Source: Thermodesulfovibrionia bacterium
Lineage (GTDB): Bacteria > Nitrospirota > Thermodesulfovibrionia > UBA6902
NCBI GenBank assembly: GCA_947259645.1
Contig: CAMYND010000001.1
Span: 11,169-75,168, forward strand
Direction of reading: 5' to 3'
DNA length: 64,000 nt
Shown: in pieces, positions 1-64,000 of the stretch
Position numbering within the stretch: position 1 is the first letter of the stretch
Layout: each line of letters starts with the position of its first letter
The notes under the pieces: generated by a model
Told to the model about the DNA's origin: nothing
The model's database searches: none
Seen by the model: the letters and a program-made list of their open reading frames with translations, nothing else
Position numbers and translations under genes: made by a program

Positions 1-732
1 CACAATAATCAACGAAAAATAGTTCAGCTCTTCCTCTTTAATCTCCCTTATATCATGAATAATTTTTTCATCATCCATACCAGCCCTGGATATACAGACC
101 GCCCGCTCAACAAGACCCATTTCTGTGAGGAGGCGGACAATGTCATTAAGGACCTTGTTTACTTTCATTAATACAATCGTATCAAAGGTCTCCAGTGCTG
201 CTTTCAGGTTGCCCAGATAGTTAGCAGGCAAGACAGCTATTTTTTCATCGCCCAGAACAAGGGATATCCGGGCCCGGGAAGCAGATGCATTAATTGATGA
301 TACCCCCGGAATTATCTCGATATTCATGGCAGGCTGCTGTTTAAGGAGCTTCTCATACAAATAAAAAAATGTGCTGTATATCGTAGGATCACCGAGCGTC
401 AGAAAAGCTACATTCTGTCCCTCTTGTATCCTTTTTGTAATGCGTTCAGCTGTTTCGTTCCATTTTGCATCCAGCAGGGGCAAGGCATGCCTTGCCCCCA
501 CATCATTAGCTGATGACGCTCTCGTTTTCTTCATCGGAAAATGAGCTTCTATAATCTCTTTTCCCTTCAGGCTGACCGCCTTTTCAACGATTGAAAGGGC
601 AAGGCTCGTTCCCTCTTCCCGGCCCTTGGGAACACAGAGCACAGCTGACTCCTTTATCCGCTTCACAGCCTTCAGGGTCAACAGCTCCGGGTCACCCGGT
701 CCGATCCCGATCGCGTAGAGTGAACCTGACAT
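1..732 (-). CDS. cbiL: Precorrin-2/cobalt-factor-2 C20-methyltransferase (CbiL/CobI), C-terminal part runs off window start
   Basis: Minus-strand translation from ATG at 732: MSGSLYAIGIGPGDPELLTLKAVKRI..., FLTLGDPTIYSTF motif typical of CbiL/CobI SAM methyltransferases; contains in-frame palindrome at 477-498. Confidence 0.8.
   Translation of the reverse strand, partial: MSGSLYAIGIGPGDPELLTLKAVKRIKESAVLCVPKGREEGTSLALSIVEKAVSLKGKEIIEAHFPMKKTRASSANDVGARHALPLLDAKWNETAERITKRIQEGQNVAFLTLGDPTIYSTFFYLYEKLLKQQPAMNIEIIPGVSSINASASRARISLVLGDEKIAVLPANYLGNLKAALETFDTIVLMKVNKVLNDIVRLLTEMGLVERAVCISRAGMDDEKIIHDIREIKEEELNYFSLIIV
477..498. repeat. Palindromic element copy (GGGGCAAGGCATGCCTTGCCCC, 22-nt perfect palindrome) in-frame inside cbiL
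   Basis: Encodes extra GARHALP in the FPM...W loop of CbiL. Confidence 0.7.
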
Positions 733-2051
733 TAGTCTTTTCTCCCGGTCACAATAAATATCGGATTGAGTGCGCTCATATGCCTTTTAGTGCCAACAGT
801 CTTTGATCGCGACACTGAAATCTCGCTTATATCTACTGTACATCCAGCGGCTTCAATGCTCGCAACAGCTTCATTCAGGGTTTCAAGTGTCACCGCATTT
901 ATTACAATAATTCCAGAGGCCATGACCTTGACCGCCATCTTTACAATTCCGGTCATATTCCCGCCGCTACCTCCGATAAATACCCTGTCCGGTGCGGGCA
1001 GGTCTTTTAACACGCCAGGCGCTTCACCCTGTATGATTTCAATATTCATACTGCTATACCTGCTTTTATTCTCATGAATGTTTTTAACCTGTGACTCGTC
1101 TTTCTCTATTGCATAGACCTTCAGTTCCGGAGAAAGTCTGGAGGCCTCAAGCGATACAGAGCCGGATCCTGCGCCGATATCCCATAAAACCCCTTTGTTG
1201 AGGAGTCGGAGCTTGTGGAGCGCCACTGCCCTCACCTCATCTTTTGTAATGAGTCCCCGTGAATGTGCAATCTCCGCTTCTCTCAACCCAAAAAAAACGT
1301 CCGAAGAATACGAACCCGCACTCGAAGCTGAAGAGTCCTTTGCCTCTACATCGGTTCGTTTAATAATAACTACATTCGGATGCTGGAAGGTCATTGCTGA
1401 AATCTCTTCGGGCGTCCCCACAACAATTCTCTCATCTTCATACCCTATCTTTTCACATACAAATATTTGTATAGCTGACCGCTGAAAGCTGAAAGCTGAA
1501 GGCTCTATAATTGCCCCCGCAATTTTTTCAGGACTGTTTACCCTGTCGGTAAGGATGGCAATTTTATTATGCCTGCTGACAAGTCCCGGCAATTCAGAAA
1601 TATCATATTCCAGTTTTCGCCTCTTTGACAGATCAGGCCCGCCATGAAAGCTGATGAGTAAGGCATTATTTGAGGTCTCGCCCACCCGGGCAAAGGCCAC
1701 CTGAACACTCGATAGATCCGGAAAGACTTCAACCGAATCCCTGCCGAAACGTTCTACTGCCAACCGTCCTATGCCGAAAAACATCGGGTCCCCGGCAGCA
1801 ATAAGAGCTATCTTTCTCTTCTCATAATTGCCTGCGATATAGTCCATGGTCTCATAGACATTAGCATGAACAATAATTCTGTCTTTTACGCCTTCGTATT
1901 CAGAGTAACCTTTAAATACCTCCAGAAGGCGGCTGTTTACAAGGACATCATCAGACTGATTAACAGCATCTGAAGCCTTTTTTTCAAGGGGCTTAAAACC
2001 TATTCCGACCACGCTTATCTTATTCACTTCTTGATAACACCTTTCCCTCAT
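732..2051 (-). CDS. cbiET: Precorrin-6Y C5,15-methyltransferase (decarboxylating), fused CbiE+CbiT (CobL-like)
   Basis: 439 aa; N-terminal half tetrapyrrole methylase (IAAGDPMFFGIG), C-terminal half CbiT-like SAM MTase (VLWDIGAGSGSVSLEA); start may be slightly downstream of 2051 because of overlap with cbiD. Confidence 0.85.
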   Translation of the reverse strand: MRERCYQEVNKISVVGIGFKPLEKKASDAVNQSDDVLVNSRLLEVFKGYSEYEGVKDRIIVHANVYETMDYIAGNYEKRKIALIAAGDPMFFGIGRLAVERFGRDSVEVFPDLSSVQVAFARVGETSNNALLISFHGGPDLSKRRKLEYDISELPGLVSRHNKIAILTDRVNSPEKIAGAIIEPSAFSFQRSAIQIFVCEKIGYEDERIVVGTPEEISAMTFQHPNVVIIKRTDVEAKDSSASSAGSYSSDVFFGLREAEIAHSRGLITKDEVRAVALHKLRLLNKGVLWDIGAGSGSVSLEASRLSPELKVYAIEKDESQVKNIHENKSRYSSMNIEIIQGEAPGVLKDLPAPDRVFIGGSGGNMTGIVKMAVKVMASGIIVINAVTLETLNEAVASIEAAGCTVDISEISVSRSKTVGTKRHMSALNPIFIVTGRKD

Positions 2052-3204
2052 AGGATATGAGATACGTGATAACAGGCTGTCCCGCTGTTATCTCCTGGGC
2101 ATAGTTCTTCGCAGCCTTACATACTGCATGCAAGGCAGAAAGACTGTTCGCCCCTGTGTTGTCTTCTGCACAGATATAATCAAATATTTCCCGGGCAGTA
2201 TTGAAGCTCTGTTCCTGCGGCACCTTTAGGCCAAGAGAATTCAAAAATGCTACGGCTTTTTTCGTATCAAGGGCTCCGAACTTCACATGAGTCTGTGGTG
2301 TTGCCATCGCAATTTTTACCATCTTAGCCCACTGGGCAGCAAGGTGTATTTTTTCAAACCCCTTTTTCCTGGCTTCCCTGAGGGAGTACTCCAGGTGGTC
2401 GCCCATGAGCGTGTAAGACTCTTCAGGGAGCTGATATTCTTTCATATGGGACTTCTCAGATGCACGCCCGGCGCAGAGGACTACTTCCTTCCGTCCCATT
2501 GCCCGCGCAACGTCCATGGATGATGTTATTGTCATGGTCCATGCCTCTGTTGATATGGGCTTAACTATTCCGGTTGTTCCAAGGATCGATATGCCGCCGA
2601 CTATACCCAGCCGGTGGTTTAATGTCTTTTTTGCTAACTCCTCGCCCTTTGGTACAGATATAGTGATTTCCATTGCATGGGCACGGCACGCCATGCCCCT
2701 ACAGCTGTGTAATGCCTCTCTTACTGCTTCTTTGATCATCGTTCTTGGCACTGGGTTGATCGCGGGCTCACCCACAGGGACTGATAGTCCTGGTTTGGTA
2801 ACCTTGCCAACTCCTTTTCCGCCTTTAATCTGTAGGGGCACGGCATGCCGTGCCCCTACGCTGTCAGCGCTAATTGACCGGGCTTCCGCTACTATCTCCG
2901 CTCCATTTGTCACATCAGGGTCATCCCCGGCATCTTTAATTACCGAGGCCAGGGCTGATACTATCTGGCCTCTGGTTTCAATTTTCTGTTTCTGAATTTG
3001 AAACCTCACTCTGCTGCCATCAGGAAATGGTATTTCAACGTTATGCAGGGGCGAGCCACCGCTCGCCCTGACAGTGTTTCTTTTATTCATTGATAAGAGC
3101 AGAAGAACCGCTGCTTTCGCAGCAGCAGCAGCACAAGCCCCTGTCGTATACCCTGACCTGAGCTTCTTTTTCTTCATTTCATTGTGCCTTAGTGCCTCTG
3201 CCAC
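2020..3204 (-). CDS. cbiD: Cobalt-precorrin-5B C1-methyltransferase CbiD
   Basis: 394 aa, GYTTGACAAAAAKAA signature of CbiD; carries two in-frame palindrome insertions (2677-2702, 2832-2859). Confidence 0.85.
   Translation of the reverse strand: MAEALRHNEMKKKKLRSGYTTGACAAAAAKAAVLLLLSMNKRNTVRASGGSPLHNVEIPFPDGSRVRFQIQKQKIETRGQIVSALASVIKDAGDDPDVTNGAEIVAEARSISADSVGARHAVPLQIKGGKGVGKVTKPGLSVPVGEPAINPVPRTMIKEAVREALHSCRGMACRAHAMEITISVPKGEELAKKTLNHRLGIVGGISILGTTGIVKPISTEAWTMTITSSMDVARAMGRKEVVLCAGRASEKSHMKEYQLPEESYTLMGDHLEYSLREARKKGFEKIHLAAQWAKMVKIAMATPQTHVKFGALDTKKAVAFLNSLGLKVPQEQSFNTAREIFDYICAEDNTGANSLSALHAVCKAAKNYAQEITAGQPVITYLISYEGKVLSRSE
2677..2702. repeat. Palindromic element copy (degenerate: GGGCACGGCACGCCATGCCCCTAC) in-frame inside cbiD
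   Basis: Encodes RGMACRAHAM insertion. Confidence 0.6.
2832..2859. repeat. Palindromic element copy (GTAGGGGCACGGCATGCCGTGCCCCTAC, 28-nt perfect palindrome) in-frame inside cbiD
   Basis: Encodes VGARHAVPLQ insertion. Confidence 0.75.
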
Positions 3205-3216
3205 TTTGTGCCTTTC

Positions 3217-4575
3217 TTAATACTGATACTCATACTCCATCTGCTCAAGTGCATCATCACGGAGGAGGTATTTCAGATTGTCCTCTGCGATCATTTTGAA
3301 GGCATACTGGATGACTTCTTTGTAAAAGTCACAGAACACCGCTTTTTTATACATGTCCCCGCGGGCATGCATTTCAGCCGGGCATGGCGATCCGCATATA
3401 TGCCTGAAATCACAAATATCGCATTCATCAATTTTTTCTACAACACGAGACCTAATCTCTTTGAATGGTTTTGAATTCATTGCCTTCTCAATTGATGTCT
3501 TGAAGATATTACCTCCGGAGAATTCCTTGAATCCAATGAACTCGCCGCAGGGAACCATAGCTCCATCAGCTGTTACCGTAAGGAAGGTACGACCTCCTCC
3601 GCAGGGAGATATGTCGCACATCATTCTCCTTGCCGTCGGTGAAATGATCGCAAGCAACACATTGGCAAAGTTGCCGACAACGATCTGGCGGCCGGTCTTT
3701 TTTGTCAGGTCCATCGCGGTGTTCACCGCCTTTATCAGATGCTTGGCATACTCTGCATCATCCGCCTTTATCTTGTCAGCGCGTTTCTGCGTAAGACGCA
3801 CAGGATTCAGAAGTACCAGGGGCACCCCTTTTTTATGGAGAAATTTCACAAGCTGGGAAAGCTTCTCAACATTCAGCTTTGTGACCGTGCAGATAACATT
3901 CAGTCCCTCATATCCTTTAAACCAATCCAGGGCCTGTACGGCTTTTTTGTAGTTTCCGCCGCCATCTCTGGATACGCGGGAGCGGTTGTTGTCCGCGGCA
4001 GTAGCAGCGTCAAGGGAGATGCCTATTCCAACGCGGTACTTCTTGATAAATTCAACGTCCTCTTTTTCAAGAAGAAGAGAGTTGGTCTGGATTCCGAAGA
4101 GCATTTTCCTGTGATACTTTTTAATAGATTTAAAGAGTATGTCCTTTGCCAGGAGCGGCTCTGCGGCATGGTAGACAATAACAGGTTTTTTCTTCTTGCC
4201 CTTGAAATGCGCTGCGATTTTGCTGAGCGCCAGATCAAGCTGCTCCCATGTCATCTGGGTTCCCTGCGTCCTTATCTTTGAAGGAATATAGCAGTAGGGA
4301 CAGTTGGCATTGCATCTGTCAGTGGGGTCAATATAGACACAGTTCAACGGTTCATTGAATCTGAAGTTATGCATCTCTTTATCAAGATGTTTTATCTCCT
4401 TCTTATACAGCTCGATCATCTTCTGGGGAAGCATGAAATCACCGTTGTTCCTCGGCAGCGCGCTCCAGAATATATTTTCCGGATCAATGGCCAGCTTCCA
4501 GTTTTCATCGATGTTGGAAAAGGACAGTCCCCGTTCCTCTTTTACCGGCGTTGTGCAACTGTTCTTTTTGCTCAT
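3217..4575 (-). CDS. Radical SAM protein with C-terminal SPASM domain and ~85-aa N-terminal extension (RRE-like?)
   Basis: CNANCPYCY (CX3CX2C) motif, C-terminal Cys clusters (CGGGRTF...VPCGEF, CDICDFRHICGSPC) typical of SPASM; good RBS TAAGGAGA before ATG at 4575 (ORF extends to 4677 but internal Met with RBS preferred). Confidence 0.75.
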   Translation of the reverse strand: MSKKNSCTTPVKEERGLSFSNIDENWKLAIDPENIFWSALPRNNGDFMLPQKMIELYKKEIKHLDKEMHNFRFNEPLNCVYIDPTDRCNANCPYCYIPSKIRTQGTQMTWEQLDLALSKIAAHFKGKKKKPVIVYHAAEPLLAKDILFKSIKKYHRKMLFGIQTNSLLLEKEDVEFIKKYRVGIGISLDAATAADNNRSRVSRDGGGNYKKAVQALDWFKGYEGLNVICTVTKLNVEKLSQLVKFLHKKGVPLVLLNPVRLTQKRADKIKADDAEYAKHLIKAVNTAMDLTKKTGRQIVVGNFANVLLAIISPTARRMMCDISPCGGGRTFLTVTADGAMVPCGEFIGFKEFSGGNIFKTSIEKAMNSKPFKEIRSRVVEKIDECDICDFRHICGSPCPAEMHARGDMYKKAVFCDFYKEVIQYAFKMIAEDNLKYLLRDDALEQMEYEYQY

Positions 4576-4736
4576 GGTGCTTTTTCTCCTTATAGTTTTT
4601 TTTAATTCCTTTAATCCAGGCAGATTGTCATACCGAGCGGAGAGAGGAATCTTACGATTTCTCCCTTCAGTCGACATGACAGCTTTTCATGCTTATCATC
4701 CCGGGAAGAATAGACACGACAAATTAAAGAGTGGGC

Positions 4737-4767
4737 AGGCAGACCAGCCTTCAGCAGGCTGATCTGC
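4737..4767 (-). other. 12-bp stem/7-nt loop hairpin between small ORF and rSAM gene (possible attenuator/processing site)
   Basis: GGCAGAUCAGCC-ugcugaa-GGCUGGUCUGCC on the transcript strand, followed by a moderately U-rich stretch. Confidence 0.35.
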
Positions 4768-4786
4768 CAACCCGACACTTCATTGA

Positions 4787-4927
4787 TCAAAGAGGCATTT
4801 TCTTCTTCGGCACGTCACCATACATCACAAAATGAGTAAGGCCGTTAGCGGTCTTTGCACATTTCATGTGATAGGAAACAGCAGCCTTCGTGTTCGCCTT
4901 CTTCGGGGCTTTTCTTGTCTTTTTCAA
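4787..4927 (-). CDS. Possible 46-codon small basic ORF between cbiO and the rSAM gene (hypothetical; TTG start 4 nt after cbiO stop)
   Basis: TTG preceded by GGGAGGTGA (overlapping cbiO 3' end); encodes MKKTRKAPKKANTKAAVSYHMKCAKTANGLTHFVMYGDVPKKKMPL; not in ORF track because <60 aa; unverified. Confidence 0.2.
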   Translation of the reverse strand: MKKTRKAPKKANTKAAVSYHMKCAKTANGLTHFVMYGDVPKKKMPL

Positions 4928-4931
4928 GACG

Positions 4932-5786
4932 TCACCTCCCTTTCAATGAAGTTTCGAGAGATTTGAGAATCTCCCGTCTTGCCTCACCAATGGTGAGGGG
5001 AATGCGATCAAAGGATAATTTATCCTCATGTTTCAGCCGGTAAATAAGTTCCGCAATATGAGGGAGGCGCAGTTTAATATTCGCCATATCCTCCGGTGCG
5101 TTGAATACATCCTCCGGTGTCCCTCCCCTGCTGAAATGACCCTTGCTCAATATATACAAACGGTCAAGAAAGACCGGGACAAGGTCAACGCTGTGTGTGG
5201 CCATTATTACTGTAACGCCATTTTCCTTATTAAGCTTCTGCAACAGCTCCATCATCCTGTATTCACCCATAGGGTCGAGACCTGCTGTAGGCTCATCCAG
5301 AAGGAGCGTTTCATGGCCCATGGCGAGCAGGCCGGCGATACATGCGCGCTTCCGTTGACCGAAACTCAGGTTGTGAACGGACTTTTTCTCAAGGCCCTCC
5401 AGGTCAACCTGTTTCAGTGCATGTAAAACACGGCCTTCAACATCCTGAGCGCCAAGTCCCATATTTGTCGGGCCGAATGCCACATCTTCAAACAGCGTTG
5501 GCGCAAACAACTGGTCATCAGGATTTTGAAAAACAAGACCAACTTTTCTGTATATTTCCCTGGGAGAAAGTTTCGTTATATCAATGCCTGCTAAATATAT
5601 TTCACCCTCAATCCCTTTCAGCAGTTTGTCCATCGCCTTTAAGAGGGTTGTTTTGCCAGACCCATTTGCACCGAGCAGCCCAATAAACTCGCCCTTTCTG
5701 ACATCAAGACTTATGTCATGAAGTGCGCTGGTTCCGTCAGGGTACCTGTAGGACAGGTTTCTCACCGAATACATCAGATCATCCAT
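4932..5786 (-). CDS. cbiO: Cobalt ECF transporter ATP-binding protein CbiO
   Basis: Walker A GANGSGKTT, ABC signature LSFGQRKR, Walker B LLLDEPTAGLD; sits downstream of cbiMNQ. Confidence 0.8.
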   Translation of the reverse strand: MDDLMYSVRNLSYRYPDGTSALHDISLDVRKGEFIGLLGANGSGKTTLLKAMDKLLKGIEGEIYLAGIDITKLSPREIYRKVGLVFQNPDDQLFAPTLFEDVAFGPTNMGLGAQDVEGRVLHALKQVDLEGLEKKSVHNLSFGQRKRACIAGLLAMGHETLLLDEPTAGLDPMGEYRMMELLQKLNKENGVTVIMATHSVDLVPVFLDRLYILSKGHFSRGGTPEDVFNAPEDMANIKLRLPHIAELIYRLKHEDKLSFDRIPLTIGEARREILKSLETSLKGR

Positions 5787-6535
5787 GTAATCCCTCCGGC
5801 TATCATGATCAGCGCTGCGCCGGCAAGTTCAGCAGTCCTGAAGGGCTCGCCTTTAAGGATTGGCATGTCGCCTGTGTAACCCCGCTGCACCATGGCATCT
5901 GCTGTCTTCTGGCTCTGCTCAAACCCGCGGAGCACGAGCGATCCGGTGAGTACGCCGAAGGAATGAAGCCCTTTTCTCAACCCCACGTATCCCAGGCGAT
6001 TCTTCTGAGCATTATATATCGTGTGTGCGTCATCAAGAAACAGGAACAAATATCTGTAGGCAAACATCATTATTTCAATAAAAGCCTTCGGCACCTTCAG
6101 CCATGAGAGGGCAGCAACAAATTCTATAAAGGGCGTTGCAAAGCCCAGGGCAACAACGAGCGATACGCCGCCGATGATTCTGGATGTGATCTGGATTCCC
6201 TCCATAAAGCCATCAGCATGGGCGGAAAGACCGATGCCGAACAGGTTCAATGAAAAAAGTATTTCCTGACCGGAAAAAAATGTCTTTAACACCAGAATTA
6301 CAGCGGCAATAAATAAAGGCTGAGCAGCTCTGAGAGCCACAACTCTCACAGGCACCCTCATGGACAGGCAAAGGAGCAAAGAAAACGCAGCCACTGAGAG
6401 TGGAAACATTACCCCCTTATAACTGAGCACCATGATAATCAGCACAAGCACGACGACCAGCTTGATTCTGGCATCAATTGCTGAGAGAAAGGTCTCTTTG
6501 TTAAAATTATCTGAAAAACAGTTATACGCTGACAA
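5774..6535 (-). CDS. cbiQ: Cobalt ECF transporter T component CbiQ
   Basis: 253-aa multi-TM protein in cbiM-N-Q-O order. Confidence 0.75.
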   Translation of the reverse strand: MSAYNCFSDNFNKETFLSAIDARIKLVVVLVLIIMVLSYKGVMFPLSVAAFSLLLCLSMRVPVRVVALRAAQPLFIAAVILVLKTFFSGQEILFSLNLFGIGLSAHADGFMEGIQITSRIIGGVSLVVALGFATPFIEFVAALSWLKVPKAFIEIMMFAYRYLFLFLDDAHTIYNAQKNRLGYVGLRKGLHSFGVLTGSLVLRGFEQSQKTADAMVQRGYTGDMPILKGEPFRTAELAGAALIMIAGGITWMI

Positions 6536-6881
6536 TCTTTTTCTCCTGTTTTTTCCCTGATTTTTCTGCTCTCTGCTTTCTGTTCTGCGGGCTGTTCTCT
6601 GTCAACATTCTCCAGTAGTACCCCGCAGCAAATCCTCCAACCAGGCCGCCGATGAGAAACATAAACAACAGAAGGTCTCCCTGATCAGTATTAATGACAG
6701 GATCTTTGCCTGGCCTTCCATGCTCTTCAGCATACTTTTCAATAACTGTTTGATCGACTCCGGACCATTTAGCATCAGACACAGAGATGGTCACCAGGAT
6801 ACCTGAAAAAATAACCACTATCAGCATGAGAAGGCCTTTCAGGAGAATCTGATATCTGATATTTGATAGTTGATAGTTCAC
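6522..6881 (-). CDS. cbiN: Cobalt transport protein CbiN (with basic C-terminal extension)
   Basis: 119 aa, two TM segments, located between cbiM and cbiQ. Confidence 0.7.
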   Translation of the reverse strand: MNYQLSNIRYQILLKGLLMLIVVIFSGILVTISVSDAKWSGVDQTVIEKYAEEHGRPGKDPVINTDQGDLLLFMFLIGGLVGGFAAGYYWRMLTENSPQNRKQRAEKSGKKQEKKIVSV

Positions 6882-7621
6882 AGAGTGCCTCCTGCCTGTT
6901 CCTGTTTTATCACGCCGAGCTTCACCAGCAGGTCAGCTCTTCTCCGGTAAAGTAGTGTCACCATACCGGCGGTCATAGCGCCCTCAACAATCCCGAGGGG
7001 CAACTGAGTTGGTACAAATGCGATCACGATTTTGCCCAGGAGAGGCAAGAAGGGTTCTGAGCCCCGTATGCCTGAGGCAAGTTCAACAGACGTTGTGAGA
7101 TAAATCGCCCAGTCTGAGAGCAGTCCGGCACAGAAGGCCGACACTCCAAGGCCCGCGTTGCATCGCCTGAGAAATTTAAAAATACCATACCCGGTAAAGG
7201 CTCCCACAACCCCCATTGAGACAATATCCGCGCCCCATGTGCTCAGACCGCCATGGGCAAAAAAGAGCGCCTGGATAAGAAGCGCCACTGCTGTGATCAG
7301 GACGCTGATAAAAGGCCCGACCAGTATCGCCGGGATCGCCGTGCCTCCGGGGTGTGAGCAAGTACCGGCCGTTGGTACGGGAATGGGCATAAGGGAAATG
7401 ACAAAGACAACCGCTGCCATTAAGCCGATGAGCGGCTTGAATGAAAGGTCATTCTTTGAAAGATCTTTCATTCTCTTTATTCCGGCTGCAACAAAGGGGA
7501 GCGCCAGGACAAACCAGAGCACTGCCCAGTTCAGCGGCAGAATCCCTTCAGATATATGCATCGCGAAGACACTGCCGGGCAGGACCAGCAGAACTATAAA
7601 GACCAGCACAATACTATACAT
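6878..7621 (-). CDS. cbiM: Cobalt transport substrate-capture protein CbiM
   Basis: N-terminal MHISEGILP motif characteristic of CbiM/NikM, 247 aa polytopic. Confidence 0.85.
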   Translation of the reverse strand: MYSIVLVFIVLLVLPGSVFAMHISEGILPLNWAVLWFVLALPFVAAGIKRMKDLSKNDLSFKPLIGLMAAVVFVISLMPIPVPTAGTCSHPGGTAIPAILVGPFISVLITAVALLIQALFFAHGGLSTWGADIVSMGVVGAFTGYGIFKFLRRCNAGLGVSAFCAGLLSDWAIYLTTSVELASGIRGSEPFLPLLGKIVIAFVPTQLPLGIVEGAMTAGMVTLLYRRRADLLVKLGVIKQEQAGGTL

Positions 7622-7623
7622 TA

Positions 7624-8622
7624 CTATCCTCTTTCATCCGCCATTTTCAAGAGCGCGTTTACCATCGCGACTGCCACGGGGGTACCGCCCTTTCTGCTGA
7701 TATTCGTAATAAAGGGAAAGCGCTGCTCACTAAGAAGCACCTTTGACTCAAGGGCCTTTACAAACCCCACCGGAACCCCTATTACTACAGGAAACCCATC
7801 TGCACTGTAGCTGTCTGAGGTCAGGATTTCAATTGTCTTCAGAAGTGCTGTCGGCGCATTTCCTATCGCAATGATGCCGATATTATTTTTACTCTGCAGC
7901 GCCGCTTCTATTCCGATCTCCGACCGGGTTTTATTGCCCGGGTTCTCTGTTTTTTCTCCTGCAGCCTGAAGACTGCAGAGAACCTTCCCGCCCCATTTGC
8001 CGAGCAGCCTCTTGTTAATTCCGGTCCTGACCATCTCAACGTCTGTGAGAATGTCCTTGCCTGCCTTTATTGCGGCGATAGCAGCTTTCACAGCGTCAGG
8101 ATGAAAAGCGATGCTGTTTTTAAATTCAAAATCAGCTGTCGCGTGAATAACACGCTGGACAACAGGAAGCTTCTCATCTGAAATATTGCTGAGGTCGGTC
8201 TCATCAGATATGATCTCGAAACTCCGCGTTTCGATCTCCTCAGGCCTTAATCCCGAAGCTGCATGAATTCTTTCCAGTACAACCTGCGCCATTTTATCGT
8301 GAACACCGAGCGGCTCAGTATAGACAAATTCAACATCAGGATATTTTTTTTCTGCATCCTTAATAATCTCCGGGATATCTGATGAGACATGCATCCCGTT
8401 GCTTAAAAAGTACGGGTGGACAATTACCTTTTTGGCCCCCTTCTGAACACACTCGGCTATGCCCTGCAGAATGTCCGGCTGGGCAAACTGCAGATATGCT
8501 ACACTTACGCAGTTGTCATCGCACTCCGGATGAATCAGGTTGTGCAGCAGCCCGGCTACGTGTTGAATGTTGTTTGCTGTTTTTTTAGGACTCCCATGTC
8601 CTACAATCAGAATTTTTTCCAT
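7624..8622 (-). CDS. cbiX-cbiC: Fusion protein: small CbiX-type sirohydrochlorin cobaltochelatase (N-term) + cobalt-precorrin-8 methylmutase CbiC (C-term)
   Basis: N-term LIVGHGSP...VHPYFLSNGMHVSSDIP (CbiX-small fold); C-term IHATADFEF...IIAIGNAPTALL...GVPVGFV...RKGGTPVAVAMVNALL (CbiC/CobH motifs). Confidence 0.7.
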   Translation of the reverse strand: MEKILIVGHGSPKKTANNIQHVAGLLHNLIHPECDDNCVSVAYLQFAQPDILQGIAECVQKGAKKVIVHPYFLSNGMHVSSDIPEIIKDAEKKYPDVEFVYTEPLGVHDKMAQVVLERIHAASGLRPEEIETRSFEIISDETDLSNISDEKLPVVQRVIHATADFEFKNSIAFHPDAVKAAIAAIKAGKDILTDVEMVRTGINKRLLGKWGGKVLCSLQAAGEKTENPGNKTRSEIGIEAALQSKNNIGIIAIGNAPTALLKTIEILTSDSYSADGFPVVIGVPVGFVKALESKVLLSEQRFPFITNISRKGGTPVAVAMVNALLKMADERG

Positions 8623-8631
8623 AGTGCTCCC

Positions 8632-10065
8632 TTACCCCGCTACAGTATTTTTCCTTGCAGGGGTTATTTGATTAACAAAGCTCTGTGCAGCCCCTTCGTT
8701 ACTTCCAAAATGAAGATGAATATAGCTGCCAATCGTGTTCTTTACCTTGTATCCTTCATCATATAAGTAATTACCTGATCCATCATGTACAGTATAAATC
8801 AATTCAGCCGTTCCTCGTCCTCTCTGTTGCTGATCACTGACCCCTGACCCCTGACCGCTTCCGTTAATTTCCGAATAATGAAACTCATGGCCCCTCAGAA
8901 CAGTCCCCTTTTTCCCGAATAGAGAATCTGCCTGTAAGACTGTTTCCCGATAGCCCAGTCTCATTCTCTTTTTCATCATCCTTGTTTGAAAAGGAAATAC
9001 CCCGGCCATCGGATGAAATACCCCCTCAAAATCATATATGCCCTCAGTGAGGTACATGAACCCGCCGCACTCTCCATATACCGGCAATCCCCGGTCTGCG
9101 AACTCCCTGACCGATTCCATAAGGGACTTGTTGGCGGAAAGACCCGCGGCGTGAAGCTCAGGATATCCTCCTCCCAGGTAAATACCGTCAACACCTTCCG
9201 GAACTATTTTATCTGCAAGGGGGCTGAAAGGCACTATCTCTGCTCCCGCATCTCTTAACAGGTCCAGGTTGTCCTGATAGTAAAAACAGAACGCTTTGTC
9301 GTATGCAATTCCGATTTTTACCTTTCCCGGGTTAACGCGACTCTCCGGATTCATCTGTTTTACTTCAGGAATGTTCTCTCCCTGTTTTTTACCGGCTATG
9401 CGATCCAGATCTACATGCATCAATAGAGCCTCTGCCAGCATCTCTATGTCCTTTATGCTCATCGGTATCTCTTCAGCAACAACAAGTCCGAGATGTCTGT
9501 GGGGGATCTTGAATTCAAGGTCTCTCGGCAAATACCCCAGCACAGGGATATCCTGAATGCTCTCTTTTAATCTCTTATAATGTCTTTCCGATGCAACGCG
9601 GTTAAATATCACCCCGGCAAATGCAGGGGTAGGGTGCGCCCTGCCTTTACTGCCATTTTCTGTCTTGCTGAATTCACGGAATCCGTGTACAACAGCCCCC
9701 GCACTCTCTGCCATTCCATACGCGTCAACAACAAGGAGAACGGGAAGGCCCAGTTCTGCGGCAAGGTCAGCTGTGCTGATATTTCCATCATACATGCCCA
9801 TAACACCCTCTACTACAGCGATGTCAGCCGATGACGAATGCTTCTGAAAGCTGCGCCTTACATACTCTGTTCCGCACATCCAGAGATCAAGATTTCGCGA
9901 GGGTATTCCCGTTACCAGCCTGTGCAGTCCCGTATCGATAAAATCAGGCCCCGCCTTGAAGGGCTGCACACGATACCCTTTCTTTCTCAGTGCGGCAAGT
10001 ATGCCAAGGGTAATGGTCGTTTTTCCGCAGCCGCTGTGCGTTCCGGCGATAACTATGCCCTGCAT
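8632..10065 (-). CDS. cbiA: Cobyrinate a,c-diamide synthase CbiA
   Basis: MQGIVIAGTHSGCGKTTITLGILAAL P-loop N-term, C-terminal glutamine amidotransferase region; 477 aa. Confidence 0.85.
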   Translation of the reverse strand: MQGIVIAGTHSGCGKTTITLGILAALRKKGYRVQPFKAGPDFIDTGLHRLVTGIPSRNLDLWMCGTEYVRRSFQKHSSSADIAVVEGVMGMYDGNISTADLAAELGLPVLLVVDAYGMAESAGAVVHGFREFSKTENGSKGRAHPTPAFAGVIFNRVASERHYKRLKESIQDIPVLGYLPRDLEFKIPHRHLGLVVAEEIPMSIKDIEMLAEALLMHVDLDRIAGKKQGENIPEVKQMNPESRVNPGKVKIGIAYDKAFCFYYQDNLDLLRDAGAEIVPFSPLADKIVPEGVDGIYLGGGYPELHAAGLSANKSLMESVREFADRGLPVYGECGGFMYLTEGIYDFEGVFHPMAGVFPFQTRMMKKRMRLGYRETVLQADSLFGKKGTVLRGHEFHYSEINGSGQGSGVSDQQQRGRGTAELIYTVHDGSGNYLYDEGYKVKNTIGSYIHLHFGSNEGAAQSFVNQITPARKNTVAG

Positions 10066-11210
10066 ATGTCCTTCAGGTGTTTAATCAGCATTTTATTTTC
10101 CTTATGAGATTTAACCGCTATTCTCATATATGTTTCATCAAGTCCCTTAAAATTCGAACAGTCTCTCAAAAGGAGGCCTCTTTTTCTCAATGCCTCAACA
10201 TGCCCCCTTGCACCGTCCTTTCTTAACAGATAATAGTTGGCCGCAGACGGATAGTGCTGCAGTCCCAGCTCCCTGAAGCTTTTCTCCAGATAGGCTTTCT
10301 CTTTCACGATCACGTCCATGGTCCTCTTCATATAGTCCCTGTCCTCCAGGGCAGCTACGGCCGCCTTCTGCGCCAGGCTGTTAACTGTCCAGGGCTCTTT
10401 ATATTGCTTTAGTCTCGCCACAGTATCCCTATGGGCTACAGCATACCCGGCTCTCAACCCGGTAAGGGCGTAAAACTTTGTCATGGATCGCAATACTATC
10501 AGCCGGGGATAACTCTCCAGATCATGGATAACAGACTCCCGGGGATCAAAGTCAATAAACGCCTCATCTATAACGAGCATGCACTGTGCCTTTGCCGCTG
10601 CCTTTGCCAGTTCCAATATGTCATCCCTTTTCATAATATTCCCAGTCGGGTTGTTCGGGTTACAGAGAAAAGCCATGTCGCACCCCTGCAAATCACGTGA
10701 GAATTCATCGGTATTTACGTTATACCCGTTTTCCTCGGCAGTGAGATAGTGCTCCACCTTTGCACCTTTGACCATCATACATGCCCGCTCATACTCTGAA
10801 AATGTAGGGACTGGAATAATAACCGTCCGTGGCTTCAAGGCTCTGGGAAGAAGATATATCAGCTCTGTGCTGCCGTTGCCGCAGAGAATTGATTCAGGGT
10901 CTATTCCGTGATGTGCTGCCAGTTTTTCCCTTAATTTTTTTGTGTCAGAATCAGGATAGTGAACCAGGCTGTCAAGGCTCCCGGCAATTACATCCTTCAC
11001 TCTCTCTGAAATTCCAAGGGGATTAATGGAGGCGCTGAAATCTATGAGTTTGTCCTCTGAAATGCCAAGTTCTTCAGACATTTTATAAACATTACCGCCA
11101 TGCTCATGTTCAGCAGATAATTCTTTCGCTCCTGAGAAAAGATCATACCTTCCCGCAGGCAGGCTGTTTTCGCTGTGTTCATTTGTACCCTTTTTATCTG
11201 TCAGCTTCAT
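10053..11210 (-). CDS. cobD: Class I/II aminotransferase-fold enzyme, probable threonine-phosphate decarboxylase CobD
   Basis: 385 aa PLP-fold (NPNNPTG, SMTKFYALTGLRAGY with Lys), located between cbiA and cbiB as in cob operons. Confidence 0.6.
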   Translation of the reverse strand: MKLTDKKGTNEHSENSLPAGRYDLFSGAKELSAEHEHGGNVYKMSEELGISEDKLIDFSASINPLGISERVKDVIAGSLDSLVHYPDSDTKKLREKLAAHHGIDPESILCGNGSTELIYLLPRALKPRTVIIPVPTFSEYERACMMVKGAKVEHYLTAEENGYNVNTDEFSRDLQGCDMAFLCNPNNPTGNIMKRDDILELAKAAAKAQCMLVIDEAFIDFDPRESVIHDLESYPRLIVLRSMTKFYALTGLRAGYAVAHRDTVARLKQYKEPWTVNSLAQKAAVAALEDRDYMKRTMDVIVKEKAYLEKSFRELGLQHYPSAANYYLLRKDGARGHVEALRKRGLLLRDCSNFKGLDETYMRIAVKSHKENKMLIKHLKDICRA

Positions 11211-11224
11211 TATCCGGTACTCTC

Positions 11225-12463
11225 CTAAACAATCAGAACCGCTGCAATAAATCCAAGAAATGAGGTCACTTTTGTAACAGTCAGGGCGGAACGGGCCGCC
11301 TCGACGTACGTCTCATGTCTGCTCCTGGTTTTATCGGAATTCTGTATTGTGTCATCCCCGATATAGGGTTTGTTTATTACAGTGCCTTCATAGACTGACG
11401 GTCCCCCCAGCCTTACCCCCAGGGCGCCTGCCATAGCAGCCTCAGGAAAGCCGCTGTTCGGGCTCGCATGCCTCTTTCCGTCTCTGGTCATTATTGTAAA
11501 AGCGCTGCTTCCGTTTTCCAGCTGCAGCGCCTGAAGTTTCCTGTCACAGGGAGCCAGGATTTTCATCAAAAAACGCGCCAGCCTGCCTTCCTTGTCTTTG
11601 AATCGTAGCGACCCTTTTGCAACAATCTGCATTACAATGGTTATTACATATACAGCTGTGGCTATCAGCACCCCTGTTATCCGGGCAGGAATGTAATTGG
11701 CAATGTCATCAAGCTTTGCTGAGGCCCACCCTAAACTCCCGTATTTTTCATTTTTATATCCCACCATTGAATCAAGGGTGTTTATCGCCTTGTACGCCAT
11801 GGCGAGGGGCAAGCCACCGATGACAAAGTAAAAGAGCGGGGCAATGATCCCGTCAGAGGCATTTTCAGCAACTGTTTCAATCGCTGCCCGCAATACACCC
11901 TCTTCTTTCAGTGAATCCGTATCTCTTCCCACTATCATTGACAATGACTGCCTGCTCTGCTGGATGTCACCCTGTTTTAGCGCGTCAATGACTGCATGGG
12001 CTGAAAGGAGGAGATCGCGCGTCGCTATTGTCGTGGAGACAAGATAAACATATATGCCAAAGAGTACGTATGACACTACCGGCTGAACAGGGATGTTCAG
12101 GAGAAGATTGCTGAGAATAAAAAAGAGCAGATACGTTGCGCCCACAACAACAGCGGGCAGGATTACCCCGGCCCATTGTTCCAGGATTTTTAGCGTCGGT
12201 TCCTTCCCCTTTCGATGAAAGGGCGCAACCAGTTCAAAAATATTCATACCCTTCTCCGGGTCTTCATTCTCATCACCATTCCCCTGATTGTTCTTCGTGC
12301 TGTTTTTAACTGCATGGTCATAGTCCTCTGCCTCTTTTCTCAGATAATTCTCCAGCTTCTGTATTGCCCCTCCGATAAAAGAGACCGGGTGGGGCATCCA
12401 CCTGGGATCTCCGATTATGAGGTCCACCAGATATGCAAGTGTAAGGGCAAGGGTCTCGGTCAT
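11225..12463 (-). CDS. cbiB: Adenosylcobinamide-phosphate synthase CbiB (with two lineage-specific insertions)
   Basis: N-term LAYLVDLIIGDPRWMPHPVSFIG, core IVGRDT...AIETVAENASDGIIAPLFY...AMAYKAINTLDSMVGYK; 412 aa vs ~320 typical. Confidence 0.8.
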   Translation of the reverse strand: MTETLALTLAYLVDLIIGDPRWMPHPVSFIGGAIQKLENYLRKEAEDYDHAVKNSTKNNQGNGDENEDPEKGMNIFELVAPFHRKGKEPTLKILEQWAGVILPAVVVGATYLLFFILSNLLLNIPVQPVVSYVLFGIYVYLVSTTIATRDLLLSAHAVIDALKQGDIQQSRQSLSMIVGRDTDSLKEEGVLRAAIETVAENASDGIIAPLFYFVIGGLPLAMAYKAINTLDSMVGYKNEKYGSLGWASAKLDDIANYIPARITGVLIATAVYVITIVMQIVAKGSLRFKDKEGRLARFLMKILAPCDRKLQALQLENGSSAFTIMTRDGKRHASPNSGFPEAAMAGALGVRLGGPSVYEGTVINKPYIGDDTIQNSDKTRSRHETYVEAARSALTVTKVTSFLGFIAAVLIV

Positions 12464-14061
12464 GAGAGGCCCCCGGGCTGTTTATTCATGCAGTATTCCA
12501 TTCCCACCTGTCGTAAAATAAAACAGATATCTATGTTATTCCTCACCGTATCAGCCCAGCTGTTTATGGCATTCTCTTTTGCTGTCCTGTAACTGAAGGC
12601 GGTTTCCCGGGGCGAGAGTCCTTTTTTCATTCTTAATGCGTTGATTACCGCTGTGCGCAGGCCGTCGTTGTCAAAGATGCCGTGTATATATGTTCCCCAT
12701 ACATTTCCCTTTGTAGATCCGTCTGAAATGGTCTCGCGCGATAGGCCCCTGCGAATTTCAAAGAGCCCAACATCTCCGGTCGTAGAGCCCATATGTATTT
12801 CATAGCCCTTCAGGTTATTCCACCTGCAGCTTGTAGCGCTCTGAACAGCATCAAACCATTTCAGGCTTACCAGGTTCGCTGTTACCTGACAGGTCGTCTT
12901 TGTCCTGTCCATGGTCGTAACAGTATCAAGAAAACCCATGCCGTCAATTTCCTGCAGGTCGCTCTCAACATTGTCAGGGTCAAGCACTTTCTTCCCGATC
13001 ATCTGATAGCCGCCGCAGAGACCGATAAGAGGAGTTCCCTTTTTCACGGCAGCTTTCACGCACTCCTCTATTCCCCGCTCTCTCAGCAGGAGCAGATCAC
13101 TGACCGTGTTTTTCGATCCCGGAATGATGAGCAAATCCGCGGTACTGATATCTTCCTCCCATAAGGAGTATTTCAGCTCAACATCAGGTTCATTCAGAAA
13201 GGGGGCAAAGTCCGTAAAATTCGAGATGTATTTCAGCCGCAGCACCACAACCTTAAGCTCTTTATGGCCTGAATGATCAAATCGGGCGACATGTTCGATG
13301 GAAAGGCCGTCTTCCTCTTCAAGGCCAAGATTGCCCTGATGATAGAGGGTGCCGATCACGGGTCTGCCTGTTTTTTCCTCGATCATTCTCAGGCCGGGGC
13401 GCAGGATATTCATGTCTCCGCGGAATTTATTTACGATGAACGCCTTGATATAATCAGCGTCAGATAGTTCCTGCGTTCCTGTAAGGGCATGGCATGCCAT
13501 GCCCCTACAATCCTTTAATAGCTCAACGGTACCGTAAAACTGGGCAAACACACCGCCCCTGTCAATATCGCCGACAAGGATCACCGGGGCATCAGCATAG
13601 CGGGCGACGCGCATATTGACTACTTCTTCCTTGCTCAGGTTTATCTCTGCCGGGCTTCCCGCCCCCTCGATAATGATCAGATCATAGAGCTTCGAGAGCC
13701 TGTCATAGGCAGCGGTAATTTCTTCCCAGACCCTGTCCTTTATTTCATAGTATTCATGGGCCTTCATTGTCCCGTGGACTTTGCCATTTACAATAACCTG
13801 GCACCCGGCCTCGCCCGTTGCCTTCAGGAGCACCGGATTCATGTCATTGGAGGGTTCCAGCCCGGAAGCCTCAGCCTGAAAAGCCTGGGCACGGCCTATC
13901 TCTCCGCTTTCCCCTGTTATAAAAGAGTTCAGGGCCATGTTCTGCGACTTAAAAGGAGCAACCTTGATCCCCATGTCTTTGAATACCCTGCAGAGGCCCG
14001 CAACGATAGCGCTCTTTCCTGCTCCAGATCCGGTTCCCTGTATCATTATCGCTTTTGCCAT
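12460..14061 (-). CDS. cobQ: Cobyric acid synthase CobQ/CbiP
   Basis: MAKAIMIQGTGSGAGKS N-term, GATase-like C-term; carries in-frame palindrome (CRGMACHAL) at 13481-13508. Confidence 0.85.
   Translation of the reverse strand: MAKAIMIQGTGSGAGKSAIVAGLCRVFKDMGIKVAPFKSQNMALNSFITGESGEIGRAQAFQAEASGLEPSNDMNPVLLKATGEAGCQVIVNGKVHGTMKAHEYYEIKDRVWEEITAAYDRLSKLYDLIIIEGAGSPAEINLSKEEVVNMRVARYADAPVILVGDIDRGGVFAQFYGTVELLKDCRGMACHALTGTQELSDADYIKAFIVNKFRGDMNILRPGLRMIEEKTGRPVIGTLYHQGNLGLEEEDGLSIEHVARFDHSGHKELKVVVLRLKYISNFTDFAPFLNEPDVELKYSLWEEDISTADLLIIPGSKNTVSDLLLLRERGIEECVKAAVKKGTPLIGLCGGYQMIGKKVLDPDNVESDLQEIDGMGFLDTVTTMDRTKTTCQVTANLVSLKWFDAVQSATSCRWNNLKGYEIHMGSTTGDVGLFEIRRGLSRETISDGSTKGNVWGTYIHGIFDNDGLRTAVINALRMKKGLSPRETAFSYRTAKENAINSWADTVRNNIDICFILRQVGMEYCMNKQPGGLS
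13481..13508. repeat. Palindromic element copy (GTAAGGGCATGGCATGCCATGCCCCTAC) in-frame inside cobQ
   Basis: Encodes CRGMACHAL insertion. Confidence 0.75.
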
Positions 14062-14064
14062 AAC

Positions 14065-14712
14065 CTATGCCACAAAATTCATATGCCTGATTACGGGATA
14101 GTCCCACAGTTCAATCACATTTAATGCTGAAAAATCCTGTTCAATCCTGAATATATTTTCCAGGGGAATACCGAGAAGCTCACACAGGATCACCCTGTTT
14201 ATTCCGCCATGGGCAACGAGCGCTATCTGTTCACCATCATGCCTTGAAACTATTTCATGAAACGCCTTTATTGCGCGGTCTCTCACAGCCAGGGTGCTTT
14301 CACCTTCGAGAGGACTGTACTGCAGAGGATTTTCAGCCCAGGCCTTGAAGGCATCGGGCCACTTCTCTTTTATCTCGTCAAAACTCATCCCTTCCCAGAC
14401 ACCGAAATTACGCTCTTTCAATCCATCCGTAATCACCGGCTTGAGTCCAAAAGGGGCGGCAATGATCTCTGCACTTTTACGGGCACGGCTCAGGTCCGAA
14501 CAATAGACCGCTTGCAACTCCCCGCTGACCGGGCCAGAACCTGATTTGCGGCCCAGGTGGCGGGCAAGTCTCTTTACCTGCTCAATGCCATTTTCTGAAA
14601 GAGGAACATCAATGTGGCCCTTGTACCTGCGGGAATCAGCATCCTCTGTTTCGCCGTGTCGTATAAGATAAATTTTTGTCATCATCGTCTGCTCAACAAC
14701 ACTGCGCTTCAT
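14065..14712 (-). CDS. cobC: Alpha-ribazole phosphatase CobC (histidine phosphatase family)
   Basis: IYLIRHGET...RHG/His phosphatase motifs, operon context between cobS and cobQ. Confidence 0.7.
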   Translation of the reverse strand: MKRSVVEQTMMTKIYLIRHGETEDADSRRYKGHIDVPLSENGIEQVKRLARHLGRKSGSGPVSGELQAVYCSDLSRARKSAEIIAAPFGLKPVITDGLKERNFGVWEGMSFDEIKEKWPDAFKAWAENPLQYSPLEGESTLAVRDRAIKAFHEIVSRHDGEQIALVAHGGINRVILCELLGIPLENIFRIEQDFSALNVIELWDYPVIRHMNFVA

Positions 14713-14730
14713 CGCGCAGCTCCATACCGG

Positions 14731-15531
14731 TCAGTCCAGACTGACTTTATTGATTACCGCGATCAACAGAAATAGCAGTACCGCAATTTCGTTTACCGCC
14801 CCGAATGAATCACCTGTCATCCCGCCAAATTGTTTCTTGAAAAACCATACAGCCCCAAAACTGAAGCCAAAAAGAAGGGGCATCGCAAACATGAGGTAAA
14901 ACATGATAAGTGAAAACTGCCCCGTTGCTATGCAGAGCATGAGAACAAAGAGGACTGTTGCCGCAGTAGCTGTCAGGAGCTCCTTTTTCCCGGTCTGCTC
15001 ACTAAAGATTCTTCCCAGTCCATCCTGCCTCGCCGGCCTGCTGTAACAGGCTGCCGGGACCATTGCCCAGCGAGACAGCAGGGGAACGGTTATAAGGATC
15101 ACAAAGTAAACAGGTCCGTTTGAATGAAAGTAAAGAGCATTGAGCAGCACATATTTCAGCAGGAGCGTCATCACTATAGCGATAACTCCCATGGGGCCAA
15201 CTGTGCTGTCCTTCATGATCAAGAGCTTTTTTTCTACTCCACTCCGCGACGCAACTGCATCAATGGTGTCGGAGAGACCATCCAGATGCAGACCGCCGTT
15301 CATCACCGTAATGATAAGTACCAACAAGGCATTGGCAAGCTCTGACTGAAAAAGGCCCAGAAAGATCGTAGCTGAAAATGCAAGGAGAATACCCTCAGCA
15401 AGTCCCACCCAGGGGAAAACAGCTGTAGCCTTTCCCACTTCGCTGTCAGGCAGCTCTCCCAGGTCTTTCACCGGAATAATCGTTAAAAACTGAAATGCCA
15501 GAAAAATACGGTTCATAATCAAAACGTTCAA
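14731..15531 (-). CDS. cobS: Cobalamin synthase (adenosylcobinamide-GDP ribazoletransferase) CobS
   Basis: 266-aa polytopic membrane protein with LAFQFLTIIP N-terminus typical of CobS, operon context. Confidence 0.8.
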   Translation of the reverse strand: MNVLIMNRIFLAFQFLTIIPVKDLGELPDSEVGKATAVFPWVGLAEGILLAFSATIFLGLFQSELANALLVLIITVMNGGLHLDGLSDTIDAVASRSGVEKKLLIMKDSTVGPMGVIAIVMTLLLKYVLLNALYFHSNGPVYFVILITVPLLSRWAMVPAACYSRPARQDGLGRIFSEQTGKKELLTATAATVLFVLMLCIATGQFSLIMFYLMFAMPLLFGFSFGAVWFFKKQFGGMTGDSFGAVNEIAVLLFLLIAVINKVSLD

Positions 15532-15550
15532 CGCTTATGCCTGAAAATAC

Positions 15551-16621
15551 TCAGGCATTCTTTTCCGCGACCTCTGCTTCCGCAAATGTCGCCATCTCTT
15601 TATAAATCTTCAGACCACCCTCAATGATCATCATAGCCAGTGCAGCACCGGTTCCCTCACCGAGTCTCATATCAAGATCAAGAATCGGCCTGAGCCCTAT
15701 TTTTTCCAAAATAAACTTATGTCCAGCTTCCCGGGACATGTGAGCAGCAAACATGTAATCCTTTGTCTTCGGCTCTATCAGCCATGCCATCAATGCGCCT
15801 GCAGTCGATATGAAGCCGTCTATTACCACAGGTATTTTCTCCGCTGCTGCGCCCAAGACTAGCCCGGCTATGCCGGCAATCTCGGCACCGCCCACTTTGG
15901 AAAGAACATCAACAGGATCAGAAGGATCAGGGTTGTTGAGCGCTAACGCATCCTTAATTACCGTGACCTTGCTCGTCCAGACTTTATCATTGATTCCGGT
16001 GCCTCTGCCTGTAATATCCTCAACAGGCCTGCCTGTAATAACTGATGTAATCGCACTTGAGGGTGATGTGTTGGCAATTCCCATTTCACCTGTCCCGAAA
16101 ATCCGATATCCTTTCGCAGCATACTCATGTGCCAGATCAATACCAACCTGAATACACTGTTCGGTTTCTTCACGGGTCATGGCCGGGCCTTTCCGCATAT
16201 TCCTTGTGCCGGAAACTACTTTCTTTATGAGCAAGGGCACGCTGCTCCGGGCCGCTGCCTCGGTAAAATCATAATCAACACCGATGTCTACAACGACCAC
16301 GTCTGCACCCGCGTGCCGGGAGAGAACATTAATCCCTGCTCCGCCGTGAATAAAATTCAATACCATCTGGGAGGTCACCTCTTTTGGGAAAGCGGACACA
16401 CCCTCGTCTGCGACACCGTGGTCACCGGCAAAGGTGAAGACAACTTTTTTATCAAGGTCAGGCATGGTCTGTTCTGAAATAGCAACAAGCTGCTTTGCAA
16501 ACTCCTCAAGCCTTCCCAGGCTTCCCTGCGGCTTGGTGAGATTATCGAGGCGCTCCTGAGCCTGTCCGGCGAATGTTCCGTTCGTATTTGTTATGCGTGA
16601 ACACGTAGACTGTAATGACAT
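15551..16621 (-). CDS. cobT: Nicotinate-nucleotide--dimethylbenzimidazole phosphoribosyltransferase CobT
   Basis: 356 aa, [12 protein letters not shown] and GEMGIANTS motifs typical of CobT. Confidence 0.85.
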
Positions 16622-16651
16622 ATGTACCTCCGCGATTTCATTATTATATGG

Positions 16652-17194
16652 TTACCCTTTAATCTTCAGCGGTATGCCCGCCGTGACCAGGTATACTTCA
16701 TCAGACAGCTCTGCTATTTTTTGATTTAAGGCACCTGATAAATCCCTGAACGTTCTTGCCAGTTTATTTTCCGGCACAATGCCAGTACCAACTTCATTGG
16801 ACACCATAAAGAGATCAAAGTCATCTGCATGTTTCAACCCGCCCAGAAACGAAGTAAATTCGCTGATGCTGTCTTCAGGCAGCTCATTATCCGTGCCTGC
16901 TGCCTCAAACTTCAGCAATATATTGGAGAGCCAGATGGTCAGGCAGTCCAGAAGAACAACACGGTACCTGCCCTGCAGTGTATTGATAAGAGGAGAGAGC
17001 TTCAGAGGCTCTTCAAGGGTGTCCCATTCATCGCTTCTTTCCGCTTTATGCTTTCCAATCCGTTCCCTCATTTCATCATCAAGGGCTTCTGCTGTGGCGA
17101 TGTATGCCTTCTGCCCCTCAATTTCTGAGGCCCTGGTCAGGGCAAAAAGGCTCTTACCACTCCGTGCCCCGCCTATGATAAAAGTGATTTTCAA
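16652..17194 (-). CDS. cobU: Adenosylcobinamide kinase / adenosylcobinamide-phosphate guanylyltransferase CobU
   Basis: 180 aa, P-loop FIIGGARSGKS, first gene after riboswitch. Confidence 0.85.
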   Translation of the reverse strand: MKITFIIGGARSGKSLFALTRASEIEGQKAYIATAEALDDEMRERIGKHKAERSDEWDTLEEPLKLSPLINTLQGRYRVVLLDCLTIWLSNILLKFEAAGTDNELPEDSISEFTSFLGGLKHADDFDLFMVSNEVGTGIVPENKLARTFRDLSGALNQKIAELSDEVYLVTAGIPLKIKG

Positions 17195-17289
17195 ATTCTC
17201 GATCCGCAGATATTAAAGATTATTCAGATTATCTGATACCAAAATTAATACTTCTGAGTTATTCATTGATTCAACCACGTTAAAAAATA

Positions 17290-17335
17290 AAAACCCCCGG
17301 CCTTCAATTAAGAAAACCGGGGATAAAAGTATTAA
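17290..17335 (-). terminator. Intrinsic terminator (riboswitch expression platform) upstream of cobU
   Basis: Transcript-strand CCCCGG-N16-CCGGGGGUUUUUAUUUUUU hairpin plus U-tract ~95 nt before the cobU start. Confidence 0.6.
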
Positions 17336-17344
17336 CCTTTACCC

Positions 17345-17565
17345 TCACATCCTCTTCCCTCGAAGGTTTTGCGTGAGGTCACGTTCAGGCAGGTCTTCTG
17401 GCTTTCCCGATCTCTACCAGCCTTCCCTGTAACTTTACAAGTGGCTTCAGTGAGTAGAGACTATCAATTCCGAACAAGTGGAAATCGGGATTACAGCGGC
17501 GGGTCCGCTCCAGCATTTCACTGGATTCCCCTTTAAGCCCATAGAGGGCACCTGAACAGTTTATG
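17345..17565 (-). promoter_or_regulatory. Cobalamin (AdoCbl) riboswitch
   Basis: Transcript strand contains AAAGGGGAAUCCAGUGAAAUGCUGGAGCGGACCCGCCGCUGUAAUCCCG and B12 box GGGAAAGCCAGAAGACCUGCC (plus-strand 17388-17403), matching RF00174 consensus features. Confidence 0.8.
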
Positions 17566-17577
17566 TCTCAGTCTAGA

Positions 17578-17609
17578 ATTATACCTTAATGGGTGAATGA
17601 TTAGTCAAG
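17578..17609 (-). promoter_or_regulatory. Putative sigma70 promoter driving riboswitch/cob operon (-35 TTGACT, 19-nt spacer, -10 TATAAT)
   Basis: Minus-strand cTTGACTaatcattcacccattaaggTATAATtc immediately upstream of the riboswitch. Confidence 0.45.
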
Positions 17610-17620
17610 AAAAGGAGGAT

Positions 17621-18043
17621 TTATTGCGGGGGCTTTATGGCCTTTAAATAGTCAAAATAGTCATGGGCCGGGTTGATAAGTTCAACGCCGACTCCACCGT
17701 AATTTCCATTCATCTTTTTTAGCCGTTTTACTATTGCCAGTACCTTCAATGAATCACTCTCAATACAGATCATTGAGTCAGATGAGAAATACTGATTTGT
17801 TCCGATAAACATGCCTCGTTCAGACACATTCAGCACAGTTCCCTGGAAAATATCATTGTTATAGAATATCTTTACCCCGACACCGATGGAAATCCTGCTG
17901 TAGGCCCTTTTATCGTTTTTCGGTTCTTTCTGCAGCCCGAAATAGGCATTATACTCCTCTATATACGACTCAAGCTCAGATTCTGAGTTGATTCCCAGCT
18001 TTTTTAACCTGTCTAATATTTCCTGTCTTTTCAGAGCGACCAT
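17621..18043 (-). CDS. PilZ domain protein (putative c-di-GMP binding)
   Basis: KRAYSRISI (RxxxR-like) and NVSERGMFI (N/DxSxxG) motifs; 140 aa. Confidence 0.55.
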   Translation of the reverse strand: MVALKRQEILDRLKKLGINSESELESYIEEYNAYFGLQKEPKNDKRAYSRISIGVGVKIFYNNDIFQGTVLNVSERGMFIGTNQYFSSDSMICIESDSLKVLAIVKRLKKMNGNYGGVGVELINPAHDYFDYLKAIKPPQ

Positions 18044-18215
18044 AATCAGTTAATAAAGCAAATTATCTTCCACGCATAATTACTTGATTTATAAGTTTTT
18101 ATAATGATTAACACCATTTTAAACGTAATATTATATTACATATTGTTAAATTTAACGACAATTAACCTCTCGAAAATCTCCTGGCCAGTCTTTCTAACCT
18201 TATTACAGGTTTCAT

Positions 18216-18521
18216 TCATTTATTACAGGCCCTGTAGCATTTGGCTGATTTCAGGAGAACAAACTCTGTATCTTCCTCATTTTTAACCCTTTTGAAAACT
18301 TCACAGGCCATGCAGGATACCTGCTTCTGGGCGAAACTACCCTGAACTTTTCCTCCGCAGAATGTCCCGGCAACAGCCCAGCAGATACGCCCGCCATCCT
18401 TGCCGGAGTTTACTCCGTCGCTTGATTCATCTGTTGCCGCAGGGCATATACCGAACTCTTCAGTCTGTTCCCCGCCAGGCTCTCTTCCGCATTTTTTTAT
18501 TTCCCAGCAGTTTTTCTTCAT
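18216..18521 (-). CDS. Small Cys-rich protein (9 Cys/101 aa; CWEIKKCG and ICWAVAGTFCGG motifs), putative metal-binding
   Basis: ORF with Cys-rich content and paired CW motifs; no firm family assignment. Confidence 0.4.
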   Translation of the reverse strand: MKKNCWEIKKCGREPGGEQTEEFGICPAATDESSDGVNSGKDGGRICWAVAGTFCGGKVQGSFAQKQVSCMACEVFKRVKNEEDTEFVLLKSAKCYRACNK

Positions 18522-18741
18522 CTCTCAGACCTCCTTATGCAGATTAAATTGCAATAACAATGCCTGGCAGAACCAGCAATGTAAGTCCCTAAAAAAGCTC
18601 ACTATTTATTTGTTACGTTATTTTACTCAATTGAATGTGCGTGATTATACTCAGTGATAACAGAAACTGCGGATAATTAAGTGTACTCCTGATCACATAA
18701 AATTGACTGGTGCGATTGAGTGAGTCTGCCAGGAAATCATT

Positions 18742-19161
18742 TTACTCCCCGACAATCTTAACCAGCACTCTCTTTTTCCGTCTCCCGTCAAACTCCCCGT
18801 AAAATATCCGTTCCCATGTACCGAAGTCCAGCTGGCCATCCGTTATTGCTACGACCACTTCCCTGCCCATAACCTGCCGTTTCAGATGAGCATCTCCATT
18901 GTCTTCTCCTGTGCGGTTATGGTGATATTGGGAAACAGGCTCATGGGGCGCAAGTTTTTCCAGCCATGTTTCATAGTCATGATGGAGCCCGGACTCATTA
19001 TCATTGATAAATACCGAAGCTGTTATATGCATCGCGTTTACAAGAACCAGCCCTTCCCTGACCCCGCTTTCTTTCAGACAGTCTTCAACCTGTGGAGTAA
19101 TATTAATAAAGGCACGCCGCGTCGGCACGTTAAACCACAGCTCTTTTCTGTATGATTTCAT
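18742..19161 (-). CDS. yjbQ: YjbQ/UPF0047 family protein
   Basis: [26 protein letters not shown]...[17 protein letters not shown]...FYGEFDG typical of YjbQ; GGAGG RBS before ATG at 19161 (upstream Met at 19188 overlaps the inverted repeat). Confidence 0.7.
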
Positions 19162-19183
19162 AAAACCTCCAAATAATAAATTG

Positions 19184-19309
19184 ACCACGGAGGCACTGAG
19201 ACACAGAGGGAGGCAAAAGAAACGTTTTCTTTTTTTGAAGTCAAGATCAACAGCCTTCTTGCCTTAATATTTTTTTATTCTGTTCTCTGTGTCTCAGTGC
19301 CTCCGTGGT
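19184..19309. repeat. 126-bp element bounded by perfect 25-bp inverted repeats (ACCACGGAGGCACTGAGACACAGAG)
   Basis: Left arm 19184-19208 is the exact reverse complement of right arm 19285-19309; 76-nt A/T-rich interior; sits between stop of 19313-19834 gene and yjbQ RBS. Confidence 0.5.
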
Positions 19310-19312
19310 TTC

Positions 19313-19834
19313 CTATTTCTGTTTTTGAACCATCAAGATAATCTTCTCAACTGCCGCTTCAGGGGATTCCTGTTCACTGTCAATTATCAATTCAGGCGTT
19401 TCCGACACTTCATAGGGTACAGTGACTCCCGGCACCGGGCTTCCTTTTTTCCCTTTCTCATATATCTTCTCAGGCGCGTCATGTCTGAGAGTTCGCGTTT
19501 TTTCTCTCTCCATGCAGAGCTCCAGAGGACATTTAATGTATACCTCATAGAAGTGAGGGATGATCTTTCGCGCGAGATTTCTCCAGAATATCCTGTTCCC
19601 CGTTGCATCGATAACCACATTATGCCCGAGTTCGCAGACAGTCTTAGCGGTATAGACCAGGGCCTTGTACACATACTCTCTCTCCCTGCCCGAATAACTG
19701 GGGGTCGGGGTGACAATTTCCCTGAGTTTATCAACGCGAAGAATTACCGTGTCAGGCATTTTCTCCTTCAGATGAAGAGCAATTGTGCTTTTACCGCTCC
19801 CCGGCAGTCCTGTAATCCAGATGGCCCATGACAT
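19313..19834 (-). CDS. P-loop kinase, adenylylsulfate-kinase-like fold
   Basis: WITGLPGSGKSTIALHL Walker A resembling APS kinase/2-PGK-type kinases; 173 aa. Confidence 0.5.
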   Translation of the reverse strand: MSWAIWITGLPGSGKSTIALHLKEKMPDTVILRVDKLREIVTPTPSYSGREREYVYKALVYTAKTVCELGHNVVIDATGNRIFWRNLARKIIPHFYEVYIKCPLELCMEREKTRTLRHDAPEKIYEKGKKGSPVPGVTVPYEVSETPELIIDSEQESPEAAVEKIILMVQKQK

Positions 19835-19926
19835 TCTTCTATTATACCCGAGGGCATGGCAGCGGGCCAGAGAGGAAAAGGAGCATCAATTCTTTTCAAA
19901 ATTATTTTCTTTTGTTACAATGTGCT

Positions 19927-21249
19927 ATGCAAACAAATACCCTCAGTAAACGACTCCCGCTCATTCAGGAGGCCGACCTCGACGGCAAGGTTGTGCTTGT
20001 CCGTGTTGACCACAACGTTGTCAAGAAAGGCGCCATAAAAGACCCCTTCAGAATCGATAAAACCCTTGGGACCCTTTACAATATAGTGGATAAGGGCGGC
20101 CGCCCGATTCTCATGAGTCATGTCGGAAGGCCAAGGGACAAGACCACCGGCAAGATCACCTGCAGCCCTGATACTTCTGTTGAGCCGATCGTTGAGTATT
20201 TGAACCGTAAGCTGAATGTAGAGTTCCGCATACCTGAGTTTGAAATCGACCCTGACGCGGGGATAACCGCACTCGGAAAATCAGTCTACCGGGCGATTGG
20301 GGAACTGAAAGACAGGAAAATCGGCGGCATATATCTGCCCAACACCAGGTGGTTCCGGGGAGAAGAAGAAAAGCCGGGGTTTTTCAGAGACAACTTCGCT
20401 GTCATGTTGTCCGATCTGGCAGACGTATACGTGAATGATGCCTTTGGCTCATGGCAGCCTCATGTATCAACCTATGATATAACAAAAGTAATCCCGTCAT
20501 ATGCCGGCTTTCTCATGCAGCAGGAGATCATGAACCTGGGCGGCGTCGTTGATCCGGCGCGGCCGATTCTTGCGGTCATAGCAGGCTCCAAATACGATAC
20601 AAAGATCGGCCCTCTTTACGCGATATACGAAAAGACCGACCACCTTGTTCTTGGCGGTGTTTTATACAATGCCTACCTCTGCGCTAAATACGGCATATCA
20701 ATCAAAGGGATTGCGGAAGAAGATATTGCCGCTGCCAAAGATCTCGTTCAGCGGGACAAAGAACAGCAGAAGATACTTGAAATGCCCTATGTAGTTGAGT
20801 CGGACACCATGGAGGGGAAAATAGAAGGAAAGTTCAGGACCCGCTGCCTGAATGATTTCAGGGAAGGCGATGAGTACGGGTACATTCTCGACATAGACCC
20901 GAAGTCATTTGAAGATAACAAAGTTTTAAAAGTGATAGAGGAAGCTAAAACGATTTTTGTAAATGCCGTCATGGGATATACGCCCCATTTTTTCGAGGGC
21001 TCCAAGGCCCTTGATGAAACTTTGGATACGAATAAAAGCGCCTACAAGCTGTACGGAGGAGGAGACACACTCCAGGAATTTAAAAATCTCTGCCCCGGAC
21101 TCTACCTGTCAGTTCTCGATGATCCCAACTACTACTTTTTTACGGGAGGAGGTACGGTCCTTACCGCTATAGAACAGGGCAGCCCCTATGGGCTTAAATC
21201 AGTACAGGCCCTGATGGAAAACAAGGAACAACAGGGGAACAGGACATAG
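19927..21249 (+). CDS. pgk: Divergent phosphoglycerate kinase family protein (PGK-like, with insertions)
   Basis: DLDGKVVLVRVDHNV, ILMSHVGRP, NDAFGS, YGGGDT, FTGGGT motifs of PGK but ~440 aa and several diverged motifs; start chosen at Met 19927. Confidence 0.6.
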   Translation: MQTNTLSKRLPLIQEADLDGKVVLVRVDHNVVKKGAIKDPFRIDKTLGTLYNIVDKGGRPILMSHVGRPRDKTTGKITCSPDTSVEPIVEYLNRKLNVEFRIPEFEIDPDAGITALGKSVYRAIGELKDRKIGGIYLPNTRWFRGEEEKPGFFRDNFAVMLSDLADVYVNDAFGSWQPHVSTYDITKVIPSYAGFLMQQEIMNLGGVVDPARPILAVIAGSKYDTKIGPLYAIYEKTDHLVLGGVLYNAYLCAKYGISIKGIAEEDIAAAKDLVQRDKEQQKILEMPYVVESDTMEGKIEGKFRTRCLNDFREGDEYGYILDIDPKSFEDNKVLKVIEEAKTIFVNAVMGYTPHFFEGSKALDETLDTNKSAYKLYGGGDTLQEFKNLCPGLYLSVLDDPNYYFFTGGGTVLTAIEQGSPYGLKSVQALMENKEQQGNRT

Positions 21250-22217
21250 TGAAGACACCATGGAAACTCTCTCTGCTCACCATTTTCCTCCTTATATTCT
21301 CTGTTTCAGCTTCACCCGGATTTGACGGTCCACTTCAGGTAAAAAACCAGTACCCCATTTTTCTCCATGCTGACCAGCAGTACCTGGAGCGCGCTGAAAT
21401 GGAAAATTCGATGTCCTACAGCCTCTCTCATTCAAGCACATACACTGTTCAGGAATCAGGCCGCTGGACAATTAACCTTGACATGGAAATCACTGAATTA
21501 AATTTCCGGTACAGGAGAATTATCCGTGACACGGTGGAATTCAACCTTGACATACCGGTTCTGATCCCCGGCAGCGGCATTATGGACGGTTTTCTTGAAG
21601 ACTACCATGATTCCTTTGGTTTTCCGGATTACGGAAGGAGTGAACGGCCCCATGATGATTTCCTCTATGAGGTAAAGCAGGATGGCGCTACTGTCATCAA
21701 TGGAAAAAACAGTGTTCAGCTGGGGGACCTTCGCATTGCTTTAAAAAAACCGTTGATCACGACTGAGAGTTTACACCTGAGCATACGGGGTGATCTTGAG
21801 CTCCCGATGAGCAGTGCAAAAAAAGGGTACAGCAACGGCAATGTAGACGCAGGGGTAGCTCTGCTTCTTGACAAAGAAATTACCGAAAATATGATGGCGT
21901 ACCTGAATATCGGCGCTGTATTCCCGGGAGACGTCAGAGGTGAGCGCACATTGGATCTCGATAATTTCATGTACGGCGGTATTGCCATAGAGGCTCGTTT
22001 TTGGGAACGGTTCCGTGTCATTGTCCAGATACAGGGCCAGTCTTCCATATATCCTGAAACAGATCTCCTTGCTGTTGACCGGGAAGCCTGGCTTCTGGCA
22101 GTAGGCGGAAGATATAAACTAGACTCAGGGAGCCTTGAGATGTCCCTGACGGAAGATATAAATACATCAGGAGCTCCTGATTTTATCATGAATCTGACGT
22201 ATAAACATTATATTTAA
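21249..22217 (+). CDS. Secreted/outer-membrane hypothetical protein with signal peptide
   Basis: GTG start overlapping pgk stop; N-terminal LSLLTIFLLIFSVSA signal; no recognised motifs. Confidence 0.4.
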   Translation: MKTPWKLSLLTIFLLIFSVSASPGFDGPLQVKNQYPIFLHADQQYLERAEMENSMSYSLSHSSTYTVQESGRWTINLDMEITELNFRYRRIIRDTVEFNLDIPVLIPGSGIMDGFLEDYHDSFGFPDYGRSERPHDDFLYEVKQDGATVINGKNSVQLGDLRIALKKPLITTESLHLSIRGDLELPMSSAKKGYSNGNVDAGVALLLDKEITENMMAYLNIGAVFPGDVRGERTLDLDNFMYGGIAIEARFWERFRVIVQIQGQSSIYPETDLLAVDREAWLLAVGGRYKLDSGSLEMSLTEDINTSGAPDFIMNLTYKHYI

Positions 22218-22220
22218 GTT

Positions 22221-22583
22221 ATGAAAAACGAAAACCTTATTCATGAATGGATGATTTCCCACTTGCAGGAAAAGCTCTCCAGGTCCTATGACGATGTCAA
22301 GTCCAATCCCGCAGGCGACAAAAAAAACGAATACAAGGGAGCATACCCGGACCTTATTCTGAGTAATCACGGCCTGGTAATGGCACTCATGGAGGTCGAG
22401 ACTGCTGGAAGTATAACCCGCGAAAAAACTGAAGAGTGGAAATCCCTGTCACAACTCGGGGCAAAACTGATCCTTATGGTGCCAAAAAGTTCAAAGGCGA
22501 AAATCATTGACCTTCTCTGGAAAAGCGGTCTTGCTGACAAGGCAGCCATAGGGAGTTATGAAATCAGTGTAACCATGCCGTAA
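22221..22583 (+). CDS. Hypothetical protein
   Basis: 120-aa ORF directly downstream; no motifs recognised. Confidence 0.3.
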   Translation: MKNENLIHEWMISHLQEKLSRSYDDVKSNPAGDKKNEYKGAYPDLILSNHGLVMALMEVETAGSITREKTEEWKSLSQLGAKLILMVPKSSKAKIIDLLWKSGLADKAAIGSYEISVTMP

Positions 22584-22608
22584 CTTCTTTTATTAAGAGG
22601 TGCTGGAT

Positions 22609-22920
22609 TTATATAAAGAAGCTGCTCTTGTCCCAGGATGGATCAAGTATCTCAAGGCCGACCTGGCTGGTTAATTCATGGGAAGGTGTTTTTTTCGACC
22701 ATTTTACCCTGGCGCGGGAGGTAATTGTCTCTTCAGCAAAAAGGTGAAAGATTAATTCATACTCTTTCCCCTCCTCAAAGGCATCAGGGTCTGTCGGGAA
22801 AATGACTATACATGCCCCGTCCTCGGAGAGGTTGCTGATTTCACCGCAATAGGTACCATTTTCGGAAGTTAAATCAACTTTAAACCCGATTGAAATTCTC
22901 TTGGCCCGCCTTTTTTTCAT
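22609..22920 (-). CDS. PilZ domain protein
   Basis: RRAKRISIGFKV and ISNLSEDGACI (DxSxxG-like) motifs; 103 aa. Confidence 0.5.
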   Translation of the reverse strand: MKKRRAKRISIGFKVDLTSENGTYCGEISNLSEDGACIVIFPTDPDAFEEGKEYELIFHLFAEETITSRARVKWSKKTPSHELTSQVGLEILDPSWDKSSFFI

Positions 22921-22978
22921 GAAGCTACCTTTCCGCGTACGCTGCTGTGCTGTTTTCAGTATACCAGAAGACTATCTT

Positions 22979-23308
22979 TTACTCCTTCTCGAGTGCTTCG
23001 ACAGCGATCCCGCAGGAATCAAAATTATCAAGAAAAACAGGGTGAGGCTCGGTCGGGCAGAGAGCATAAAGCTTCTTCACAAAATCGAGCACATAGGTCG
23101 CACCGCGATGCTTCATATGGGCATCATTGTCCGCAAAAATAATAAAATGGACGAAGCTTAACGGGTCCTTCTTCAGCTGAAGCGATTTATAGAGCAGGGT
23201 TCCCGGCTCGTTTTCCTTTACGTTGGAAACCAGCTCTTTTATTGCTTTTTTTGCCTCATCAAGTTTGCCTTCTTCTACTTTAAAAGGAATGATTACATAC
23301 TCTTTCAT
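22979..23308 (-). CDS. ABM (antibiotic biosynthesis monooxygenase)-like / Dabb-fold small protein
   Basis: 109 aa, ferredoxin-like fold pattern; weak family call. Confidence 0.4.
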   Translation of the reverse strand: MKEYVIIPFKVEEGKLDEAKKAIKELVSNVKENEPGTLLYKSLQLKKDPLSFVHFIIFADNDAHMKHRGATYVLDFVKKLYALCPTEPHPVFLDNFDSCGIAVEALEKE

Positions 23309-23527
23309 CTGAAACCTCTCTTTATTTATTTATCACGCTTCATATTGTATCTATTCCGTTGAAAGATTGAAAGCACTGAAGAATGAGAGAAGTCAGCTGC
23401 AGTATCAGACAACAAAGGATGAAGAGGTCCTGAGGACCTTGCTGCCAGATCAGAAATTGAAGATTTTATTAAAAAATGGGTAGTTATTATAATAGAAGCC
23501 ATAATCCTGGTCCTCAGCTTTCTTTAA

Positions 23528-25843
23528 TTGATGGAGGGCCGCCTATTTTATATGAGGAGACACGATTCCAGAGCAATGGCACATAACAACCAAAGCAATT
23601 CTATCATGCCTGATCCGCTGTCGCAAAGGATAATGGCAGTTAGTCTGCTGATTATCCTGAACATGCTGCTCTGCTTATTCGTTGTTCCCGCGCTGCATGC
23701 AGAAACAGCAGTGAAAAAACGTATCCTCCTCGTCAATTCATACCACAGGGGTACCAGCTGGACAGACAGTGTTGTCAACGGGATCAATTCTGAACTGAGC
23801 GCGGGCGGCAAGGACATTGAATTATATTCAGAGTATATGGATACCAAGAGATACTTTGATGAAGAGTATTTCCAGAAACTCTTCGAAATTTACCAGTATA
23901 AGTTCAGTAAGATCCCCTTTGATGCCGTCATTGTCAGCGACAATAATGCCCTGGATTTTATGCGCCGTTACCATAGAAAGCTATTTCCGGATACCCCCCT
24001 TGTGTTCTGCGGAATAAATAATTTCAGCACCTCCATCCTGGAAGGACACCCGTTATTTACCGGTGTTGTTGAAGAGATCGATATCAGGAGCACTCTTGAG
24101 ATTGCCCTCAAACTGCACCCTGATGTCACCAGGATCATATCGATCAATGACACTACCACAACAGGCATTGCCGTAAAAAATGAGGTCCTCAAAATCGTGC
24201 CGCTCTTTGAAGGGCGGGTAGATTTTGAGTTTTTTGAAAATTTCGATATTGCGGAGCTGAAAGAAAAGGTATGGAAGCTGCCCCGGGACAGCATAATCCT
24301 CTTTTCAGGAGTAACGAGGGACAGGTCCGGTCAGTTTTTTGCCTATGAAGAGAGTATTGCTCATATCTACAGCGAATCCAGTGTCCCCATATACAGTTTT
24401 TGGGATACCTATCTCGGAAAGGGAATCGTCGGCGGAATGCTGACAAATGGATATGATCAGGGGAAGGCAGCCGCACAGATAGCAATCCGGATTCTTGAGG
24501 GAGAAGCGGTTCAGACAATTCCCGTTGTCAGGGACAGTCCAAACAGCTATATGTTTGACTATCAGCAGTTGAAGCTGTTCGGGGTGAGCCAGTCAGACCT
24601 TCCCGGGGGAAGCATAATAATAAACAAGCCTGATACACTCTATTCGCGCTACAAAACACTGGTACAGACAACCCTGTTTACCATTATCGCACTTATACTA
24701 ACCATCGTTGTCCTCCTCACACTTACGTCGTACCGGAAAAAAATGCTGCGCGTGCTTCGTGACTCTGAAGAGAGATACCGCGACTTATACGAGAACGCGC
24801 CGGACATGTACCATTCAGTCAATAAAGAGGGCATTATCACCGAATGCAATGAAACAGGAGCGCGGATGCTCGGATACCGCAAAGAGGAGATAATCGGGAG
24901 ACCGCTCTCAGATTTTCTCACTGAAGAGGCACGGAAGATTCATGAGAAAGAGTTTCCGCGTTTAAAAAATAAACGGGCCCATTTTGATCTGGAACGGGAA
25001 TTTATCAGAAAAGACAGATCAACCTTTACCGCGAGTTTAAACATAACAACTGAAGTTGATAATAAGGGCGACCTGCTGAAAACCAAAACTATCGCGCGGG
25101 ATTTAACAGAGCGGAGGCGGTTAGAAGAGCTTCAGCGATCCAGGGCCCAGCTGCAGAGCCTGTCAGCATATTTGGAATCTGCACGGGAAGAGGAAAAAAA
25201 GAGGATTGCCAGACAGATACATGATGAACTCGGTCATGCGCTCACAACATTGAGCCTCGATCTTTCATGGCTGAATAACCGCCTGTCAAGCGTGAGCAAT
25301 TCTCTTGATACGCATTCCCTCATGGAACGGACCCATGCCATGGCAGACCTCATTGATTCTACCGTACAGACGGTGCAGAGGATATCTTCAGAACTGATTC
25401 CCGGAGTGCTTGATCACCTCGGGCTCGCAGAGGCGATCAAATGGCAGATAGATAAATTCAGGGAGCGCACCGAGATCAGGTACGATATAATTATTCATGA
25501 TGAAAAAAGCAGGCTCGATCAGAGGAGTGCTATCGCGGTCTTCCGGATTTTTCAGGAAACCCTCACAAATATTATCCGCCATGCCGAAGCAACAGAGGTA
25601 AAGGTTATACTTAAGGAAGACAATGAATTTCTGACTCTTGAAATACAGGACAATGGAAAGGGAATCCCGGAAGACCAGATCTCAAGCCCTGAGTCTGTGG
25701 GACTTATCGGTATACGTGAGCGGGCGCGCATATTAGGTGGAAGCGCTGTTATATCTGGCTCTTCAGCAGAGGGAACCAGGGTAAAAGTCCATATTCCGGT
25801 GAAGACGTCGAGTGTGGATATTGTGCAGCCAAAAGGTAACTGA
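23528..25843 (+). CDS. Sensor histidine kinase: periplasmic solute-binding-like domain, TM, PAS, HisKA_3 (NarX/DegS-type), HATPase
   Basis: RQIHDELGHALTTL H-box (HisKA_3), C-terminal GIGIRERARILGG ATPase motifs, PAS region (YHSVNKEGIITECNETGARMLGY). Confidence 0.75.
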   Translation: MMEGRLFYMRRHDSRAMAHNNQSNSIMPDPLSQRIMAVSLLIILNMLLCLFVVPALHAETAVKKRILLVNSYHRGTSWTDSVVNGINSELSAGGKDIELYSEYMDTKRYFDEEYFQKLFEIYQYKFSKIPFDAVIVSDNNALDFMRRYHRKLFPDTPLVFCGINNFSTSILEGHPLFTGVVEEIDIRSTLEIALKLHPDVTRIISINDTTTTGIAVKNEVLKIVPLFEGRVDFEFFENFDIAELKEKVWKLPRDSIILFSGVTRDRSGQFFAYEESIAHIYSESSVPIYSFWDTYLGKGIVGGMLTNGYDQGKAAAQIAIRILEGEAVQTIPVVRDSPNSYMFDYQQLKLFGVSQSDLPGGSIIINKPDTLYSRYKTLVQTTLFTIIALILTIVVLLTLTSYRKKMLRVLRDSEERYRDLYENAPDMYHSVNKEGIITECNETGARMLGYRKEEIIGRPLSDFLTEEARKIHEKEFPRLKNKRAHFDLEREFIRKDRSTFTASLNITTEVDNKGDLLKTKTIARDLTERRRLEELQRSRAQLQSLSAYLESAREEEKKRIARQIHDELGHALTTLSLDLSWLNNRLSSVSNSLDTHSLMERTHAMADLIDSTVQTVQRISSELIPGVLDHLGLAEAIKWQIDKFRERTEIRYDIIIHDEKSRLDQRSAIAVFRIFQETLTNIIRHAEATEVKVILKEDNEFLTLEIQDNGKGIPEDQISSPESVGLIGIRERARILGGSAVISGSSAEGTRVKVHIPVKTSSVDIVQPKGN

Positions 25844-25893
25844 ATGAAATTTTATGAGATAATATTTATGGATAATTTGAAAGGACCGTTCTC

Positions 25894-26526
25894 ATGACAA
25901 GGATTCTCATAGCTGATGATCATGAAATGTTCCGGGAGGGCATAAAGCGAATATGTGACGATAACCCTGACATCATTGTGGCGGGTGAAGCAGGCAGCGG
26001 ATATGAAGTCCTGGATAAAGTTGAGAAAGACGACTATGATGTCCTGCTTCTCGATATCGCCATGCCCGGATTGAACGGCCTTGATACATTAAAGCAGCTC
26101 AAGAGCAGGAAACCCGGGCTCCGGGTCCTTGTATTAAGCATGTATCCTGAAGATGAGTATGCAGTACGGGCCATTAAGGCCGGTGCGGCCGGATATGTTA
26201 CAAAAGGCAGGGCATCCCGCGAATTGATTGAAGCAATACAGAAGGTGTCTTCAGGAGGCAATTATATTAACGCCTCAGTTGCGGAGAAACTGCTTTTTGA
26301 TACAACGCCTGATAGAACGAAACCCCGTCATGAGACCCTTTCAGACAGGGAATACCAGATATTCTCCCTCATAGTAAAAGGGGGGAAAGTCAGCGAGATC
26401 GCTGATGAACTCAGCCTCAGCGTTAAAACCGTCAGCACCTACAAAGTCCGTATTTTCGGCAAAATGGAAATGAAAAGCACTGCTGAACTGGTGAAGTATG
26501 CGGTGGAGAACGAGCTCGGGCTGTAA
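25894..26526 (+). CDS. LuxR/NarL/FixJ-family response regulator
   Basis: REC domain (ILIADDHEMF...LLLDIAMPG) + C-terminal LuxR HTH (LSDREYQIFSLIVKGGKVSEIADELSLSVKTVSTYK). Confidence 0.85.
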   Translation: MTRILIADDHEMFREGIKRICDDNPDIIVAGEAGSGYEVLDKVEKDDYDVLLLDIAMPGLNGLDTLKQLKSRKPGLRVLVLSMYPEDEYAVRAIKAGAAGYVTKGRASRELIEAIQKVSSGGNYINASVAEKLLFDTTPDRTKPRHETLSDREYQIFSLIVKGGKVSEIADELSLSVKTVSTYKVRIFGKMEMKSTAELVKYAVENELGL

Positions 26527-26546
26527 AACAGGTAAGGAGATTTATC

Positions 26547-26906
26547 GTGGACATCACTTCTGTACTGATCGTGGCAAGCGGCATTTTTGTGGGAATTTTT
26601 GCATCATTTACCGGACTGGGCGGGGGGCTCCTGATGGTTCCCATCCTCCTCTATCTGGGATTTACCGCGCAAAAAGCTGTGGGCACCTCTTTCCTGGGAA
26701 TCCTTGTCATAGCGGTCTCCGCTCTTATAGCGCACAATAAACTTGCCAACGTTGACTATAAATATGGTATCCTGCTGGGCCTCGGCGGAATCGTGGGCGC
26801 TCAGATCGGCGCACGGCTCCTCGAGCATGTATCAACCGACAATTATAAGAAAATTTTCGCCATGATTCTTTCAAGTTTCGCTGTCTATTTATTTTTTAAA
26901 AAATAA
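26547..26906 (+). CDS. TauE/SafE (DUF81)-family membrane protein, half-length
   Basis: GGGLLMVPILLYLGF...AVGTSF motifs of TSUP/TauE family; 119 aa; GTG start with AAGGAG RBS. Confidence 0.5.
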   Translation: MDITSVLIVASGIFVGIFASFTGLGGGLLMVPILLYLGFTAQKAVGTSFLGILVIAVSALIAHNKLANVDYKYGILLGLGGIVGAQIGARLLEHVSTDNYKKIFAMILSSFAVYLFFKK

Positions 26907-26946
26907 TATCTGTCCAAAAGATTAAGTGTTTGAAAATTAAACCTCA

Positions 26947-27633
26947 ATGACCACATATGCCCTTGAATCAACTGAAGTTTCAAAATCCTACAGAGCGGAT
27001 GAAAGACGCATTGTAGTCCTCGACAACATATCTCTTTCCCTCCCGGCAGGCGAGTTTCTCGTCATAGAAGGGACAAGTGGAAGCGGCAAATCTACCCTGT
27101 TGAGCCTGCTCTGCGGTCTGGACAAACCGGATTCCGGCCGTATCACCCTGGACAGCGTTGACATAACCGACCTGACGGAAGATGAACTTGCCCCTTTTCG
27201 CAACAGGACAACAGGCTTTGTCTTTCAGGCATTTCACCTGGTCCCGTCTCTTACTGCGCAGGAAAACGTGATGTTTCCGGCGGAATTAAATAACGACCCT
27301 GATGCTGCTGAGAAAGCAGAGGCCCTCCTTGCGCGGGTCAATCTGAAAGACCGAATGGACAACTTCCCCCACCAGTTATCAGGGGGAGAAATGCAGCGCG
27401 TCGCCCTCTGCCGCGCGATAATCAACAGCCCGAAAATACTCTTCGCTGATGAGCCAACAGGGAATCTTGATTCCGTAAACAGTGAAGCCATTCTCAACCT
27501 CTTGCAACAACTCCACAGGGAACAGGGATCTACCCTTGTGCTGGCAACACACAGCAGGGAAATCGCTCAGAGCGCTGACCGTGTGCTCATCCTGCGAGAT
27601 GGAAGAATCACCGATATCAATAAGAAAGGATAA
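26947..27633 (+). CDS. ABC transporter ATP-binding protein (YbbA/LolD/MacB-type)
   Basis: GTSGSGKSTLL Walker A, LSGGEMQRVALCRA signature, ILFADEPTGNLD Walker B. Confidence 0.85.
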   Translation: MTTYALESTEVSKSYRADERRIVVLDNISLSLPAGEFLVIEGTSGSGKSTLLSLLCGLDKPDSGRITLDSVDITDLTEDELAPFRNRTTGFVFQAFHLVPSLTAQENVMFPAELNNDPDAAEKAEALLARVNLKDRMDNFPHQLSGGEMQRVALCRAIINSPKILFADEPTGNLDSVNSEAILNLLQQLHREQGSTLVLATHSREIAQSADRVLILRDGRITDINKKG

Positions 27634-27639
27634 CTGCTG

Positions 27640-30153
27640 ATGATTCACTGGCGGTTTATATACAGGCAGATTATCAGCTCAAAGAAGCAGGCATCAGTTT
27701 TTATTCTCTGTGTTGCCCTCTCGCTTGTTACGCTCGTTTCCCTGGGGAGCTTCAGCCGCAGCGTGCGTGAGTCAGCGCTCCGGGATGCCCGGGAACTGCA
27801 TTCTGCTGATATCATTATTTCGTCCCATTACCCCTTCTCATCATCCCTTGAAGGCGCCATAAAAAAATACGCAGATGAAAACCTCGTAACACGCGTCCGC
27901 GTTCATGAGTTTTACAGCATGGCCCTTGATCCCGCAGGCGGAGCATCGCTCCTGACCAACCTTAAGGTGGTGGAAAAGGGATATCCCTTCTATGGGACTG
28001 TAGAACTTGCATCAGGACGGAAGTTCAGTGACGTGATGAAAAAGAGCCATGTAATCGTTGAGCAGGGGCTTCTCGACCGTCTTCAGCTCACCACAGGATC
28101 TGTAATAAACATCGGGAAGGGAACACTCACGATTGCTGATATTGTTATCAGGGAACCGGGCAGACCGGTATCATTCTTTTCACTTGGTCCGCGAGTTTTT
28201 GTTTCAGCACAAGACCTGCAATCACTTGAGCTGATTGGAAAGGGAAGTAGAATTCACTACAGGTATCTGCTCAAGCTCTCTGATCCTGAGGCTCTTGACA
28301 AAGTTGCTGCTCAGCTCGCATCCGCCGCTCTTGAAGGCCAGGAACATGTTGAAACCTTTCAGACAGCTCAGTCAGGGATAAAAAAGTTCTTTGAAAATTT
28401 CCTCTTCTTTTTAAACCTGATCGGGATTTTTACGCTTTTGCTGGCAGGCATCGGAATTCAAACCGCGTTGACAGCGCTCCTGAGGGACAGCGAAATTACT
28501 ATTGCTATCATGAAGACGCTGGGCGCTGTGAGCAGATTTATCACGACTCACTTTTTTATCATGGTCATGGTTCTCGGTACAGCAGGGACCGTGACAGGGC
28601 TCTGTATCAGTTTTATCATCCAGCTCCTGTTCCCTGCCCTCTTTTCAGGGATACTCCCGGCATATGTAACACTCAGCATATCATGGGCAACAGTTTTTGA
28701 AGGCCTTGTCCTCGGCACGGTTGTTGTTGCTCTCTTTACCTTCCTCCCATTATGGCGCATAAAAGAGGTGCCTCCTGCCTTCATATTCAGGAAAGAGCAA
28801 AATCCACCGCACAGGGGACGTTCTCAGTATCTGATTGTCCTGATCATGTTAACCTTTTTTTGTACCCTCGTCATATGGCAGCTTGAAGATGCGGCCACAG
28901 GACTGTACTTTGTCCTTGGCCTGACCGCATTGATCAGCATTACTACAGTCCTGTCGCGGCTGCTGCTGGGCAGGTTAAAAAAATACAGCCCCTCTTCTCT
29001 GGCACTGCGGCAGGCAGTCAAAGGACTGCACAGACCCAGGAATGCCACGATGCCTGTCATTGTTACGCTCACCGCATCTCTGGCCCTTCTATTTTCTGTC
29101 TACCTGATAGAACAGAACCTTGATGCAACGTATATAACATCATATCCCCCGGATGTGCCGAACGTATATTTTCTGGACATTCAGCAGGACCAGGAAGAGG
29201 GATTTACCGCATTAGCCGGTAAGGAAACGCACTACTATCCCATTATAAGGGCCCGAATAACCGCTGTAAACGGCAAACCCATTAAGCGCGCTGAAGAGCT
29301 CCGGAAAAAAAGAGATAACCTTGCCCGTGAATTCAACCTCACCTACCGGAATTCCCTCCTGGAAGATGAGCAGATCATGGATGGGAAAAGTCTCTTTGAG
29401 GATGGTAGTGAGGACCTCTCCAAAGGCACGGTAGTTCCAGTATCTGTTCTTGATACATTTGCCGAATTAGCTCATATAAAAAGAGGTGACACTATACTCT
29501 TCAAAGTGCAGGGGATACCTCTGATGGCACGCGTAATGAGTATCAGGACCAGAACAGCATCAAAGGCACGCCCATTTTTCTACTTTGTCTTTCCCGAGGA
29601 AGTTCTTGCTGATGCGCCGCAAACCATTTTTGCGGCAACGCGCCTCAACAGGACAGAGCTGGCGGAGATGCAGAGAAGAACGGTCACGCTCTTTCCCAAT
29701 ATAAGCATTATCGATGTGAGCCAATCCCTGGATGTGCTTGCCAGAATAATGCATAAATTATCAGCGGTGATTCAGTTTTTTACCTCCTTTTCAATGATCG
29801 CCGGGCTGCTGATCATTATCAGTTCCATGATTGCGACTCAATTTGCCAGGATCCGGGAGGCGGTGTATTATAAAGTCCTCGGTGCCAGGAGGTCCTTCAT
29901 TTTAAAAGTCTTTGCCTATGAAAACCTGATAACAGGATTTATCTGTGCCGTGCTTGCAGTCGCGATTTCACAGATCGGGAGCTGGGTTGTCTGTATCAGG
30001 ATTTTCGAAATACCCTATAACCCGTTCCCAATGGGTACAGCAATCATGATGGCATTGACTATTATTCTGATTATTTCTGCAGGCATGGTTTCGTCCCGGG
30101 CCATCTTACAGCAGAAGCCCGCTGTTTTCCTCCGTCAGCAGACAGGGGAATAA
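27640..30153 (+). CDS. ABC transporter permease with two FtsX domains (YbbP-like)
   Basis: 837 aa, two 4-TM FtsX-type modules separated by large extracytoplasmic regions. Confidence 0.8.
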   Translation: MIHWRFIYRQIISSKKQASVFILCVALSLVTLVSLGSFSRSVRESALRDARELHSADIIISSHYPFSSSLEGAIKKYADENLVTRVRVHEFYSMALDPAGGASLLTNLKVVEKGYPFYGTVELASGRKFSDVMKKSHVIVEQGLLDRLQLTTGSVINIGKGTLTIADIVIREPGRPVSFFSLGPRVFVSAQDLQSLELIGKGSRIHYRYLLKLSDPEALDKVAAQLASAALEGQEHVETFQTAQSGIKKFFENFLFFLNLIGIFTLLLAGIGIQTALTALLRDSEITIAIMKTLGAVSRFITTHFFIMVMVLGTAGTVTGLCISFIIQLLFPALFSGILPAYVTLSISWATVFEGLVLGTVVVALFTFLPLWRIKEVPPAFIFRKEQNPPHRGRSQYLIVLIMLTFFCTLVIWQLEDAATGLYFVLGLTALISITTVLSRLLLGRLKKYSPSSLALRQAVKGLHRPRNATMPVIVTLTASLALLFSVYLIEQNLDATYITSYPPDVPNVYFLDIQQDQEEGFTALAGKETHYYPIIRARITAVNGKPIKRAEELRKKRDNLAREFNLTYRNSLLEDEQIMDGKSLFEDGSEDLSKGTVVPVSVLDTFAELAHIKRGDTILFKVQGIPLMARVMSIRTRTASKARPFFYFVFPEEVLADAPQTIFAATRLNRTELAEMQRRTVTLFPNISIIDVSQSLDVLARIMHKLSAVIQFFTSFSMIAGLLIIISSMIATQFARIREAVYYKVLGARRSFILKVFAYENLITGFICAVLAVAISQIGSWVVCIRIFEIPYNPFPMGTAIMMALTIILIISAGMVSSRAILQQKPAVFLRQQTGE

Positions 30154-30156
30154 ACA

Positions 30157-30879
30157 GTGGGGAGGAGCGTTATGAATATAATATTATGCCGGAGAACAAC
30201 ATGGGAAGAAAGGGTGATCTGTTTATGCCTCACCATGCTTTTTTTCCTGGCGGGCTGTGAAAATAAGCGGGAACCCCTGCCCGAAACAACGCCTGAGCAG
30301 ATTGTGTTTCAGGGCACCATCATCGCCGTAGGGGACAGCCTCACAGCCGGTTACGGTCTTGCAGAAGACGAGGCATACCCCGCTCTTCTCGAAAATAGGC
30401 TTCGCAGTGATGGTTACAATTACAGGATTATCAATGCGGGAATCAGCGGCGAGACCAGCAGCGGCACATTTGCAAGGATGAAATGGATCCTGGCACAGAG
30501 GCCGGACATTGTGATTCTGGAAACAGGGGCCAATGACGGCATGCGCGGCATTCAAACAGATTTGATCAAAGAGAATATCTCCCGCTCTGTACAGATACTG
30601 AAAGAGCATAATGTCAGCGTCATACTGGCGGGCATGCGCATGTTGACGAATCTCGGACCTGGTTACCGCAGTGCTTTTGCAGAGATATACCCTGAAGTGG
30701 CACGGGAGCAGGATGTTCTGCTTATTCCCTTCTTTCTCGAGGGCGTAGCAGGTGTACCTTCACTCAACCTGGCAGACACTATTCATCCAACAGCCGAAGG
30801 ATACAAAATCATTACGGAGTCGATCTACCCCTCTGTGCTTCAGGTTATCGGAGAAATTGAAAATAATCGCACCAGGTAA
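30157..30879 (+). CDS. SGNH/GDSL hydrolase (TesA-like arylesterase/lysophospholipase)
   Basis: GDSLTAGYGL block I, GANDG block III, DTIHP (DxxH) block V; lipoprotein-like N-terminus. Confidence 0.75.
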   Translation: MGRSVMNIILCRRTTWEERVICLCLTMLFFLAGCENKREPLPETTPEQIVFQGTIIAVGDSLTAGYGLAEDEAYPALLENRLRSDGYNYRIINAGISGETSSGTFARMKWILAQRPDIVILETGANDGMRGIQTDLIKENISRSVQILKEHNVSVILAGMRMLTNLGPGYRSAFAEIYPEVAREQDVLLIPFFLEGVAGVPSLNLADTIHPTAEGYKIITESIYPSVLQVIGEIENNRTR

Positions 30880-30990
30880 CCGGTTGAATTTATTGCTTTA
30901 CCGCCACATACGCAATTTATGCCGGTCAATGAGAAAGCTTTATATCCCTCCCCTGTAGGAAAGAACCTACACAATAATTCTTACATCTGC

Positions 30991-30999
30991 TGATATAAT
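30991..30999 (+). promoter_or_regulatory. Extended -10 promoter element (TGATATAAT) upstream of 31114 gene
   Basis: TGnTATAAT match ~115 nt upstream of ATG. Confidence 0.35.
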
Positions 31000-31113
31000 T
31001 TTTCTCTTTCATTGCATACAATGGAAGCATCAAGAGATCCGTCAAGGAACGCAGGAACTGATCCAGGTATCAATATTTCCAGTCTGCTGGAGAAGCACTA
31101 ACCCGTAAGGAGC

Positions 31114-32412
31114 GTGCCCATGCTTAAGATCGTTTCACCTTATTTCTCATCCCTGATCAAAAAGTTCCGCCCTGTTGTTCAGATTCCAGCTTCGGGAAAG
31201 ATCATCAGATCCAAATCTCAATTTGCACGGGTCCTCATTTTCACCTTTCTCTTTGCCTTCACTCTATTAACACCGCAAATCAGCTCAGGAACTGAACCTG
31301 TTGTCATCGGTGTTATGCATTGGGAAAAATTCACCTATTCAGAGATGATGAGAAACTCACTGGAGATGGCCCTGGATGATATTAATAAAGAGGGAGGGAT
31401 TAAAGGTAGGCCTCTAAAGCTTGTCTATGCAGATGACGGGGGAAATCGGGAGTCAGGGGAAAAAGCAATAAAAGCATTGGCAAAGAATTCCGGCGCTGTG
31501 ATGCTTGTAGGAGGGTATGCCAGCAGCAACACGATATATACGGCAGGGACTGCAAATAGCCTGGATATCCCCTTTCTCATATCCACTGCAGCAGATGACA
31601 GGATTACACAGAGAGCGTGGAGGAACGTGTACAGATTGAATCCTCCTGCAAAGGAATACGCAAAGGGCGTGGAAGAGCTCCTGCTGAAAAAAATCAAACC
31701 AAAGACCCTCTCCATCGTGTACGAAAACAGTCCCTACGGAACAGGGGGAGCCTTACAGATGATGTGGTTTTCCCGGGAGCACGATATCGAGATTCGAAAG
31801 ATCATTCCCTACCACAAGGAAAGAACAGGGGTGAAATATTACCAAAAACTTCTGGCACCACTGAAAGAAGATCCTCCAGACGCTATTTATATGGTTTCTT
31901 ACCTGAAGGATGCTGTCTCTATAGTCAGAACATTGAAGGAATTGAACATTGCTTCAGTCCTTGTGGGCGGGGCAGGCGGCTTTACATCTCCCAAATTCAG
32001 AGAAATGGCTGGTGATGCCGCTGATACCCTTCTGACAGCAACGCTCTGGACACCTAATCTTCCCTACGCAGGAACGAAAGAATATTACGACAGATATCTC
32101 AAAAAGTTTGGTATTGAACCGGATTACCATGGAGCAGAAGCATACTCTGTACTTATTGTTGCTGCAGATGCCTTAAATCGGGCCACAACATTACGCCCTG
32201 AACATATTCGTGCCGCACTGGATAAGACTGACATAACAACGCCCTTCGGGCCTGTTCAATTCAGATCATATGGAAAATTCACACGCCAGAACAGCTTTCC
32301 CACGATGGTGCTCCAGATCATAAATAACAGATATGAGTCTGTATGGCCCGGGTCAGTAGCGACCGCACGGTTTATGCCGTCGTCAAAGGGGAAAATCAGC
32401 GAAAAAAAGTAA
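31114..32412 (+). CDS. Periplasmic solute-binding protein (type 1 PBP, LivK/branched-chain amino-acid-like)
   Basis: 432 aa, signal/TM then PBP1-type sequence; AAGGAG RBS. Confidence 0.65.
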   Translation: MPMLKIVSPYFSSLIKKFRPVVQIPASGKIIRSKSQFARVLIFTFLFAFTLLTPQISSGTEPVVIGVMHWEKFTYSEMMRNSLEMALDDINKEGGIKGRPLKLVYADDGGNRESGEKAIKALAKNSGAVMLVGGYASSNTIYTAGTANSLDIPFLISTAADDRITQRAWRNVYRLNPPAKEYAKGVEELLLKKIKPKTLSIVYENSPYGTGGALQMMWFSREHDIEIRKIIPYHKERTGVKYYQKLLAPLKEDPPDAIYMVSYLKDAVSIVRTLKELNIASVLVGGAGGFTSPKFREMAGDAADTLLTATLWTPNLPYAGTKEYYDRYLKKFGIEPDYHGAEAYSVLIVAADALNRATTLRPEHIRAALDKTDITTPFGPVQFRSYGKFTRQNSFPTMVLQIINNRYESVWPGSVATARFMPSSKGKISEKK

Positions 32413-32438
32413 CTGCCAGACAAACGGCGTTAAAAATG

Positions 32439-32460
32439 TGAAACATGCAGTTCTGTTTCA
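32439..32460. promoter_or_regulatory. Palindrome TGAAACA-N8-TGTTTCA (terminator-like hairpin or operator) between SBP gene and TAXI gene
   Basis: 7-bp perfect inverted repeat with 8-nt spacer 26 nt after stop of 31114-32412. Confidence 0.3.
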
Positions 32461-32591
32461 TACGTCAACTATAAAAAAAGAAAGGGGGGGTAAACGGTCA
32501 GATGAGCAGGAATGAATGGTTTATACGACAAGGGTTCCTGCACAACACGTATTGTTGAAAACACAATACTATTTAAAAAGGAGATGAAAAC

Positions 32592-33563
32592 ATGAAAAAC
32601 AAAGCATTTGCAGTAATTGCCGTATGCTGTGCCTTTCTCATGGTCGCGATTGCCTTTCCTGTTGACTCCCAGGCCAAACACAGGATCGTCTTTGGCGGCG
32701 GACCAGCAGGCGGGACATTCCAGGTAGTTGCAAACGCTGTACAGACCTATAAGCCGGTCAAAAATGTAGAAACATTCACCGTAAAGGCACAGTCATCTGC
32801 CGGATCTGTGGAAAACCTGAGAAAAGCAAACTCAGGCAAACACGATTTCTCCGTTGTCTATTCAGGACATGTATACCTGGGAAGAAACGGAATGATGAAA
32901 AATGATTCAAAGAAGTACGAAGATGTTATGGCAGTCGCTTACCTCTACGGAGCACCAGCGCAACTCGTCGTTAAAAAAGGATCAGGGATCAAGAGCGCCA
33001 AAGACCTTGTCGGCAAGAAAGTCGGCGTCGGCAATGCCGGTTCCGGTGCTTTTGCAAACTGTGAAATGTTCTTTACCCACCTCGGAGTCTGGGACAAAAT
33101 TGAAAGAAATGCCATGGGCTATAATGATGCGGCCCAGGCATTTGGGAACAACCAGCTGGACGCATTCTGGCTCTTCACGGCATTCCCGAGCGGTGCGGTC
33201 ATCATGGCGGCGCAGACCAATGACATTGCCCTTATCAACATCGGGAAAGATGCTGAAGAGAGCGGATATTTCAAGAAATATCCCTATTTCGGAAAACTCA
33301 CTGTTCCTGCCGGTACCTACAAAGGTGTTGACACTGATACGCCGTCATTCTTTGACTCCACTCTGTGGGTAGCGAATAAGAAAGTACCTGCTGATGTTGT
33401 GTACGAAATTCTATCGCTGATATACACCGATGAAGGTCTGGCTCACATGGTAAGCCAGAAAAAGACCTTTAAGGCAATGAGTGTCAAGGATGGCGTCAAA
33501 GGTATTGTCACCCCTCTTCATCCCGGCGCAATCAAGTTCTGGAAAGAAAAAGGAGTGATGTAA
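32592..33563 (+). CDS. TRAP transporter solute receptor, TAXI family
   Basis: 323 aa, signal peptide, GGGPAGGTFQVVANA...ENLRKANSGKHDF pattern typical of TAXI receptors. Confidence 0.7.
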   Translation: MKNKAFAVIAVCCAFLMVAIAFPVDSQAKHRIVFGGGPAGGTFQVVANAVQTYKPVKNVETFTVKAQSSAGSVENLRKANSGKHDFSVVYSGHVYLGRNGMMKNDSKKYEDVMAVAYLYGAPAQLVVKKGSGIKSAKDLVGKKVGVGNAGSGAFANCEMFFTHLGVWDKIERNAMGYNDAAQAFGNNQLDAFWLFTAFPSGAVIMAAQTNDIALINIGKDAEESGYFKKYPYFGKLTVPAGTYKGVDTDTPSFFDSTLWVANKKVPADVVYEILSLIYTDEGLAHMVSQKKTFKAMSVKDGVKGIVTPLHPGAIKFWKEKGVM

Positions 33564-33575
33564 CAATAACCGTAG

Positions 33576-33596
33576 GGGCGGGTTTCAAACCCGCCC
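33576..33596 (+). other. Intercistronic hairpin (GGGCGGG-uuucaaa-CCCGCCC) between TAXI receptor and permease genes
   Basis: 7-bp GC-rich stem 13 nt after stop of receptor gene; typical differential-expression attenuator position. Confidence 0.4.
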
Positions 33597-33616
33597 TTAT
33601 AGACTGAAGGGGAAAT

Positions 33617-35335
33617 ATGTACGATAAATTAAACAAAATCGAGAAATATATATTTGATGCCTGTTCCCTAATCCTTGTTCTTTTTTACTCCTATTCCGCT
33701 GTGCTGCAGCCGGCATCAACTCAGTATCACAGGGGAATCTATGTTGTCATAACCTATGTGCTTGTTTTTTTACTCTATCAATCAAAGTCCCGTATCATGA
33801 GGGCCGTAGACTATGTGCTGATGCTGCTTTCTATCGCGAGTATCGGATACTGGATATTAAATTTTGAAACTATAAACTATCGCACCGGTGCAGAAACACA
33901 GATTGACATGGCAATGGCCATGATCGGTGTCCTTATAGGCATTGAACTGGCCAGAAGAGTGGTTGGAACCGTTTTTGTAATAATGGGAACGGTGCTGCTG
34001 TTATATGGTGTCTATGGTGATTATATGCCTGAACTGATCTCTCATGCAGGTGACACATTCCCGGAATTATGCGTCAGCATATTCTATAAGAGCGACGGTA
34101 TATTCGGTATCATGGCCAATGTCCTGGCAACCTATGTGCTTCTTTTTGTTATATTCGGGGCTTTTCTTGAAAAGTGCGGCGCCGAGAAATTTTTCATCGA
34201 TTGGCCCCTGGCCGCAGTCGGTCATAAAACCGGAGGCCCGGGTAAGGTGGCCGTTATCGCAAGCGGCCTTTTCGGGTCCATATCAGGGAGCGCGATCGCA
34301 AACACAGTTTCCACTGGTGCCTTTACCATTCCAATGATGAAGAAGGCAGGTTTCAAACCACACGTAGCCGGAGCAATTGAACCGGCTGCGTCCATCGGCG
34401 GAATGTTTATGCCGCCGATTATGGGAGCCGGCGGATTTATCATGGCGGAACTGACGGGCTTACCTTATTCGAAAATAATGCTTGTTGCCATATTCCCCGC
34501 TATCATGTATTTCTACAGCGTCTACCTGATGGTTCATTTTTACGCTAAAAAGAATAATATTGTAGGTGAAAAATCAGAACACAGCGCCATGGAGATATTA
34601 AAAAAAGAATGGTTCTATGCACTGCCGCTTATTGTAATAACCATTTTTATGCTGACCGGATATTCTCCTGCTTATTCAGCAATTCTGGGCATTGTTGCCT
34701 GCCTGGTTATCAGCTGGTTCAGGAAAGAGACACGCATTGGTCCTAAAGAATTCCTGGAAGCGTCCAGGGCCGGCACAGAAAGCAGCCTCAAGATCGGAGC
34801 CGTAGTAGGGGTTATCGGCATTATCATTGGTGTGCTCACTTACAGCGGACTGATGCTTACTATTGCGGACATCATGATCGAGCTTGCAGCCGGGAGACTG
34901 TTCCTGACTATTATACTGATCGCTCTCGCTTCTCTCGTCCTCGGGATGGGGGTCCCTGTTACAGCCGCATACCTCATTACCGCTGTCGTCGCCGTACCGG
35001 CGCTAACCCATCTTGGCGTCAATGAAATTGCTGCTCACATGATCGTTTACTGGCTATCACAGGATTCTAATATTACCCCGCCTGTATGCATTGCTGCCTT
35101 TGCCGGCGCAACCATCGCAAAGGCCAATATGTGGAGGACCGCGTTCTCAGCCTTTAAATTTGCAAAATTCCTGTACCTGGGCGCGTTCCTGTTCGGATAT
35201 GTCCCGGGCTTTACTTTGAACGGCAGTACTTTGGACATTGTGAAGTCATTTATTCTCATCATAATCGGCACCTATGGCTACACCTGGCTTATGAGCGGCA
35301 TCTGGATGAAACACTTTAAAAAATCAGCAGCGTAA
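33617..35335 (+). CDS. TRAP transporter fused 4TM/12TM permease (TAXI-associated)
   Basis: 572-aa polytopic protein immediately downstream of TAXI receptor. Confidence 0.7.
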   Translation: MYDKLNKIEKYIFDACSLILVLFYSYSAVLQPASTQYHRGIYVVITYVLVFLLYQSKSRIMRAVDYVLMLLSIASIGYWILNFETINYRTGAETQIDMAMAMIGVLIGIELARRVVGTVFVIMGTVLLLYGVYGDYMPELISHAGDTFPELCVSIFYKSDGIFGIMANVLATYVLLFVIFGAFLEKCGAEKFFIDWPLAAVGHKTGGPGKVAVIASGLFGSISGSAIANTVSTGAFTIPMMKKAGFKPHVAGAIEPAASIGGMFMPPIMGAGGFIMAELTGLPYSKIMLVAIFPAIMYFYSVYLMVHFYAKKNNIVGEKSEHSAMEILKKEWFYALPLIVITIFMLTGYSPAYSAILGIVACLVISWFRKETRIGPKEFLEASRAGTESSLKIGAVVGVIGIIIGVLTYSGLMLTIADIMIELAAGRLFLTIILIALASLVLGMGVPVTAAYLITAVVAVPALTHLGVNEIAAHMIVYWLSQDSNITPPVCIAAFAGATIAKANMWRTAFSAFKFAKFLYLGAFLFGYVPGFTLNGSTLDIVKSFILIIIGTYGYTWLMSGIWMKHFKKSAA

Positions 35336-35342
35336 TAAATAC

Positions 35343-35370
35343 GTAAGGGCATGGCATGCCATGCCCCTAC
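35343..35370. repeat. Palindromic element copy (GTAAGGGCATGGCATGCCATGCCCCTAC), intergenic between TRAP permease and usp
   Basis: Identical to the cobQ copy. Confidence 0.75.
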
Positions 35371-35389
35371 ACGGATAAAGGACACTAAA

Positions 35390-35941
35390 ATGACAAAAAA
35401 AGTTTCTGAAACAGTACCAAAAATTGAATACAAAAAAATACTGTATACAACAGATCTTTCTGAAAGTGGAAGGCATGCCTTCCAACACGCGGCAAGTCTT
35501 ACCAACTGCTATGGAGCGGACCTGTCGGTTATCCATGTTGTTGAAGGCGGCCCTGAACTGGACAAACGTCTTTTCAGTTACGTGGATGAAAAGCTCTGGG
35601 AGGAGATTAAGACCCAAAATTTACAAGAAGCACGAGACGTCCTGGTCCGCCGTAGGAGAGACAATGCTGCCATCAAGGAGTGCATCGGCCAATTCTGCGA
35701 AGAGCTGCAGGGAAAAATGACAGATCAGCCTGATGTTTCCTATAGCATTGTGGTAAAGATGGGAGACCCGGTCAGTCTGATTATCGAAGAATCTGAGGCA
35801 GGCAACTATGACCTTATTGTCATGGGCTTCCACGGTCACGGTCCACTCATGGCAGCAATGATGGGAGACACCGTCCTCCGGGTTGTGAAGCGATCGAAGG
35901 TCCCTGTTCTGGTTGTCAGGGTCCCGGAGAGTGATCATTAA
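35390..35941 (+). CDS. Universal stress protein (UspA family)
   Basis: ILYTTDLSESGRHAFQHAASL...LIVMGFHGHG...VLRVVKRSKVPVLVV typical Usp motifs; start at Met 35390 after the intergenic palindrome. Confidence 0.75.
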   Translation: MTKKVSETVPKIEYKKILYTTDLSESGRHAFQHAASLTNCYGADLSVIHVVEGGPELDKRLFSYVDEKLWEEIKTQNLQEARDVLVRRRRDNAAIKECIGQFCEELQGKMTDQPDVSYSIVVKMGDPVSLIIEESEAGNYDLIVMGFHGHGPLMAAMMGDTVLRVVKRSKVPVLVVRVPESDH

Positions 35942-35949
35942 AATCAATG

Positions 35950-35977
35950 GTAGGGGCGCAGCATGCTACGCCCCTAC
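35950..35977. repeat. Palindromic element variant (GTAGGGGCGCAGCATGCTACGCCCCTAC), intergenic between usp and FAH gene
   Basis: Same GTAGGGG...CCCCTAC termini, different palindromic core (GCAGCATGCT). Confidence 0.6.
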
Positions 35978-36022
35978 TGGCCATTGCTCCACCATAACCG
36001 TTCATATAGAGATTCAGCCACT

Positions 36023-36913
36023 ATGAAACTCATCCGTTTTGGCGAACCCCATAAAGAAAAGCCGGGAATAATTATGGAAGACGGAAAGAAGTATGATGTT
36101 TCTTCTTTCGGTGAAGATTATGATGAAAGTTTTTTTGAGACAAATGGTTCTGAACGGCTCAAGACATGGGTGCAAAGGAATGCTCAAGCAGGGGCATGGC
36201 ATGCCATGCCCTTACTCCAGGAAGTGGATTCATTTCGATTAGGACCTCCGGTCTGTCGTCCAGGGAACATAGTATGTATCGGTTTTAACTATATGGACCA
36301 TGCCCGCGAAACAGGCAAACAAGTGCCTCAAGAACCGATTTTCTTCCTGAAATCAACTTCTGCATTTTCAGGGCCGAACGACAATGTGAGGATCCCGCGT
36401 TCAAGCGAAAAAACCGATTGGGAAGTTGAGCTGGCAGTCGTAATCAGTAAAAAAACTTCGTACATAGAGCAGGATAATGCCCTTGACCATATCGCCGGCT
36501 TTGTTTTGGCGAATGACTACTCTGAAAGAGAGTTCCAGTTTAACAGAGGCGGCCAGTGGGTAAAGGGAAAAAGCGCAGACACCTTTGCTCCTCTCGGGCC
36601 CTTTCTGGCAACTCCTGACGAAATCAGGGATTACCGGGACCTGAGAATGTGGCTGAAGGTAAACGGTGTTAAAAAACAGGAAAGTAATACAGCGAATATG
36701 CATCATGATATTCCGACCATTATTTCCAGTGTCAGCCAGTATATGACTCTCTTGCCCGGAGATGTTATCTGCACTGGCACGCCTGCAGGGGTCGGGCATG
36801 GCAGGACTCCACCTGAATACCTGAAGGAAGGAGATCGTATTGAGTACGGCATTGAGCTTCTTGGGGAGGCTGCTCAAAGAGTAGTCAGGTGGGATGAGGC
36901 CGTCAATGTTTAG
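36023..36913 (+). CDS. Fumarylacetoacetate hydrolase (FAH) family protein (hydratase/decarboxylase-like)
   Basis: MKLIRFGEP...GKIVCIGFNYMDHARE...EVELAVVI motifs of FAH family; contains in-frame palindrome insertion (QAGAWHAMPLL) at 36188-36215. Confidence 0.7.
   Translation: MKLIRFGEPHKEKPGIIMEDGKKYDVSSFGEDYDESFFETNGSERLKTWVQRNAQAGAWHAMPLLQEVDSFRLGPPVCRPGNIVCIGFNYMDHARETGKQVPQEPIFFLKSTSAFSGPNDNVRIPRSSEKTDWEVELAVVISKKTSYIEQDNALDHIAGFVLANDYSEREFQFNRGGQWVKGKSADTFAPLGPFLATPDEIRDYRDLRMWLKVNGVKKQESNTANMHHDIPTIISSVSQYMTLLPGDVICTGTPAGVGHGRTPPEYLKEGDRIEYGIELLGEAAQRVVRWDEAVNV
36188..36215. repeat. Palindromic element copy (GCAGGGGCATGGCATGCCATGCCCTTAC) in-frame inside FAH-family gene
   Basis: Encodes AGAWHAMPLL insertion. 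Confidence 0.7.
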
Positions 36914-36926
36914 GAGGATATAGCTC

Positions 36927-37730
36927 ATGCCGGACGCTCCTGTTGAATTCAAAGTCAGTCCTTTGCTTAAAACAAAATATCTGGGCAGGAAGTATGTGTA
37001 CCTGAAATCGGTTAATTCGACCAGCACATACCTTGCGGACATGGATCGTGAAAATGCGGTCCACGGTACAATAGTGGCAGCTGACCAGCAGACTGCCGGG
37101 CGGGGCCGAATGGATCGCACATGGCATTCACCGCCAGGAGAAAATCTCTACTTTTCTGTTCTTTTATTACCTGAGCTCATCCCTGCAAAAGCGCCCCAGT
37201 TGGCCCTTGTTACTGCGGCCGCATTGATCAGGGTCTTGAAAAAGAGGTTCCCTGGCCTGTATCCCGGCGTGAAGTGGCCGAATGACATTCTGGTACAGGG
37301 CAGAAAACTTGCAGGCATTCTCTGTGAAATGAAGACCGAAATGAATGATATACACCGGGTTATCATAGGCATAGGTATTAATGTAAACAGCACAATCGGG
37401 AGCTATCCGCAGGAGCTCCGGGAATCAGCGATTTCGCTGCTCGATGCAACAGGCAGCATATCTAATAGACAGGAGTTAATTGCAGATATAGCTGCTGAAC
37501 TGGAAAATATGTATGAGCAGTGGCTCAAAAAGGGGCTTGCTCCCCTTATCAGGCTTCTTGAAGAGAATTCAGCCATGAGAGACCAGGAAGTTATAGTTCT
37601 TCTGCAAAACAGGGAAATTCAGGGCACTGCCCGCGGATTATCCGATGAGGGTTACCTCATTCTGGAAACAGCCGACGGGATAGTTCAGCTCCCGGCTGGA
37701 GAGGTGCTTCTGACAAAGAGAACGATGTAA
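36927..37730 (+). CDS. birA: Biotin--[acetyl-CoA-carboxylase] ligase (group I, no HTH)
   Basis: [27 protein letters not shown] signature, KWPNDIL. Confidence 0.8.
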
Positions 37731-37738
37731 CTCAAAAA

Positions 37739-39373
37739 ATGGATGGAGAGTTCACTATGCCTGAATTTAAATACCAGGACCCGTTTCCACTTGGAAAAGA
37801 TGAGACGAGGTACCGTCTCGTGACTGCAGAATATGTAAGCGTTGCTGATTTTGAAGGCAGGAAAATCCTCATGATAGACCCGGAAGGACTCACAATCCTT
37901 ACCAATGAGGCTATGCGAGATGTATCTTTCCTGCTGCGTCCTTCCCACAATAAAATGGTCGCACAAATCCTGGACGACCCGGAGGCTTCTTCAAACGACC
38001 GGGGTGTAGCTATTGCCATGCTTCGCAATGCTGAAGTTGCTGCCCGATTTGAGCTTCCTCTCTGTCAGGACACAGGAACAGCAATAATCTTCGCTAAAAA
38101 AGGTCAGCAAGTCTGGACCGGCGTCAGGGACGAAGAATATCTTTCAAAGGGAATCTTCAAGACCTACACTGGAGAACACCTTCGTTACTCCCAGAATGTT
38201 CCGCTGACCATGTATGATGAAAAAAACACCGGGACAAACCTTCCCGCACAGATCGATATTTACGCGGTAGAAGGAGATGAATACAGGTTCCTCTTTCTCG
38301 CCAAGGGCGGTGGCAGCGCAAACAAGACAATCCTTTTCCAGGAGACAAAGGCCCTTCTCAGTCCCGGTGTCCTGGAAGAATATCTTATTAAAAAGATGAA
38401 AACTCTCGGCACCGCTGCCTGCCCTCCCTATCACCTTGCCTTTGTGATAGGCGGCACCAGCGCTGAATCCTGCCTGAAGACAGTAAAACTGGCCACCACC
38501 GGCTACCTCGACAGTCTTTCCTCAAGGGGAAATGAGGGCGGCCAGGCCTTCCGTGACCATGATCTGGAGGAGAGGCTGCTCTCTGCTGCCCGGGAAAGCG
38601 GCATCGGCGCACAGTTCGGGGGCAGATACTTTGTTCACGATATCCGGGTTATCCGTCTCCCCAGGCACGGCGCATCCTGCCCGATCGGCATGGGAGTCTC
38701 CTGCTCTGCAGACAGGAATATAAAAGCAAAAATAAACAAAGAGGGAATATGGCTCGAAGAGATGGACCGCAACCCCGGGAGACTGATTCCTGACAAATAC
38801 CGCGGGAAGCACGAGGAAGGGACCGTCAAAATAAATTTGAACAGGCCGATGAAGGACATCCTGGCTGAACTTACACGACATCCCGTCGCAACACGTCTTT
38901 CTCTCACAGGAACTATTATTGTCGGTCGTGACATTGCCCATGCACGATTCAGGGAACGCCTGGAAATGGGTGAGGGTATTCCTGATTATCTCAAAAAACA
39001 TCCGATCTACTACGCTGGTCCAGCCAAGACACCGCCCGGAAAACCATCGGGCTCTTTCGGCCCCACGACTGCGGGACGGATGGATTCATATGTTGACCTG
39101 TTTCAGTCTCATGGGGGTTCTCTGATAATGATCGCCAAAGGAAATCGATCAAAACAGGTAACCGAAGCGTGTAAAAAGCATGGCGGTTTCTACCTCGGCT
39201 CTATTGGCGGGCCTGCGGCGCTGCTGGCAGAAGAGAACATTAAGAATGTTGAATGCATTGACTTCCCGGAACTCGGGATGGAAGCGGTCTGGAAGATAGA
39301 GGTAGAGGACTTCCCTGCCTTTATTCTCGTAGATGATAAGGGAAATGATTTTTTTGCCCGGCTCGGGTGTTAG
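37739..39373 (+). CDS. fumA: Class I (Fe-S) fumarate hydratase
   Basis: 544 aa; N-term [12 protein letters not shown]...[10 protein letters not shown] and overall length match FumA/FumB; start may be Met 37757. Confidence 0.85.
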
Positions 39374-39387
39374 CGATAATTTGATAT

Positions 39388-40311
39388 ATGACCTTTGACA
39401 CTTCTATAATTGGCGCCCTTCTTCCGATTTTCCTGGTTATTCTCTCGGGGTATGCCTTCCGCAGGTTTCACTTCCCTGGTGACGAATTCTGGTCTTATGC
39501 TGAAAAGATCACCTATTTTGTGCTCTTCCCGTGCCTCCTTTTCCAGAAGACTGCAACTGCGCCGATTGAATCCCACCAGTTTATCCAGATGGCAGCTGCG
39601 CTGTCCATCAGCGTGCTCGTAATGACGGCCCTGCTCCTGCTTGTTCAGCCATGGTGGACTGCCGGAAAACCCTCTTTTACTTCCTTCTTTCAGGGGAGCA
39701 TCCGCTTCAATACCTATGTCGGTCTCGCTGCAGCCTTTGCCCTGTTTGGAAATGAGGGCCTTACCATATCCGCGCTCGCCCTGGCTGTTTTGATCCCCTT
39801 GCTCAATATTATCTGTGTCAGCGTGCTTGTCCTGTTTGGTGATTCAGGCAAACGCGGCTGGCGCACGGTTATTCTTCAAATTATCCAAAACCCCCTGGTA
39901 ATTGCCTGCTTAACAGGCACCATGCTGAACACAACCGGTGTTCCCCTGCATGGAGTTGTGAACGAAACACTGCTGATATTCGGCAGAGCAGCACTTCCGA
40001 TAGGCCTGCTCTGTGTCGGGGCAGGCCTCAATTTTACCGCTGCCCGCAAGTCCGGAATTATCGTTACTGCATCGTGCTTTCTGAAACTGTTTATCTTTCC
40101 GCTCTTAATGTGGAGCATATGTAACGCCCTCGGTCTTGACCTGACCGTAACATCGATCGCCGTGCTCTTTGCGGCCCTTCCGGGTTCACCAGCTGCATAT
40201 ATCCTTTCCAAGCAGCTTGGGGGCGACAGCCTTCTTATGGCGAGTATCATTACTGCGCAGACACCCCTGTCCATGGTGACGATGCCTGTTATTATGGCTC
40301 TGGTCAGATGA
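39388..40311 (+). CDS. AEC (auxin efflux carrier/malate permease-like) family transporter
   Basis: 307-aa 10-TM membrane protein with AEC-like N-terminal LPIFLVILSGY. Confidence 0.6.
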   Translation: MTFDTSIIGALLPIFLVILSGYAFRRFHFPGDEFWSYAEKITYFVLFPCLLFQKTATAPIESHQFIQMAAALSISVLVMTALLLLVQPWWTAGKPSFTSFFQGSIRFNTYVGLAAAFALFGNEGLTISALALAVLIPLLNIICVSVLVLFGDSGKRGWRTVILQIIQNPLVIACLTGTMLNTTGVPLHGVVNETLLIFGRAALPIGLLCVGAGLNFTAARKSGIIVTASCFLKLFIFPLLMWSICNALGLDLTVTSIAVLFAALPGSPAAYILSKQLGGDSLLMASIITAQTPLSMVTMPVIMALVR

Positions 40312-40462
40312 AGATTTTACCTGAGCGCTGATTTACACCCACTATAGAATCAAATTAACTGGGTGATGTTTAGATTACTAAAAAGTTTTAGAAGAATGAA
40401 CGAGGATATGATAAAATAGCCTGTAGTTAACCATTACACCCATCGTTCCTGGTAAGCGAATT

Positions 40463-41134
40463 ATGTTCAAGGAATTTAAAACCACTGTAGGAAAAAAACT
40501 TATCATGGCCCTCACAGGCCATCTGCTCATAATATTTGTTATAGCCCATGTAATAGGAAACTCTACGATTTATTTCGGAGGGCTCAATTCCTATGCACAG
40601 CATCTTCATGACCTTGCGCCTCTGGTCTGGACCTTCCGGTCTGTAATGCTCATAACGCTGCTGATTCATCTGCTATTGGGAATTCAACTGACACTGGAAA
40701 ACCGCGCGTCAAAACCTGACACCTATGCTGTCAAAAAGAGCCTCCGTGCAACAACGGCTTCCCGGAATATGATATGGACAGGAGCTCTTACAGGGGGGTT
40801 TCTCCTGTACCACCTGCTTCACTTCACGTTCCAGGTAACAAATCCCGATATTTCCGCCAGAGCGAACCTTGATTCCCTCGGAAGGCCTGATGTCATGGTC
40901 ATGGTAGTGTCAAGTTTTCAGAATATAATTATCTCTCTCGTTTATATTGTGTCAATGGCTGTAGTGGCCCTCCATCTTGTTCATGGTATACAGAGTTCTT
41001 TTCAGTCTCTTGGTTTGAACAATAATAAAACCCTGGGGATCATTCAAAAAGCAGGGTTAATCGTTTCGATTATTTTATTTGCGGGATACGCGCTGATTCC
41101 CTTATCAATACTCGTTGGCATGGTGAAAGGATAA
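40463..41134 (+). CDS. sdhC: Succinate dehydrogenase/fumarate reductase cytochrome b membrane subunit (type B)
   Basis: 223 aa, 5 TM with conserved His residues, immediately upstream of flavoprotein gene. Confidence 0.65.
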
Positions 41135-41141
41135 GACAGAT

Positions 41142-43055
41142 ATGATACTTGACGGTAAAAGTCCATCGGGTCCACTCTCTGAAAAATGGGACAAGAGGCG
41201 CCAGGAGATGAAACTCGTAAACCCTGCGAACAAGAGAAAATATAAGATTATTATTGTTGGAACCGGCCTTGCAGGCGCATCAGCCGCTGCAACCCTCGGG
41301 GAGCTGGGCTACAATGTGGAGGCCTTCTGTTATCAGGACAGTCCGCGTCGGGGACATAGCATCGCAGCCCAGGGAGGCATTAATGCGGCCAAGAATTACC
41401 CCAGTGACGGGGACAGTATCTTCCGCCTTTTCTACGACACGATCAAAGGAGGAGATTTCAGGGCGCGGGAGGCAAATGTCTACCGCCTTGCAACACTCAG
41501 CAATAACATTATTGATCAGGCAGTGGCTCAGGGCGTACCCTTTGCGCGGGACTACGCGGGGTATCTTGACAACCGATCCTTTGGTGGCGCGCAGGTATCA
41601 CGAACTTTTTTTGCCCGGGGACAGACAGGCCAGCAGCTGCTTCTCGGCGCCTATTCCGCCCTTTCACGACAGATAAAGGCGGGCACGGTCACGCTGCACT
41701 CCCGGACAGAGATGCTTGACCTCGTGGTAATTAATGGTGAAGCAAAGGGGATAACTGTGCGTGACATGGTAACCGGTGAAATTCGGTCTTATGCTGCTGA
41801 TTCGGTCTGCCTCTGCACAGGCGGCTATGCAAATGTCTTTTACCTCTCGACAAATGCGATGGGTTCAAATGTCACCGCTGCATACAGGGCATATAAAAAA
41901 GGTGCATTTTTCGCAAATCCCTGTTTCACCCAGATTCACCCGACCTGCATCCCTGTTTCAGGTGACCACCAGTCCAAGCTGACACTCATGTCTGAATCTC
42001 TCAGAAATGACGGCCGGTGCTGGGTTCCCAGGGAAAAGGGCGATCAACGCATCCCGGACGAGATCCCTGAAGAAGAGCGTGACTACTATCTCGAACGGAA
42101 ATATCCGAGCTTCGGTAATCTTGCCCCCCGTGATATAGCATCCCGTTCAGCAAAGGAAGTCTGTGATGAAGGACGGGGAATCGGGACGAGCGGTTACGGT
42201 GTGTATCTTGATTTTGCTGACGCTATCAATCGTCTGGGAGCAGGTGTTATAAAAGAACGATACGGAAACCTTTTTGAAATGTATGAGAAAATTACCGGTG
42301 AAAATGCCTACAAGCAGCCGATGCGCATATACCCGGCCCCTCATTACACCATGGGCGGGCTCTGGGTTGATTATAATCTGGAGAGTACAATTCCGGGGCT
42401 CTTTGTGCTTGGGGAAGCGAACTACTCTGACCATGGCGCCAACCGTCTCGGTGCAAGCGCGCTGATGCAGGGACTTGCTGACGGCTACTTTATCATCCCA
42501 GGCACCATTGCCCATTATCTTGCTCAAACAGGGCCGGGCAAGGCAGGTATCGACCACCCCGAGTTTCAAAAATCCCGGGAAGGTGCCCATGACCGAATGC
42601 ACCGGCTCCTGTCCATTAACGGCAAGAAAACTGTCAACGAGTTCCACCGGGAACTGGGAAGAATCATGTGGAACAAGGTAGGCATGGCCAGGACAGAAAA
42701 AAGTCTGAACAGCGCGTTACAGGAGATTCCCCGGCTCCGTGCCGAGTTCTGGGAAAATGTCACCGTACCCGGCAGCGGAGCAGCGTTGAACCAGGAACTG
42801 GAGAAAGCCGGCCGTGTTGCTGATTTCCTTGAGTTCGGAGAGCTTATGGCGCGGGATGCCCTGCTTCGTAATGAGTCCTGCGGCGGTCATTTCCGTGAGG
42901 AATATCAGATGCCTGACGGTGAGGCAAAGCGCGATGATGAACATTTTTCATATGTCGCCGCATGGGAGTTCACCGGAGAAGACAGCACACCTGAAATGCA
43001 CAAAGAACCGCTGACCTTCGAAAATGTAGAACTGGCGGTAAGGAGTTACAAATAA
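41142..43055 (+). CDS. sdhA: Succinate dehydrogenase/fumarate reductase flavoprotein subunit
   Basis: [17 protein letters not shown]-binding, SIAAQGG (covalent FAD His), [15 protein letters not shown]-terminal motif. Confidence 0.9.
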
Positions 43056-43795
43056 TGAACCTCACTTTGTTTGTCTGGAGACAGAAAGGCCCTGAAGACC
43101 CCGGCAGACTAAAGCAGCTGGAAGCCAGGGACATCAGCCCTGATATGTCCTTTCTTGAAATGCTCGATCTGGTGAATGAAGATTTAATCAAACAAGGGAG
43201 AGACCCGATAGTCTTTGACCATGACTGCCGTGAAGGCATCTGCGGTACCTGCTCTCAGGTCATAAACGGTGTGCCACATGGTCCGGAAGAACGGACTACC
43301 GTGTGCCAGCTCCATATGAGAAATTTCAAAGACGGAGACACTATTTACATTGAACCCTGGAAGGCAAAGGCATTCCCTGTAATTAAGGACCTCATCGTTG
43401 ACCGCAATGCATTTGAGCATATCATCCAGTCCGGGGGCTACATTTCTGCCCATACCGGCGGCGTTCCTGACGCCAATGCCATACTTATAGCAAAACATGA
43501 TGCAGATACCGCAATGGATGCTGCCGAGTGTATCGGCTGCGGTGCCTGTGTGGCAGCCTGTCCCAACGGCTCGGCAATGTTATTTGCCGCAGCAAAGGTC
43601 ACCCAGTTTGCCGTGCTTCCTCAGGGGGCAGTTGAAGCAAAAAAACGGGTGAATTCCATGATCAGCTCAATGAAGAAAGAGGGCTTTGGAAACTGTTCAA
43701 ACCATTACGAATGTCAGGCTGTCTGCCCCAAGGGGATCAAGGTCTCCTTTATCGCAAAGCTTAACAGGGAATTTATAGCAAGCTTGAAAACCTAG
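43055..43795 (+). CDS. sdhB: Succinate dehydrogenase/fumarate reductase iron-sulfur subunit
   Basis: [10 protein letters not shown] 2Fe-2S motif, [12 protein letters not shown] and CQAVCPKGI ferredoxin motifs. Confidence 0.85.
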
Positions 43796-43974
43796 TTGAG
43801 CAGAGGCCGCAAACATTCCTGATATTCCCGCTGTACCGCTGTCCTGCCCTACCTCACAGGTAAGACTTTGAGAACATAGATTATCCCCTGTTTTGGACAT
43901 AACAGCCTTGATTTGTATAGTCCCTAAAAAAAGATTTAACTTTTCCTGAAAGAGAGCCGATATAATACGTACCT

Positions 43975-45861
43975 ATGAATATAGAGGACAAAAGAAGCTT
44001 TAAGCGCTACAGAACCAGAACTGACTGCGAAATCATGGTGAACGGAGAGGCCATAGCAGGAAAGGTCTTCGACTACTCCGATGGCGCGGGTGTTGTTGTT
44101 GAAAATGTACCCCATTTCAGCCGCGGAACCAAAGCTGGCCTGACAATACCTTTTCTTGGGATGATCTTTACAGGCGAAGTAGCATGGTCACGGGAAAGCG
44201 GAAAATATATCAGGGTCGGATTTAAAAATGTTGGTAATTTTGCTGGAAATCTGAGCCATCACAAGTTGGCTGATATCCTCATAGGCATCCAGAGGAGCGG
44301 CTGCACCGGGGTCCTTGGCATTACAAACGGATCTGCGGTAAAGAAAGTGTTTATAAAGAACGGGGATATCGTATTTGCTACGTCTAACAGAAAAGATGAG
44401 CGCCTTGGGGAAATCCTCGTAAAGAAGGGGCGAATCACCCTCACAGAATACTATAACGCCTCCACATTAATGGTTAAGTCCGGGCAGAAGATGGGAAAGG
44501 TTCTTGTAGAGCTCAACCTGCTCAAACCCAAAGAACTCTTTCAGGCACTGAATGAACAGATAGAAGAAATAATCATGAGTCTTTTTGATATTAATGAGGG
44601 GACCTTTGAGTTCAAAGAGGAACAACTTGCGGCAGAGGAACTCGTAACCCTTAAAATCAGCACTGCTAACATTATTTACCAGGGAATGAAGAGGATTGAT
44701 AACTTTATTTATATCAAGGAGATGTGCCCGCCTGATAACGCTATGTTAGGGCTCTCCCAGAACCCGCTCAATATTTTTCAGTCTCTCAGTCTTTCTCCTG
44801 CTGACAAAGATATTCTCTATGCTGTAAGCAGAAAAGCCACGTTGAAAAAAATACTGTCAATTTCCTCCCTCAAAGACTTTGAAACACTGAAAACAGTCAG
44901 CGCACTGCTCAGTATCAGGTTTATTAACATACTGAGAGAAGAGGGTGATTCCCTGGAGCTTTCACTTGATGAGATCCTTGGTGAAATAAGTGAAAGCACT
45001 CCGCAGGAATTCCTGGATAAAACAGAACAGATGTTCGCCCGGTGCGAAACACTGGGACATCATGAGATTCTCGGAGTGGATAAGGGCGCGCCTCCTGACG
45101 CGATCAAAAGAGCCTACTTCAGGCTATCGAAAGAATACCATCCTGACAGACATTTTTCTTACCCGGAGTATGATCTGAAAGGAAAGTTAGTCAGAATCTT
45201 TTCTTATTTGACTGAGGCATATGAGATACTCACTGAGCCAGAGCAAAAGGAAGAGAGTAAAGTGGCTGTTACTGATTCAGGGACAGAGACTTACGGAGCA
45301 TCAGCAGAAAAGACTCCTGTCACATCCGAAACAGAGAATGCCTGGCAAAAGAAGCCTATTACGCACAACGACAATTTTGACAGTGCACCACCGGGTAAAA
45401 CAGGTATTCAGGTCAGCGGGAAAAATGAGCACACAGAGTCATATGCGGAAGGCCTTGGAATCTCGGGATACCATGACGCAGTGGCTACTGACCTTGCATC
45501 ACCAGTCCCGGAACCAATAACCGAAGAAACACAAGATAGCCCATCCGCTACTCACGATCAGTCTCAAACACCGTCTAATGACATAAAAACAAGTACAAAA
45601 GAAAAAGCAGTACTTGCATCGGCAGGAGAAACAGTATACATCGGGCCGAAAAAAACGAACAAAAAACTGATATCAGCTATCGCCCTGATTCTTATCAGTA
45701 TTATTTCATTGGTAACTTTTTTCCACAGTCAGTCCCGAAAGGATACTGATTTATACCCCGGGCCGATGACTGTTCATACCTCTTCTGTTGAGATGTCGGA
45801 GAAATCTGATAACGTGCCTCAGTTCCGCGATGATGCCTTTGATAAGATACTGAAACGGTAA
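43975..45861 (+). CDS. Multidomain protein: N-terminal PilZ-like, DUF4388-like, J-domain (DnaJ), C-terminal TM segment
   Basis: KRYRTRTD + DYSDGAG (PilZ-like); HEILGVDKGAPPDAIKRAYFRLSKEYHPDR J-domain with HPD; hydrophobic LISAIALILISIISLV near C-term. Confidence 0.55.
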   Translation: MNIEDKRSFKRYRTRTDCEIMVNGEAIAGKVFDYSDGAGVVVENVPHFSRGTKAGLTIPFLGMIFTGEVAWSRESGKYIRVGFKNVGNFAGNLSHHKLADILIGIQRSGCTGVLGITNGSAVKKVFIKNGDIVFATSNRKDERLGEILVKKGRITLTEYYNASTLMVKSGQKMGKVLVELNLLKPKELFQALNEQIEEIIMSLFDINEGTFEFKEEQLAAEELVTLKISTANIIYQGMKRIDNFIYIKEMCPPDNAMLGLSQNPLNIFQSLSLSPADKDILYAVSRKATLKKILSISSLKDFETLKTVSALLSIRFINILREEGDSLELSLDEILGEISESTPQEFLDKTEQMFARCETLGHHEILGVDKGAPPDAIKRAYFRLSKEYHPDRHFSYPEYDLKGKLVRIFSYLTEAYEILTEPEQKEESKVAVTDSGTETYGASAEKTPVTSETENAWQKKPITHNDNFDSAPPGKTGIQVSGKNEHTESYAEGLGISGYHDAVATDLASPVPEPITEETQDSPSATHDQSQTPSNDIKTSTKEKAVLASAGETVYIGPKKTNKKLISAIALILISIISLVTFFHSQSRKDTDLYPGPMTVHTSSVEMSEKSDNVPQFRDDAFDKILKR

Positions 45862-45874
45862 GGTTGGCTGTTTA

Positions 45875-46915
45875 TTATCCCTGAATAACCTGAAGAAGTT
45901 TTTCCGCAGAGTCCTGGTCAAGGCTTTTCAGCTTTTCGTAAATATCGAGAGCTTTTTCTTTTTCACCTTTGATTCCATAAATCATGCCGATTCCACTGAG
46001 CGCGTCAATATGTTCGGGATCATGTTTGATGGCCTCATGGAATGAACTTTCAGCTTCATCATGCTGATCCATAAAAAAGAAGCAGTAACCAAGGCTGCTG
46101 CGATAGTCCGGCTCTTCAGGTGAAAATCTCACGGCCTTCTTGAGGTATGGCAGAGCTTTGGAGGGTTGATCCATCTTTAATAAAATCATTCCCTTCCAGG
46201 CATTCAGTTCAGGGTTGAGAGGAGATTTTTTCAACTCCCCTTTAACGGTATTCAATGCTGTTTTATACTCTTTATTTTCAACAAGGGAAAATATATTTTG
46301 GAGAGTAGCCTCATCTGTTCTTCCCCCGGGAGGCAGCAGAGAGGGCTTTATTTCCTTATCAGCAGAATCTGGCATTGTCTTCAGCGCAGGCTTTTTCGGT
46401 TCAGGCGCCAGAGCTGGCATGATTGGTTCTTGCACCCGAGCGGTCTTTATTGGTTCGGGCACCGCATCAGGCTTTTTCAGTTCAGGAACCTTAGCAGACT
46501 CTATCGGTTCAGGTGCGGGGGCAGGCTTAAGCGCTGCGACACTCTCTGCCGTCTTTCCATATATTTTTACAATGCGCTTCTCAATAAAGCGTGTTTTCAC
46601 AATAATGAATGGCCAGACCCTGCTTTTGATCTGGGCTGACACTGCCTTGGCTTCCTCAATCAGATCAAACCTTCCAAGGCGGAGCGCATAATATTTACCC
46701 ACCTTTTCAATACGAAGAAGTTCAAGGTCCTCATCATGCAGCAGCTCAATGATTTTATTATACGATTTGTCCGCCTTTTGAAAATCAGGATAACTTCCAA
46801 ACTGCAATACATATAACTTCGGTCTATTGGCTGCTGAAGCAGTAAGAGTGGAGGCACCGATGGCAATACTGAGAGCTGCCAGCACCAGTAATATGATTTT
46901 TATTCTTCTTGTCAT
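45875..46915 (-). CDS. SPOR-domain/TPR-repeat protein with Pro-rich repeat linker
   Basis: N-term signal, SPOR-like LYVLQFGSYPDFQKADKSYNKI, PEPxxxP repeats, C-terminal TPR repeats. Confidence 0.5.
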   Translation of the reverse strand: MTRRIKIILLVLAALSIAIGASTLTASAANRPKLYVLQFGSYPDFQKADKSYNKIIELLHDEDLELLRIEKVGKYYALRLGRFDLIEEAKAVSAQIKSRVWPFIIVKTRFIEKRIVKIYGKTAESVAALKPAPAPEPIESAKVPELKKPDAVPEPIKTARVQEPIMPALAPEPKKPALKTMPDSADKEIKPSLLPPGGRTDEATLQNIFSLVENKEYKTALNTVKGELKKSPLNPELNAWKGMILLKMDQPSKALPYLKKAVRFSPEEPDYRSSLGYCFFFMDQHDEAESSFHEAIKHDPEHIDALSGIGMIYGIKGEKEKALDIYEKLKSLDQDSAEKLLQVIQG

Positions 46916-47098
46916 CTTATTCGCATTAAACGTTTATTTCTTTTCGGCTCATCTGCTCATTTTCTTTATTAATATTTATGATCTTGAGCTGAGAGCTTGT
47001 ATTGCTAAGATATAATAGTAATAAAAAGATTCTAAATCAATAGCGCAATAATAGTAACAAAATTTTGTATAGTAAATAATACATGATAGATAGGTACC

Positions 47099-47569
47099 AT
47101 GAAAGAACTGTATGAATATCAAAATGATTTTTTATTCTTTATTGTAAGACCTGCTCCAATGAGAGATGACGGGTCTTTGCTCTATTGCTCCGGGGTAGAC
47201 CTCTATCGCTTCCTCCCCATTACCAAAGGCCGGCACCGCCCCATGTCAAACCCCGCGATGAGAGGGCTTCAGCTTGTAAACCTGGGGGTCAGGGCTTTGG
47301 CGCTCTCAAGCGGGGCAACGCCAAAGTCACTATGGGACAATAAGTGCGCAGGTCTGGTGCCGGTGAGAGAGGGGCTGTATAAAGAACGGCTCCTCATAGA
47401 AAAGGCTCCCGAATCCTTCCCTGAAGAGCTGATCAAGTATTGTGTCATAAACATCATGAAAAAAATTTCCAATGCCAGCCTGCTTGGAGAGACTATGCCG
47501 GAAACAGTTCTTGAACCAGACAAACTCCAGGAATATATCGAGGAGCTTTGCCGCAAATATGAGTTGTAA
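47099..47569 (+). CDS. Hypothetical protein
   Basis: 156-aa ORF, no motifs recognised. Confidence 0.3.
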   Translation: MKELYEYQNDFLFFIVRPAPMRDDGSLLYCSGVDLYRFLPITKGRHRPMSNPAMRGLQLVNLGVRALALSSGATPKSLWDNKCAGLVPVREGLYKERLLIEKAPESFPEELIKYCVINIMKKISNASLLGETMPETVLEPDKLQEYIEELCRKYEL

Positions 47570-47704
47570 AGAGGCCCTGAGCAAAAGGGTTCAAGGGACC
47601 GGGGATCTGAGCAAATAAAGATCCTCTCCGTGCTCAACCTGAGGGCCTTTTCCCGGACTGTTTTTTTATTACACAAATTTGGTATTATACATGACCCGAA
47701 ATTC

Positions 47705-47780
47705 GGGCCGCTAGCTCAGTTGGTAGAGCAACGCCCTTTTAAGGCGTGGGTCGTTGGTTCGAATCCAACGCGGCTCACCA
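47705..47780 (+). tRNA. tRNA-Lys (anticodon UUU)
   Basis: GGGCCGCTAGCTCAGTTGGTAGAGC...CCTTTTAAGG anticodon loop...GGTTCGAATCC T-arm...CCA; cloverleaf folds. Confidence 0.9.
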
Positions 47781-47785
47781 TTGAT

Positions 47786-47863
47786 GTCCCCATCGTCTAG
47801 TCTGGCCTAGGACACCGGCCTTTCACGCCGATAACAGGGGTTCAAATCCCCTTGGGGACGCCA
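47786..47863 (+). tRNA. tRNA-Glu (anticodon UUC)
   Basis: GTCCCCATCGTCTAGTCTGG...CCTTTCACG anticodon loop...GGTTCAAATCCCC...GGGGACGCCA; acceptor stem complementary. Confidence 0.9.
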
Positions 47864-47875
47864 TGTAATTTTTAA

Positions 47876-47905
47876 GGGGTTACGCTCTGTAGCCCCTTTT
47901 CTTTT
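47876..47905 (+). terminator. Intrinsic terminator after tRNA pair
   Basis: GGGGUUAC-gcucu-GUAGCCCC stem followed by UUUUCUUUU. Confidence 0.7.
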
Positions 47906-48218
47906 CCTCCAAATTAGAGAAAACCTAACTGCATTCTTTCATTCTCCCCCCACAAGAACTGCATCAATGTCGCTATCTTTCAGTTTCCTGCATATCAGAG
48001 CAGCCGGACCTTTTAAAAATTGAAAGTATGCGTTCTGCCTTTCTTTTCGACAGCCCTGTAACTGCATGATAAATAATCATATTTCAAGGCTGAATGCGTC
48101 TTGAATCGTTTATGAAAGCGCAGTTTATTTACTAGGTTGGAGTTTTTTTTGCTCTTAAATTCATCTTTTTTTCTGGGTTTCGGTAAATATATCCGGGGAA
48201 AAAGCCGAAGAGATGAAA

Positions 48219-48850
48219 AATGTGGTACACATGGAATGTACATAATTTTATGAGTAAAAAGAGAGGGTAGCTCGATTGAATCAACTGATACGAACATCAA
48301 TCTCCATTATTATCTTACTATTTTTAACAATGCTCAATACCCATGCTCTGGACAACACAGGCAAAGATGACACGCTGCAGTATCTCATTTCCCTGCATGA
48401 AAAAAACCCTGAAGTCGTTGATTACATCATTCCGATAGCCAAACACTATAAAGAGATAGAGAAGTATGACAGAGCAACTGTGTGGTATATGAAGGCTGCA
48501 AAGATTCAGCCTGACAATACAGACATCCTCTTTAGTATCGGCCTTCTCCAGTCATGGACAGATCACTATTTAACGGCGATCGAATATTTTGACAAGATTC
48601 TCAGGATAGAGCCGAATCACGATGATGCAAAACTGGCCAAGGCCAGAGTGCTCAGCTGGCAGGACAAGCGAGCTGAAGCCTTATCGCTATGTGAAGAGGT
48701 CTTAAAGAATAATCCGGAGTATTTGGATGCCTATGAATTAAAGGCACGCATTCTTACGTGGGAAGAGAAATATGTTGAAGCCATTGATATCTACATAAAG
48801 ATGCTTCATATGAACACGAACAATAAAAAATGCCGGGAAGGGTAATGATA
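48219..48850 (+). pseudogene. Truncated, frameshifted tandem duplicate of the 5' end (with upstream region) of the downstream TPR/beta-barrel gene
   Basis: ~625-bp unit repeated in tandem (~85% identity to 48853-49478); ATG at 48249 gives MSKKRG-stop (1-nt loss in A-run), ORF resumes at TTG 48276 and terminates where copy 2 continues. Confidence 0.5.
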
Positions 48851-48885
48851 AAAAATGTGGTTCGCAAGAAAAGGGTAACGGTTTT

Positions 48886-51090
48886 ATGAGTAAAAAAGAG
48901 ATGATAATGAGACTTAAACAACTGGTGCGTAATTCAATCTACATTGCTGTTTTAGTCTTTCTGACAATGCTCAATACCCATGCTCAGGACAACACGGGCA
49001 AAGATGGCACTCTGCAGTATCTCATTTCCCTGCATGAAAAAAATCCTGCAGTTGTGGATTACATCATACCGGTAGCTAAGCATTATAAGAAAAGCGCGCG
49101 CTATGATAAAGCAGCTGCGTGGTTCATGAAAGCCGCAGATATTCAGCCTGACAATACAGACATACTTTTTGAAATAGGCATTCTGCTGTCATGGACAGAT
49201 AACTATCTGAGTGCAATAGAATATTTTGACAAAATTCTTACGATAGAGCCAAACCACGATGACGCAAAACTCGCCAAAGCCAGAGTTCTGAGCTGGCAGG
49301 ACAAACGCGCTGAAGCCTTGTCCTTAACTGAAGAGGTCATTGAACATAATCCCGGATATTTGGATGCATATGAACTGAAGGCCCGCATCCTTACGTGGGA
49401 AATGAATTATGATGAGGCCATTGAGATATATTCACAGATGCTCCAAATAAAACCGGACAGCAAAAATGCCCGCAAGGGGTTAGTAGATATTATTTCCTTT
49501 CAGGGTAACTATGGAGAGGCTGTCTCAAAGTATAGAAGCCTCCTCGCCCAGTACCCTGAAGACATTGACCTGATGAACACACTGGGAAAGGTTCTGCTCT
49601 GGCAGGGAGAATACGGAGAGGGCATCTCAATATTAGAGAAATCTTTCATATTAGATGAAAGACGAAAAGAGACCGTAGAACTGTTATCCCAGGGGTTTCT
49701 GTGGAGCAAAAGATTTTCGGAAGGTATTGAGTTTCAAAAAAGAATCATCGAAAAAAGCCAAGACGATTTTCAGGCCACCTATAATATCGCCGCTCTCTAT
49801 GAAGCTATGGGAAAATATGACCAGGCAATAGTCTGGTATGAAAAGGCCGCTGAATTAAAGAGAGATGACCCTCAGGTAAATGCGAAGCTGGGACTGCTCT
49901 ACAGCCGAACTAATAAAATTGATCAGGCGGTTACATCATTTCAGCGGTCTTTAAAAATCCGTGAAAATGATGTAGATAACCTGATAAACCTCGGGCGGGT
50001 CTACAGCTGGGAGAAAAGAATAAATGAATCAATAGGATTATACCAGAAGGCCCTTGTTCTTGACCCCCTCAACCAGGATGCACATATCGGTCTGGGCAGG
50101 ACCTATTATTATAATGGCCAATGGGACCTGGCAGAAGAACAGTTTCGTAAAGTACTGGAAATCAATCCGCTCAATAAGGAAGCATTTACAGAGATCGCGA
50201 GAATCAGATCTCTCATGAGGCCTTCACTCATTACCAGTTATCGATATTTCTCATTCCGGAATTATTCAAGCGATTCAGACGAATTAATAGGTAAATCATT
50301 TCGCCACGAAGTATTTGAGACCTTGAGTCATAATTTCTCTTCAGCATTATCAGGCGAGATTCAATACAGGCGTATACATGAAAAAAGCTATGAATCGGGA
50401 GAGAGGCTCTATTCGATGAAGGCCGATGAATATTCGGGATATTTAAGTGCCAGGCTCAATAAATATCTGCAGGTACGGGGCAAACTTATCGCGGGAACAT
50501 ATAAAGTCGAGAGTGATTTCTATACACTGAAAAACAGGGACTTGCTTTCAGGGTTTGTGATTCTCGATTACAGCAAGGACAAATGGGATATAAATGCCAA
50601 TTTTATAAGGGAACCGCTTTTTCCGGTCTACGAGGGTGATGAGTTATGGATTAAACATACAAACAGCTATGGGGGTTCTCTCCGGTATAATTACTCAGAG
50701 GACCTGAGTTTTTTCACTACCTTTAATTACAAAAAAGATTACGCCTCCTATAAGAGAAATGATTATTGGGCAGGCTTCGATTATGTCCTGCCAAGGTTTA
50801 AGAAACTCGAGTTTGAATATTTCTTCAGACATCTCACGAATCCACAGGACAACCTGCATTCAGCGAGTCTCATATATACGGATGCGTTCGAGAAGCTCAA
50901 TTACTTTTCCTCCTATAACCTTGAAAGCAGCTCCTTATTTAATGAAATTACGCAGACCATTAATTTATTTTTCTATTACGATTTAAAAGATAATATCAGT
51001 GCAAATGCAGGCCTGGCATATAGCCGAAACCTAAAATCAGACAAAGACGAAGCCCTTGAAATAAATGCGTATATATCATACAGATTTTAA
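48886..51090 (+). CDS. TPR-repeat protein with C-terminal outer-membrane beta-barrel (PgaA/BcsC/PrsT-like EPS export component)
   Basis: 734 aa; N-terminal TPR repeats; C-terminal ~300 aa with alternating aromatic pattern ending ...YISYRF (C-terminal Phe typical of OMP barrels). Confidence 0.6.
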   Translation: MSKKEMIMRLKQLVRNSIYIAVLVFLTMLNTHAQDNTGKDGTLQYLISLHEKNPAVVDYIIPVAKHYKKSARYDKAAAWFMKAADIQPDNTDILFEIGILLSWTDNYLSAIEYFDKILTIEPNHDDAKLAKARVLSWQDKRAEALSLTEEVIEHNPGYLDAYELKARILTWEMNYDEAIEIYSQMLQIKPDSKNARKGLVDIISFQGNYGEAVSKYRSLLAQYPEDIDLMNTLGKVLLWQGEYGEGISILEKSFILDERRKETVELLSQGFLWSKRFSEGIEFQKRIIEKSQDDFQATYNIAALYEAMGKYDQAIVWYEKAAELKRDDPQVNAKLGLLYSRTNKIDQAVTSFQRSLKIRENDVDNLINLGRVYSWEKRINESIGLYQKALVLDPLNQDAHIGLGRTYYYNGQWDLAEEQFRKVLEINPLNKEAFTEIARIRSLMRPSLITSYRYFSFRNYSSDSDELIGKSFRHEVFETLSHNFSSALSGEIQYRRIHEKSYESGERLYSMKADEYSGYLSARLNKYLQVRGKLIAGTYKVESDFYTLKNRDLLSGFVILDYSKDKWDINANFIREPLFPVYEGDELWIKHTNSYGGSLRYNYSEDLSFFTTFNYKKDYASYKRNDYWAGFDYVLPRFKKLEFEYFFRHLTNPQDNLHSASLIYTDAFEKLNYFSSYNLESSSLFNEITQTINLFFYYDLKDNISANAGLAYSRNLKSDKDEALEINAYISYRF

Positions 51091-51937
51091 ATTAGTCATT
51101 ACCATTCTTATCCTGTTATTTTTCTCACCATCTGATTATCTGTATGCGCAAAATACATTGTCCATGCAGCTTTATCATGAGGACACAGGAGGAGGGACTG
51201 ATATCTGGGCAGGAGGAGACAGTTTTATCCTTTCCAATGGAAGGCTGAAGAGTCAAAGCAGGATATTTCTGGAAGAATTTCCGAATACGCGAAAGGTAAT
51301 CCTGATCTGGTCTGGAGAGGTCAAAAATGATAACCCGCGTTTTCAGCAGATAGAGCTCATCCCTGCTCGTAAAAAAAATGTCTCAATAAAAGCGGATAGC
51401 TGTTACAGGGCTGATTCTACTGGTTTGCTCTACTCCTGTGTTGCTGATATTACTCCGCATTACAACGGGAAGGGAGACTACATTATACAAGGGCTTCAAA
51501 GTGACCACTTGACCAGGAATGATCAAAGCGATCCTTTTTCTGTAGCAGGATATGCCATATTGGTACTCTACGAAAACTCTGAGCAGGGGAATCGTACGGT
51601 TAGGGTCTATGCCGGATTAGATGTGCTCGGGCCCGGTGAAATGCATGATATTTCGATTCTGGATAACGGCTCAGATGCATCCCTGTCAAAGATGGTTCTT
51701 GTAGGCGGTCATGGCCGAAAGGGCAATGGAAGTGCAAATCTACTCAATGGAACAAGTATAAGTCAATCAGAAGACTGGAATGGATCTTCAGGGGATTACT
51801 GGGATGTGGATCTGTTTGAAAACATAGATGTTGACCGGAATAGAGCAGCAAAAAACGGTTTAATCCTTTCTATTGATACTGTCCTGCAATGGGTTTATCC
51901 AGTGGTTATTGCCGCTGTATTTGAGGAGAAAGACTAA
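51065..51937 (+). CDS. Secreted hypothetical protein
   Basis: Signal peptide (ITILILLFFSPSDYLYA), no known motif; EPS-locus context. Confidence 0.35.
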   Translation: MRIYHTDFKLVITILILLFFSPSDYLYAQNTLSMQLYHEDTGGGTDIWAGGDSFILSNGRLKSQSRIFLEEFPNTRKVILIWSGEVKNDNPRFQQIELIPARKKNVSIKADSCYRADSTGLLYSCVADITPHYNGKGDYIIQGLQSDHLTRNDQSDPFSVAGYAILVLYENSEQGNRTVRVYAGLDVLGPGEMHDISILDNGSDASLSKMVLVGGHGRKGNGSANLLNGTSISQSEDWNGSSGDYWDVDLFENIDVDRNRAAKNGLILSIDTVLQWVYPVVIAAVFEEKD

Positions 51938-51938
51938 G

Positions 51939-52298
51939 ATGAAAAAAATAATTTTCTGTACGTTCGTTAGTGGGTTGATAGTATTTGCAATAAATATTAG
52001 CGGATCTTTTTTGCTGAACTCGGAAAAAGACAGTTTCAACAGGACCAGCCTCTCTGATCAAATTGGCATCGTGTCTGTTCTTTCAGCAGGTACTGTATAC
52101 GCTGCAAGCGATAAATCCCAGGGTAAAGCATTGGGCCATTTAAAAGATAAAAACAAGAAGCCGAAAAAGCCAAAGAAACCAAAAAAAGATAAAGGCAAAG
52201 GCCCATCCCTGCCAGCCCTGCCAATGGTATCGTCTGTCATACTGGGACTCGGGGCAGTAGGTTGGGGCAGGTATTTTTTCAGAAAACAGAAGGAATAA
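51939..52298 (+). CDS. Small secreted protein with Lys/Pro-rich spacer and PEP-CTERM-like (variant LPALP-CTERM) sorting signal
   Basis: Signal peptide; KDKNKKPKKPKKPKKDKGKG; C-terminus PSLPALP-MVSSVILGLGAVGWG-RYFFRKQKE = motif + TM helix + basic cluster; directly upstream of exosortase. Confidence 0.5.
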   Translation: MKKIIFCTFVSGLIVFAINISGSFLLNSEKDSFNRTSLSDQIGIVSVLSAGTVYAASDKSQGKALGHLKDKNKKPKKPKKPKKDKGKGPSLPALPMVSSVILGLGAVGWGRYFFRKQKE

Positions 52299-52301
52299 GT
52301 A

Positions 52302-53150
52302 GTGAAGAGACAATACGCTATAGTTATGGGCATATATTGCCTTGTTTACTGGAGTATATTTCATAATACCCTCACCTGGATAGCGCATTCGTGGAGGCAC
52401 AACTCTTTTTATACCCATGGATTCATAATCTTCTTTCTCTGCCTTGGGCTGCTCCTGATAAACAGTGCGAAGCTGAAAACAACTAGTTTTCAGCCAGGCT
52501 CAGCACTGGTCCCTGGCATCGCATTTTTAATTATGGTCTCTTTCGGTGTACTGCTGCGTTTTCATTACTTAATCGGGCTTTCCTTTATCACTGGCGCAAT
52601 CAGTCTGAACAGACTGCTCGTGGCAGAGGAAAATAAGGAGTTTATGCAGCTTCCGTTCTGGTTGATGGTGATTGCCATCCCCCTGCCCTTCCTGAATGAG
52701 GTTGCGGGCTATATGAGTTATGCCGCTTCAAAGACCGTAGCTGTCATCATGGGGGCGCTATTTTCGTCAGTAGAAGTAGATGGGATATCACTGATTATCC
52801 CCGGTGGTGTTGCATTTGATATAGATACCAGTTGCAGCGGAGCTGGCTCAATCCTTGCTTTGATCACTATTGCCATATTGTGGCTTGCATCATTTAAGGA
52901 CAATCCGAAAATTACCTCTGTTTTAATCGTCCTTGCTTTGCCCGTTGGATTTTTCACAAATGTATTACGGATCGTTTTCGTATTTATGGTTGCCAATACA
53001 TGGGGAATGCAATATGCCATACAATTCTGGCATGACTTTGCGGGCTATATCTTCTACATTATTTCACTGGGAATTTTATTCATCAGCTGGATTGCCATAA
53101 AACGAATCAGCAAGGACAAAATCAGGTTGAGAAGGCTCATCATAGCATGA
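52302..53150 (+). CDS. Exosortase (Xrt family) transmembrane transpeptidase
   Basis: 282 aa, ~8 TM, conserved Cys in DIDTSCSGAGSI and Arg in FFTNVLRIVFVF; adjacent to CTERM-signal protein and EpsI-like gene. Confidence 0.6.
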   Translation: MKRQYAIVMGIYCLVYWSIFHNTLTWIAHSWRHNSFYTHGFIIFFLCLGLLLINSAKLKTTSFQPGSALVPGIAFLIMVSFGVLLRFHYLIGLSFITGAISLNRLLVAEENKEFMQLPFWLMVIAIPLPFLNEVAGYMSYAASKTVAVIMGALFSSVEVDGISLIIPGGVAFDIDTSCSGAGSILALITIAILWLASFKDNPKITSVLIVLALPVGFFTNVLRIVFVFMVANTWGMQYAIQFWHDFAGYIFYIISLGILFISWIAIKRISKDKIRLRRLIIA

Positions 53151-55087
53151 CAATCAAACAATACTCTTTATTAATTATAGTGATATTTATCGCCTGTACC
53201 GGTAATGCCCTTGCTTCCCGGATAAATACTTTTACGACAGATATCGCCTATTATTTTGCAACATCACATGAGGGCAAGATTAAGGCCTCCTCGGATTTTC
53301 TTGATAATGATCAGATCCTTCAAATCCCCTTTGAGCTTGGTAATTGGGACGGTTATGATCTGGAGCATGATGATGAGAATCTCTCTTTTTTCAGGGCCTA
53401 TGTTGATCAACGCGATGGAGCGAAGATATATTTCATTGCAGTACATGCGCTTACCGAGAGCAAGCTGCACACTCCTGAAGTCTGTTACCTCAACGATAAC
53501 TGGAAGATAAGCAAAAGAGGATATAATAAAATCGCATTAGCTGATAAGCATTTTGAAACACGTTATTTTATTGCCGAGAAAGATGAATGGAAACATTACC
53601 TGTCGTACTGGTTTATGTGGCGTGATTCACGGCGACTTATGAGTGACGGCGCTGTTATGTTTCGCATAGCGGTCAGTATGGACAACATCTCTGAAGAGAA
53701 AGCCAAAGCCAAGTTACGGGATTTCATAATAAACCTGAGCGGCTATTCCGCGGACCAGAAAAATACTCCGGGAAAGAAAACGATACAGGAGACGCCGTTA
53801 TCAGAGCCATTCATAAACAGGGACAGTGAATATTTTGATACACGGAAAGAGACATTACAGTGGCTCCAAAAACAGATTGTACCAAACGAGATCGTGAGAT
53901 CTCCGGCAAACGACAGAAGGAATCTTATCTTAAGTTATAAATTACCAAAAGATGCCGATGCCTATCGCTACATATTCAGCAAATCATCACTCTATGACAA
54001 TGCACTCGCTGTGATAGCATTTACTATTGAACATCAATTTGAAACCGCGAGTAAGATTATTGATGCTATAATGCGCATGGGCGGGGAAGATGGGGACCTC
54101 TTTTTTACATTCAACACTCATAATAGCTGGCCAAACAGTAAAGACCGCGAGGGCGCGATTATTAGGTCAGGAGCATCAGCCTGGGCAGGTTATTCGATCG
54201 TCTTCTATTTAAGAGCACTGCTGTTGAGTGATCCCGATGCTATTGAAAAGAGCTCTGAACTGCAGGGTTACCTCAAGTATGCTGAGTTGATAGCTGATAA
54301 TATGCTGCAGCGCAGTGTAAATGATACAAGAGACCCCAGATATGGGCTGATTACCGGTGGCAATGGATCTTATCGGCTCTTTTTAAATGACGAAGCAGAT
54401 GTAATTGAAGAGAGGTTTGTGCCGGGAGAGGTTCTCTGGACCAGCATGGAGCATAACATTGATATGTATTTCTACCTGAGAGATCTTGGAGATGTTTCCG
54501 GCAATCAGGATTATTCATTGGCTGCGGAGGCCATGGGGGAAAGTCTGCTTCAAAAAAGCTGGAACACGAGATTTGAGCAGTTTAACCGGGGACAGAGGCT
54601 GGATGGCCCTGATACTGTCAGGGCCCTGGATTGCGCCTCATGGGGGGTGTTTCTGCTTTTGGCAAGAGAAGAAGAAGAAAAAGCATATGCTGCATTATCA
54701 GCTGCAGAAAATTACAGAAGCATAACAGACAGGGGGTTCGGCTATAAACCCTATATTGATAAACCCATATATGAAAATCGCAAGATAAACACATTTTATT
54801 TTCCCTCTAATCCTCAAAAAAACTGGACTGATCTTGAGATGATGTGGACCGAAGGGGCCCTCGGGGTTTCTCTGGCCAATATGCGCTTCAGGAATAATAA
54901 AAGAGCGAAGGACATTATCAGGGAAGTCCTGAAATACCGTTCTAAAAAGGGAGGGATAGCTTATTCATCCATACCTATTGCTCATGAGTTTTCCACTGCT
55001 CCTTCAGTAGCGCCTGCAGCGTGGCTTATTATTAATTTGGGTGAATTAGAGCAGAATAAGATAGCACAGCTATTCTGGAATCAATAA
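53147..55087 (+). CDS. EpsI-like exosortase-associated domain (N-term ~210 aa) fused to large alpha/alpha-toroid-like (glycosidase-like?) domain
   Basis: N-term signal/TM, HTPEVCY motif resembling EpsI family; C-terminal 430 aa helical-repeat domain of unknown function. Confidence 0.45.
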   Translation: MTIKQYSLLIIVIFIACTGNALASRINTFTTDIAYYFATSHEGKIKASSDFLDNDQILQIPFELGNWDGYDLEHDDENLSFFRAYVDQRDGAKIYFIAVHALTESKLHTPEVCYLNDNWKISKRGYNKIALADKHFETRYFIAEKDEWKHYLSYWFMWRDSRRLMSDGAVMFRIAVSMDNISEEKAKAKLRDFIINLSGYSADQKNTPGKKTIQETPLSEPFINRDSEYFDTRKETLQWLQKQIVPNEIVRSPANDRRNLILSYKLPKDADAYRYIFSKSSLYDNALAVIAFTIEHQFETASKIIDAIMRMGGEDGDLFFTFNTHNSWPNSKDREGAIIRSGASAWAGYSIVFYLRALLLSDPDAIEKSSELQGYLKYAELIADNMLQRSVNDTRDPRYGLITGGNGSYRLFLNDEADVIEERFVPGEVLWTSMEHNIDMYFYLRDLGDVSGNQDYSLAAEAMGESLLQKSWNTRFEQFNRGQRLDGPDTVRALDCASWGVFLLLAREEEEKAYAALSAAENYRSITDRGFGYKPYIDKPIYENRKINTFYFPSNPQKNWTDLEMMWTEGALGVSLANMRFRNNKRAKDIIREVLKYRSKKGGIAYSSIPIAHEFSTAPSVAPAAWLIINLGELEQNKIAQLFWNQ

Positions 55088-55280
55088 TGGACGTAACAGT
55101 ACGTATAATTAGGGAGACAGGGAAGTAGAGAGAGTGCAGGTAAGCATTGCAGAAACCGGGGTTTTTTTGTTAAAATTTAAATAGGTATAACGAGCCCCGC
55201 AGCGTCATTTTCTGAGTTTTTCTGCTGTTGTTCTTACCAGGATATATGCCTATGAGACTAATCATGAAAAGGCAGGATAG

Positions 55281-57986
55281 ATGAACACGAAGAAAATATC
55301 GATCAGAAGGATGTTGACTTCACCGGTTATTTCTGTTCCCCCTAAGACCACTCTTACAAAAGCCATAGCCCTTATGGCAAAACATAAAATAAGCTGCCTC
55401 GTAGTTATTGACAAGGGAAAACCGGTTGGCATCCTGACTGAGCGGGACCTTGTTTTAGCATTAAACCAGCGGACCCCGCTTCATGGCCTGAAAACAGAGG
55501 ACCTGATGAGTCCCAAGGTCATTACAGCAAATATTAATATTGATATATTTGAGGCCCTGGATATTTTAGGGACAAACAACATCCGGCATCTTGTTATCAC
55601 TGATTCAAGGGGAACTCTCTCGGGAATTATCACACAATCAGATATCAGGAACAATCTCGGGTTCGAGTGCTTTGTCGAAATCAAGCAGATATCGAAGATA
55701 ATGACAAAAAACGTGGTGACTACAGAGCTCGGCACGTTCCTGCCTGATGTCATATCCAGGATGGCCGAATATGCGATCAGCTGCATTGTGGCAGTAAAGG
55801 ATGGGTATCCTGTCGGCATGTTCACTGAGAGGGACATTGTCAAACTTTTCAAGAGTGGTACAGACATTACTCCCTTAAAAATTGAAGATGTGATGAGCTC
55901 TCCCGTTGAAACAGTCCAACTCGACACGCCCGTACATGAAGCATCAAAGGTGATGAATCAAAAAAAGATCCGGAGAATGGTGGTCGTAGACAAGAATGGA
56001 AGGTCTGCGGGGCTGATAACGCAATCAGATATCATTAAGAGGTTTGAGCGACGATACATAGAAATTCTGAAAGATATTATACGGGAAAAGGAGGTGGCAT
56101 TACAGGAAACCAAGAAGCTGTTAAGTGATAAGATAGTTCTTGACAACATCATGCGCTCCTCCATGGATATAGCGATTGTAGCCTCAGACCTTGATTGCCG
56201 AATCATATATTTCAACCCCTTCGCAGAAAAAATATATGGGCTCAAGACTGAAAAAGCGATTGGCATGACAATCATGGACCTTCTCAGAAAAGAATCAGCC
56301 GGTCATACACAGCTGGAAGAAGCAATAGAGACGGTAAAGAACGGAAAAGATTTCAGATATCTGAGTAATCAGACAAAGAAAGGAAAGGTCCGTTTTATCG
56401 AGTCCGTTGTTTCAGGCATACGGAACCGCAATAGACAGCTGGCAGGATATGTATTAATGTCCCGGGACATTACCGCCCGGAAGCTTGCTGATGAGGCACT
56501 GCAGAACTCAGAGAAGAAATACCGGAACGTTGTTGATACTGCGCTTGCCGGAATTTTTCAGACCACTGTCAGCGACGATGTGCTCTTTGCAAATGATGCC
56601 CTCTTAAGAATACTTGAATTTGAGTCACTGGAGGAAGCTGTGACAAAAGGGATTATCAAGCGATTCAAAGAGCCTGAGAAGATATCATCATTAATCGAAA
56701 CGCTCTATGAAAAAGGAAAAGTTGACAATTTTGAGACTGAAATACTTACCAGGTCGCAGAAAACAATTAACCTGATCTTAAGTGCGACGCTTGAAGGCAA
56801 TGTCATATCAGGAGTAATTATTGATATCACGCGGATCAAGAACCTTGAAGAACAACTGCACCAGTCTCAAAAAATGGAAGCTCTTGGAACTCTTACCGGC
56901 GGTATTGCGCACGAATTTAATAATATATTAATGACCATATCCACGAGCGCCCAGTTATCTCAGAGGGAAATTGCTCTGGATCATCCCCTGAGAGACAACA
57001 TAGATATGATAGTGGACGCCACCTGGAAAGCCGCGCAGTTAACGCAGGGGCTGCTTTCTTACACCAGGATGCCGACCACCATGAAGGCCCCGACTGACGT
57101 AAATTCCCTTATAGAAACAATGGGAGGATACCTTGCTAACATAGTCAGAAAGAATGTGGATTTTACTGTTCTGACCTCCGGCAGACCTTTGGCAATACGT
57201 GCGGACAGGTCTCAGATCGAGCAGGTAATCATGAATTTGGCAACAAACGCGCTTGATGCCATGGAAAAAATGGGTGCCCTGATCATACAATCGGAGCATA
57301 AACAAATTGATAATAACAGCATGGCTCTTCAGGAGTCTCTTCCTGCCGGAGAATATGTCGTAATCTCGGTTACGGATACGGGAACAGGTATCAGCAGAAA
57401 AACGCAGGCGAGAATGTTCGAACCCTTTTTTACGACAAAAACCATCGGTAAGGGAACAGGACTTGGCCTGTCGATTGTATACGGCATTGTAAAAAAACAT
57501 GATGGCCACATATCTGTAGAGAGTGAACCGGGAAAGGGCACAACGTTTAAAATATACCTCCCTGCGATTCATTCTGAATGTGTGCAGGCATGTGCGCAGC
57601 TTCACTCCCTGCCAACGGTCGGCACAGGAACAGTGCTCTTCGCAGAGGATGATAAAACAGTCCTGAAAGTCACTGCACAGGTTCTTGAGAAAGCCGGATA
57701 CCAGGTCATTGCTGCTGTTGACGGTGAGGACGCGGTAAAAAAATATAAGCAATTTAAAGATGAAATAAATCTGCTCTTTTTTGATGTTGTGATGCCGAAG
57801 ATGAGCGGGATGGACGCCTATGATGAAATACGGAAGATAAACCCGGACGTCAAGATTTTATTCGTTACCGGTTACATAGCCGATGACAGCACAGAAAATA
57901 CAATTGTTGACGCAGGGCTTCCTATTATGACAAAACCGGTTTCTCCTGGCGACCTGGAAAAGAAAATAAGGGAAATCCTCTGTTGA
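55281..57986 (+). CDS. Hybrid sensor histidine kinase: 4x CBS, PAS, HisKA, HATPase, C-terminal receiver
   Basis: Repeated CBS-like blocks (ISCLVVIDKGKPVGILTERD etc.), GGIAHEFNNIL H-box, GTGLGLSIVYGIV G2 box, REC with DVVMPKMSG. Confidence 0.8.
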   Translation: MNTKKISIRRMLTSPVISVPPKTTLTKAIALMAKHKISCLVVIDKGKPVGILTERDLVLALNQRTPLHGLKTEDLMSPKVITANINIDIFEALDILGTNNIRHLVITDSRGTLSGIITQSDIRNNLGFECFVEIKQISKIMTKNVVTTELGTFLPDVISRMAEYAISCIVAVKDGYPVGMFTERDIVKLFKSGTDITPLKIEDVMSSPVETVQLDTPVHEASKVMNQKKIRRMVVVDKNGRSAGLITQSDIIKRFERRYIEILKDIIREKEVALQETKKLLSDKIVLDNIMRSSMDIAIVASDLDCRIIYFNPFAEKIYGLKTEKAIGMTIMDLLRKESAGHTQLEEAIETVKNGKDFRYLSNQTKKGKVRFIESVVSGIRNRNRQLAGYVLMSRDITARKLADEALQNSEKKYRNVVDTALAGIFQTTVSDDVLFANDALLRILEFESLEEAVTKGIIKRFKEPEKISSLIETLYEKGKVDNFETEILTRSQKTINLILSATLEGNVISGVIIDITRIKNLEEQLHQSQKMEALGTLTGGIAHEFNNILMTISTSAQLSQREIALDHPLRDNIDMIVDATWKAAQLTQGLLSYTRMPTTMKAPTDVNSLIETMGGYLANIVRKNVDFTVLTSGRPLAIRADRSQIEQVIMNLATNALDAMEKMGALIIQSEHKQIDNNSMALQESLPAGEYVVISVTDTGTGISRKTQARMFEPFFTTKTIGKGTGLGLSIVYGIVKKHDGHISVESEPGKGTTFKIYLPAIHSECVQACAQLHSLPTVGTGTVLFAEDDKTVLKVTAQVLEKAGYQVIAAVDGEDAVKKYKQFKDEINLLFFDVVMPKMSGMDAYDEIRKINPDVKILFVTGYIADDSTENTIVDAGLPIMTKPVSPGDLEKKIREILC

Positions 57987-58108
57987 CCATTAAAAGGCTG
58001 TTATAGACTGTCAGTTCCCCTCCGTATGATTTAAATCCTGGCGTACAAATCAGATAAAAACAGATAATTATTTTTAGTATATACTTTATAAAGAAATCAT
58101 AAAGGAGG

Positions 58109-58498
58109 TTGGAAATGCAAAAGGGAAGGATGATACGGCAGGGCATGTTATTCGTATTAAGCGTGGCACTACTTTTTTCCTGTACGGCCGGAAAGATGAG
58201 CGCTGAGGAAACGTCGAAAATACAGGGTGCCATGAAAGAATATGTGGATGCAAAACTTCTACAGGACGGCAATGTTTACAAGATAGAGGATATAAACGGG
58301 ACCTTTGATTATCTGCACGAGGGCGTGAAAAAAAGCGGGGATATGTATATTTCCTGCGCTGATGTAAAAGTAGGCACTACTGTGTATGATATCGACTATT
58401 ACGTTACAAAAGAGAAAGGCACCTATACCGTTACAAAAGAAGTATTGCACAAGATAAATAAGGAAAAAGTTGACCGTCCCCTCTGGGAGAAAAAATAA
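58109..58498 (+). CDS. Hypothetical lipoprotein
   Basis: Lipobox LLFSC after signal peptide; AAGGAGG RBS. Confidence 0.4.
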   Translation: MEMQKGRMIRQGMLFVLSVALLFSCTAGKMSAEETSKIQGAMKEYVDAKLLQDGNVYKIEDINGTFDYLHEGVKKSGDMYISCADVKVGTTVYDIDYYVTKEKGTYTVTKEVLHKINKEKVDRPLWEKK

Positions 58499-58534
58499 AA
58501 TCTGTCATCTGCATGACTGAAACTACACCTGAAA

Positions 58535-59410
58535 ATGAAAACTACCATTGTATGCGGTGTGCTCGGAGCTGGAAAAACTACATTTATCAGGAATATTCTG
58601 AAGCAGGGTGCTGAGAAAACCGTTGTCCTTGTGAATGATTTCGGCAGTGCAGGCATTGATGGAGAGATCCTCTCTGCGGGCGGGATCGAGACGATTGAAC
58701 TGCCCAGTGGATGTGTCTGCTGCTCCCTGCGTTTTGACCTTATCACTACAGTCCAGAAGATCGTTGATCAGCATAACCCGGAGCACCTCTATATCGAACC
58801 CAGCGGCGTGGCTTCTCCTTCGGGTGTTATCGACGCACTGGATTCATTGAAGATACAGCCTGTTACCGTGATCGGTATCGTCGATGCCACCGAGTTTATC
58901 GATATATACGAGACAGACATGTACGGATGGTTTTTTAAGAGCCAGGTGACCCGGTCGGATATTGTCCTGGTCAATAAAATCGATCTTGTAGACAAGGGAA
59001 AAAAAGAGAAGACCCTTGCCCTGATCGAAGGGTTAAATAAAAATGCGGTGATTGCTCCTACGGTAAATGCCGAGCTGGACAGGAGCCTGCTGTTTCATGA
59101 AACATCCGAACGGAAAATAGAGCCTGGCCATGATCACGCGCTTCAGCTTGAAAGCATTACCATACTGATCAAGAGGCCCGTTGCCCTGGAGCTTTTTATG
59201 ACGCTGCTGAAAAAACTGGCTGCTAATGAATACGGACAGGTGATACGAGCCAAGGCACTTGCCCAAACCGATCAGGGGCCCTACCGCTTCGACCTGGCTT
59301 CCAGGCAGGTAACATCTGAGCCATTTGATAAAGAAATCAAAAACAGCCGCCTTGTCGTTATCGGTAAAGATCTTAAGGAAGATGAAATAAAGGCGGCAGC
59401 TCTAAACTAA
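58535..59410 (+). CDS. CobW/COG0523-family G3E GTPase (putative metallochaperone)
   Basis: GVLGAGKTT P-loop, CVCCS metal-binding motif, overall 291 aa. Confidence 0.75.
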   Translation: MKTTIVCGVLGAGKTTFIRNILKQGAEKTVVLVNDFGSAGIDGEILSAGGIETIELPSGCVCCSLRFDLITTVQKIVDQHNPEHLYIEPSGVASPSGVIDALDSLKIQPVTVIGIVDATEFIDIYETDMYGWFFKSQVTRSDIVLVNKIDLVDKGKKEKTLALIEGLNKNAVIAPTVNAELDRSLLFHETSERKIEPGHDHALQLESITILIKRPVALELFMTLLKKLAANEYGQVIRAKALAQTDQGPYRFDLASRQVTSEPFDKEIKNSRLVVIGKDLKEDEIKAAALN

Positions 59411-59443
59411 CCCCCATATCGAGATTCAACCTCGATATGGGGG
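59411..59443. terminator. Bidirectional hairpin between convergent CobW-like and ferritin genes
   Basis: CCCCCATATCGAG-attcaac-CTCGATATGGGGG perfect 13-bp stem. Confidence 0.5.
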
Positions 59444-59453
59444 TGTACGTATC

Positions 59454-59969
59454 TTATACGGTAATATCTGCCGGGGGCACGAAGCTCCTGGCTCCAAGCT
59501 CTTTATCTATCATGAAGAGCCCACCAGGATTGTTCTCATTGAGTTTCAGGCTTTGCAGCACTTCGTCCGCGGACTCTTCCTCTTCGACCTGTTCGTCAAC
59601 GAACCACGTGAGAAAGCTGCTTGTTGCATGGTCTTTCAGCTTCAGCGAGAGGTCCATCAGGTCATTGATCCGCCCGGTTACTACCTGCTCATGTTCCAGT
59701 GTTTCTTCAAAGACAGCCAGCGCAGACTTCCATTCTGAAGGCGGGGCCTTGATCGCTGAAAGAATTACCCTGCCACCACGGGCAGTTACAAAATCATAAA
59801 ACCTCTTCACATGCGTCTGCTCCTCCATTGCCTGGATCCTCATCCAGCTGGAAAACCCCTTCAGGTTTACTGAATCAAAATACGATGCCATAGAAAAATA
59901 AAGATACGATGAGTATAACTCCCAGTTAATCTGCTCATTTATGGCCTTTTCCATCTTCTTCTCTAACAT
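59454..59969 (-). CDS. Ferritin-like protein (non-heme ferritin family)
   Basis: 171 aa, EQINWELYSSYLYFSMASYF...E..H ferroxidase-type residues. Confidence 0.7.
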   Translation of the reverse strand: MLEKKMEKAINEQINWELYSSYLYFSMASYFDSVNLKGFSSWMRIQAMEEQTHVKRFYDFVTARGGRVILSAIKAPPSEWKSALAVFEETLEHEQVVTGRINDLMDLSLKLKDHATSSFLTWFVDEQVEEEESADEVLQSLKLNENNPGGLFMIDKELGARSFVPPADITV

Positions 59970-60117
59970 GATGATCCTCCTTCAGTTTGTATGATGCCAA
60001 TTATTATACATTATCTCTTTCTGCCATGCAGTACAGCATATTCTGCCTGATTTAATTATCCCATTTTTCCCCTCTGTGTCAATTATTTTTATATCTTTAT
60101 TAAATATTTGGTAAAAA

Positions 60118-61368
60118 ATGCCGATACAAATAAGGGTAAGGGCTGTGTCTTCTGACAATGGGATCATATACGTGAAAAACATAAATAATAAGCATAACTC
60201 TGAGAACAGGGAAGCACCAAGGATCTGGATAATTTCCCAGGGGCAGACAATAAATATCGATCCGAGCAGCATATGCGAAGAACCTGTTTCCGGGCCGGTT
60301 ACAGAATACAGGATATCAGAACTTGGCCGCTACATGCTGGACCCGAACCCCATTACACTTGAAGAGAAGGTGATGGGATGCAAGGTCAAGTACCAGCGAA
60401 AGCCTTCCGGCAGGGTGGGAAATTTTCTGAAAAAACTTGTGTCCGGGAAGAACTCCTCTTCTGATGATGACGGGACAGAGGTTGAAGAAATTATTACAAT
60501 GTCTAAAACCGGTTACCCTGATTTTAACGATGAGGCCCTGAACGCTCATATGAAAAAAATCAATGCCATGCTGAGGCCCTATGATCCTGTAAAGAAACAG
60601 CTCATGGCCCTGGACAAGGAACAAATAGCGGACATCTCCGCCGTATGCGAAGAAGTAGGGGGGAGCCGTTACCCGCTGAACCTCCAGGGAAGCATAGATG
60701 ACAAGATCAGTTTTATATCCAACTCACTGTCCCAGAAAGCAAAGGTTGTTTTTAACAAGGCCTACCTGCTCAACGGCCTTTTTGAGCTGAGGGGCTTCAG
60801 GTTCGACCTCTTTAACTCAGATAACTATTACCGCCTTATTAAGGTCACCCAAAGAAACAAACCACGATACTATGTTGTAGACGCAAACTTTAATTTTAAA
60901 TTCTGGCTCGATGATAACTCACTTGTTCATTACATGCAGATCCTTGAGCAGACGATCGCGACAGACCCAAAGCTGAGAGAGGCGCTTCTTCTCTGCATAA
61001 AGAACAACGCAAAACCGTTGAAGCTTTTTTTCTCAAAAAAACTTGACCAGCAGTATTCAGGGCTCTACCTTCCCTTGACATACCGTGAAGTATTCGGTTC
61101 TCTCGATGTCACCGAGGATGAAAAGGAGACCGTAACAAAAGCATTGAATGACTTTCAGAACATCGTGTTCTTTAATTACATACCATGGGTTGACAGGGGA
61201 GAGCAAAAACTCTTTACGAATATTTCAGTGATGCATGATTTAAGGGCCCTTGAACCGATCAAATCTCAGCTTCCCCATGTCTATTCTGAGATTCACAAAA
61301 AAGTCGTGGAGTCAGATGCCGGGAGGCTGTACCTGCTGGACTCTATCAGGGAACACCAGAGTGTATAA
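60118..61368 (+). CDS. Hypothetical protein (416 aa), translationally coupled to downstream LonB-like protease
   Basis: No recognisable motifs; stop overlaps GTG start of next gene (GTGTATAA). Confidence 0.4.
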   Translation: MPIQIRVRAVSSDNGIIYVKNINNKHNSENREAPRIWIISQGQTINIDPSSICEEPVSGPVTEYRISELGRYMLDPNPITLEEKVMGCKVKYQRKPSGRVGNFLKKLVSGKNSSSDDDGTEVEEIITMSKTGYPDFNDEALNAHMKKINAMLRPYDPVKKQLMALDKEQIADISAVCEEVGGSRYPLNLQGSIDDKISFISNSLSQKAKVVFNKAYLLNGLFELRGFRFDLFNSDNYYRLIKVTQRNKPRYYVVDANFNFKFWLDDNSLVHYMQILEQTIATDPKLREALLLCIKNNAKPLKLFFSKKLDQQYSGLYLPLTYREVFGSLDVTEDEKETVTKALNDFQNIVFFNYIPWVDRGEQKLFTNISVMHDLRALEPIKSQLPHVYSEIHKKVVESDAGRLYLLDSIREHQSV

Positions 61369-63622
61369 CGATTACAATGAAAATGACTACAAATGGATTA
61401 AGGAGTTACTGCTCTATCCCATGTCGCTCGAGCGGCATTTAAATTACCTCAGGGACACCTCGCAGATAAGAACACCAGATGATCCGATCGAAAAGGTAAT
61501 ATTTCAGGATAATGCCAAAAAGGCGATTCGAAAGATTGCCCACAGCAGGGGGCATATGCTTATGGTGGGCAAACCAGGGACAGGAAAGTCTCTCCTTGCC
61601 ACTATGTTTAAGCATGTCATAGACAAGTCACTGGGAGACTATATCCGGCCTGACAAAGCCATCACTGCCTATCCCGGGAAAGACGACAATCATGTCCGCT
61701 TTGCCTATGCTGACCCGCGGAAGCTGGACAAATGGATCGCGAATATAAAACTTGAAATTGAAGCGGCGAAAAACAGCGTTGAAGAGTTTTCCCTGAATGA
61801 ACAGATTCAATCGATAAGCAAAGCCAAGAGGGGCCTGCTTTGGGCCACAGCACTGATTGTCCCGGCAGGATTCTTTATCCCGGCGGTCTTTGCCCTTGCC
61901 GGCCTTACAGCAATCGGTGCTGTCTTTATGTTCATCCAGGAAAATAACAACCGGGTCCAGGAAAAAATCCAGCGGGAGTCGCAGTCAAGCAAGACCGTAT
62001 CAGTAAAGCCGATTCTGGATCTGGTGCCGGAACTTCTCTATGACCCGAGGAAAGATAAGGATCTCATGTTAAATGTTTCTGATCCCAATTCCAAAAACAT
62101 GAAAGGGGGGTTCAGGCACGATCCCTACCAGTCCGGAAGCCTCCAGACGCCAATACATCAGAGAGCCTATCTCGGCGCCCATGCCAAGGCCCCGATAATA
62201 TACATTGATGAATTGAAAACACTCATGAAGACGAGGTACATGCCCAGCCTTCTTGAGATAATGCAAAACAAAAAGTACCTTCTGGAAGGCGGTAAAAATA
62301 CGGGTAGCGGTGCAGCCGACAGATCGGAAAACCATCTGAAGGCCGACAATATAATCATTGCCTGCTGCAACCATGACACCCTGATTCACCTGCAGGAAGA
62401 AGGAGAAGGCGCTTTTCTCAGCCGGATCGAGGACAAAGGAGAGATTATCCAGATGGAAGCAGCAGTACCGGAAACAGCTGACAATATAAGGCAGGTCGCC
62501 CAATATATTAAACAGGAAATCAATAACCTTGAAGAAGACTTCAGTAATTCCTGGGGCGAAGTCCTGAAAAAAGAGGGGCATGCCGGCGTCCGGAGACGGA
62601 GCGAACAGATATACGGCAAAAAACTGCCGCCTGACTACAAACTGACTGTGAGAGAATTTTCCCGGAGCGCTGTCGCTGAAATCATTAAAGAACTCCGCTG
62701 CCGAAGTTCTGACGGCAAACTGAGCTGCATGTTAAGGCCGATTAACGGCATTATTAAAACAGCGGAGCTGGAAGCAATTGTGGACAACTCCCACCTCGTT
62801 GAACCGCAGCACATACGAAAGGCACTGTGTGAGCACTTAAGCCTTGAGGGCGCAATATCCAAAGATATAATTGAACACAAGAAAGACCTGAAAAAATATA
62901 TAACCTCAATGACAGACTCGATCGGATATGTAGTAGGGCTTGCAGTAATAAGCTCCAGCGGAAGCGGTCGTATGTTCGGTCAGCCCCTGCCGATTCATTG
63001 CCAGATCAATACCGGGGGGTCAGACATCATTACCGCTCCGGGGAAAATCGGTGATATTGCCAAGGGTGCAGCACAAAACGTACGGGCCTCCATAAAAAGG
63101 CTTCTCCGAAAAATCGAGGCCCCCTACGTTGGATATGAAATGCATATCGAGTATGTTCAGGCCCACGGGGGAGTCGAAGGAGACAGCGCGTCCGTTGCCA
63201 TGGATGTTGGTCTAATATCAGACTTTATCCAGCAGCCCGTAGCCCAGAAATACGGCATAACCGGCTCTCTTACCGGTGATATTATTCTCGCTGTCGGGGG
63301 TGTTACAGAAAAAGTACGGTCAATAATGGACACGGACCTGACAATGGAAGGCGCCTGCATCCCCTGGCAGAACAAATATGATATAGAGCCGCTCCTGGTC
63401 AACATGGAGTTTGAGTACATTCAGAAAGACGAAGTCCCGGGTATCAGAATTTACCGTTCAGATGACCGGCAGGACCCCTTTGACATCTATTTCTGCAAGA
63501 CGAAATACAATGCCTACAAGATTCTTATGGGACTGAGCAAGAAGGCGATAGAGGGAAAAATGGCAGAGCGGAGCAGAAAAGACCTAAAGTTCATTAAACA
63601 TATAAAGGACAAATACAAGTAG
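61354..63622 (+). CDS. Membrane-anchored LonB-type ATP-dependent protease (AAA+ with TM insertion + Lon S16 protease domain)
   Basis: Walker A MLMVGKPGTGKSLL; TM hairpin LLWATALIVPAGFFIPAVFALAGLTAIGAVFMF between Walker A and Walker B (IIYIDELK); C-terminal GDSASVAMDV...GGVTEKVRS Ser-Lys dyad region. Confidence 0.65.
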
Positions 63623-63683
63623 CATGCCCCGGTCGTAAATGCGATAGTATCCAATAACAGCTGTACGTCACAACTCACTCCTT

Positions 63684-63890
63684 GAAATGACAAATATCAA
63701 AGTTTAAATGTCAAATGAATTTCAAACATCAAATTTCGAAACAGCAACTTTAACAGAGCAGGTAAACAAAATTTTTTTATAACAATACACAAAACACGAG
63801 TACTGGAATATCGTATTTATCATGTTTTGTTATTACGTCATTGGGGCTTGATTTGAAATTGAGGCTTTGATGTTTGTCATTCAGAAATCA
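63684..63890. repeat. ~200-bp AT-rich structured element with imperfect terminal inverted repeats (AATGACAAAtATCAAAG / rc AATGACAAAcATCAAAG) and nested ACAAAACA/TGTTTTGT pair
   Basis: 17-nt arms at 63686-63702 and 63865-63881 (16/17 match) plus flanking TCAAA/TTTGA iterations. Confidence 0.35.
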
Positions 63891-63921
63891 TTAGTTTGTT
63901 TAAAAAAGGTTATATTTTTTT

Positions 63922-64000
63922 CTCCAGCAGTGCAGCCATCCGTTCCAGGTGATTTTTCTCTTCTTCTGAGAGATGGGCAAATATTTTCTTTGACCTGCTG
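63922..64000 (-). CDS. 3' end of a minus-strand gene running off the window (…HLSEEEKNHLERMAALLEKKI*)
   Basis: Open frame on minus strand reaching window end with plausible C-terminus; identity unknown. Confidence 0.2.

What the first reader, a model, noticed from the sequence alone, without database searches (positions are those of the whole stretch)
477..36215. Dispersed family of 22-28 bp perfect palindromes (consensus GTAGGGGCAYGGCATGCCRTGCCCCTAC)
At least seven copies occur in 64 kb: 477-498, 2677-2702, 2832-2859, 13481-13508, 35343-35370, 35950-35977 and 36188-36215. Several are perfect 28-mers and two are identical to each other. Chance recurrence of a 28-nt perfect palindrome is negligible, so this looks like a REP/RPE/HIP-like small palindromic element family, presumably genome-wide. 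The copies can form DNA cruciforms or RNA hairpins and may act in recombination, transcript stability or as substrates of an unknown enzyme. No transposase is seen nearby.
Basis: seen in the sequence. Interest (0 to 1): 0.75.

Follow-up and report, generated by a model that had tools for sequence, protein, structure and literature searches.

The report
GTAG-tagged REP palindromes inside genes
The repeated 28-bp palindrome is a real member of the known REP class of small bacterial mobile hairpins; in this Nitrospirota genome most copies sit in frame inside enzyme genes, and in other genomes the same palindrome lies inside the gene of the transposase-like enzyme that probably moves it.

Summary
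All seven listed copies exist, with none expected by chance. There is also an eighth copy of a sister family (33572-33600) and at least four decayed relics. Only one copy is a perfect 28-mer.

The element is a REP (repetitive extragenic palindrome) of the GTAG-tagged superfamily, a known kind (Di Nocera 2013). It consists of GTAG, a 20-bp GC-rich hairpin and CTAC.

Five of the eight copies lie inside genes (CbiL-like, CbiD twice, CobQ, FAH-family). All five read through in one of the two stop-free registers, giving VGARHAVPL or RGTACRAPT. They fall in linkers that are absent from distant orthologues or predicted to be loops. The three intergenic copies start 8-10 nt after a stop codon.

The same 20-mer occurs in at least 119 genome stretches from more than ten phyla. 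A RAYT-like Y1/HUH transposase clade carries this palindrome, or a sister palindrome, inside its own ORF just after the HUH motif. The internal copy co-varies with copies flanking the gene (p about 5e-4).

No such gene lies in the 64-kb window, so the link to this genome is inferred. Verdict: a new member of a known kind. The RAYT-internal copy was not mentioned in the four REP/RAYT papers searched for it.

The parts
474..501 (.). REP copy GCAGGGGCAAGGCATGCCTTGCCCCCAC. It lies inside the CbiL-like methyltransferase ORF (minus strand, runs off the left end) and is read as DVGARHALPLLD (register A). The tags have mutated to GCAG/CCAC. The stem variant A-T is compensatory.
2675..2702 (.). Decayed REP copy in CbiD loop 2 (minus-strand gene 2020-3204), read as CRGMACRAH (register B). 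It has 4 arm mismatches.
2832..2859 (.). Perfect 28-mer GTAGGGGCACGGCATGCCGTGCCCCTAC in CbiD loop 1, read as VGARHAVPL (register A). It is identical to the copy inside RAYT-like genes of other phyla.
13481..13508 (.). REP copy GTAAGGGCATGGCATGCCATGCCCCTAC inside CobQ (minus-strand gene 12460-14061), read as CRGMACHALT (register B). It is part of a 15-aa insertion that is absent from about 70 diverse CobQ representatives.
33572..33600 (.). Sister-family REP GTAGGGGCGGGTTTCAAACCCGCCCTTAT. It is intergenic, starting 9 nt after the stop of the NMT1-like binding-protein gene and ending 16 nt before the DctM-type transporter start.
   Evidence: The same family is associated with RAYT-like genes in L149, L171 and L199.
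35343..35370 (.). REP copy identical to the one at 13481. It is intergenic, starting 8 nt after the stop of the DctM-type gene and lying upstream of the Usp gene (start 35390).
35950..35977 (.). REP inner-stem variant GTAGGGGCGCAGCATGCTACGCCCCTAC. It is intergenic, starting 9 nt after the Usp stop and lying 45 nt before the FAH-family start (36023).
36188..36215 (.). REP copy GCAGGGGCATGGCATGCCATGCCCTTAC inside the FAH-family hydrolase gene (plus strand), read as AGAWHAMPL (register A). It is an insertion of about 9 codons that is absent from most orthologues.
3045..3072 (.). Decayed relic (GTCAGGGCGAGCGGTGGCTCGCCCCTGC on the coding strand) in the CbiD N-terminal linker. L120 has an intact GCAGGGGCGAGCGGCCGCTCGCCCCTAC at the orthologous site.
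   Evidence: loop position
9623..9650 (.). Probable relic in CbiA (GTAAAGGCAGGGCGCACCCTACCCCTGC on the coding strand). L120 has an intact GTAGGGGCAAGGCATGCCTTGCCCCTAC at the same site.
12725..12752 (.). Probable relic in the CobQ C-terminal part (peptide RRGLSRETIS). L120 has GTAGGGGCACGTCGCAACGTGCCCTTAC (peptide CRGTSQRALT) at the same site, with the same length.
2130..2157 (.). Weak relic in the CbiD C-terminal linker (head ACAGGGGC). L120 also has a decayed copy there (GCAGGGGCTTACTGCAATAAGCCCTTAC).

Best explanation
The palindromes are REP elements of the GTAG-tagged superfamily. Each is a GTAG head, a 20-bp GC-rich inverted repeat and, in this family, a mirror CTAC, so either strand folds into a 12-14-bp hairpin.

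The most likely mechanism is as follows. On single-stranded DNA the hairpin plus GTAG is bound and cut and rejoined by a RAYT-type Y1/HUH tyrosine transposase, which spreads copies around the chromosome. Copies that land in genes survive only under two conditions. They must be in one of the two registers without a stop (GTA-GGG... giving VGARHAVPL, or xGT-AGG... giving RGTACRAPT; the third register reads TAG). They must also fall in surface linkers. They then persist for long periods and decay in place into ordinary linker peptide. Intergenic copies sit just after stop codons, where they may act as 3' RNA hairpins, as E. coli REPs do.

What is shown:
- the anatomy of the element and its excess over chance
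- in-frame read-through of the genic copies
- insertions relative to orthologues, and loop location
- decay at orthologous sites
- wide distribution across phyla
- a RAYT-like clade that carries the same palindrome inside and beside its gene, with co-variation

What is inferred:
- that this enzyme mobilises the copies
- that this genome encodes one
- any RNA-level role
For: Element and excess:
- There are 6 core matches against 0 expected, and a full copy list.
- The GTAG head and/or CTAC foot is present on the 136 copies found in 119 genome stretches. It is often on one side only, as in classical REPs.
- There is a Y at -1 and R at +1 preference and no target-site duplication.
- DNA hairpin dG is -14.4 kcal/mol for the perfect copy (z -6.4).
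- Stem sub-variants are compensatory (C-G, T-A, A-T).

Genic copies:
- All five genic copies are in stop-free registers.
- The CobQ copy lies in a 15-aa insertion that about 70 diverse representatives lack.
- The FAH copy is an insertion of about 9 codons that most orthologues lack.
- The CbiD copies and the N-terminal relic lie in coil linkers with pLDDT 60-70, against 87 or more in the flanks.
- The syntenic relative L120 has at least 7 elements in 21 kb. Orthologous sites are filled, decayed or empty.
- Elements are 86-89% identical between the two genomes, against 70% for the cbiD gene.

Enzyme link:
- ORFs in L021 and L068 match NCBIfam REP_Tyr_transpos (E about 1e-16, 58-59 bits against an 80-bit cutoff) and Pfam Y1_Tnp (29 and 18 bits against a 23-bit cutoff), and contain the 28-mer in frame.
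- The only PDB relative is E. coli TnpA-REP, 4ER8.
- At least 109 of the 120 listed homologues encode a recognisable palindrome-derived peptide just after HUH (78 in register B, 9 in register A, 22 from a sister palindrome). Most of the other 11 look degenerate or duplicated.
- 64 of 80 metagenome loci have an internal tagged palindrome.
- In 25 of 42 informative loci an external copy is within 2 mismatches of the internal one, against 5.8% for cross-locus pairs (permutation p about 5e-4).
- External copies cluster 24-234 nt upstream and 17-95 nt downstream of the gene, which is the REPtron layout.

Literature: GTAG REPs occur in 8 phyla, are RAYT-associated and can be intragenic (PMC3733652).
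Against: - No RAYT-like gene lies in the 64-kb window or in L120/L121, so the cognate enzyme in this genome is unproven.
- Both RAYT-like ORFs score below NCBIfam's equivalog cutoff (58-59 against 80 bits). For Pfam Y1_Tnp, L021 passes (29.2 against 23 bits) but L068 does not (18 bits).
- Mobilisation of REPs by RAYTs has never been demonstrated in vivo for any family (background knowledge).
- A 28-nt unit is not a multiple of three, and no filled/empty pair was close enough to read the junction. Insert sizes differ (15 aa in CobQ, about 9 aa in FAH).
- 'Extragenic', the name-giving REP feature, is not met by 5 of 8 copies here.
- Genome-wide copy number is unknown.
- Only 3-4 of 119 foreign loci contain a Y1 gene. 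That is expected for dispersed copies, but it means the association rests mainly on the RAYT-centred loci.
Confidence: 0.75

Rival explanations
1. The hairpins are primarily host-functional structures, such as mRNA 3' stabilisers, attenuators, or binding sites for gyrase, IHF or a regulator. On this view selection for that role maintains them, and they are not mobile.
For: The three intergenic copies start 8-10 nt after stop codons of co-directional genes, which is the typical place for REP RNA hairpins (PMC3733652). Arms are kept complementary by paired changes. Elements are more conserved than the host gene between the window and L120.
Against: Five of eight copies lie inside unrelated ORFs, where a stabiliser or terminator makes little sense. 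There is no T-run. The same 28-mer occurs in more than ten phyla at non-orthologous places. Filled and empty sites occur among orthologues. Many copies decay. The family co-varies with a transposase-like gene. A secondary, co-opted role for some copies is not excluded.
Confidence: 0.12
2. The copies are spread by a process other than a RAYT. Candidates are another single-strand transposase (IS200/IS605 TnpA or a TnpB-associated system), or gene conversion or template switching between existing copies. On this view the RAYT-like gene is just another insertion target.
For: No RAYT-like gene lies in the window or in L120. The 28-nt length does not fit clean in-frame transposition. The same CbiD loops hold different palindrome families in different Nitrospirota, which would fit replacement or conversion. 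Tandem partial duplications occur at the RAYT-internal site.
Against: The GTAG tag and the REPtron-like layout with co-variation point specifically to the Y1 enzyme. No other protein family is enriched next to the copies; the top cluster covers 11 of 119 loci. Flank complementarity is at chance, which argues against fold-back extension.
Confidence: 0.1
3. The recurring peptide (VGARHAVPL or RGTACRAPT) is a selected protein motif, and the DNA palindrome is a by-product.
For: The peptide recurs in many proteins and is highly conserved after the HUH motif of the RAYT-like clade.
Against: The same DNA is read in two different registers at the same site, both in CbiD orthologues and in RAYT-like genes. 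Identical DNA occurs in intergenic spacers. The host proteins are unrelated. The segments fall in low-confidence loops. Among RAYT-like genes chosen for carrying the exact 28-mer, the flanking 90 nt are only 53-61% identical.
Confidence: 0.02
4. The palindromes are an assembly or sequencing artefact, such as chimeric fold-back reads or adapter-like sequence in metagenome-assembled genomes.
For: Nearly all carriers are MAGs or metagenome contigs.
Against: The copies are in frame in conserved genes. They vary by compensatory changes and decay gradually at orthologous sites in independent assemblies from JGI, ENA and NCBI. They also occur in an isolate genome, Iodobacter sp. CM08 (L037).
Confidence: 0.01

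Closest known systems
GTAG-tagged REP superfamily (Di Nocera, De Gregorio and Rocco 2013, BMC Genomics 14:522; REPs and RAYTs of Nunvar 2010; E. coli and Pseudomonas REPs)
   Same: It is a 20-40-bp GC-rich palindrome with a terminal GTAG. It has sub-families with complementary stem changes, and copies sit close behind stop codons between co-directional genes. It is associated with a Y1/HUH RAYT-type gene flanked by the same repeat (a REPtron). Occasional in-frame intragenic copies are already documented for this superfamily.
   Different: - Both ends are tagged (GTAG...CTAC), so the whole 28-mer is one palindrome, whereas the described families carry the tag unpaired at one end.
- The majority of copies in this window are intragenic.
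- Neither the 20-mer cores nor the peptides were found in the searched literature. Figure 1 of the 2013 paper is not held, so identity with one of its 24 families could not be excluded.
- The associated RAYT-like clade also carries a copy inside its ORF.
Rickettsia palindromic elements (RPE; Ogata et al. 2000) and other 'selfish DNA in protein-coding genes'
   Same: Palindromic repeats are inserted in frame into many unrelated housekeeping genes. They are tolerated in surface loops and add short peptide segments that then diverge.
   Different: RPE-1 is 100-150 bp. RPE-4 and RPE-6 belong to the CGTC-tagged REPs, not the GTAG-tagged ones (PMC3733652). The host lineage is different (Alphaproteobacteria), and the papers read report no tyrosine transposase associated with CGTC repeats.
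REPIN-RAYT systems (Bertels and Rainey 2011; Bertels et al. 2017)
   Same: A short hairpin repeat population is tied to a single-copy, domesticated Y1 transposase whose gene is flanked by the repeat. The RAYT family occurs in many bacterial classes; Group 4 occurs in Cyanobacteria, Chlorobia and Caldilineae.
   Different: REPINs are doublets of two inverted REPs with a spacer, whereas the copies here are singletons. Those systems are described as lineage-specific and vertically inherited, whereas here the identical 20-28-mer is seen in more than ten phyla. An internal copy in the RAYT ORF is not mentioned in the papers read.
IS200/IS605 subterminal hairpins with TnpA (Y1 transposase)
   Same: Single-strand hairpin recognition by a HUH/Y1 enzyme, with no target-site duplication.
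   Different: Those hairpins are the ends of a 0.7-2-kb insertion sequence that carries the transposase. The 28-bp unit here is free-standing. The protein scores much better against the RAYT model than against the IS200 model (58 against 17 bits).
HIP1 of cyanobacteria
   Same: An over-represented palindrome found in coding and non-coding DNA.
   Different: HIP1 is an 8-bp motif (GCGATCGC) without hairpin potential or a GTAG tag. It is not an insertion.

Membership tests
REP, GTAG-tagged superfamily | Short (20-40 bp) GC-rich imperfect palindrome able to form a stem-loop | tested here: met
   The units are 28 bp with 0-2 arm mismatches in six of the eight copies. DNA hairpin dG is -8.9 to -14.4 kcal/mol.
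REP, GTAG-tagged superfamily | Conserved GTAG (or GTRG/GYAG) tetranucleotide at one end | tested here: met
   The window copies carry GTAG, GTAA or GCAG heads. The 136 foreign copies carry GTAG and/or CTAC, often on one side only.
REP, GTAG-tagged superfamily | High copy number, dispersed over the genome | tested here: inconclusive
   There are 8 copies plus at least 4 relics in 64 kb, all within 1-36 kb, and at least 7 in 21 kb of the relative L120. The rest of the genome is not available.
REP, GTAG-tagged superfamily | Extragenic location, typically just downstream of ORFs | tested here: not met
   Only 3 of 8 copies are intergenic, starting 8-10 nt after stop codons. Five are translated in frame. 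Intragenic REPs are, however, documented within this superfamily (PMC3733652). In other phyla the copies are depleted from long ORFs: 54% lie in one, against 88% of random positions.
REP, GTAG-tagged superfamily | Cognate RAYT (Y1/HUH) gene flanked by the same repeat (REPtron) | tested here: inconclusive
   This is met in other genomes. RAYT-like genes carry the same palindrome upstream, downstream and inside, and the copies co-vary. It is not testable for this genome, because no Y1 gene lies in the window.
REP, GTAG-tagged superfamily | Sub-families differing by complementary stem changes | tested here: met
   CACGG/CCGTG, CATGG/CCATG and CAAGG/CCTTG occur in the window. The centre CATG is CGCG in L120.
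RAYT (REP-associated tyrosine transposase) - for the associated protein clade | HUH motif, catalytic Tyr motif and a match to the curated RAYT model | tested here: inconclusive
   PNHxHG and WQRNYYEH are invariant or nearly so. NCBIfam NF047646 is the best hit, but at 58-59 bits, below the 80-bit cutoff. For Pfam Y1_Tnp, L021 scores 29 bits and passes the 23-bit cutoff, while L068 scores 18 bits and does not. The only PDB match is TnpA-REP 4ER8. There are about 23 extra residues between the two motifs.
Rickettsia palindromic elements (RPE) | In-frame insertion of a palindromic repeat into protein-coding genes | tested here: met
Rickettsia palindromic elements (RPE) | Element type: 100-150 bp (RPE-1) or a CGTC-tagged short REP (RPE-4, RPE-6) | tested here: not met
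   The unit is 28 bp and GTAG-tagged. RPE-4 and RPE-6 are classed with the CGTC repeats in PMC3733652.
MITE | Terminal inverted repeats plus a target-site duplication | tested here: not met
   There is no direct duplication. Flank complementarity is at chance (0.24-0.31) in 111 copies.
HIP1-like hyper-abundant short motif | An 8-bp motif over-represented genome-wide, not an insertion | tested here: not met
   The unit is 28 bp and is present or absent as an insertion relative to orthologues.

The most novel reading that the evidence does not exclude
A widespread RAYT-like Y1/HUH clade keeps its own cognate GTAG palindrome inside its coding sequence, immediately after the catalytic HUH motif. 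The nucleotide sequence is constrained, not the peptide:
- The same DNA is read in two registers.
- Among genes that carry the exact 28-mer, the flanking 90 nt are only 53-61% identical.
- The internal copy co-varies with flanking and dispersed copies.

This would be a self-marked REP system. The internal copy could be a master template, an autoregulatory site or a re-insertion hotspot. The gene-plus-hairpin unit has either moved between phyla or been held constant since before they split. In Nitrospirota of this type the family has expanded into genes and supplies linker peptides to many enzymes.
Probability: 0.45. Interest if true: 0.7.

Novelty: new member of a known kind. Interest (0 to 1): 0.5.

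Why it matters
For the window itself, the palindromes explain odd, low-complexity-looking linker peptides in otherwise conserved enzymes (VGARHAVPL, RGMACHA). They also explain spurious N-terminal extensions of ORF calls, such as 'MACHAPT...' before the Usp start. This is useful for annotating Nitrospirota and many other MAGs.

More broadly, how REPs spread and what RAYTs do in vivo is still unsettled. A RAYT-like clade that carries a sequence-invariant copy of its hairpin inside its ORF gives a compact substrate-enzyme pair to test biochemically. The matching copies beside the gene and across genomes of many phyla extend that pair. The same system offers a natural experiment on how selfish hairpins become protein sequence.

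Tried and rejected
- I looked for a transposase in the window. Pfam scans of the ten small or unassigned ORFs and of ten large ORFs, and a six-frame HUH...Y motif scan, found none.
- I first read copy 477 as lying in the TAG register with a destroyed stop. That was wrong. The correct frame of the left-end ORF gives DVGARHALPLLD, register A.
- I tested whether the palindrome is extended by flanking complementary bases, which could indicate a fold-back origin or a palindromic target. Complementarity is at chance.
- I clustered all ORFs in the 119 foreign loci to find a neighbouring gene family. No family is enriched (top cluster 11 of 119). The search did reveal the RAYT-like ORFs that contain the palindrome.
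- I checked pairs of copies 0.8-1.2 kb apart for an enclosed RAYT and found none.
- PDB homologues of CbiD and FAH were too distant to define insertion boundaries. Closer orthologue sets replaced them.
- A look-up of the window's own contig by exact CbiD protein found no record, so the rest of the source genome could not be read.
- Literature searches for the exact 20-mer cores and for the peptides found nothing. A 9-mer search returned only unrelated primer hits.
- Viral contigs carry the motif in 22 stretches, but none holds a RAYT-like gene, so there is no evidence for a phage vector.


Full report
**1. Observation**

The 22-nt core with up to 3 mismatches matches six times, against 0.00 expected in 100 dinucleotide-preserving shuffles. 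The seventh copy (35950-35977) is an inner-stem variant.

Taking each copy as a 28-mer:
- 2832-2859 is perfect: GTAGGGGCACGGCATGCCGTGCCCCTAC.
- 13481 and 35343 are identical to each other and have one arm mismatch.
- 35950 has one arm mismatch.
- 474-501 and 36188 have two each.
- 2675-2702 has four and no longer folds better than shuffled sequence.

A hairpin scan found an eighth copy of a sister family at 33572-33600. As single-stranded DNA the perfect copy folds with -14.4 kcal/mol (z -6.4). The other copies, apart from the decayed 2675-2702, fold with -8.9 to -11.5 kcal/mol.

**2. Where the copies lie**

The window comes from a Nitrospirota bacterium. The best non-self CbiD and FAH relatives are Nitrospirota or Nitrospiraceae MAGs. 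Positions 1-17 kb hold an anaerobic cobalamin (cbi/cob) operon on the minus strand.

Five copies are inside long ORFs and are read through:

| Copy | Host gene | Peptide |
|---|---|---|
| 474-501 | CbiL-like methyltransferase | DVGARHALPLLD |
| 2832-2859 | CbiD | VGARHAVPL |
| 2675-2702 | CbiD | CRGMACRAH |
| 13481-13508 | CobQ | CRGMACHALT |
| 36188-36215 | FAH-family hydrolase | AGAWHAMPL |

Because the unit is its own reverse complement, only three registers exist. Register A (GTA GGG...) and register B (xGT AGG...) are open, and register C reads TAG. The window has three copies in A, two in B and none in C.

The other three copies are intergenic. They start 8-10 nt after the stop codons of co-directional genes: NMT1-like binding protein, DctM-type transporter and Usp. 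The ORF list's 'MACHAPT...' and 'MLRPY...' N-termini are spurious extensions through two of these copies.

**3. The genic copies are insertions, not native sequence**

- **CobQ.** About 70 diverse representatives (41-50% identity) have a fixed-length linker (...LLxx-EERxxVKGxIINKFRGD). The window protein has 15 extra residues there, containing the element. Only the closest representative (63% identity) also has an insert, of different sequence.
- **FAH.** Most orthologues (282-287 aa) lack the roughly 9 extra codons. A minority carry unrelated 8-9-aa inserts at the same point.
- **CbiD.** Seventy Nitrospirota orthologues are well conserved except for two hypervariable loops. These loops are filled with peptides that back-translate to different GTAGGGGC...GCCCCTAC palindromes. 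Examples are VGARHAVPL, VGARRAVPL, VGAIHELPL (= GTAGGGGCAATTCATGAATTGCCCCTAC), RGTACRAPT, RGKARLAPT, RGILQYAPT and CRGEVTSPL.
- **Structure.** An AlphaFold model (mean pLDDT 84.5) places these two loops and a third N-terminal relic in coil linkers. Their pLDDT is 60-70, between elements with 87 or more.

**4. Persistence and decay**

L120 is a syntenic cbi operon from a relative (CbiD 72% aa identity). It carries at least seven elements in 21 kb. Gene-by-gene alignment shows several kinds of site:
- Filled in both genomes: CbiD loops 1 and 2. The elements are 25/28 and 24/28 identical, against 70% nucleotide identity for the gene. The centre CATG to CGCG difference is symmetric.
- Intact in L120 but decayed in the window at equal or similar length: the CobQ C-terminus, CbiA and the CbiD N-terminus.
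- Filled only in L120: CbiX/C.
- Decayed in both: the CbiD C-terminus.

So the elements enter genes, stay for long periods and erode into ordinary linker sequence.

**5. Distribution**

The carriers include Acidobacteriota, Chloroflexota, Planctomycetota, Omnitrophota, Nitrospirota, Desulfobacterales, Gemmatimonadales, Verrucomicrobiia, a cyanobacterium, Deinococcus, Betaproteobacteria (including the isolate Iodobacter sp. CM08) and one Methanosarcinales MAG.

The 136 copies carry GTAG on the 5' side and/or CTAC on the 3' side, and very often only one of the two. GTAG plus a hairpin is the defining anatomy of GTAG-type REPs.

In 111 distinct doubly tagged copies there is no target duplication. 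Flank complementarity is at chance. There is a symmetric preference for Y at -1 (A in 5 of 111) and R at +1 (T in 7 of 111).

In these other phyla the copies are depleted from long open frames: 54% lie in a stop-free segment of at least 150 aa, against 88% of random positions. Typical positions are intergenic spacers, for example between pheS, rplT and infC in L033 and upstream of accC in L047.

**6. The enzyme**

No protein family is enriched next to the copies. However, three loci (L021 Dehalococcoidia, L068 Anaerolineae, L105) share an ORF that contains or abuts the palindrome.

The L021 and L068 ORFs have these features:
- HUH (PNHVHGI) and Tyr (WQRNYYEH) motifs.
- A best match to NCBIfam 'REP-associated tyrosine transposase' (E about 1e-16, 58-59 bits, below the 80-bit equivalog cutoff).
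- A match to Pfam Y1_Tnp, at 29 bits for L021 (above the 23-bit cutoff) and 18 bits for L068 (below it).
- E. coli TnpA-REP (4ER8) as the only PDB relative.

Among the 120 best homologues (50-83% identity; several are named RayT by JGI), at least 109 encode a recognisable palindrome-derived peptide directly after HUH: 78 in register B (RGTACRAPT), 9 in register A (GARHAVPL) and 22 from a sister palindrome (VGAKNFSPL = GTAGGGGCGAAAAATTTTTCGCCCCTAC). Most of the other 11 look degenerate or tandemly duplicated.

At the DNA level the perfect 28-mer lies inside the gene in L021, L068, L123, L124 (a Nitrospira MAG), L126, L129, L131, L142, L146 and L151. These ten loci were chosen for carrying the exact 28-mer. 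Their flanking 90 nt are only 53-61% identical. Two registers of the same DNA at the same site show that the nucleotide sequence, not the peptide, is what is kept.

**7. Co-variation test**

Eighty further loci of this clade were taken from metagenomes.
- 64 have a tagged palindrome at +200 to +360 of the gene, and 48 of those have perfect stems.
- In the 42 loci that also have tagged palindromes elsewhere, 25 (60%) have an external copy within 2 mismatches of the internal 22-nt core. For cross-locus pairs the figure is 5.8%. The median distance is 2 against 10, and permutation p is about 5e-4.
- The matching external copies cluster 24-234 nt upstream and 17-95 nt downstream of the gene.

This is the REPtron layout described for RAYTs, plus an internal copy. 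Each gene has its own palindrome variant. The window's perfect copy (2832) equals the commonest variant, and its sister copy (33572) equals another RAYT-associated variant (L149, L171, L199).

**8. Comparison with what is known**

Di Nocera et al. 2013 (PMC3733652) describe GTAG-tagged REPs:
- They occur in more than 80 species of 8 phyla and form 24 families.
- Sub-families differ by complementary stem changes.
- Copies are located close behind ORFs.
- They are associated with RAYT genes.
- In-frame intragenic copies are documented, most in Opitutus terrae. Rickettsia RPE-4 and RPE-6 are classed as CGTC-type REPs.

The kind is therefore known, including its intragenic behaviour.

What I did not find in the literature:
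- The 20-mer cores and the peptides were not found in any searched paper.
- An internal REP inside RAYT genes is not mentioned in Di Nocera 2013, Nunvar 2010, Quentin 2018 or Bertels 2017.

Bertels' 'Group 4' RAYTs (Cyanobacteria, Chlorobia, Caldilineae; 17 classes) may correspond to this clade; I did not test this. Figure 1 of Di Nocera is not held, so I cannot exclude that the family equals one of its 24.

**9. Mechanism and confidence**

The best-supported account is a GTAG REP family mobilised on single-stranded DNA by a RAYT-like Y1/HUH enzyme. Selection then removes genic copies that are in the TAG register or in structured regions.

- Shown: anatomy, excess over chance, in-frame read-through, insertion status, loop location, decay, distribution, and RAYT-like association with co-variation.
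- Inferred: catalysis by this clade, presence of the gene in this genome, and any RNA role of the intergenic copies.
- Unresolved: how a 28-nt unit ends up in frame; whether shared loops reflect repeated insertion or replacement; why the RAYT-like gene keeps an internal copy; and whether the cross-phylum identity reflects transfer or constraint.

**10. Verdict**

This is a real feature and a new member of a known kind (a GTAG-type REP). Its genic load is unusually high in this Nitrospirota lineage. The RAYT-internal cognate copy is a side finding that may be new. Interest is 0.5.

Noticed in passing
L125-L204 and P0121-P0240 (RAYT-like clade); for example L021:2208-2235, L124:2861-2888, L123:10265-10292: The RAYT-like genes carry their cognate GTAG palindrome inside the ORF, right after the HUH motif. 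It appears in two reading registers and co-varies with the flanking copies. The REP/RAYT papers read do not mention this.
   Followed up: yes
L177 (metagenome contig Ga0247727_10027166), positions 93-683 and 5685-6640: Two adjacent palindromes recur with a period of about 295 bp, both upstream of and inside a RAYT-like gene whose match region is unusually long (841 nt). It looks like tandem duplication of a gene segment together with its REPs.
   Followed up: no
Proteins P0145, P0186, P0219, P0220, P0228: The palindrome-encoded peptide after HUH is tandemly and partially duplicated, for example RGTACPERRGTACPERSTACRAPT and GARHHMDVGARHAVPL. This suggests repeated insertion or slippage at that site.
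   Followed up: partly
L205-L226 (IMG/VR contigs), especially L219 (5 copies in 7.8 kb, GC 0.59) and L223: The same 20-mer occurs in 22 stretches of contigs classed as viral, some with several copies. None of these stretches contains a RAYT-like gene.
   Followed up: partly
L059 (Acidobacteriota MAG), minus strand, offset about 415 in the reverse-complemented locus: A different Y1/HUH gene (PNHVHVLF...WQREYYDH) without an internal palindrome lies in a locus that has three copies of the 20-mer.
   Followed up: no
L091:1-370: A tandem run of the palindrome unit (three exact or near-exact copies about 45 nt apart) lies next to a run of N, probably an assembly gap caused by the repeats.
   Followed up: no
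window 35351-35389 and 35963-36022: The mechanical ORFs for the Usp and FAH genes start inside intergenic REP copies ('MACHAPT...', 'MLRPYWPLL...'). The likely true starts are 35390 (MTKKV) and 36023 (MKLIRFGE). Such REP-derived N-terminal extensions are an annotation hazard.
   Followed up: partly
window 3217-4677: A radical-SAM/SPASM gene lies between cbiO and cbiD. It is conserved at 82% aa identity and in the same position in the relative L120, and it holds no element. Its role in the cobalamin operon is not obvious.
   Followed up: no
window 1-20000 versus 20000-64000: GC skew is negative where genes are on the minus strand (1-19.8 kb) and near zero to positive where they are on the plus strand. 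This fits a coding-strand G excess; no replication landmark needs to be invoked.
   Followed up: no
CbiD orthologues P0039, P0040, P0046, P0048, P0049, P0054, P0055, P0058, P0064, P0065 (loop 2): Some Nitrospirota CbiD proteins carry a longer insert of about 20-25 aa in loop 2 (for example AGKRGSAE...KNLPASSLPRFHA). It recurs with variations and may derive from a different, longer repeat family.
   Followed up: no

Follow-up and report, generated by a model that had tools for sequence, protein, structure and literature searches.

Results

A peptide gene and a radical SAM gene in a cobalamin operon

The 64,000-nucleotide stretch of DNA analysed here (the window) carries, on its minus strand, two adjacent genes named cbpA and cbpB, situated between cbiO, which encodes a cobalt ECF transporter ATPase, and cbiD, which follows 12 nt past the cbpB stop (Table 1). 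The flanking genes, the RNA hairpins of the locus and a cobalamin riboswitch all lie on the same strand. The pair is transcribed inside a cob/cbi operon controlled by this riboswitch, behind which the genes form an uninterrupted run with gaps of ≤30 nt, the sole exception being the 211-nt spacer between cbpA and cbpB; expression of the pair is therefore predicted when B12 is scarce. An earlier note on this DNA had described a radical SAM gene lodged between cbiO and cbiD in a riboswitch-controlled operon, and both the RF00174 match and the flanking genes agree with that description. CbiJ is missing from the window. As a separate observation, the window resembles most Nitrospirota loci in having cbpA behind cbiMNQO, the genes for cobalt transport.

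The 356-bp gap between cbpB and cbiO (4576-4931) holds cbpA, whose TTG start lies 4 nt past the cbiO stop codon (TGA, 4932-4934) and whose Shine-Dalgarno sequence falls inside the 3' end of cbiO, which implies that its translation is coupled to that of cbiO. The start codon, strong ribosome-binding site and spacing are as the note had read them, and the peptide is exactly the one quoted there. Another ORF in the gap (4611-4790, 59 aa) has a homologue in no locus.

Table 1. Features of the cbpAB locus and its operon, in window coordinates
Feature	Position	Strand	Basis or remark
Cobalamin riboswitch, head of the cbpAB-containing operon	17371..17570	minus	RF00174, 95.9 bits
cbiO, cobalt ECF transporter ATPase	4932..5786	minus	neighbour upstream of cbpA
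Shine-Dalgarno GGGAGG of cbpA, within the end of cbiO	4935..4940	minus	sequence reading
cbpA, 46-codon precursor peptide gene, TTG start, MKKTRKAPKKANTKAAVSYHMKCAKTANGLTHFVMYGDVPKKKMPL	4787..4927	minus	ORF, homologues, pN/pS
CbpA core, residues 17-38, VSYHMKCAKTANGLTHFVMYGD, predicted beta-hairpin	4814..4879	minus	conservation, AlphaFold2
First hairpin of the cbpA-cbpB spacer, 13 bp, GC-rich	4738..4768	minus	spacer fold
Second long hairpin of the cbpA-cbpB spacer	4627..4680	minus	spacer fold
cbpB, radical SAM/SPASM peptide maturase, 452 aa	3217..4575	minus	TIGR04163, Pfam Radical_SAM and SPASM
CbpB N-terminal domain, residues 15-75, candidate peptide-binding domain	4351..4533	minus	AlphaFold2 secondary structure
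Radical SAM cluster motif C88-X3-C92-X2-C95	4291..4314	minus	invariant in 64 sequences
SPASM region, Cys 320, 325, 343, 385, 388, 394, 398, 415	3331..3618	minus	Pfam, alignment
cbiD	2020..3204	minus	neighbour downstream of cbpB

cbpA is a conserved protein-coding gene

Of 80 related loci, representing at least six phyla, 75 carry a cbpA homologue as the immediate upstream neighbour of cbpB and in the same orientation, with a gap between the two genes of -18 to 433 nt. cbpA invariably comes paired with cbpB; four loci with sufficient upstream sequence have no cbpA beside cbpB. Over the 22-codon core the in-frame pN/pS is 0.098, indicative of strong purifying selection, against 2.2 and 2.6 in the two other frames, with synonymous sites saturated. 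What had been flagged as a candidate small ORF is, by its retention in these loci and by its in-frame ratio, a conserved protein-coding gene placed for translational coupling to cbiO. The TTG start, the shortness, the low-complexity tails and the frequent failure of gene finders to call it would suit a chance ORF or a mere regulatory uORF, a reading to which we attach practically no credence: it is refuted by the conservation across phyla, by the contrast between the in-frame ratio and values >2 out of frame, and by a motif retained in variants whose tails differ widely.

Conservation is concentrated in the core, where K22, C23, T26, N28, G29, L30, H32, M35, Y36, G37 and D38 are near-invariant. 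Across distant variants the universal core reads C-x4-(N/G)GL(S/T)H(Y/F)xxYGD, and C-x4-NGL(S/T)H(Y/F)xxYGD is common to the window peptide and to sequences recognised by the family model TIGR04164. AlphaFold2 predicts a hairpin of two strands (residues 19-25 and 31-37; mean pLDDT 90 over residues 21-30) that would set the sole cysteine, Cys23, across from the invariant aromatic residue 33; a search of the PDB with a CbpA profile returned no meaningful match. The CbpAs linked to cob genes are strongly cationic. The Lys-rich character remarked on in the earlier note holds for the window peptide but not family-wide, since acidic variants exist, and a strongly cationic peptide is ruled out as a universal trait of the family.

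The window CbpA gave no match to TIGR04164 even at E <= 10 (cutoff 35 bits), and its homologues score 12-29.5 bits, below that cutoff, covering just profile positions 1-19 or 1-20 of 25. Even so, 20 of 37 aligned CbpA homologues match the model (best E = 2.3e-6), with no other plausible family, and a profile built from the window's own CbpA clade recovers the variants that score best against it. On these sequence comparisons we treat the window peptide as a divergent relative of the TIGR04164 CbpA and not as a member defined by the model; it looks like part of a divergent CbpA subfamily missed by annotation pipelines. Because TIGR04164 scores are absent or below the cutoff, such peptides are called hypothetical or passed over by annotators, and the combination of TTG starts with a model that does not reach the subfamily makes this routine. 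As a practical gain, the CbpA alignment from this analysis would correct these annotations.

A hairpin behind cbpA is kept in position across relatives

The spacer between the two genes contains two long hairpins, and a z of -5.0 was obtained for the fold of the 241-nt spacer region. The first of these begins 19 nt past the cbpA stop and has a 13-bp stem with one G-U pair, corresponding to the 12-bp hairpin that had been reported after the small ORF. Across 75 loci, 77% have an equivalent strong hairpin after cbpA, compared with 10% of random windows (Mann-Whitney p = 1e-24), and it is the position of this element that is kept across relatives, not its sequence; the second hairpin is not kept in close relatives. 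A conserved spacer RNA is ruled out, the position of the first hairpin alone being conserved. No canonical intrinsic terminator was called after cbpA, and there is no U-run behind the first hairpin, which is likely an attenuator or an mRNA-stabilising element.

CbpB belongs to a family of peptide-modifying radical SAM enzymes

The longest ORF for the enzyme spans 3217-4677 (486 aa). An alignment with 63 homologues places the start of cbpB at the ATG at 4575, preceded by AAGGAG at 4586-4591; the start at 4677 was rejected because conservation begins at residue 15 of the 452-aa form. The protein contains the Pfam domains PF04055 (Radical_SAM) and PF13186 (SPASM) with 87 residues ahead of C88-X3-C92-X2-C95, in keeping with the previous description of a SPASM-type enzyme bearing CX3CX2C after an extension of ~85 aa. 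All eight cysteines of the SPASM region are invariant in 64 sequences, their spacing presumably corresponds to that of the anSME structure, and they predict a pair of auxiliary [4Fe-4S] clusters with full cysteine ligation.

TIGR04163 (peptide-modifying radical SAM enzyme CbpB) is matched with 495.9 bits against a cutoff of 375, residues 25-434 aligning to profile positions 10-424 of 428, so that CbpB is a full-length member, and NCBI names homologues of the enzyme CbpB. An exact-match look-up returned no record for the window protein. The best model outside this family, that of the thioether-forming maturase PapB, reached 134.6 bits, with DynA, HxsB and anSME also next-best. A sulfatase maturase identity is ruled out by the anSME model (113.9 bits against a cutoff of 349), as is an AhbD or NirJ identity: the AhbD model gave 61.6 bits (cutoff 500), NirJ (cutoff 515) is absent from the top 25 families, and on relatives of CbpB both models score 45-71 bits. 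An HMM comparison of the kind proposed in the earlier note settles on TIGR04163, and the note's option of an AhbD/NirJ-like tetrapyrrole enzyme is not supported. The window pair is very probably a CbpA/CbpB pair. The CbpAB module is already known, in that NCBIfam holds TIGR04163 for CbpB and TIGR04164 for CbpA, and literature searches found no paper or experiment on CbpA/CbpB; going by its sequence, the window pair adds a member to a family that bioinformatics has defined.

An AlphaFold2 model of CbpB (pLDDT 82) has CteB, anSME, ChlB, TigE and SuiB as its top PDB matches, with SkfB also among the nearest. These nearest solved structures are all peptide-modifying radical SAM-SPASM enzymes, and the model most resembles CteB, a thioether-forming maturase, and anSME. 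The N-terminal domain, at most a candidate for the RRE-like extension of the earlier note, is conserved from G16 on and is predicted to consist of three beta-strands and one long helix, compared with the three-stranded sheet and three helices of an RRE; it occupies the same location as the RRE of CteB, and no PqqD/RRE Pfam match was obtained at E <= 1.

The pair is linked to cobamide genes across phyla

At least 594 species genomes carry a relative of cbpB. Among 81 loci examined, drawn from Nitrospirota, Omnitrophota, Planctomycetota, Bacillota and other phyla, 77 place the pair no more than 3 kb from cob/cbi genes of the same strand, and a cobalamin riboswitch heads the operon in seven of eight distant loci. 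The synteny looked for by the earlier note is thus present, and its proposal of a B12-regulated peptide or RiPP-like module is borne out by the conserved ORF, the TIGR04163 enzyme and the linkage to cob/cbi genes and riboswitch; neither an unconserved ORF nor an unrelated radical SAM family lacking cbi linkage was found. In some loci the pair belongs to late-step or salvage operons that end in a BtuFCD-like importer.

The upstream neighbours of the pair are of at least 12 different kinds, and a specific link to cobalt transport is ruled out by its varying operon position. The conserved Cys, His, Met, Tyr and Asp of CbpA could bind metal, and this, with the placement behind cbiMNQO described above, would fit a secreted RiPP, such as a signal or a metallophore that scavenges cobalt, merely co-regulated with the need for B12. 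We regard such a product as very unlikely: no protease, exporter or immunity gene consistently adjoins the pair across loci, exporter, leader peptidase and cleavage motif are all absent, the cbiMNQO genes of Omnitrophota lie in a riboswitch-controlled unit separate from cbpAB, and a near-invariant core across phyla is unusual for secreted RiPPs.

Comparison with characterised systems

With the CbpA/CbpB family the locus shares an enzyme above the curated cutoff, a short peptide gene immediately upstream and a cobalamin operon; it differs in the window peptide, which lacks a TIGR04164 match. Structurally, CbpB is matched best by CteB, from the SCIFF ranthipeptide/sactipeptide system (PDB 5WHY/5WGG; E = 3e-20, TM 0.68-0.72), and CteB, PapB and CbpB all have an N-terminal extension ahead of a radical SAM core and a SPASM domain. 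Sequence identity of CbpB to CteB and PapB is only about 18-20%, however, CbpA has one cysteine instead of several, and the gene context of cbpAB is metabolic; the N-terminal domain of CteB has ~100 residues, compared with ~73 in CbpB, where no RRE match is seen. In CteB, one site of auxiliary cluster I is left open, and the substrate Cys binds there. CbpB differs from CteB and PapB in having all eight SPASM cysteines, and its auxiliary cluster I is therefore probably fully ligated, as in anSME, which weakens the case for a CteB-type thioether mechanism. The core fold of anSME (PDB 4K36-4K39) is like that of CbpB (TM 0.80-0.84 relative to target), with the same eight-Cys SPASM pattern, but anSME has no N-terminal domain, and the C/S-X-P/A-X-R sulfatase motif is absent from CbpA. 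The chemistry of CbpB is not readable from ~20% identity to characterised enzymes.

PqqA/PqqE and MftA/MftC resemble cbpAB in pairing a small conserved peptide with a SPASM radical SAM enzyme (we take CbpB to share its SPASM class with PqqE and MftC), in lying in a primary-metabolism context and in having the precursor gene first. By this analogy CbpA might be the precursor of a small peptide-derived cofactor, like PQQ or mycofactocin: CbpB would modify the Tyr36-Gly-Asp38 region or the Cys, and the excised product would be a redox cofactor or a building block for cobamide synthesis. The location in a metabolic operon and not in a natural-product cluster, the invariant YGD and a hairpin after the precursor gene, suggestive of a peptide consumed in quantity, are in its favour. 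We nevertheless consider it unlikely, given that the pair has no conserved peptidase or additional tailoring gene beside it, nor any partner like PqqB/C/D/F or MftB/D/E/F; moreover, the conserved region of CbpA is far longer, and its ~22 conserved residues, folded as a hairpin, suggest that the whole peptide is the functional unit.

AhbD and NirJ are likewise SPASM radical SAM enzymes encoded amid tetrapyrrole genes, although they have no partner peptide and CbpB falls far under their cutoffs. If CbpB acted, as they do, on a corrinoid or other tetrapyrrole, with CbpA as a non-substrate partner (a small subunit or substrate carrier), this would accord with the linkage of the pair to cob/cbi genes and, in one distant locus, to hemL, with the cationic charge of the cob-linked CbpAs beside polyanionic corrin intermediates, and with the lack of CbiJ from nearly all these operons; lower-ligand or corrin tailoring by the module is speculation. 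We judge this activity distinctly unlikely. The AhbD, NirJ and AhbC models give 45-73 bits against cutoffs of 500-650, the nearest structures and HMMs are all peptide maturases, and the pair also occurs in operons with late or salvage genes only. CbiJ, missing from the window and from every other fetched locus but one (L045), is found alongside cbpAB in that one; this co-occurrence and the late-step-only operons also weaken the idea that CbpAB replaces CbiJ.

Proposed role of CbpAB

We favour, at a probability of about 0.6, the reading of cbpA and cbpB as a cassette of two genes for peptide maturation, in the service of cobamide (B12) metabolism. Of its parts, that CbpA is the substrate of CbpB seems quite likely, and the service of the product to cobamide metabolism is somewhat favoured. 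CbpB, predicted to carry two auxiliary clusters besides its radical SAM cluster, would bind CbpA at the beta-hairpin core, perhaps by way of the small beta-sheet domain at the enzyme's N-terminus, and its 5'-deoxyadenosyl radical would abstract a hydrogen atom, leading to one intramolecular cross-link in the peptide. The preferred chemistry would be a thioether joining the invariant Cys23 to aromatic residue 33 on the facing strand or to a residue close by, with Asp38 or Thr26 as alternative partners; we hold to a Cys thioether only tentatively and find it rather doubtful. Such a cross-link would hold the hairpin together like the staples of sactipeptides and ranthipeptides, and the stapled peptide, displaying the invariant His32, Met35, Tyr36 and Asp38, may act as an intracellular accessory factor in cobalt or corrinoid handling and would not be an antibiotic. 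The RNA hairpin behind cbpA could let the peptide message outlast or outnumber that of the enzyme, as might be expected for a substrate used in quantity.

To our knowledge, the enzymology of B12 biosynthesis, including the anaerobic cobamide pathway, is usually regarded as complete, yet in 81 loci this riboswitch-controlled pair is nearly always found inside B12 operons. The role of the modified peptide, once found, could bring to light an accessory step, a carrier or a cofactor new to anaerobic cobamide synthesis or salvage, and could also extend RiPP-type chemistry to primary metabolism. In its most far-reaching form, which we think possible but not probable, the proposal is that of an unrecognised peptide component of the anaerobic cobamide pathway in these ≥594 species genomes: a ribosomal peptide stapled into a hairpin, whose cationic tails and His/Met/Tyr/Asp face would carry or protect cobalt or polyanionic corrinoid intermediates, or which would fill in for an absent function, for instance a reduction step, with acidic-tail variants serving other anaerobic cofactor pathways (hemL, ubiV and dsrC contexts). 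A few family members do lie outside cob operons, beside hemL, ubiV-ubiK-ubiB-ubiE or dsrC, so that the role of the product may be broader.

A CbpA/CbpB pair within a cobamide operon

The window locus is an additional CbpA/CbpB pair, belonging to a family that is known but experimentally uncharacterised: both members are already in NCBIfam, so a claim that the module is new is not supported, and full-text literature searches found no paper on CbpA/CbpB. The RiPP-like reading of peptide and enzyme is itself supported by the CbpB family match, the conserved peptide and the cob/cbi linkage. The pair's existence is thus no discovery, but the part that the modified peptide plays in B12 metabolism is well worth asking about and is now testable.

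Every gene in this part of the window lies on the minus strand. The cobalamin riboswitch is followed by cobU, cobT, cobS, cobC, cbiP, cbiB, cobD, cbiA, a cbiX-cbiC fusion, cbiM, cbiN, cbiQ and cbiO, and then, after a 356-bp gap, by the radical SAM gene (cbpB), cbiD, cbiET and, at the edge of the window, the first part of cbiL. This order bears out the earlier placement of the radical SAM gene between cbiO and cbiD. Intergenic gaps are at most 30 nt throughout the operon, the cbpAB region excepted. The 101-aa Cys-rich ORF has no Pfam match at E <= 1.

Coordinates of features in the window and in related loci from other genomes (L handles; coordinates local to each locus)
Feature	Coordinates	Strand	Detail
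101-aa Cys-rich ORF	18216-18521	-	CWEIKKCG..., with multiple C-x2-C spacings; lies shortly upstream of riboswitch region
Cobalamin riboswitch	17371-17570	-	RF00174, 95.9 bits
CbiX (small cobaltochelatase)-CbiC (methylmutase) fusion protein	7624-8622	-	
cbpA, 46-codon TTG ORF	4787-4927	-	GGGAGG precedes
13-bp hairpin	4738-4768	-	begins 19 nt past cbpA stop
Second long hairpin	4627-4680	-	cbpA-cbpB spacer
Other ORF in gap	4611-4790		
Radical SAM ORF, long form	3217-4677	-	ORF listing
cbpB	3217-4575	-	
Example CbpA loci	L072:7808-7948; L088:9841-10008; L082:60-227		charge count
cbpA, Nitrospirota	L081:9712-9804		
Ferredoxin-CbpA protein (P0232)	L087:199-507		
Second cobalamin riboswitch	L069:11990-12162; L053:12198-12371; L047:12689-12870		
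CbiX with PF04071	L069:10607-11338		Omnitrophota
Recurrent non-canonical cbi genes	L021:12724-13506; L021:16215-17315		Nitrospirota
cbpAB outside cob operons	L088:9841-12668; L072:7808-13046; L089:9900-11796		
CbiJ	L045:15362-16201		

Aligned first with 10 homologues and afterwards with 63, the protein is conserved from residue 15-16 of its ATG 4575 form onwards, which identifies this codon as the cbpB start; AAGGAG lies 9 nt upstream, and the resulting protein has 452 residues. The CX3CX2C motif reported behind an N-terminal extension is present as C88-X3-C92-X2-C95, together with eight further invariant Cys in the SPASM region. With TIGR04163 ("peptide-modifying radical SAM enzyme CbpB", cutoff 375 bits) the protein reaches 495.9 bits, and other families stay well under their cutoffs (PapB 134.6 vs 340, DynA 121.9 vs 450, HxsB 115.1 vs 370, anSME 113.9 vs 349, AhbD 61.6 vs 500 bits); of the two affiliations first considered, SPASM peptide maturase therefore stands and AhbD does not. 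Its nearest relatives, from Nitrospirota/Thermodesulfovibrionia MAGs (59-89% identity), are named CbpB by NCBI.

The AlphaFold2 model of CbpB (pLDDT 82, pTM 0.85) best matches CteB (5WHY/5WGG, E = 3e-20), then anSME, ChlB, TigE, SuiB and SkfB; a profile search of PDB sequences concurs, the similarity extending from residue 74 of CbpB and residue 101 of CteB onwards. All top structural matches are peptide- or protein-modifying rSAM-SPASM enzymes. Modification of a corrinoid by CbpB, with CbpA as a partner peptide, would suit the surrounding genes better than it suits these matches, and we regard it as quite unlikely. The N-terminal 73 residues are predicted to form three beta-strands and one long helix and have no PqqD/RRE match at E <= 1; an RRE-like nature of this domain is possible but unproven.

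Conservation and diversity of CbpA

The TTG ORF described in the earlier note, 4 nt past the cbiO stop and with a strong RBS, was verified in its position, its GGGAGG and its exact peptide. Scanning one genome per species showed a CbpB relative to be encoded in at least 594 genomes, and the best 80 loci were retained. Conservation of the small ORF is evident in tblastn, which finds a homologue of the 46-aa peptide in 75 of these best 80 loci, invariably as the gene next upstream of cbpB and in the same orientation (gap -18 to 433 nt); one of the other five ends at a contig edge, and four genuinely have no upstream cbpA. The N-terminal part varies in length and sequence, and the core (residues 17-38 of the window peptide) is near-invariant: [IV]S[YF][HR][ML]KCAKTANGL[TS]HFVMYGD. 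Its 22 codons, compared across 76 sequences, are near saturation at synonymous sites (pS 0.87, pN 0.085), and pN/pS is 0.098 in frame compared with 2.2 and 2.6 in the remaining frames. A chance ORF as the explanation of cbpA is refuted. The other ORF in the gap has zero homologues across the loci searched.

Public annotation leaves CbpA homologues as "hypothetical protein" or uncalled. Start codons are mostly TTG or GTG in Nitrospirota (L001-L042 and L081), which is probably why gene callers often miss cbpA.

The NCBIfam model TIGR04164 ("modified peptide precursor CbpA", 25 positions, 35-bit cutoff) is matched by 20 of 37 aligned homologues at just 12-21 bits and by the top-scoring variants at 17-29.5 bits; matches span just profile positions ~1-19 or 1-20 of 25, and the window peptide gives none. 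Given these sub-cutoff scores, the absent window match and the partial coverage, the window clade is, as judged by sequence, a divergent CbpA subfamily uncaptured by TIGR04164. Our CbpA profile retrieved just 20 clusters from 1.84 billion representative proteins. Some variants have acidic rather than basic tails (e.g. ...ISYRLKCAESGNGLSHYIMYGDLPEE); these, with the L089 peptide uncalled by the gene finder, narrow the universal core to C-x4-(N/G)GL(S/T)H(Y/F)xxYGD. One representative protein (P0232, L087), encoded upstream of a radical SAM gene, joins an XdhC-like [2Fe-2S] ferredoxin domain to the CbpA core; this could be a true fusion or gene-calling read-through.

Linkage to cobamide metabolism

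Synteny in other operons upholds the association: in 77/81 loci cbpAB has a recognised cob/cbi gene no more than 3 kb away on its own strand, and of 8 distant loci tested, 7 have a cobalamin riboswitch at the head of the cbpAB unit. The cbiO/cbpAB/cbiD arrangement of the window and most Nitrospirota gives way elsewhere to cobD/cbpAB, cbiB/cbpAB/cbiA, cbiP/cbpAB/cbiB, cobU/cbpAB/cobT, cobT/cbpAB/cobS, cbiX/cbpAB/methylase and cbiH/cbpAB. Neighbours are reshuffled yet linkage is kept, which argues for a function shared with cobamide metabolism and not with a single neighbour such as a cobalt transporter; in Omnitrophota, cbiMNQO forms a separate unit under its own second riboswitch. Several Planctomycetota and Omnitrophota operons carry late-step genes only (cbiP, cobU/T/S, cobD, cbiB), then cbpAB and a BtuFCD-like importer, an arrangement that speaks for late steps or corrinoid handling in general and against ring synthesis.

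A CbiJ (cobalt-precorrin-6A reductase) homologue is absent from the window (1-64000) and from all fetched loci except L045, even where the fetched operons carry cbiD, ET, L, F, G and H. Within the window and fetched loci, cbpAB is unlikely to be a simple CbiJ replacement, because L045 has both.

Rare pairs adjoin other anaerobic cofactor or sulfur genes: cbpAB overlaps the hemL start at the cbpB stop in L088, precedes ubiV, ubiK, ubiB and ubiE in L072, and precedes dsrC in an archaeal-like context in L089/L090. No cob genes lie near cbpAB in L049, L056 and L070. Among 79 peptides with scorable context, the 72 cob-linked CbpA are without exception basic, with a net charge of at least +3 (the family median is +9), and none of the five non-basic peptides of known context belongs to a cob operon (Fisher p = 9e-7, phylogeny uncorrected). 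This correlation fits tails tuned to their partner, possibly polyanionic corrin intermediates.

The second riboswitch parts cbiMNQO from the cbpAB unit in L069 and L053, and lies downstream of a BtuFCD-like importer in L047. Omnitrophota CbiX has an N-terminal Cys-rich zf-like domain (PF04071). Two non-canonical genes recur in Nitrospirota cbi operons (L021, also L007, L008, L013, L014, L024 and L081), one for an HD-domain protein, which either separates cbiL from cbiF or follows a cbiE-like methylase gene, and one for a ~450-aa BPL_N/GATase1-like protein, located after cbiH.

Predicted maturation and role of CbpA

In the AlphaFold2 prediction, the CbpA core folds into a beta-hairpin (strands 19-25 and 31-37, turn T-A-N-G-L; mean pLDDT 90 across residues 21-30). 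In the register derived from DSSP strand limits, the single invariant Cys23 would sit opposite the invariant aromatic residue 33, with His32, Tyr36 and Asp38 on the other face. We favour, by a weak preference, a reaction in which CbpB would install one cross-strand thioether, stapling the hairpin. The closest structural and HMM relatives of CbpB include the thioether-forming CteB and PapB; the preference is weak because identity to characterised enzymes is just ~20% and the eight-Cys SPASM set resembles that of anSME. CteB, the best structural match, differs in its open auxiliary cluster.

Because conservation covers the 22-residue hairpin in full and cbpAB is not consistently accompanied by a peptidase or exporter in the loci examined, we think that intact modified CbpA is the functional product. 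A PQQ/mycofactocin-like cofactor excised from CbpA would also make the peptide a precursor, and in view of the same two observations it seems unlikely; a secreted metallophore, which a tie to cobalt uptake would suit, is very unlikely. The intact, modified peptide would act intracellularly in cobalt or corrinoid handling.

RNA hairpin downstream of cbpA

The hairpin noted earlier after the ORF is present, with a stem of 13 rather than 12 bp, and the spacer region folds far better than shuffled controls (z = -5.0). Taking a 50-nt segment within ~120 nt after the stop, folds of -20 kcal/mol or better follow cbpA in 77% of 75 loci, compared with 29% after cbpB (Mann-Whitney p = 8e-12) and 10% in random segments (p = 1e-24). 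Close relatives keep the hairpin's position and not its sequence. The window hairpin has no U-run downstream and is not predicted as a terminator; it may be a partial attenuator or 3'-end stabiliser that would raise the peptide:enzyme message ratio. The second long hairpin in the spacer overlaps the upstream ATG that opens the long ORF, a spurious start, and is not conserved among close relatives.

Follow-up and report, generated by a model that had tools for sequence, protein, structure and literature searches.

A probable one-enzyme, one-target exosortase system of an unnamed subclass in a conserved envelope-type operon

Introduction

Predicted in 2006, exosortases are found widely among environmental bacteria. 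Two questions concern the bacterial enzymes in particular: to what the cleaved proteins are attached, and what the partner protein EpsI does.

The family was defined by a conserved Cys (in Cys-x-Gly), Arg, and His, which form the proposed catalytic triad (PMC1569441). Tripartite sorting signals consist of a signature motif, a transmembrane (TM) helix, and a basic cluster at the extreme C-terminus, and the proteins that bear them begin with a signal peptide. Where the processing enzyme is intramembrane, the signature motif abuts the TM helix (PMC3237569; bioRxiv 10.1101/2023.06.07.544157). One-to-one systems have been described in the form of rhombosortase/GlyGly-CTERM, MrtJ/JDVT-CTERM, and the Gram-negative sortase/LPXTG cassettes (PMC3237569; bioRxiv 10.1101/2023.06.07.544157). 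For ArtA, the archaeosortase of PGF-CTERM proteins in Haloferax volcanii, removal of the C-terminal helix, coupled to attachment of an anchoring lipid, has been shown by experiment, and it is reported to be the sole member of the exosortase/archaeosortase family for which this holds (bioRxiv 10.1101/2023.06.07.544157).

The locus described here lies in a 64-kb stretch of DNA from a Thermodesulfovibrionia bacterium (Nitrospirota), hereafter called the window. Five genes stand in a conserved order that several uncultured bacterial phyla share: a TPR/probable outer-membrane protein, a 290-aa protein, the substrate, the exosortase, and an EpsI fusion.

48886..51090, + strand: TPR protein of 734 aa, the first cassette gene (TPR Pfam matches)
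51065..51937, + strand: conserved secreted protein of 290 aa, beta-rich (alignment of 11 orthologues)
51939..52298, + strand: predicted exosortase substrate, a 119-aa preprotein (open reading frame and conservation)
52302..53150, + strand: exosortase of 282 aa with a GTG start, of an unnamed subfamily (PF09721, TIGR04178, residues)
53147..55087, + strand: fusion protein of 646 aa, EpsI plus an (alpha/alpha)6 domain (PF11984, AF2, Foldseek)

In our judgment, this is quite likely a dedicated one-enzyme, one-target exosortase system of an unnamed subclass, residing in a conserved operon of the envelope/exopolysaccharide type. A literature search yielded no account of this cassette, a brief mention in the 2012 exosortase/archaeosortase survey being possible, and NCBIfam r20 holds no model for it.

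Comparison with described systems

The cassette shares several features with the XrtA/PEP-CTERM system (EpsH-EpsI, Methylobacillus). The enzymes belong to the same superfamily (PF09721, TIGR04178), no named model scores higher than XrtA, the Cys-x-Gly, Arg, and His are present, and the gene that follows encodes a partner of the EpsI type. PrsT-like TPR repeats, the logic of the tripartite signal, and an association with polysaccharide genes are also held in common. However, all of the corresponding models score below their cut-offs: 87 bits vs. 208 for XrtA (TIGR03109), 66.4 vs. 105.55 for TIGR02602 (8TM_EpsH), 137 vs. 312 for PrsT (TIGR02917), and 29.3 vs. 42.8 for EpsI (TIGR02914). Further, Pro-Glu-Pro is absent, each genome has a single, adjacent target where XrtA has dozens of dispersed ones, EpsI is extended by an (alpha/alpha)6 domain of 420 aa, and the predicted cargo is a peptide of ca. 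33 residues and not a folded protein.

The XrtD/VPLPA-CTERM system (TIGR04152, TIGR03370) is similar in having a proline-rich xLPA motif that abuts the TM helix and an EpsI-like domain that is tied to the exosortase. Yet XrtD is a single fusion protein of ca. 486 aa whose model gives 65 bits here against a cut-off of 400, and the present motif is GPS[LV]P[AG][ILV]PM, with [KR] before it, to which the VPLPA-CTERM model is not matched. The one-to-one systems named above resemble the cassette in their single target per genome, located beside its processing enzyme, and in their sporadic taxonomic distribution, but they use unrelated enzymes (rhomboid, CPBP/Rce1-like, and sortase folds) and differ in motif and cargo. 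Archaeosortase A is a homologous enzyme and provides the mechanistic template for the present proposal. Unlike this diderm system, it is archaeal and acts on many proteins, the S-layer glycoprotein among them; here, the models for ArtC and ArtE give only 34–36 bits.

Finally, the extended loci of relatives have a parts list like those of Bcs (BcsA GT2, BcsC TPR+porin, and BcsZ, an (alpha/alpha)6 GH8) and Pga (PgaC/PgaA). The common parts are a processive GT2 synthase, a TPR/probable outer-membrane protein, a glycosidase-like (alpha/alpha)6 enzyme of the periplasm, and a nearby GGDEF regulator. Apart from the TPR repeats, sequence scores give no sign of membership (79 bits vs. 367 for PgaA, 49 vs. 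858 for BcsC). Bcs and Pga include a synthase, unlike the locus in the window, and they have neither an exosortase nor a CTERM peptide.

Results

The small protein

The preprotein has the sequence MKKIIFCTFVSGLIVFAINISGSFLLNSEKDSFNRTSLSDQIGIVSVLSAGTVYAASDKSQGKALGHLKDKNKKPKKPKKPKKDKGKGPSLPALPMVSSVILGLGAVGWGRYFFRKQKE. Hydropathy and conservation divide it as follows.

51939..52103, + strand: N-terminal export region, comprising the h-region at aa 4–18 and continuing to V53-Y54-A55 (hydropathy, conservation)
52104..52199, + strand: Lys-rich, low-complexity “cargo” or spacer, aa 56–87, ASDKSQGKALGHLKDKNKKPKKPKKPKKDKGK (KKPKKPKK-type)
52200..52226, + strand: signature motif G88-P-S-L-P-A-L-P-M96 of a CTERM-type signal (invariant in 10 close homologues)
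52227..52295, + strand: TM helix VSSVILGLGAVGWG, with a conserved G-x-G-A-x-G, and the basic, predicted cytoplasmic tail RYFFRKQKE (alignment, hydropathy)

In the hydropathy profile, a hydrophobic signal segment (aa 4–18) is thus followed by a K/P-rich spacer, the motif, a C-terminal hydrophobic helix (aa 93–110), and the basic tail. V53, Y54, and A55 are invariant in the alignment of homologues. VYA is read as the putative signal-peptidase site because it directly follows the h-region in two short homologues, P0154 and L005, where it closes the signal peptide.

The spacer of the window protein contains 14 Lys and Arg residues and three Asp and Glu residues. Over 21 family members, this region spans 18–57 aa (median 33), is ca. 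59% charged, and has a median net charge of +6; its length and sequence differ greatly among homologues. The predicted cargo would be a polycationic, low-complexity peptide of about 33 residues, little beyond a linker. When 1.84 billion proteins were searched with a profile, 15 substrate clusters were returned at E ≤ 1e-3, the representatives of which are all 89–143 aa long (15/15); no large protein with the same tail was among them. More than 20 independent contigs, representing several phyla, retain the small open reading frame (ORF).

The sorting signal

The motif is the best-conserved part of the small protein, whose orthologues occur in at least three phyla. In the 10 close homologues, the block KDKGKGPSLPALPM is 100% identical despite synonymous changes in the DNA, and identity falls to 86% in the TM segment and 53% in the linker. 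When further variants are included in the DNA alignment, nearly all differences in the motif codons are synonymous third-position changes; a single Leu-to-Ile replacement occurs, in L026. The family consensus is [KR]GPS[VL]P[AG][ILV]PM. Variants of the motif (GPSLPALPM, GPSVPGIPM in Elusimicrobia, GTTIPGAPM, APSAPELPG, PPGAPEMNG, and PTVSEVPIEY in a sister clade) track the divergence of the exosortase. The generic anatomy of a tripartite signal, i.e. a motif abutting the TM helix, a basic C-terminus, and an N-terminal signal, is found in the protein and is conserved in the family (24 members). Among the ORFs of the 64-kb window, this one alone combines a Pro-containing motif, a TM helix, and a basic C-terminus, and there is one tripartite ORF per locus.

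None of the NCBIfam CTERM models matched the window protein. The PEP-CTERM model (TIGR02595) had no match to it at E ≤ 10, with GPSLPALPM standing in the place of Pro-Glu-Pro, and it matched three of the 24 family members, the diverged ones, weakly (E = 0.013). The VPLPA-CTERM model matched none of the 24 at E ≤ 10; for short CTERM models such as these, HMMER filters hinder detection, and a very weak resemblance could escape. On these HMM results, PEP-CTERM and VPLPA-CTERM were rejected as classes for the small protein. The other signal matches in NCBIfam r20 were to the generic LPXTG_anchor (10 of 24 members, E of at least 0.003), with stray matches to GVDTG and Loki-CTERM (E ~0.1).

The exosortase

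The exosortase ORF begins 3 nt beyond the stop codon of the small gene. Its GTG start was accepted because homologues share a conserved MKRxYA N-terminus. The protein matches Pfam PF09721 (Exosortase_EpsH) with 114.3 bits (gathering threshold, 25.7) and the exosortase/archaeosortase signature TIGR04178 with 61.7 bits (cut-off, 23), and these superfamily HMMs were matched by 10/10 members of the clade. A crude Kyte-Doolittle scan, without a topology predictor, delineated 8–9 hydrophobic segments. The motifs C178-S-G, N220-x-x-R223, and W-H244-D-F are present, and the predicted catalytic codons were checked in the DNA.

52833-52835, + strand: Cys178
52968-52970, + strand: Arg223
53031-53033, + strand: His244

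Arg223 and His244 are invariant in 15 aligned exosortases, and Cys178 is found in 14 of them. The sister clade has Ser in the place of this Cys; a Cys nucleophile is therefore not universal among these systems.

In addition to those for XrtA and XrtD, the cut-offs of XrtV (57 bits vs. 313), XrtT (53 vs. 250), and XrtW (44 vs. 425) were missed. All of the subfamily models matched in NCBIfam r20 were below cut-off, namely XrtA, B, C, D, E, H, O, S, T, V, W, and Z, CrtA and CrtC, and ArtB, C, and E. Nine relatives of the exosortase gave no sign of membership in a named subfamily, as judged by E-values alone (best, XrtV at 2.2e-28). The enzyme, being under every named-subfamily cut-off, thus behaves as a new subclass should, and by sequence comparison the clade and its predicted signal class are without a name in current annotation models.

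An earlier note on this DNA, made from the sequence, had described a 119-aa secreted protein ending in PSLPALP, a hydrophobic helix, and RYFFRKQKE after a K/P-rich spacer, had called its tail a noncanonical CTERM signal, and had placed it beside an exosortase homologue with a CSG Cys and an Arg. The protein is present as described. Its signal fits no known CTERM model and recurs across orthologues, and the neighboring enzyme passes PF09721 and TIGR04178 with both residues in place. The searches with TIGR02602 and TIGR03109 that were suggested there returned scores below cut-off, which is consistent with a new subclass, and the family-level models were passed. Failure of the exosortase HMMs and a motif that does not recur had been named there as refuting outcomes, and neither occurred. 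The surrounding five-gene cassette, the GH-like part fused to EpsI, and the linker-like nature of the cargo go beyond that note.

Pairing and distribution

The exosortase gene is directly preceded by the small gene in the window and in the loci L001, L002/3, L004, L005/6, L035, and L037, and the gene order is the same in 10/10 metagenome loci that include upstream sequence. The pair was found in Nitrospirota (Nitrospiraceae), Elusimicrobiota (Elusimicrobia), Lindowbacteria, and other uncultured lineages. A back-translated scan of 185,579 species genomes, a set to which the genome of the window does not belong, yielded three real matches, one per genome (L009, L017, and L023), using the strict pattern [KR]GPS[LV]P[AG]xPM[AVI][AST], which looser motifs would escape. 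Each of the three adjoins an exosortase gene; L023 is a complete chromosome (CP070644.1, 2.49 Mb). These sequence data support a pairing of one substrate with one sortase. The earlier note had advanced such a pairing and had proposed that genomes be scanned for similar C-terminal motifs; both the single copy per carrier genome and its constant position beside the exosortase bear this out.

The EpsI fusion

The start of the fusion gene overlaps the exosortase stop by 4 nt. The protein comprises a membrane anchor (aa 2–19), an EpsI/DUF3485 domain (aa ~26–200; PF11984, 33.2 bits against a gathering threshold of 26.1), a linker, and a glycosidase-like domain built as an (alpha/alpha)6 barrel (aa ~230–646). 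The AF2 model had a pLDDT of 92 and a pTM of 0.91. When it was compared to the PDB using Foldseek, 205 matches were obtained at E ≤ 1e-3, and all of the 50 that were listed are carbohydrate-active enzymes of the (alpha/alpha)6 type, most of them hydrolases or phosphorylases. They include GH15, GH63, GH94, GH76, MmpH, and AGE-type enzymes (E from 1e-9 to 1e-6), with TM-scores of up to 0.77 on the target and identities of ca. 10%. As modeled, the C-terminal domain has a GH-type (alpha/alpha)6-barrel fold. It had no sequence match in Pfam or the PDB and hence no membership in a specific CAZy family. There are 36 invariant columns in the fusion family, including D284, E435, H436, D439, D489, D495, E569, and many Trp; the invariant acidic residues did not map onto a known catalytic pair. 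Natural triple fusions of exosortase, EpsI, and GH domains also occur (P0068, P0095, and P0099).

Upstream genes and the connection to polysaccharide

The TPR protein has an N-terminal signal-like segment, and its C-terminal ~280 aa, which end in ...AYISYRF, have no family match; a PDB sequence search with the C-terminal 284 aa also returned none. Sub-threshold matches to PrsT, PgaA, and BcsC are confined to the TPR part. Across loci, a protein of 653–777 aa occupies the same position, with the ...SYRF end wherever it was read (L026, L029, and L030). The protein is probably an outer-membrane export or scaffold component, and its C-terminal part may form a beta-barrel. The gene for the 290-aa protein overlaps the TPR gene by 26 nt. 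Among its 11 orthologues there are 28 invariant columns, with the motifs PGE, GGHGxKGNGSxNLLNG, EDWDGSSGxYWDVD, and LQWxYP. Seven of the 11 have weak similarity to DUF3344 (E of at least 0.036), a PDB sequence search with the family profile gave no match, and the single-sequence AF2 model (pLDDT 37) was discarded as unusable. The gene overlaps and the 1–4-nt spacings indicate that the cassette is a single operon.

A genomic-island origin was considered for the cassette, which is located near tRNA genes; its GC content is only slightly lower.

In relatives, a GT2 synthase is a frequent addition; together with a HEAT protein, it adjoins the cassette in L002/3, L005/6, L035, and L037. A CBM30-like protein is also found, and a GGDEF regulator is nearby in the extended loci. 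Using the proteins of relatives as tblastn queries, neither GT2 synthase nor HEAT genes were detected in the 64-kb window or in the 20-kb neighborhood of L001, and a complete EPS synthase locus within the window was ruled out by this result. The link to polysaccharide in Nitrospiraceae therefore draws on the GH-like fold and on the relatives, and for the genome of the window itself it is one that we infer.

Discussion

We propose that Sec exports the 119-aa preprotein and that its signal peptide is cut off, probably behind the invariant VYA. The C-terminal helix would tether the substrate in the inner membrane with RYFFRKQKE in the cytoplasm, and GPSLPALPM would then be positioned at the periplasmic face of the membrane. 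There, the adjacent 8-TM exosortase (Cys178/Arg223/His244) would recognize and cut the motif, and the examples of sortase A and archaeosortase A make it probable that the new C-terminus is handed to an acceptor and not to water. The cleavage, the transpeptidation, and the existence of an acceptor in this system are steps that we infer. The released or transferred product would be a polycationic Lys/Gly/Asp peptide of ca. 33 residues. EpsI, the partner of the exosortase, would act here in fusion with its periplasmic (alpha/alpha)6 glycosidase-like domain. Because of the composition of the operon and of the loci of relatives (EpsI fusion, TPR, 290-aa protein, GT2, HEAT, and CBM30-like genes), the peptide is most likely a matrix or surface component that is made and exported together with a polysaccharide. 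A more specific version, in which the exosortase covalently joins the peptide to the polysaccharide of the operon, or the peptide anchors or caps the glycan, and the EpsI-(alpha/alpha)6 protein presents the glycan acceptor, is a speculative one that we regard as rather doubtful.

The small protein might instead escape cleavage and stay in the inner membrane, crossing it once or as a hairpin, as a permanent part of the apparatus for export or for polysaccharide, with its polycationic periplasmic segment binding an anionic polymer or the membrane; GPSLPALPM and the TM block would then be a docking surface for the exosortase-EpsI complex and not a scissile site. The conservation of the TM helix (G-x-G-A-x-G, 86% identity) exceeds what a disposable anchor would usually show, the “cargo” is tiny, and the Cys-to-Ser exosortases of the sister clade could be non-catalytic. 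However, Ser is also able to serve as a nucleophile, and the sister clade is therefore no proof of inactivity. The enzyme in the window retains the full Cys/Arg/His set, every element of a tripartite signal is in place, with the motif abutting the TM helix, and the motif co-varies with the exosortase clade, so we consider an uncleaved subunit unlikely. That same co-variation, along with the strict adjacency of the two genes in all loci and across phyla, argues against an exosortase that serves canonical PEP-CTERM-type proteins elsewhere in the genome, with the small gene as a mere co-regulated neighbor. The inspection of the window's genome covered 64 kb, and the most diverged relatives (L005 and L034) have the PEP-like APELP and APEM, with the weak TIGR02595 matches in three of 24 members pointing the same way. 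The exosortase is nonetheless far under the cut-offs of XrtA and XrtB, and the window protein has no PEP-CTERM match; this reading is improbable.

The A-rich tract of Lys codons in the small gene yields several overlapping spurious ORFs on both strands, and the small ORF could in principle be one of these low-complexity frames, resembling a sorting signal by chance. The intact frame in so many independent contigs and phyla, the invariant motif with its synonymous DNA changes, and the 15 clusters recovered by the profile search leave this notion with next to no probability, and it was rejected on the conservation data.

The dedicated one-enzyme, one-target system preferred here has consequences for annotation and for the exosortase acceptor question. 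The signal ([KR]GPS[VL]P[AG][ILV]PM, a TM helix, and a basic tail) and the unnamed exosortase clade would constitute new annotation classes, and HMMs, once built, could replace many “hypothetical protein” calls in metagenome-assembled genomes. With one enzyme and one adjacent target, the cassette may be a useful, simple model in which to address the acceptor, and the target, being little beyond a short polycationic peptide and a tag, should suit intact-mass spectrometry. The fusion of EpsI to a glycosidase-like domain, and sometimes to the exosortase, points to a direct coupling of protein sorting with glycan processing. If the glycan-acceptor version were true, EpsI proteins generally would be acceptor-presenting subunits of exosortases, and this cassette would be the simplest natural system for identifying an exosortase acceptor.

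Organization of the cassette

The predicted substrate and the exosortase are encoded by the third and fourth genes of a five-gene operon, a context absent from the earlier note. The genes are closely packed: at two junctions they overlap, by 26 and 4 nt, and at the other two they are 1 and 3 nt apart.

Genes of the cassette (window coordinates, strand, product)
48886-51090, +, gene 1, 734-aa protein with TPR repeats
51065-51937, +, gene 2, 290-aa secreted beta-rich protein (orthologue alignment)
51939-52298, +, gene 3, 119-aa predicted substrate (ORF call)
52302-53150, +, gene 4, 282-aa exosortase with a GTG start (Pfam Exosortase_EpsH, TIGR04178)
53147-55087, +, gene 5, 646-aa fusion with a membrane anchor and an EpsI/DUF3485 domain

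Matches of gene 1 to PrsT, PgaA and BcsC were restricted to the TPR part. The C-terminal ~280 aa matched no family. They close with the aromatic terminus ...AYISYRF, which is seen again in those orthologues for which this end was read (loci L026, L029 and L030). We infer a probable outer-membrane domain here, for which two further searches lent no support. Orthologues of gene 2 share 28 invariant columns, GGHGxKGNGSxNLLNG and EDWDGSSGxYWDVD among them, and similarity to DUF3344 is only faint.

Anatomy and conservation of the substrate

The earlier note had described a secreted protein with a K/P-rich spacer, PSLPALP, a helix and RYFFRKQKE, and was accurate in every detail. A basic N-terminus is followed by a hydrophobic signal segment (residues 4-18 by hydropathy), a second, weak hydrophobic stretch closing with V53-Y54-A55, and a Lys-rich low-complexity tract (ASDKSQGKALGHLKDKNKKPKKPKKPKKDKGK; K+R 14 vs. 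D+E 3). The C-terminal order is the motif G88-PSLPALP-M96, a hydrophobic helix and the basic tail. Because VYA directly closes the signal peptide in short homologues (e.g., P0154 and that of L005), this invariant triplet was taken as the putative signal-peptidase site. Across the family, the VYA-to-motif region spans 18-57 residues (median 33), is ~59% charged (median net charge +6), and consists of K/G/D, K/P or R/G repeats; no member has a folded domain. Such near-absence of cargo is unusual among exosortase substrates. Several family members weakly match EF0750-type LPXTG proteins, which are very small and sortase-dependent and offer the nearest analogy.

This ORF is the only one in the 64-kb window to combine a proline motif, a TM helix and a basic C-terminus. 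Recurrence of the motif, a check put forward earlier, was borne out by public metagenomes and MAGs, which contain 10 close homologues, and by searching 1.84 billion representative proteins with a profile, which returned 15 clusters, every one of small proteins (89-143 aa). Among the close homologues, identity is 100% for the block KDKGKGPSLPALPM, compared to 86% for the TM helix, 66% for the N-terminal region and 53% for the linker. In a DNA alignment of eight variants, synonymous third-position changes occur throughout the motif codons, with one Leu-to-Ile replacement (L026), and the Lys tract 5' of the motif varies freely in length and sequence. The identical block, the synonymous changes and the freedom of the neighboring tract argue that the peptide motif is under selection.

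The Lys tract (52104-52199) is hypervariable among close relatives (L024, L026, L027 and L009), its variants including KKPKKPKK, K12-14 runs, RDRDRDREKRKK and (GKALGHDKDKA)x2. Its coding sequence consists of short repeats rich in A, with a period of 9 nt in the window, and these suggest that cargo length variation is driven by slippage.

The exosortase

The protein scored 114.3 bits against Pfam Exosortase_EpsH (GA 25.7) and 61.7 bits against the TIGR04178 exosortase/archaeosortase signature (cut-off 23), and it has about eight hydrophobic segments. The Cys and Arg noted earlier are present in C178-S-G and N220-VL-R223, and W-H244-DF follows. In an alignment of 15 exosortases, with identities as low as 18-24%, Arg223 and His244 never vary and Cys178 is almost always kept; the exosortase family is defined by these three types of residue, Cys, Arg and His (PMC1569441). 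The GTG lies 3 nt past the substrate stop codon. The publicly annotated form (P0012, 274 aa) begins with an internal Met (52326); since homologues keep the N-terminus MKRxYAxxMG, the GTG at 52302 is the likelier start.

In sister-clade exosortases (L004:9193-10020, L037:9193-10017 and P0068), Ser replaces the catalytic Cys (GEPSSGIQS or GAPSSGIQS); by sequence, these are either serine-nucleophile exosortases or pseudo-enzymes. Their adjacent targets (95-96 aa; L004:8906-9196 and L037:8909-9196) carry a His/Cys-rich segment, AEAHHKPxHxCxGxKC, which may be a metal binder, then the motif PPTVSE[VF]PIxYM, a TM helix and a basic tail.

The enzyme passed the family-level models Exosortase_EpsH and TIGR04178 but neither of the two proposed earlier, TIGR02602 (66 vs. 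105.6) and TIGR03109/XrtA (87 vs. 208). It fell well short of the threshold in all named exosortase models (also, e.g., XrtD 65 vs. 400, XrtV 57 vs. 313), in keeping with the proposed new sorting subclass. For nine relatives, judged by E-values only (best XrtV, 2.2e-28), subfamily membership was not indicated. The signal likewise proved noncanonical: 24 small proteins scanned against known CTERM models gave nothing beyond generic LPXTG-anchor or PEP-CTERM noise.

Pairing of substrate and exosortase

The substrate gene is directly upstream of the exosortase gene in all loci read: the Nitrospiraceae chromosome CP070644.1 (L001), an Elusimicrobia MAG (L002/L003), Candidatus Lindowbacteria (L005/L006), two 3-4-Mb sister-clade genomes (L004 and L037), L035, and all 10 metagenome contigs that contain upstream sequence. 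The cassette gene order is common to these loci. Motif and exosortase drift in step.

Motifs and exosortase identity to the window enzyme
GPSLPALPM, 57-77%, close homologues
GPSVPGIPM, 45%, L002
GTTIPGAPM, 41%, L033
PPGAPEMNG, 31%, L034
APSAPELPG, 23%, L005
PTVSE[VF]PIxY, 23%, L004/L037 clade

The furthest-diverged motifs are PEP-like in appearance, and three of the 24 small proteins weakly match TIGR02595 (E 0.013); the GPSLPALPM-type signal is thus probably a PEP-CTERM derivative.

A back-translated strict pattern, [KR]GPS[LV]P[AG]xPM[AVI][AST], was used to scan 185,579 species-representative genomes, a collection outside which the window's own genome falls. Fourteen of the 17 matches were out-of-frame noise in GC-rich genomes. 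The others were real C-terminal signals, one per genome and each adjoining an exosortase, in an uncultured Nitrospiraceae (L009), an Elusimicrobia genome (L017) and the complete 2.49-Mb chromosome CP070644.1 (L023). The single adjacent substrate claimed earlier therefore holds in these genomes under this pattern, and by sequence the pair fits there what Haft operationally defines as a dedicated system (PMC3237569; bioRxiv 10.1101/2023.06.07.544157).

The EpsI fusion

The EpsI/DUF3485 domain of gene 5 scored 33.2 bits (GA 26.1), and the ~420 residues after it had no sequence-family match. An AlphaFold2 model was confident (pLDDT 92, pTM 0.91; 60-sequence alignment), and the C-terminal domain is modeled as an (alpha/alpha)6 barrel. 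Foldseek matched it to GH15, GH63, GH94 and GH76 enzymes and AGE-type isomerases (E-values 1e-9 to 1e-6, identity about 10%), with a TM-score on target of 0.77 for the methylmannose-polysaccharide hydrolase MmpH. Relatives share 36 invariant columns, with many Trp and with seven positions that are acidic or His, which makes a catalytic role of the domain probable. More than 136 relatives of the fusion protein were found; P0068, P0095 and P0099 are fused to an exosortase too, and many are 450-aa stand-alone domains. Stand-alone proteins without EpsI (P0111-P0149) occur in many genomes, e.g., in Spirochaetae and Bacteriovoracaceae MAGs; this glycosidase-like family is uncharacterized and has no Pfam model.

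Genomic surroundings

A processive-type GT2 synthase (Glyco_trans_2_3 and Chitin_synth_2 matches) and a HEAT-repeat protein flank the cassette in L002/3, L005/6, L035 and L037; neither was found in the window or near the L001 cassette. L005/6 additionally has a GGDEF response regulator. A 650-aa CBM30-like protein is encoded in L005/6 and L004; its likely counterpart in L037 matched no Pfam family.

In the window, tRNA-Lys(UUU) and tRNA-Glu(UUC) (47705-47863, +) lie about 1 kb upstream of the cassette, with a strong terminator-like hairpin (47874-47898) 3' of them. The cassette GC content (39-45%) is slightly below the window mean (46.5%), and flanking genes vary between genomes. Together, these features would fit a cassette that was transferred laterally as one unit. 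A PilZ-DUF4388-DnaJ multidomain protein (43975-45861, +), about 3 kb upstream, is a possible c-di-GMP receptor; a regulatory link to the cassette is conceivable, the relatives' operon having the GGDEF regulator. A cobalamin riboswitch (17371-17570, -; 95.9 bits) precedes a long anaerobic cobalamin biosynthesis cluster (700-17200, -) with CbiD, CbiC/CbiX, CobQ/CbiA-type amidases, CobD, CobT-like DBI_PRT and radical SAM/SPASM proteins. A succinate dehydrogenase/fumarate reductase operon (40463-43795, +; cytochrome b, flavoprotein and Fe-S subunits), TRAP transporters, a MacB-type ABC exporter and two-component systems are ordinary chromosomal context.

Proposed mechanism and alternatives

Exosortases with cognate tripartite signals are a known kind, and the dedicated one-to-one form occurs at times. 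The enzyme clade, signal and near-absence of cargo, as well as the EpsI-(alpha/alpha)6 fusion and the conserved cassette, appear to be undescribed and are not in NCBIfam r20 (June 2026). Public records name the proteins 'exosortase/archaeosortase family protein' and 'hypothetical protein', and a literature search, the 2012 survey lying outside its scope, found no description of the system. The cassette is spread over Nitrospirota, Elusimicrobiota, Lindowbacteria and other uncultured lineages.

We consider the following outline likely. Sec would export the preprotein, which the C-terminal helix would tether, leaving the basic tail on the cytoplasmic side. The exosortase would recognize GPSLPALPM at the periplasmic membrane face, and Cys178, helped by Arg223 and His244, would cleave it; the polycationic peptide would then be released or passed to an acceptor. 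Transfer has a precedent in archaeosortase A, in which helix removal is coupled to lipid attachment (bioRxiv 10.1101/2023.06.07.544157).

The substrate could instead be an uncleaved bitopic subunit docking on an exosortase-EpsI complex, as its tiny cargo and unusually conserved TM helix (G-x-G-A-x-G) might suggest; the intact catalytic residues and textbook signal architecture make this improbable. That the exosortase really serves PEP-CTERM proteins encoded elsewhere is more doubtful still, given the universal adjacency and the co-variation of motif and enzyme. Conservation excludes a spurious ORF, the chance of which is negligible.

Beyond the anatomy, conservation, pairing and folds demonstrated here, we argue that the processed peptide is made together with a polysaccharide, because EpsI is fused to a glycosidase-like domain and relatives carry synthase, TPR and CBM genes. 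The peptide would belong to the matrix or the surface and may bind or cap an anionic polymer there. It is possible, though unlikely, that the exosortase ligates the peptide to a glycan, with the EpsI fusion presenting the acceptor. Such ligation, if true, would bear on two long-standing questions, namely which acceptor bacterial exosortases use and what EpsI does.
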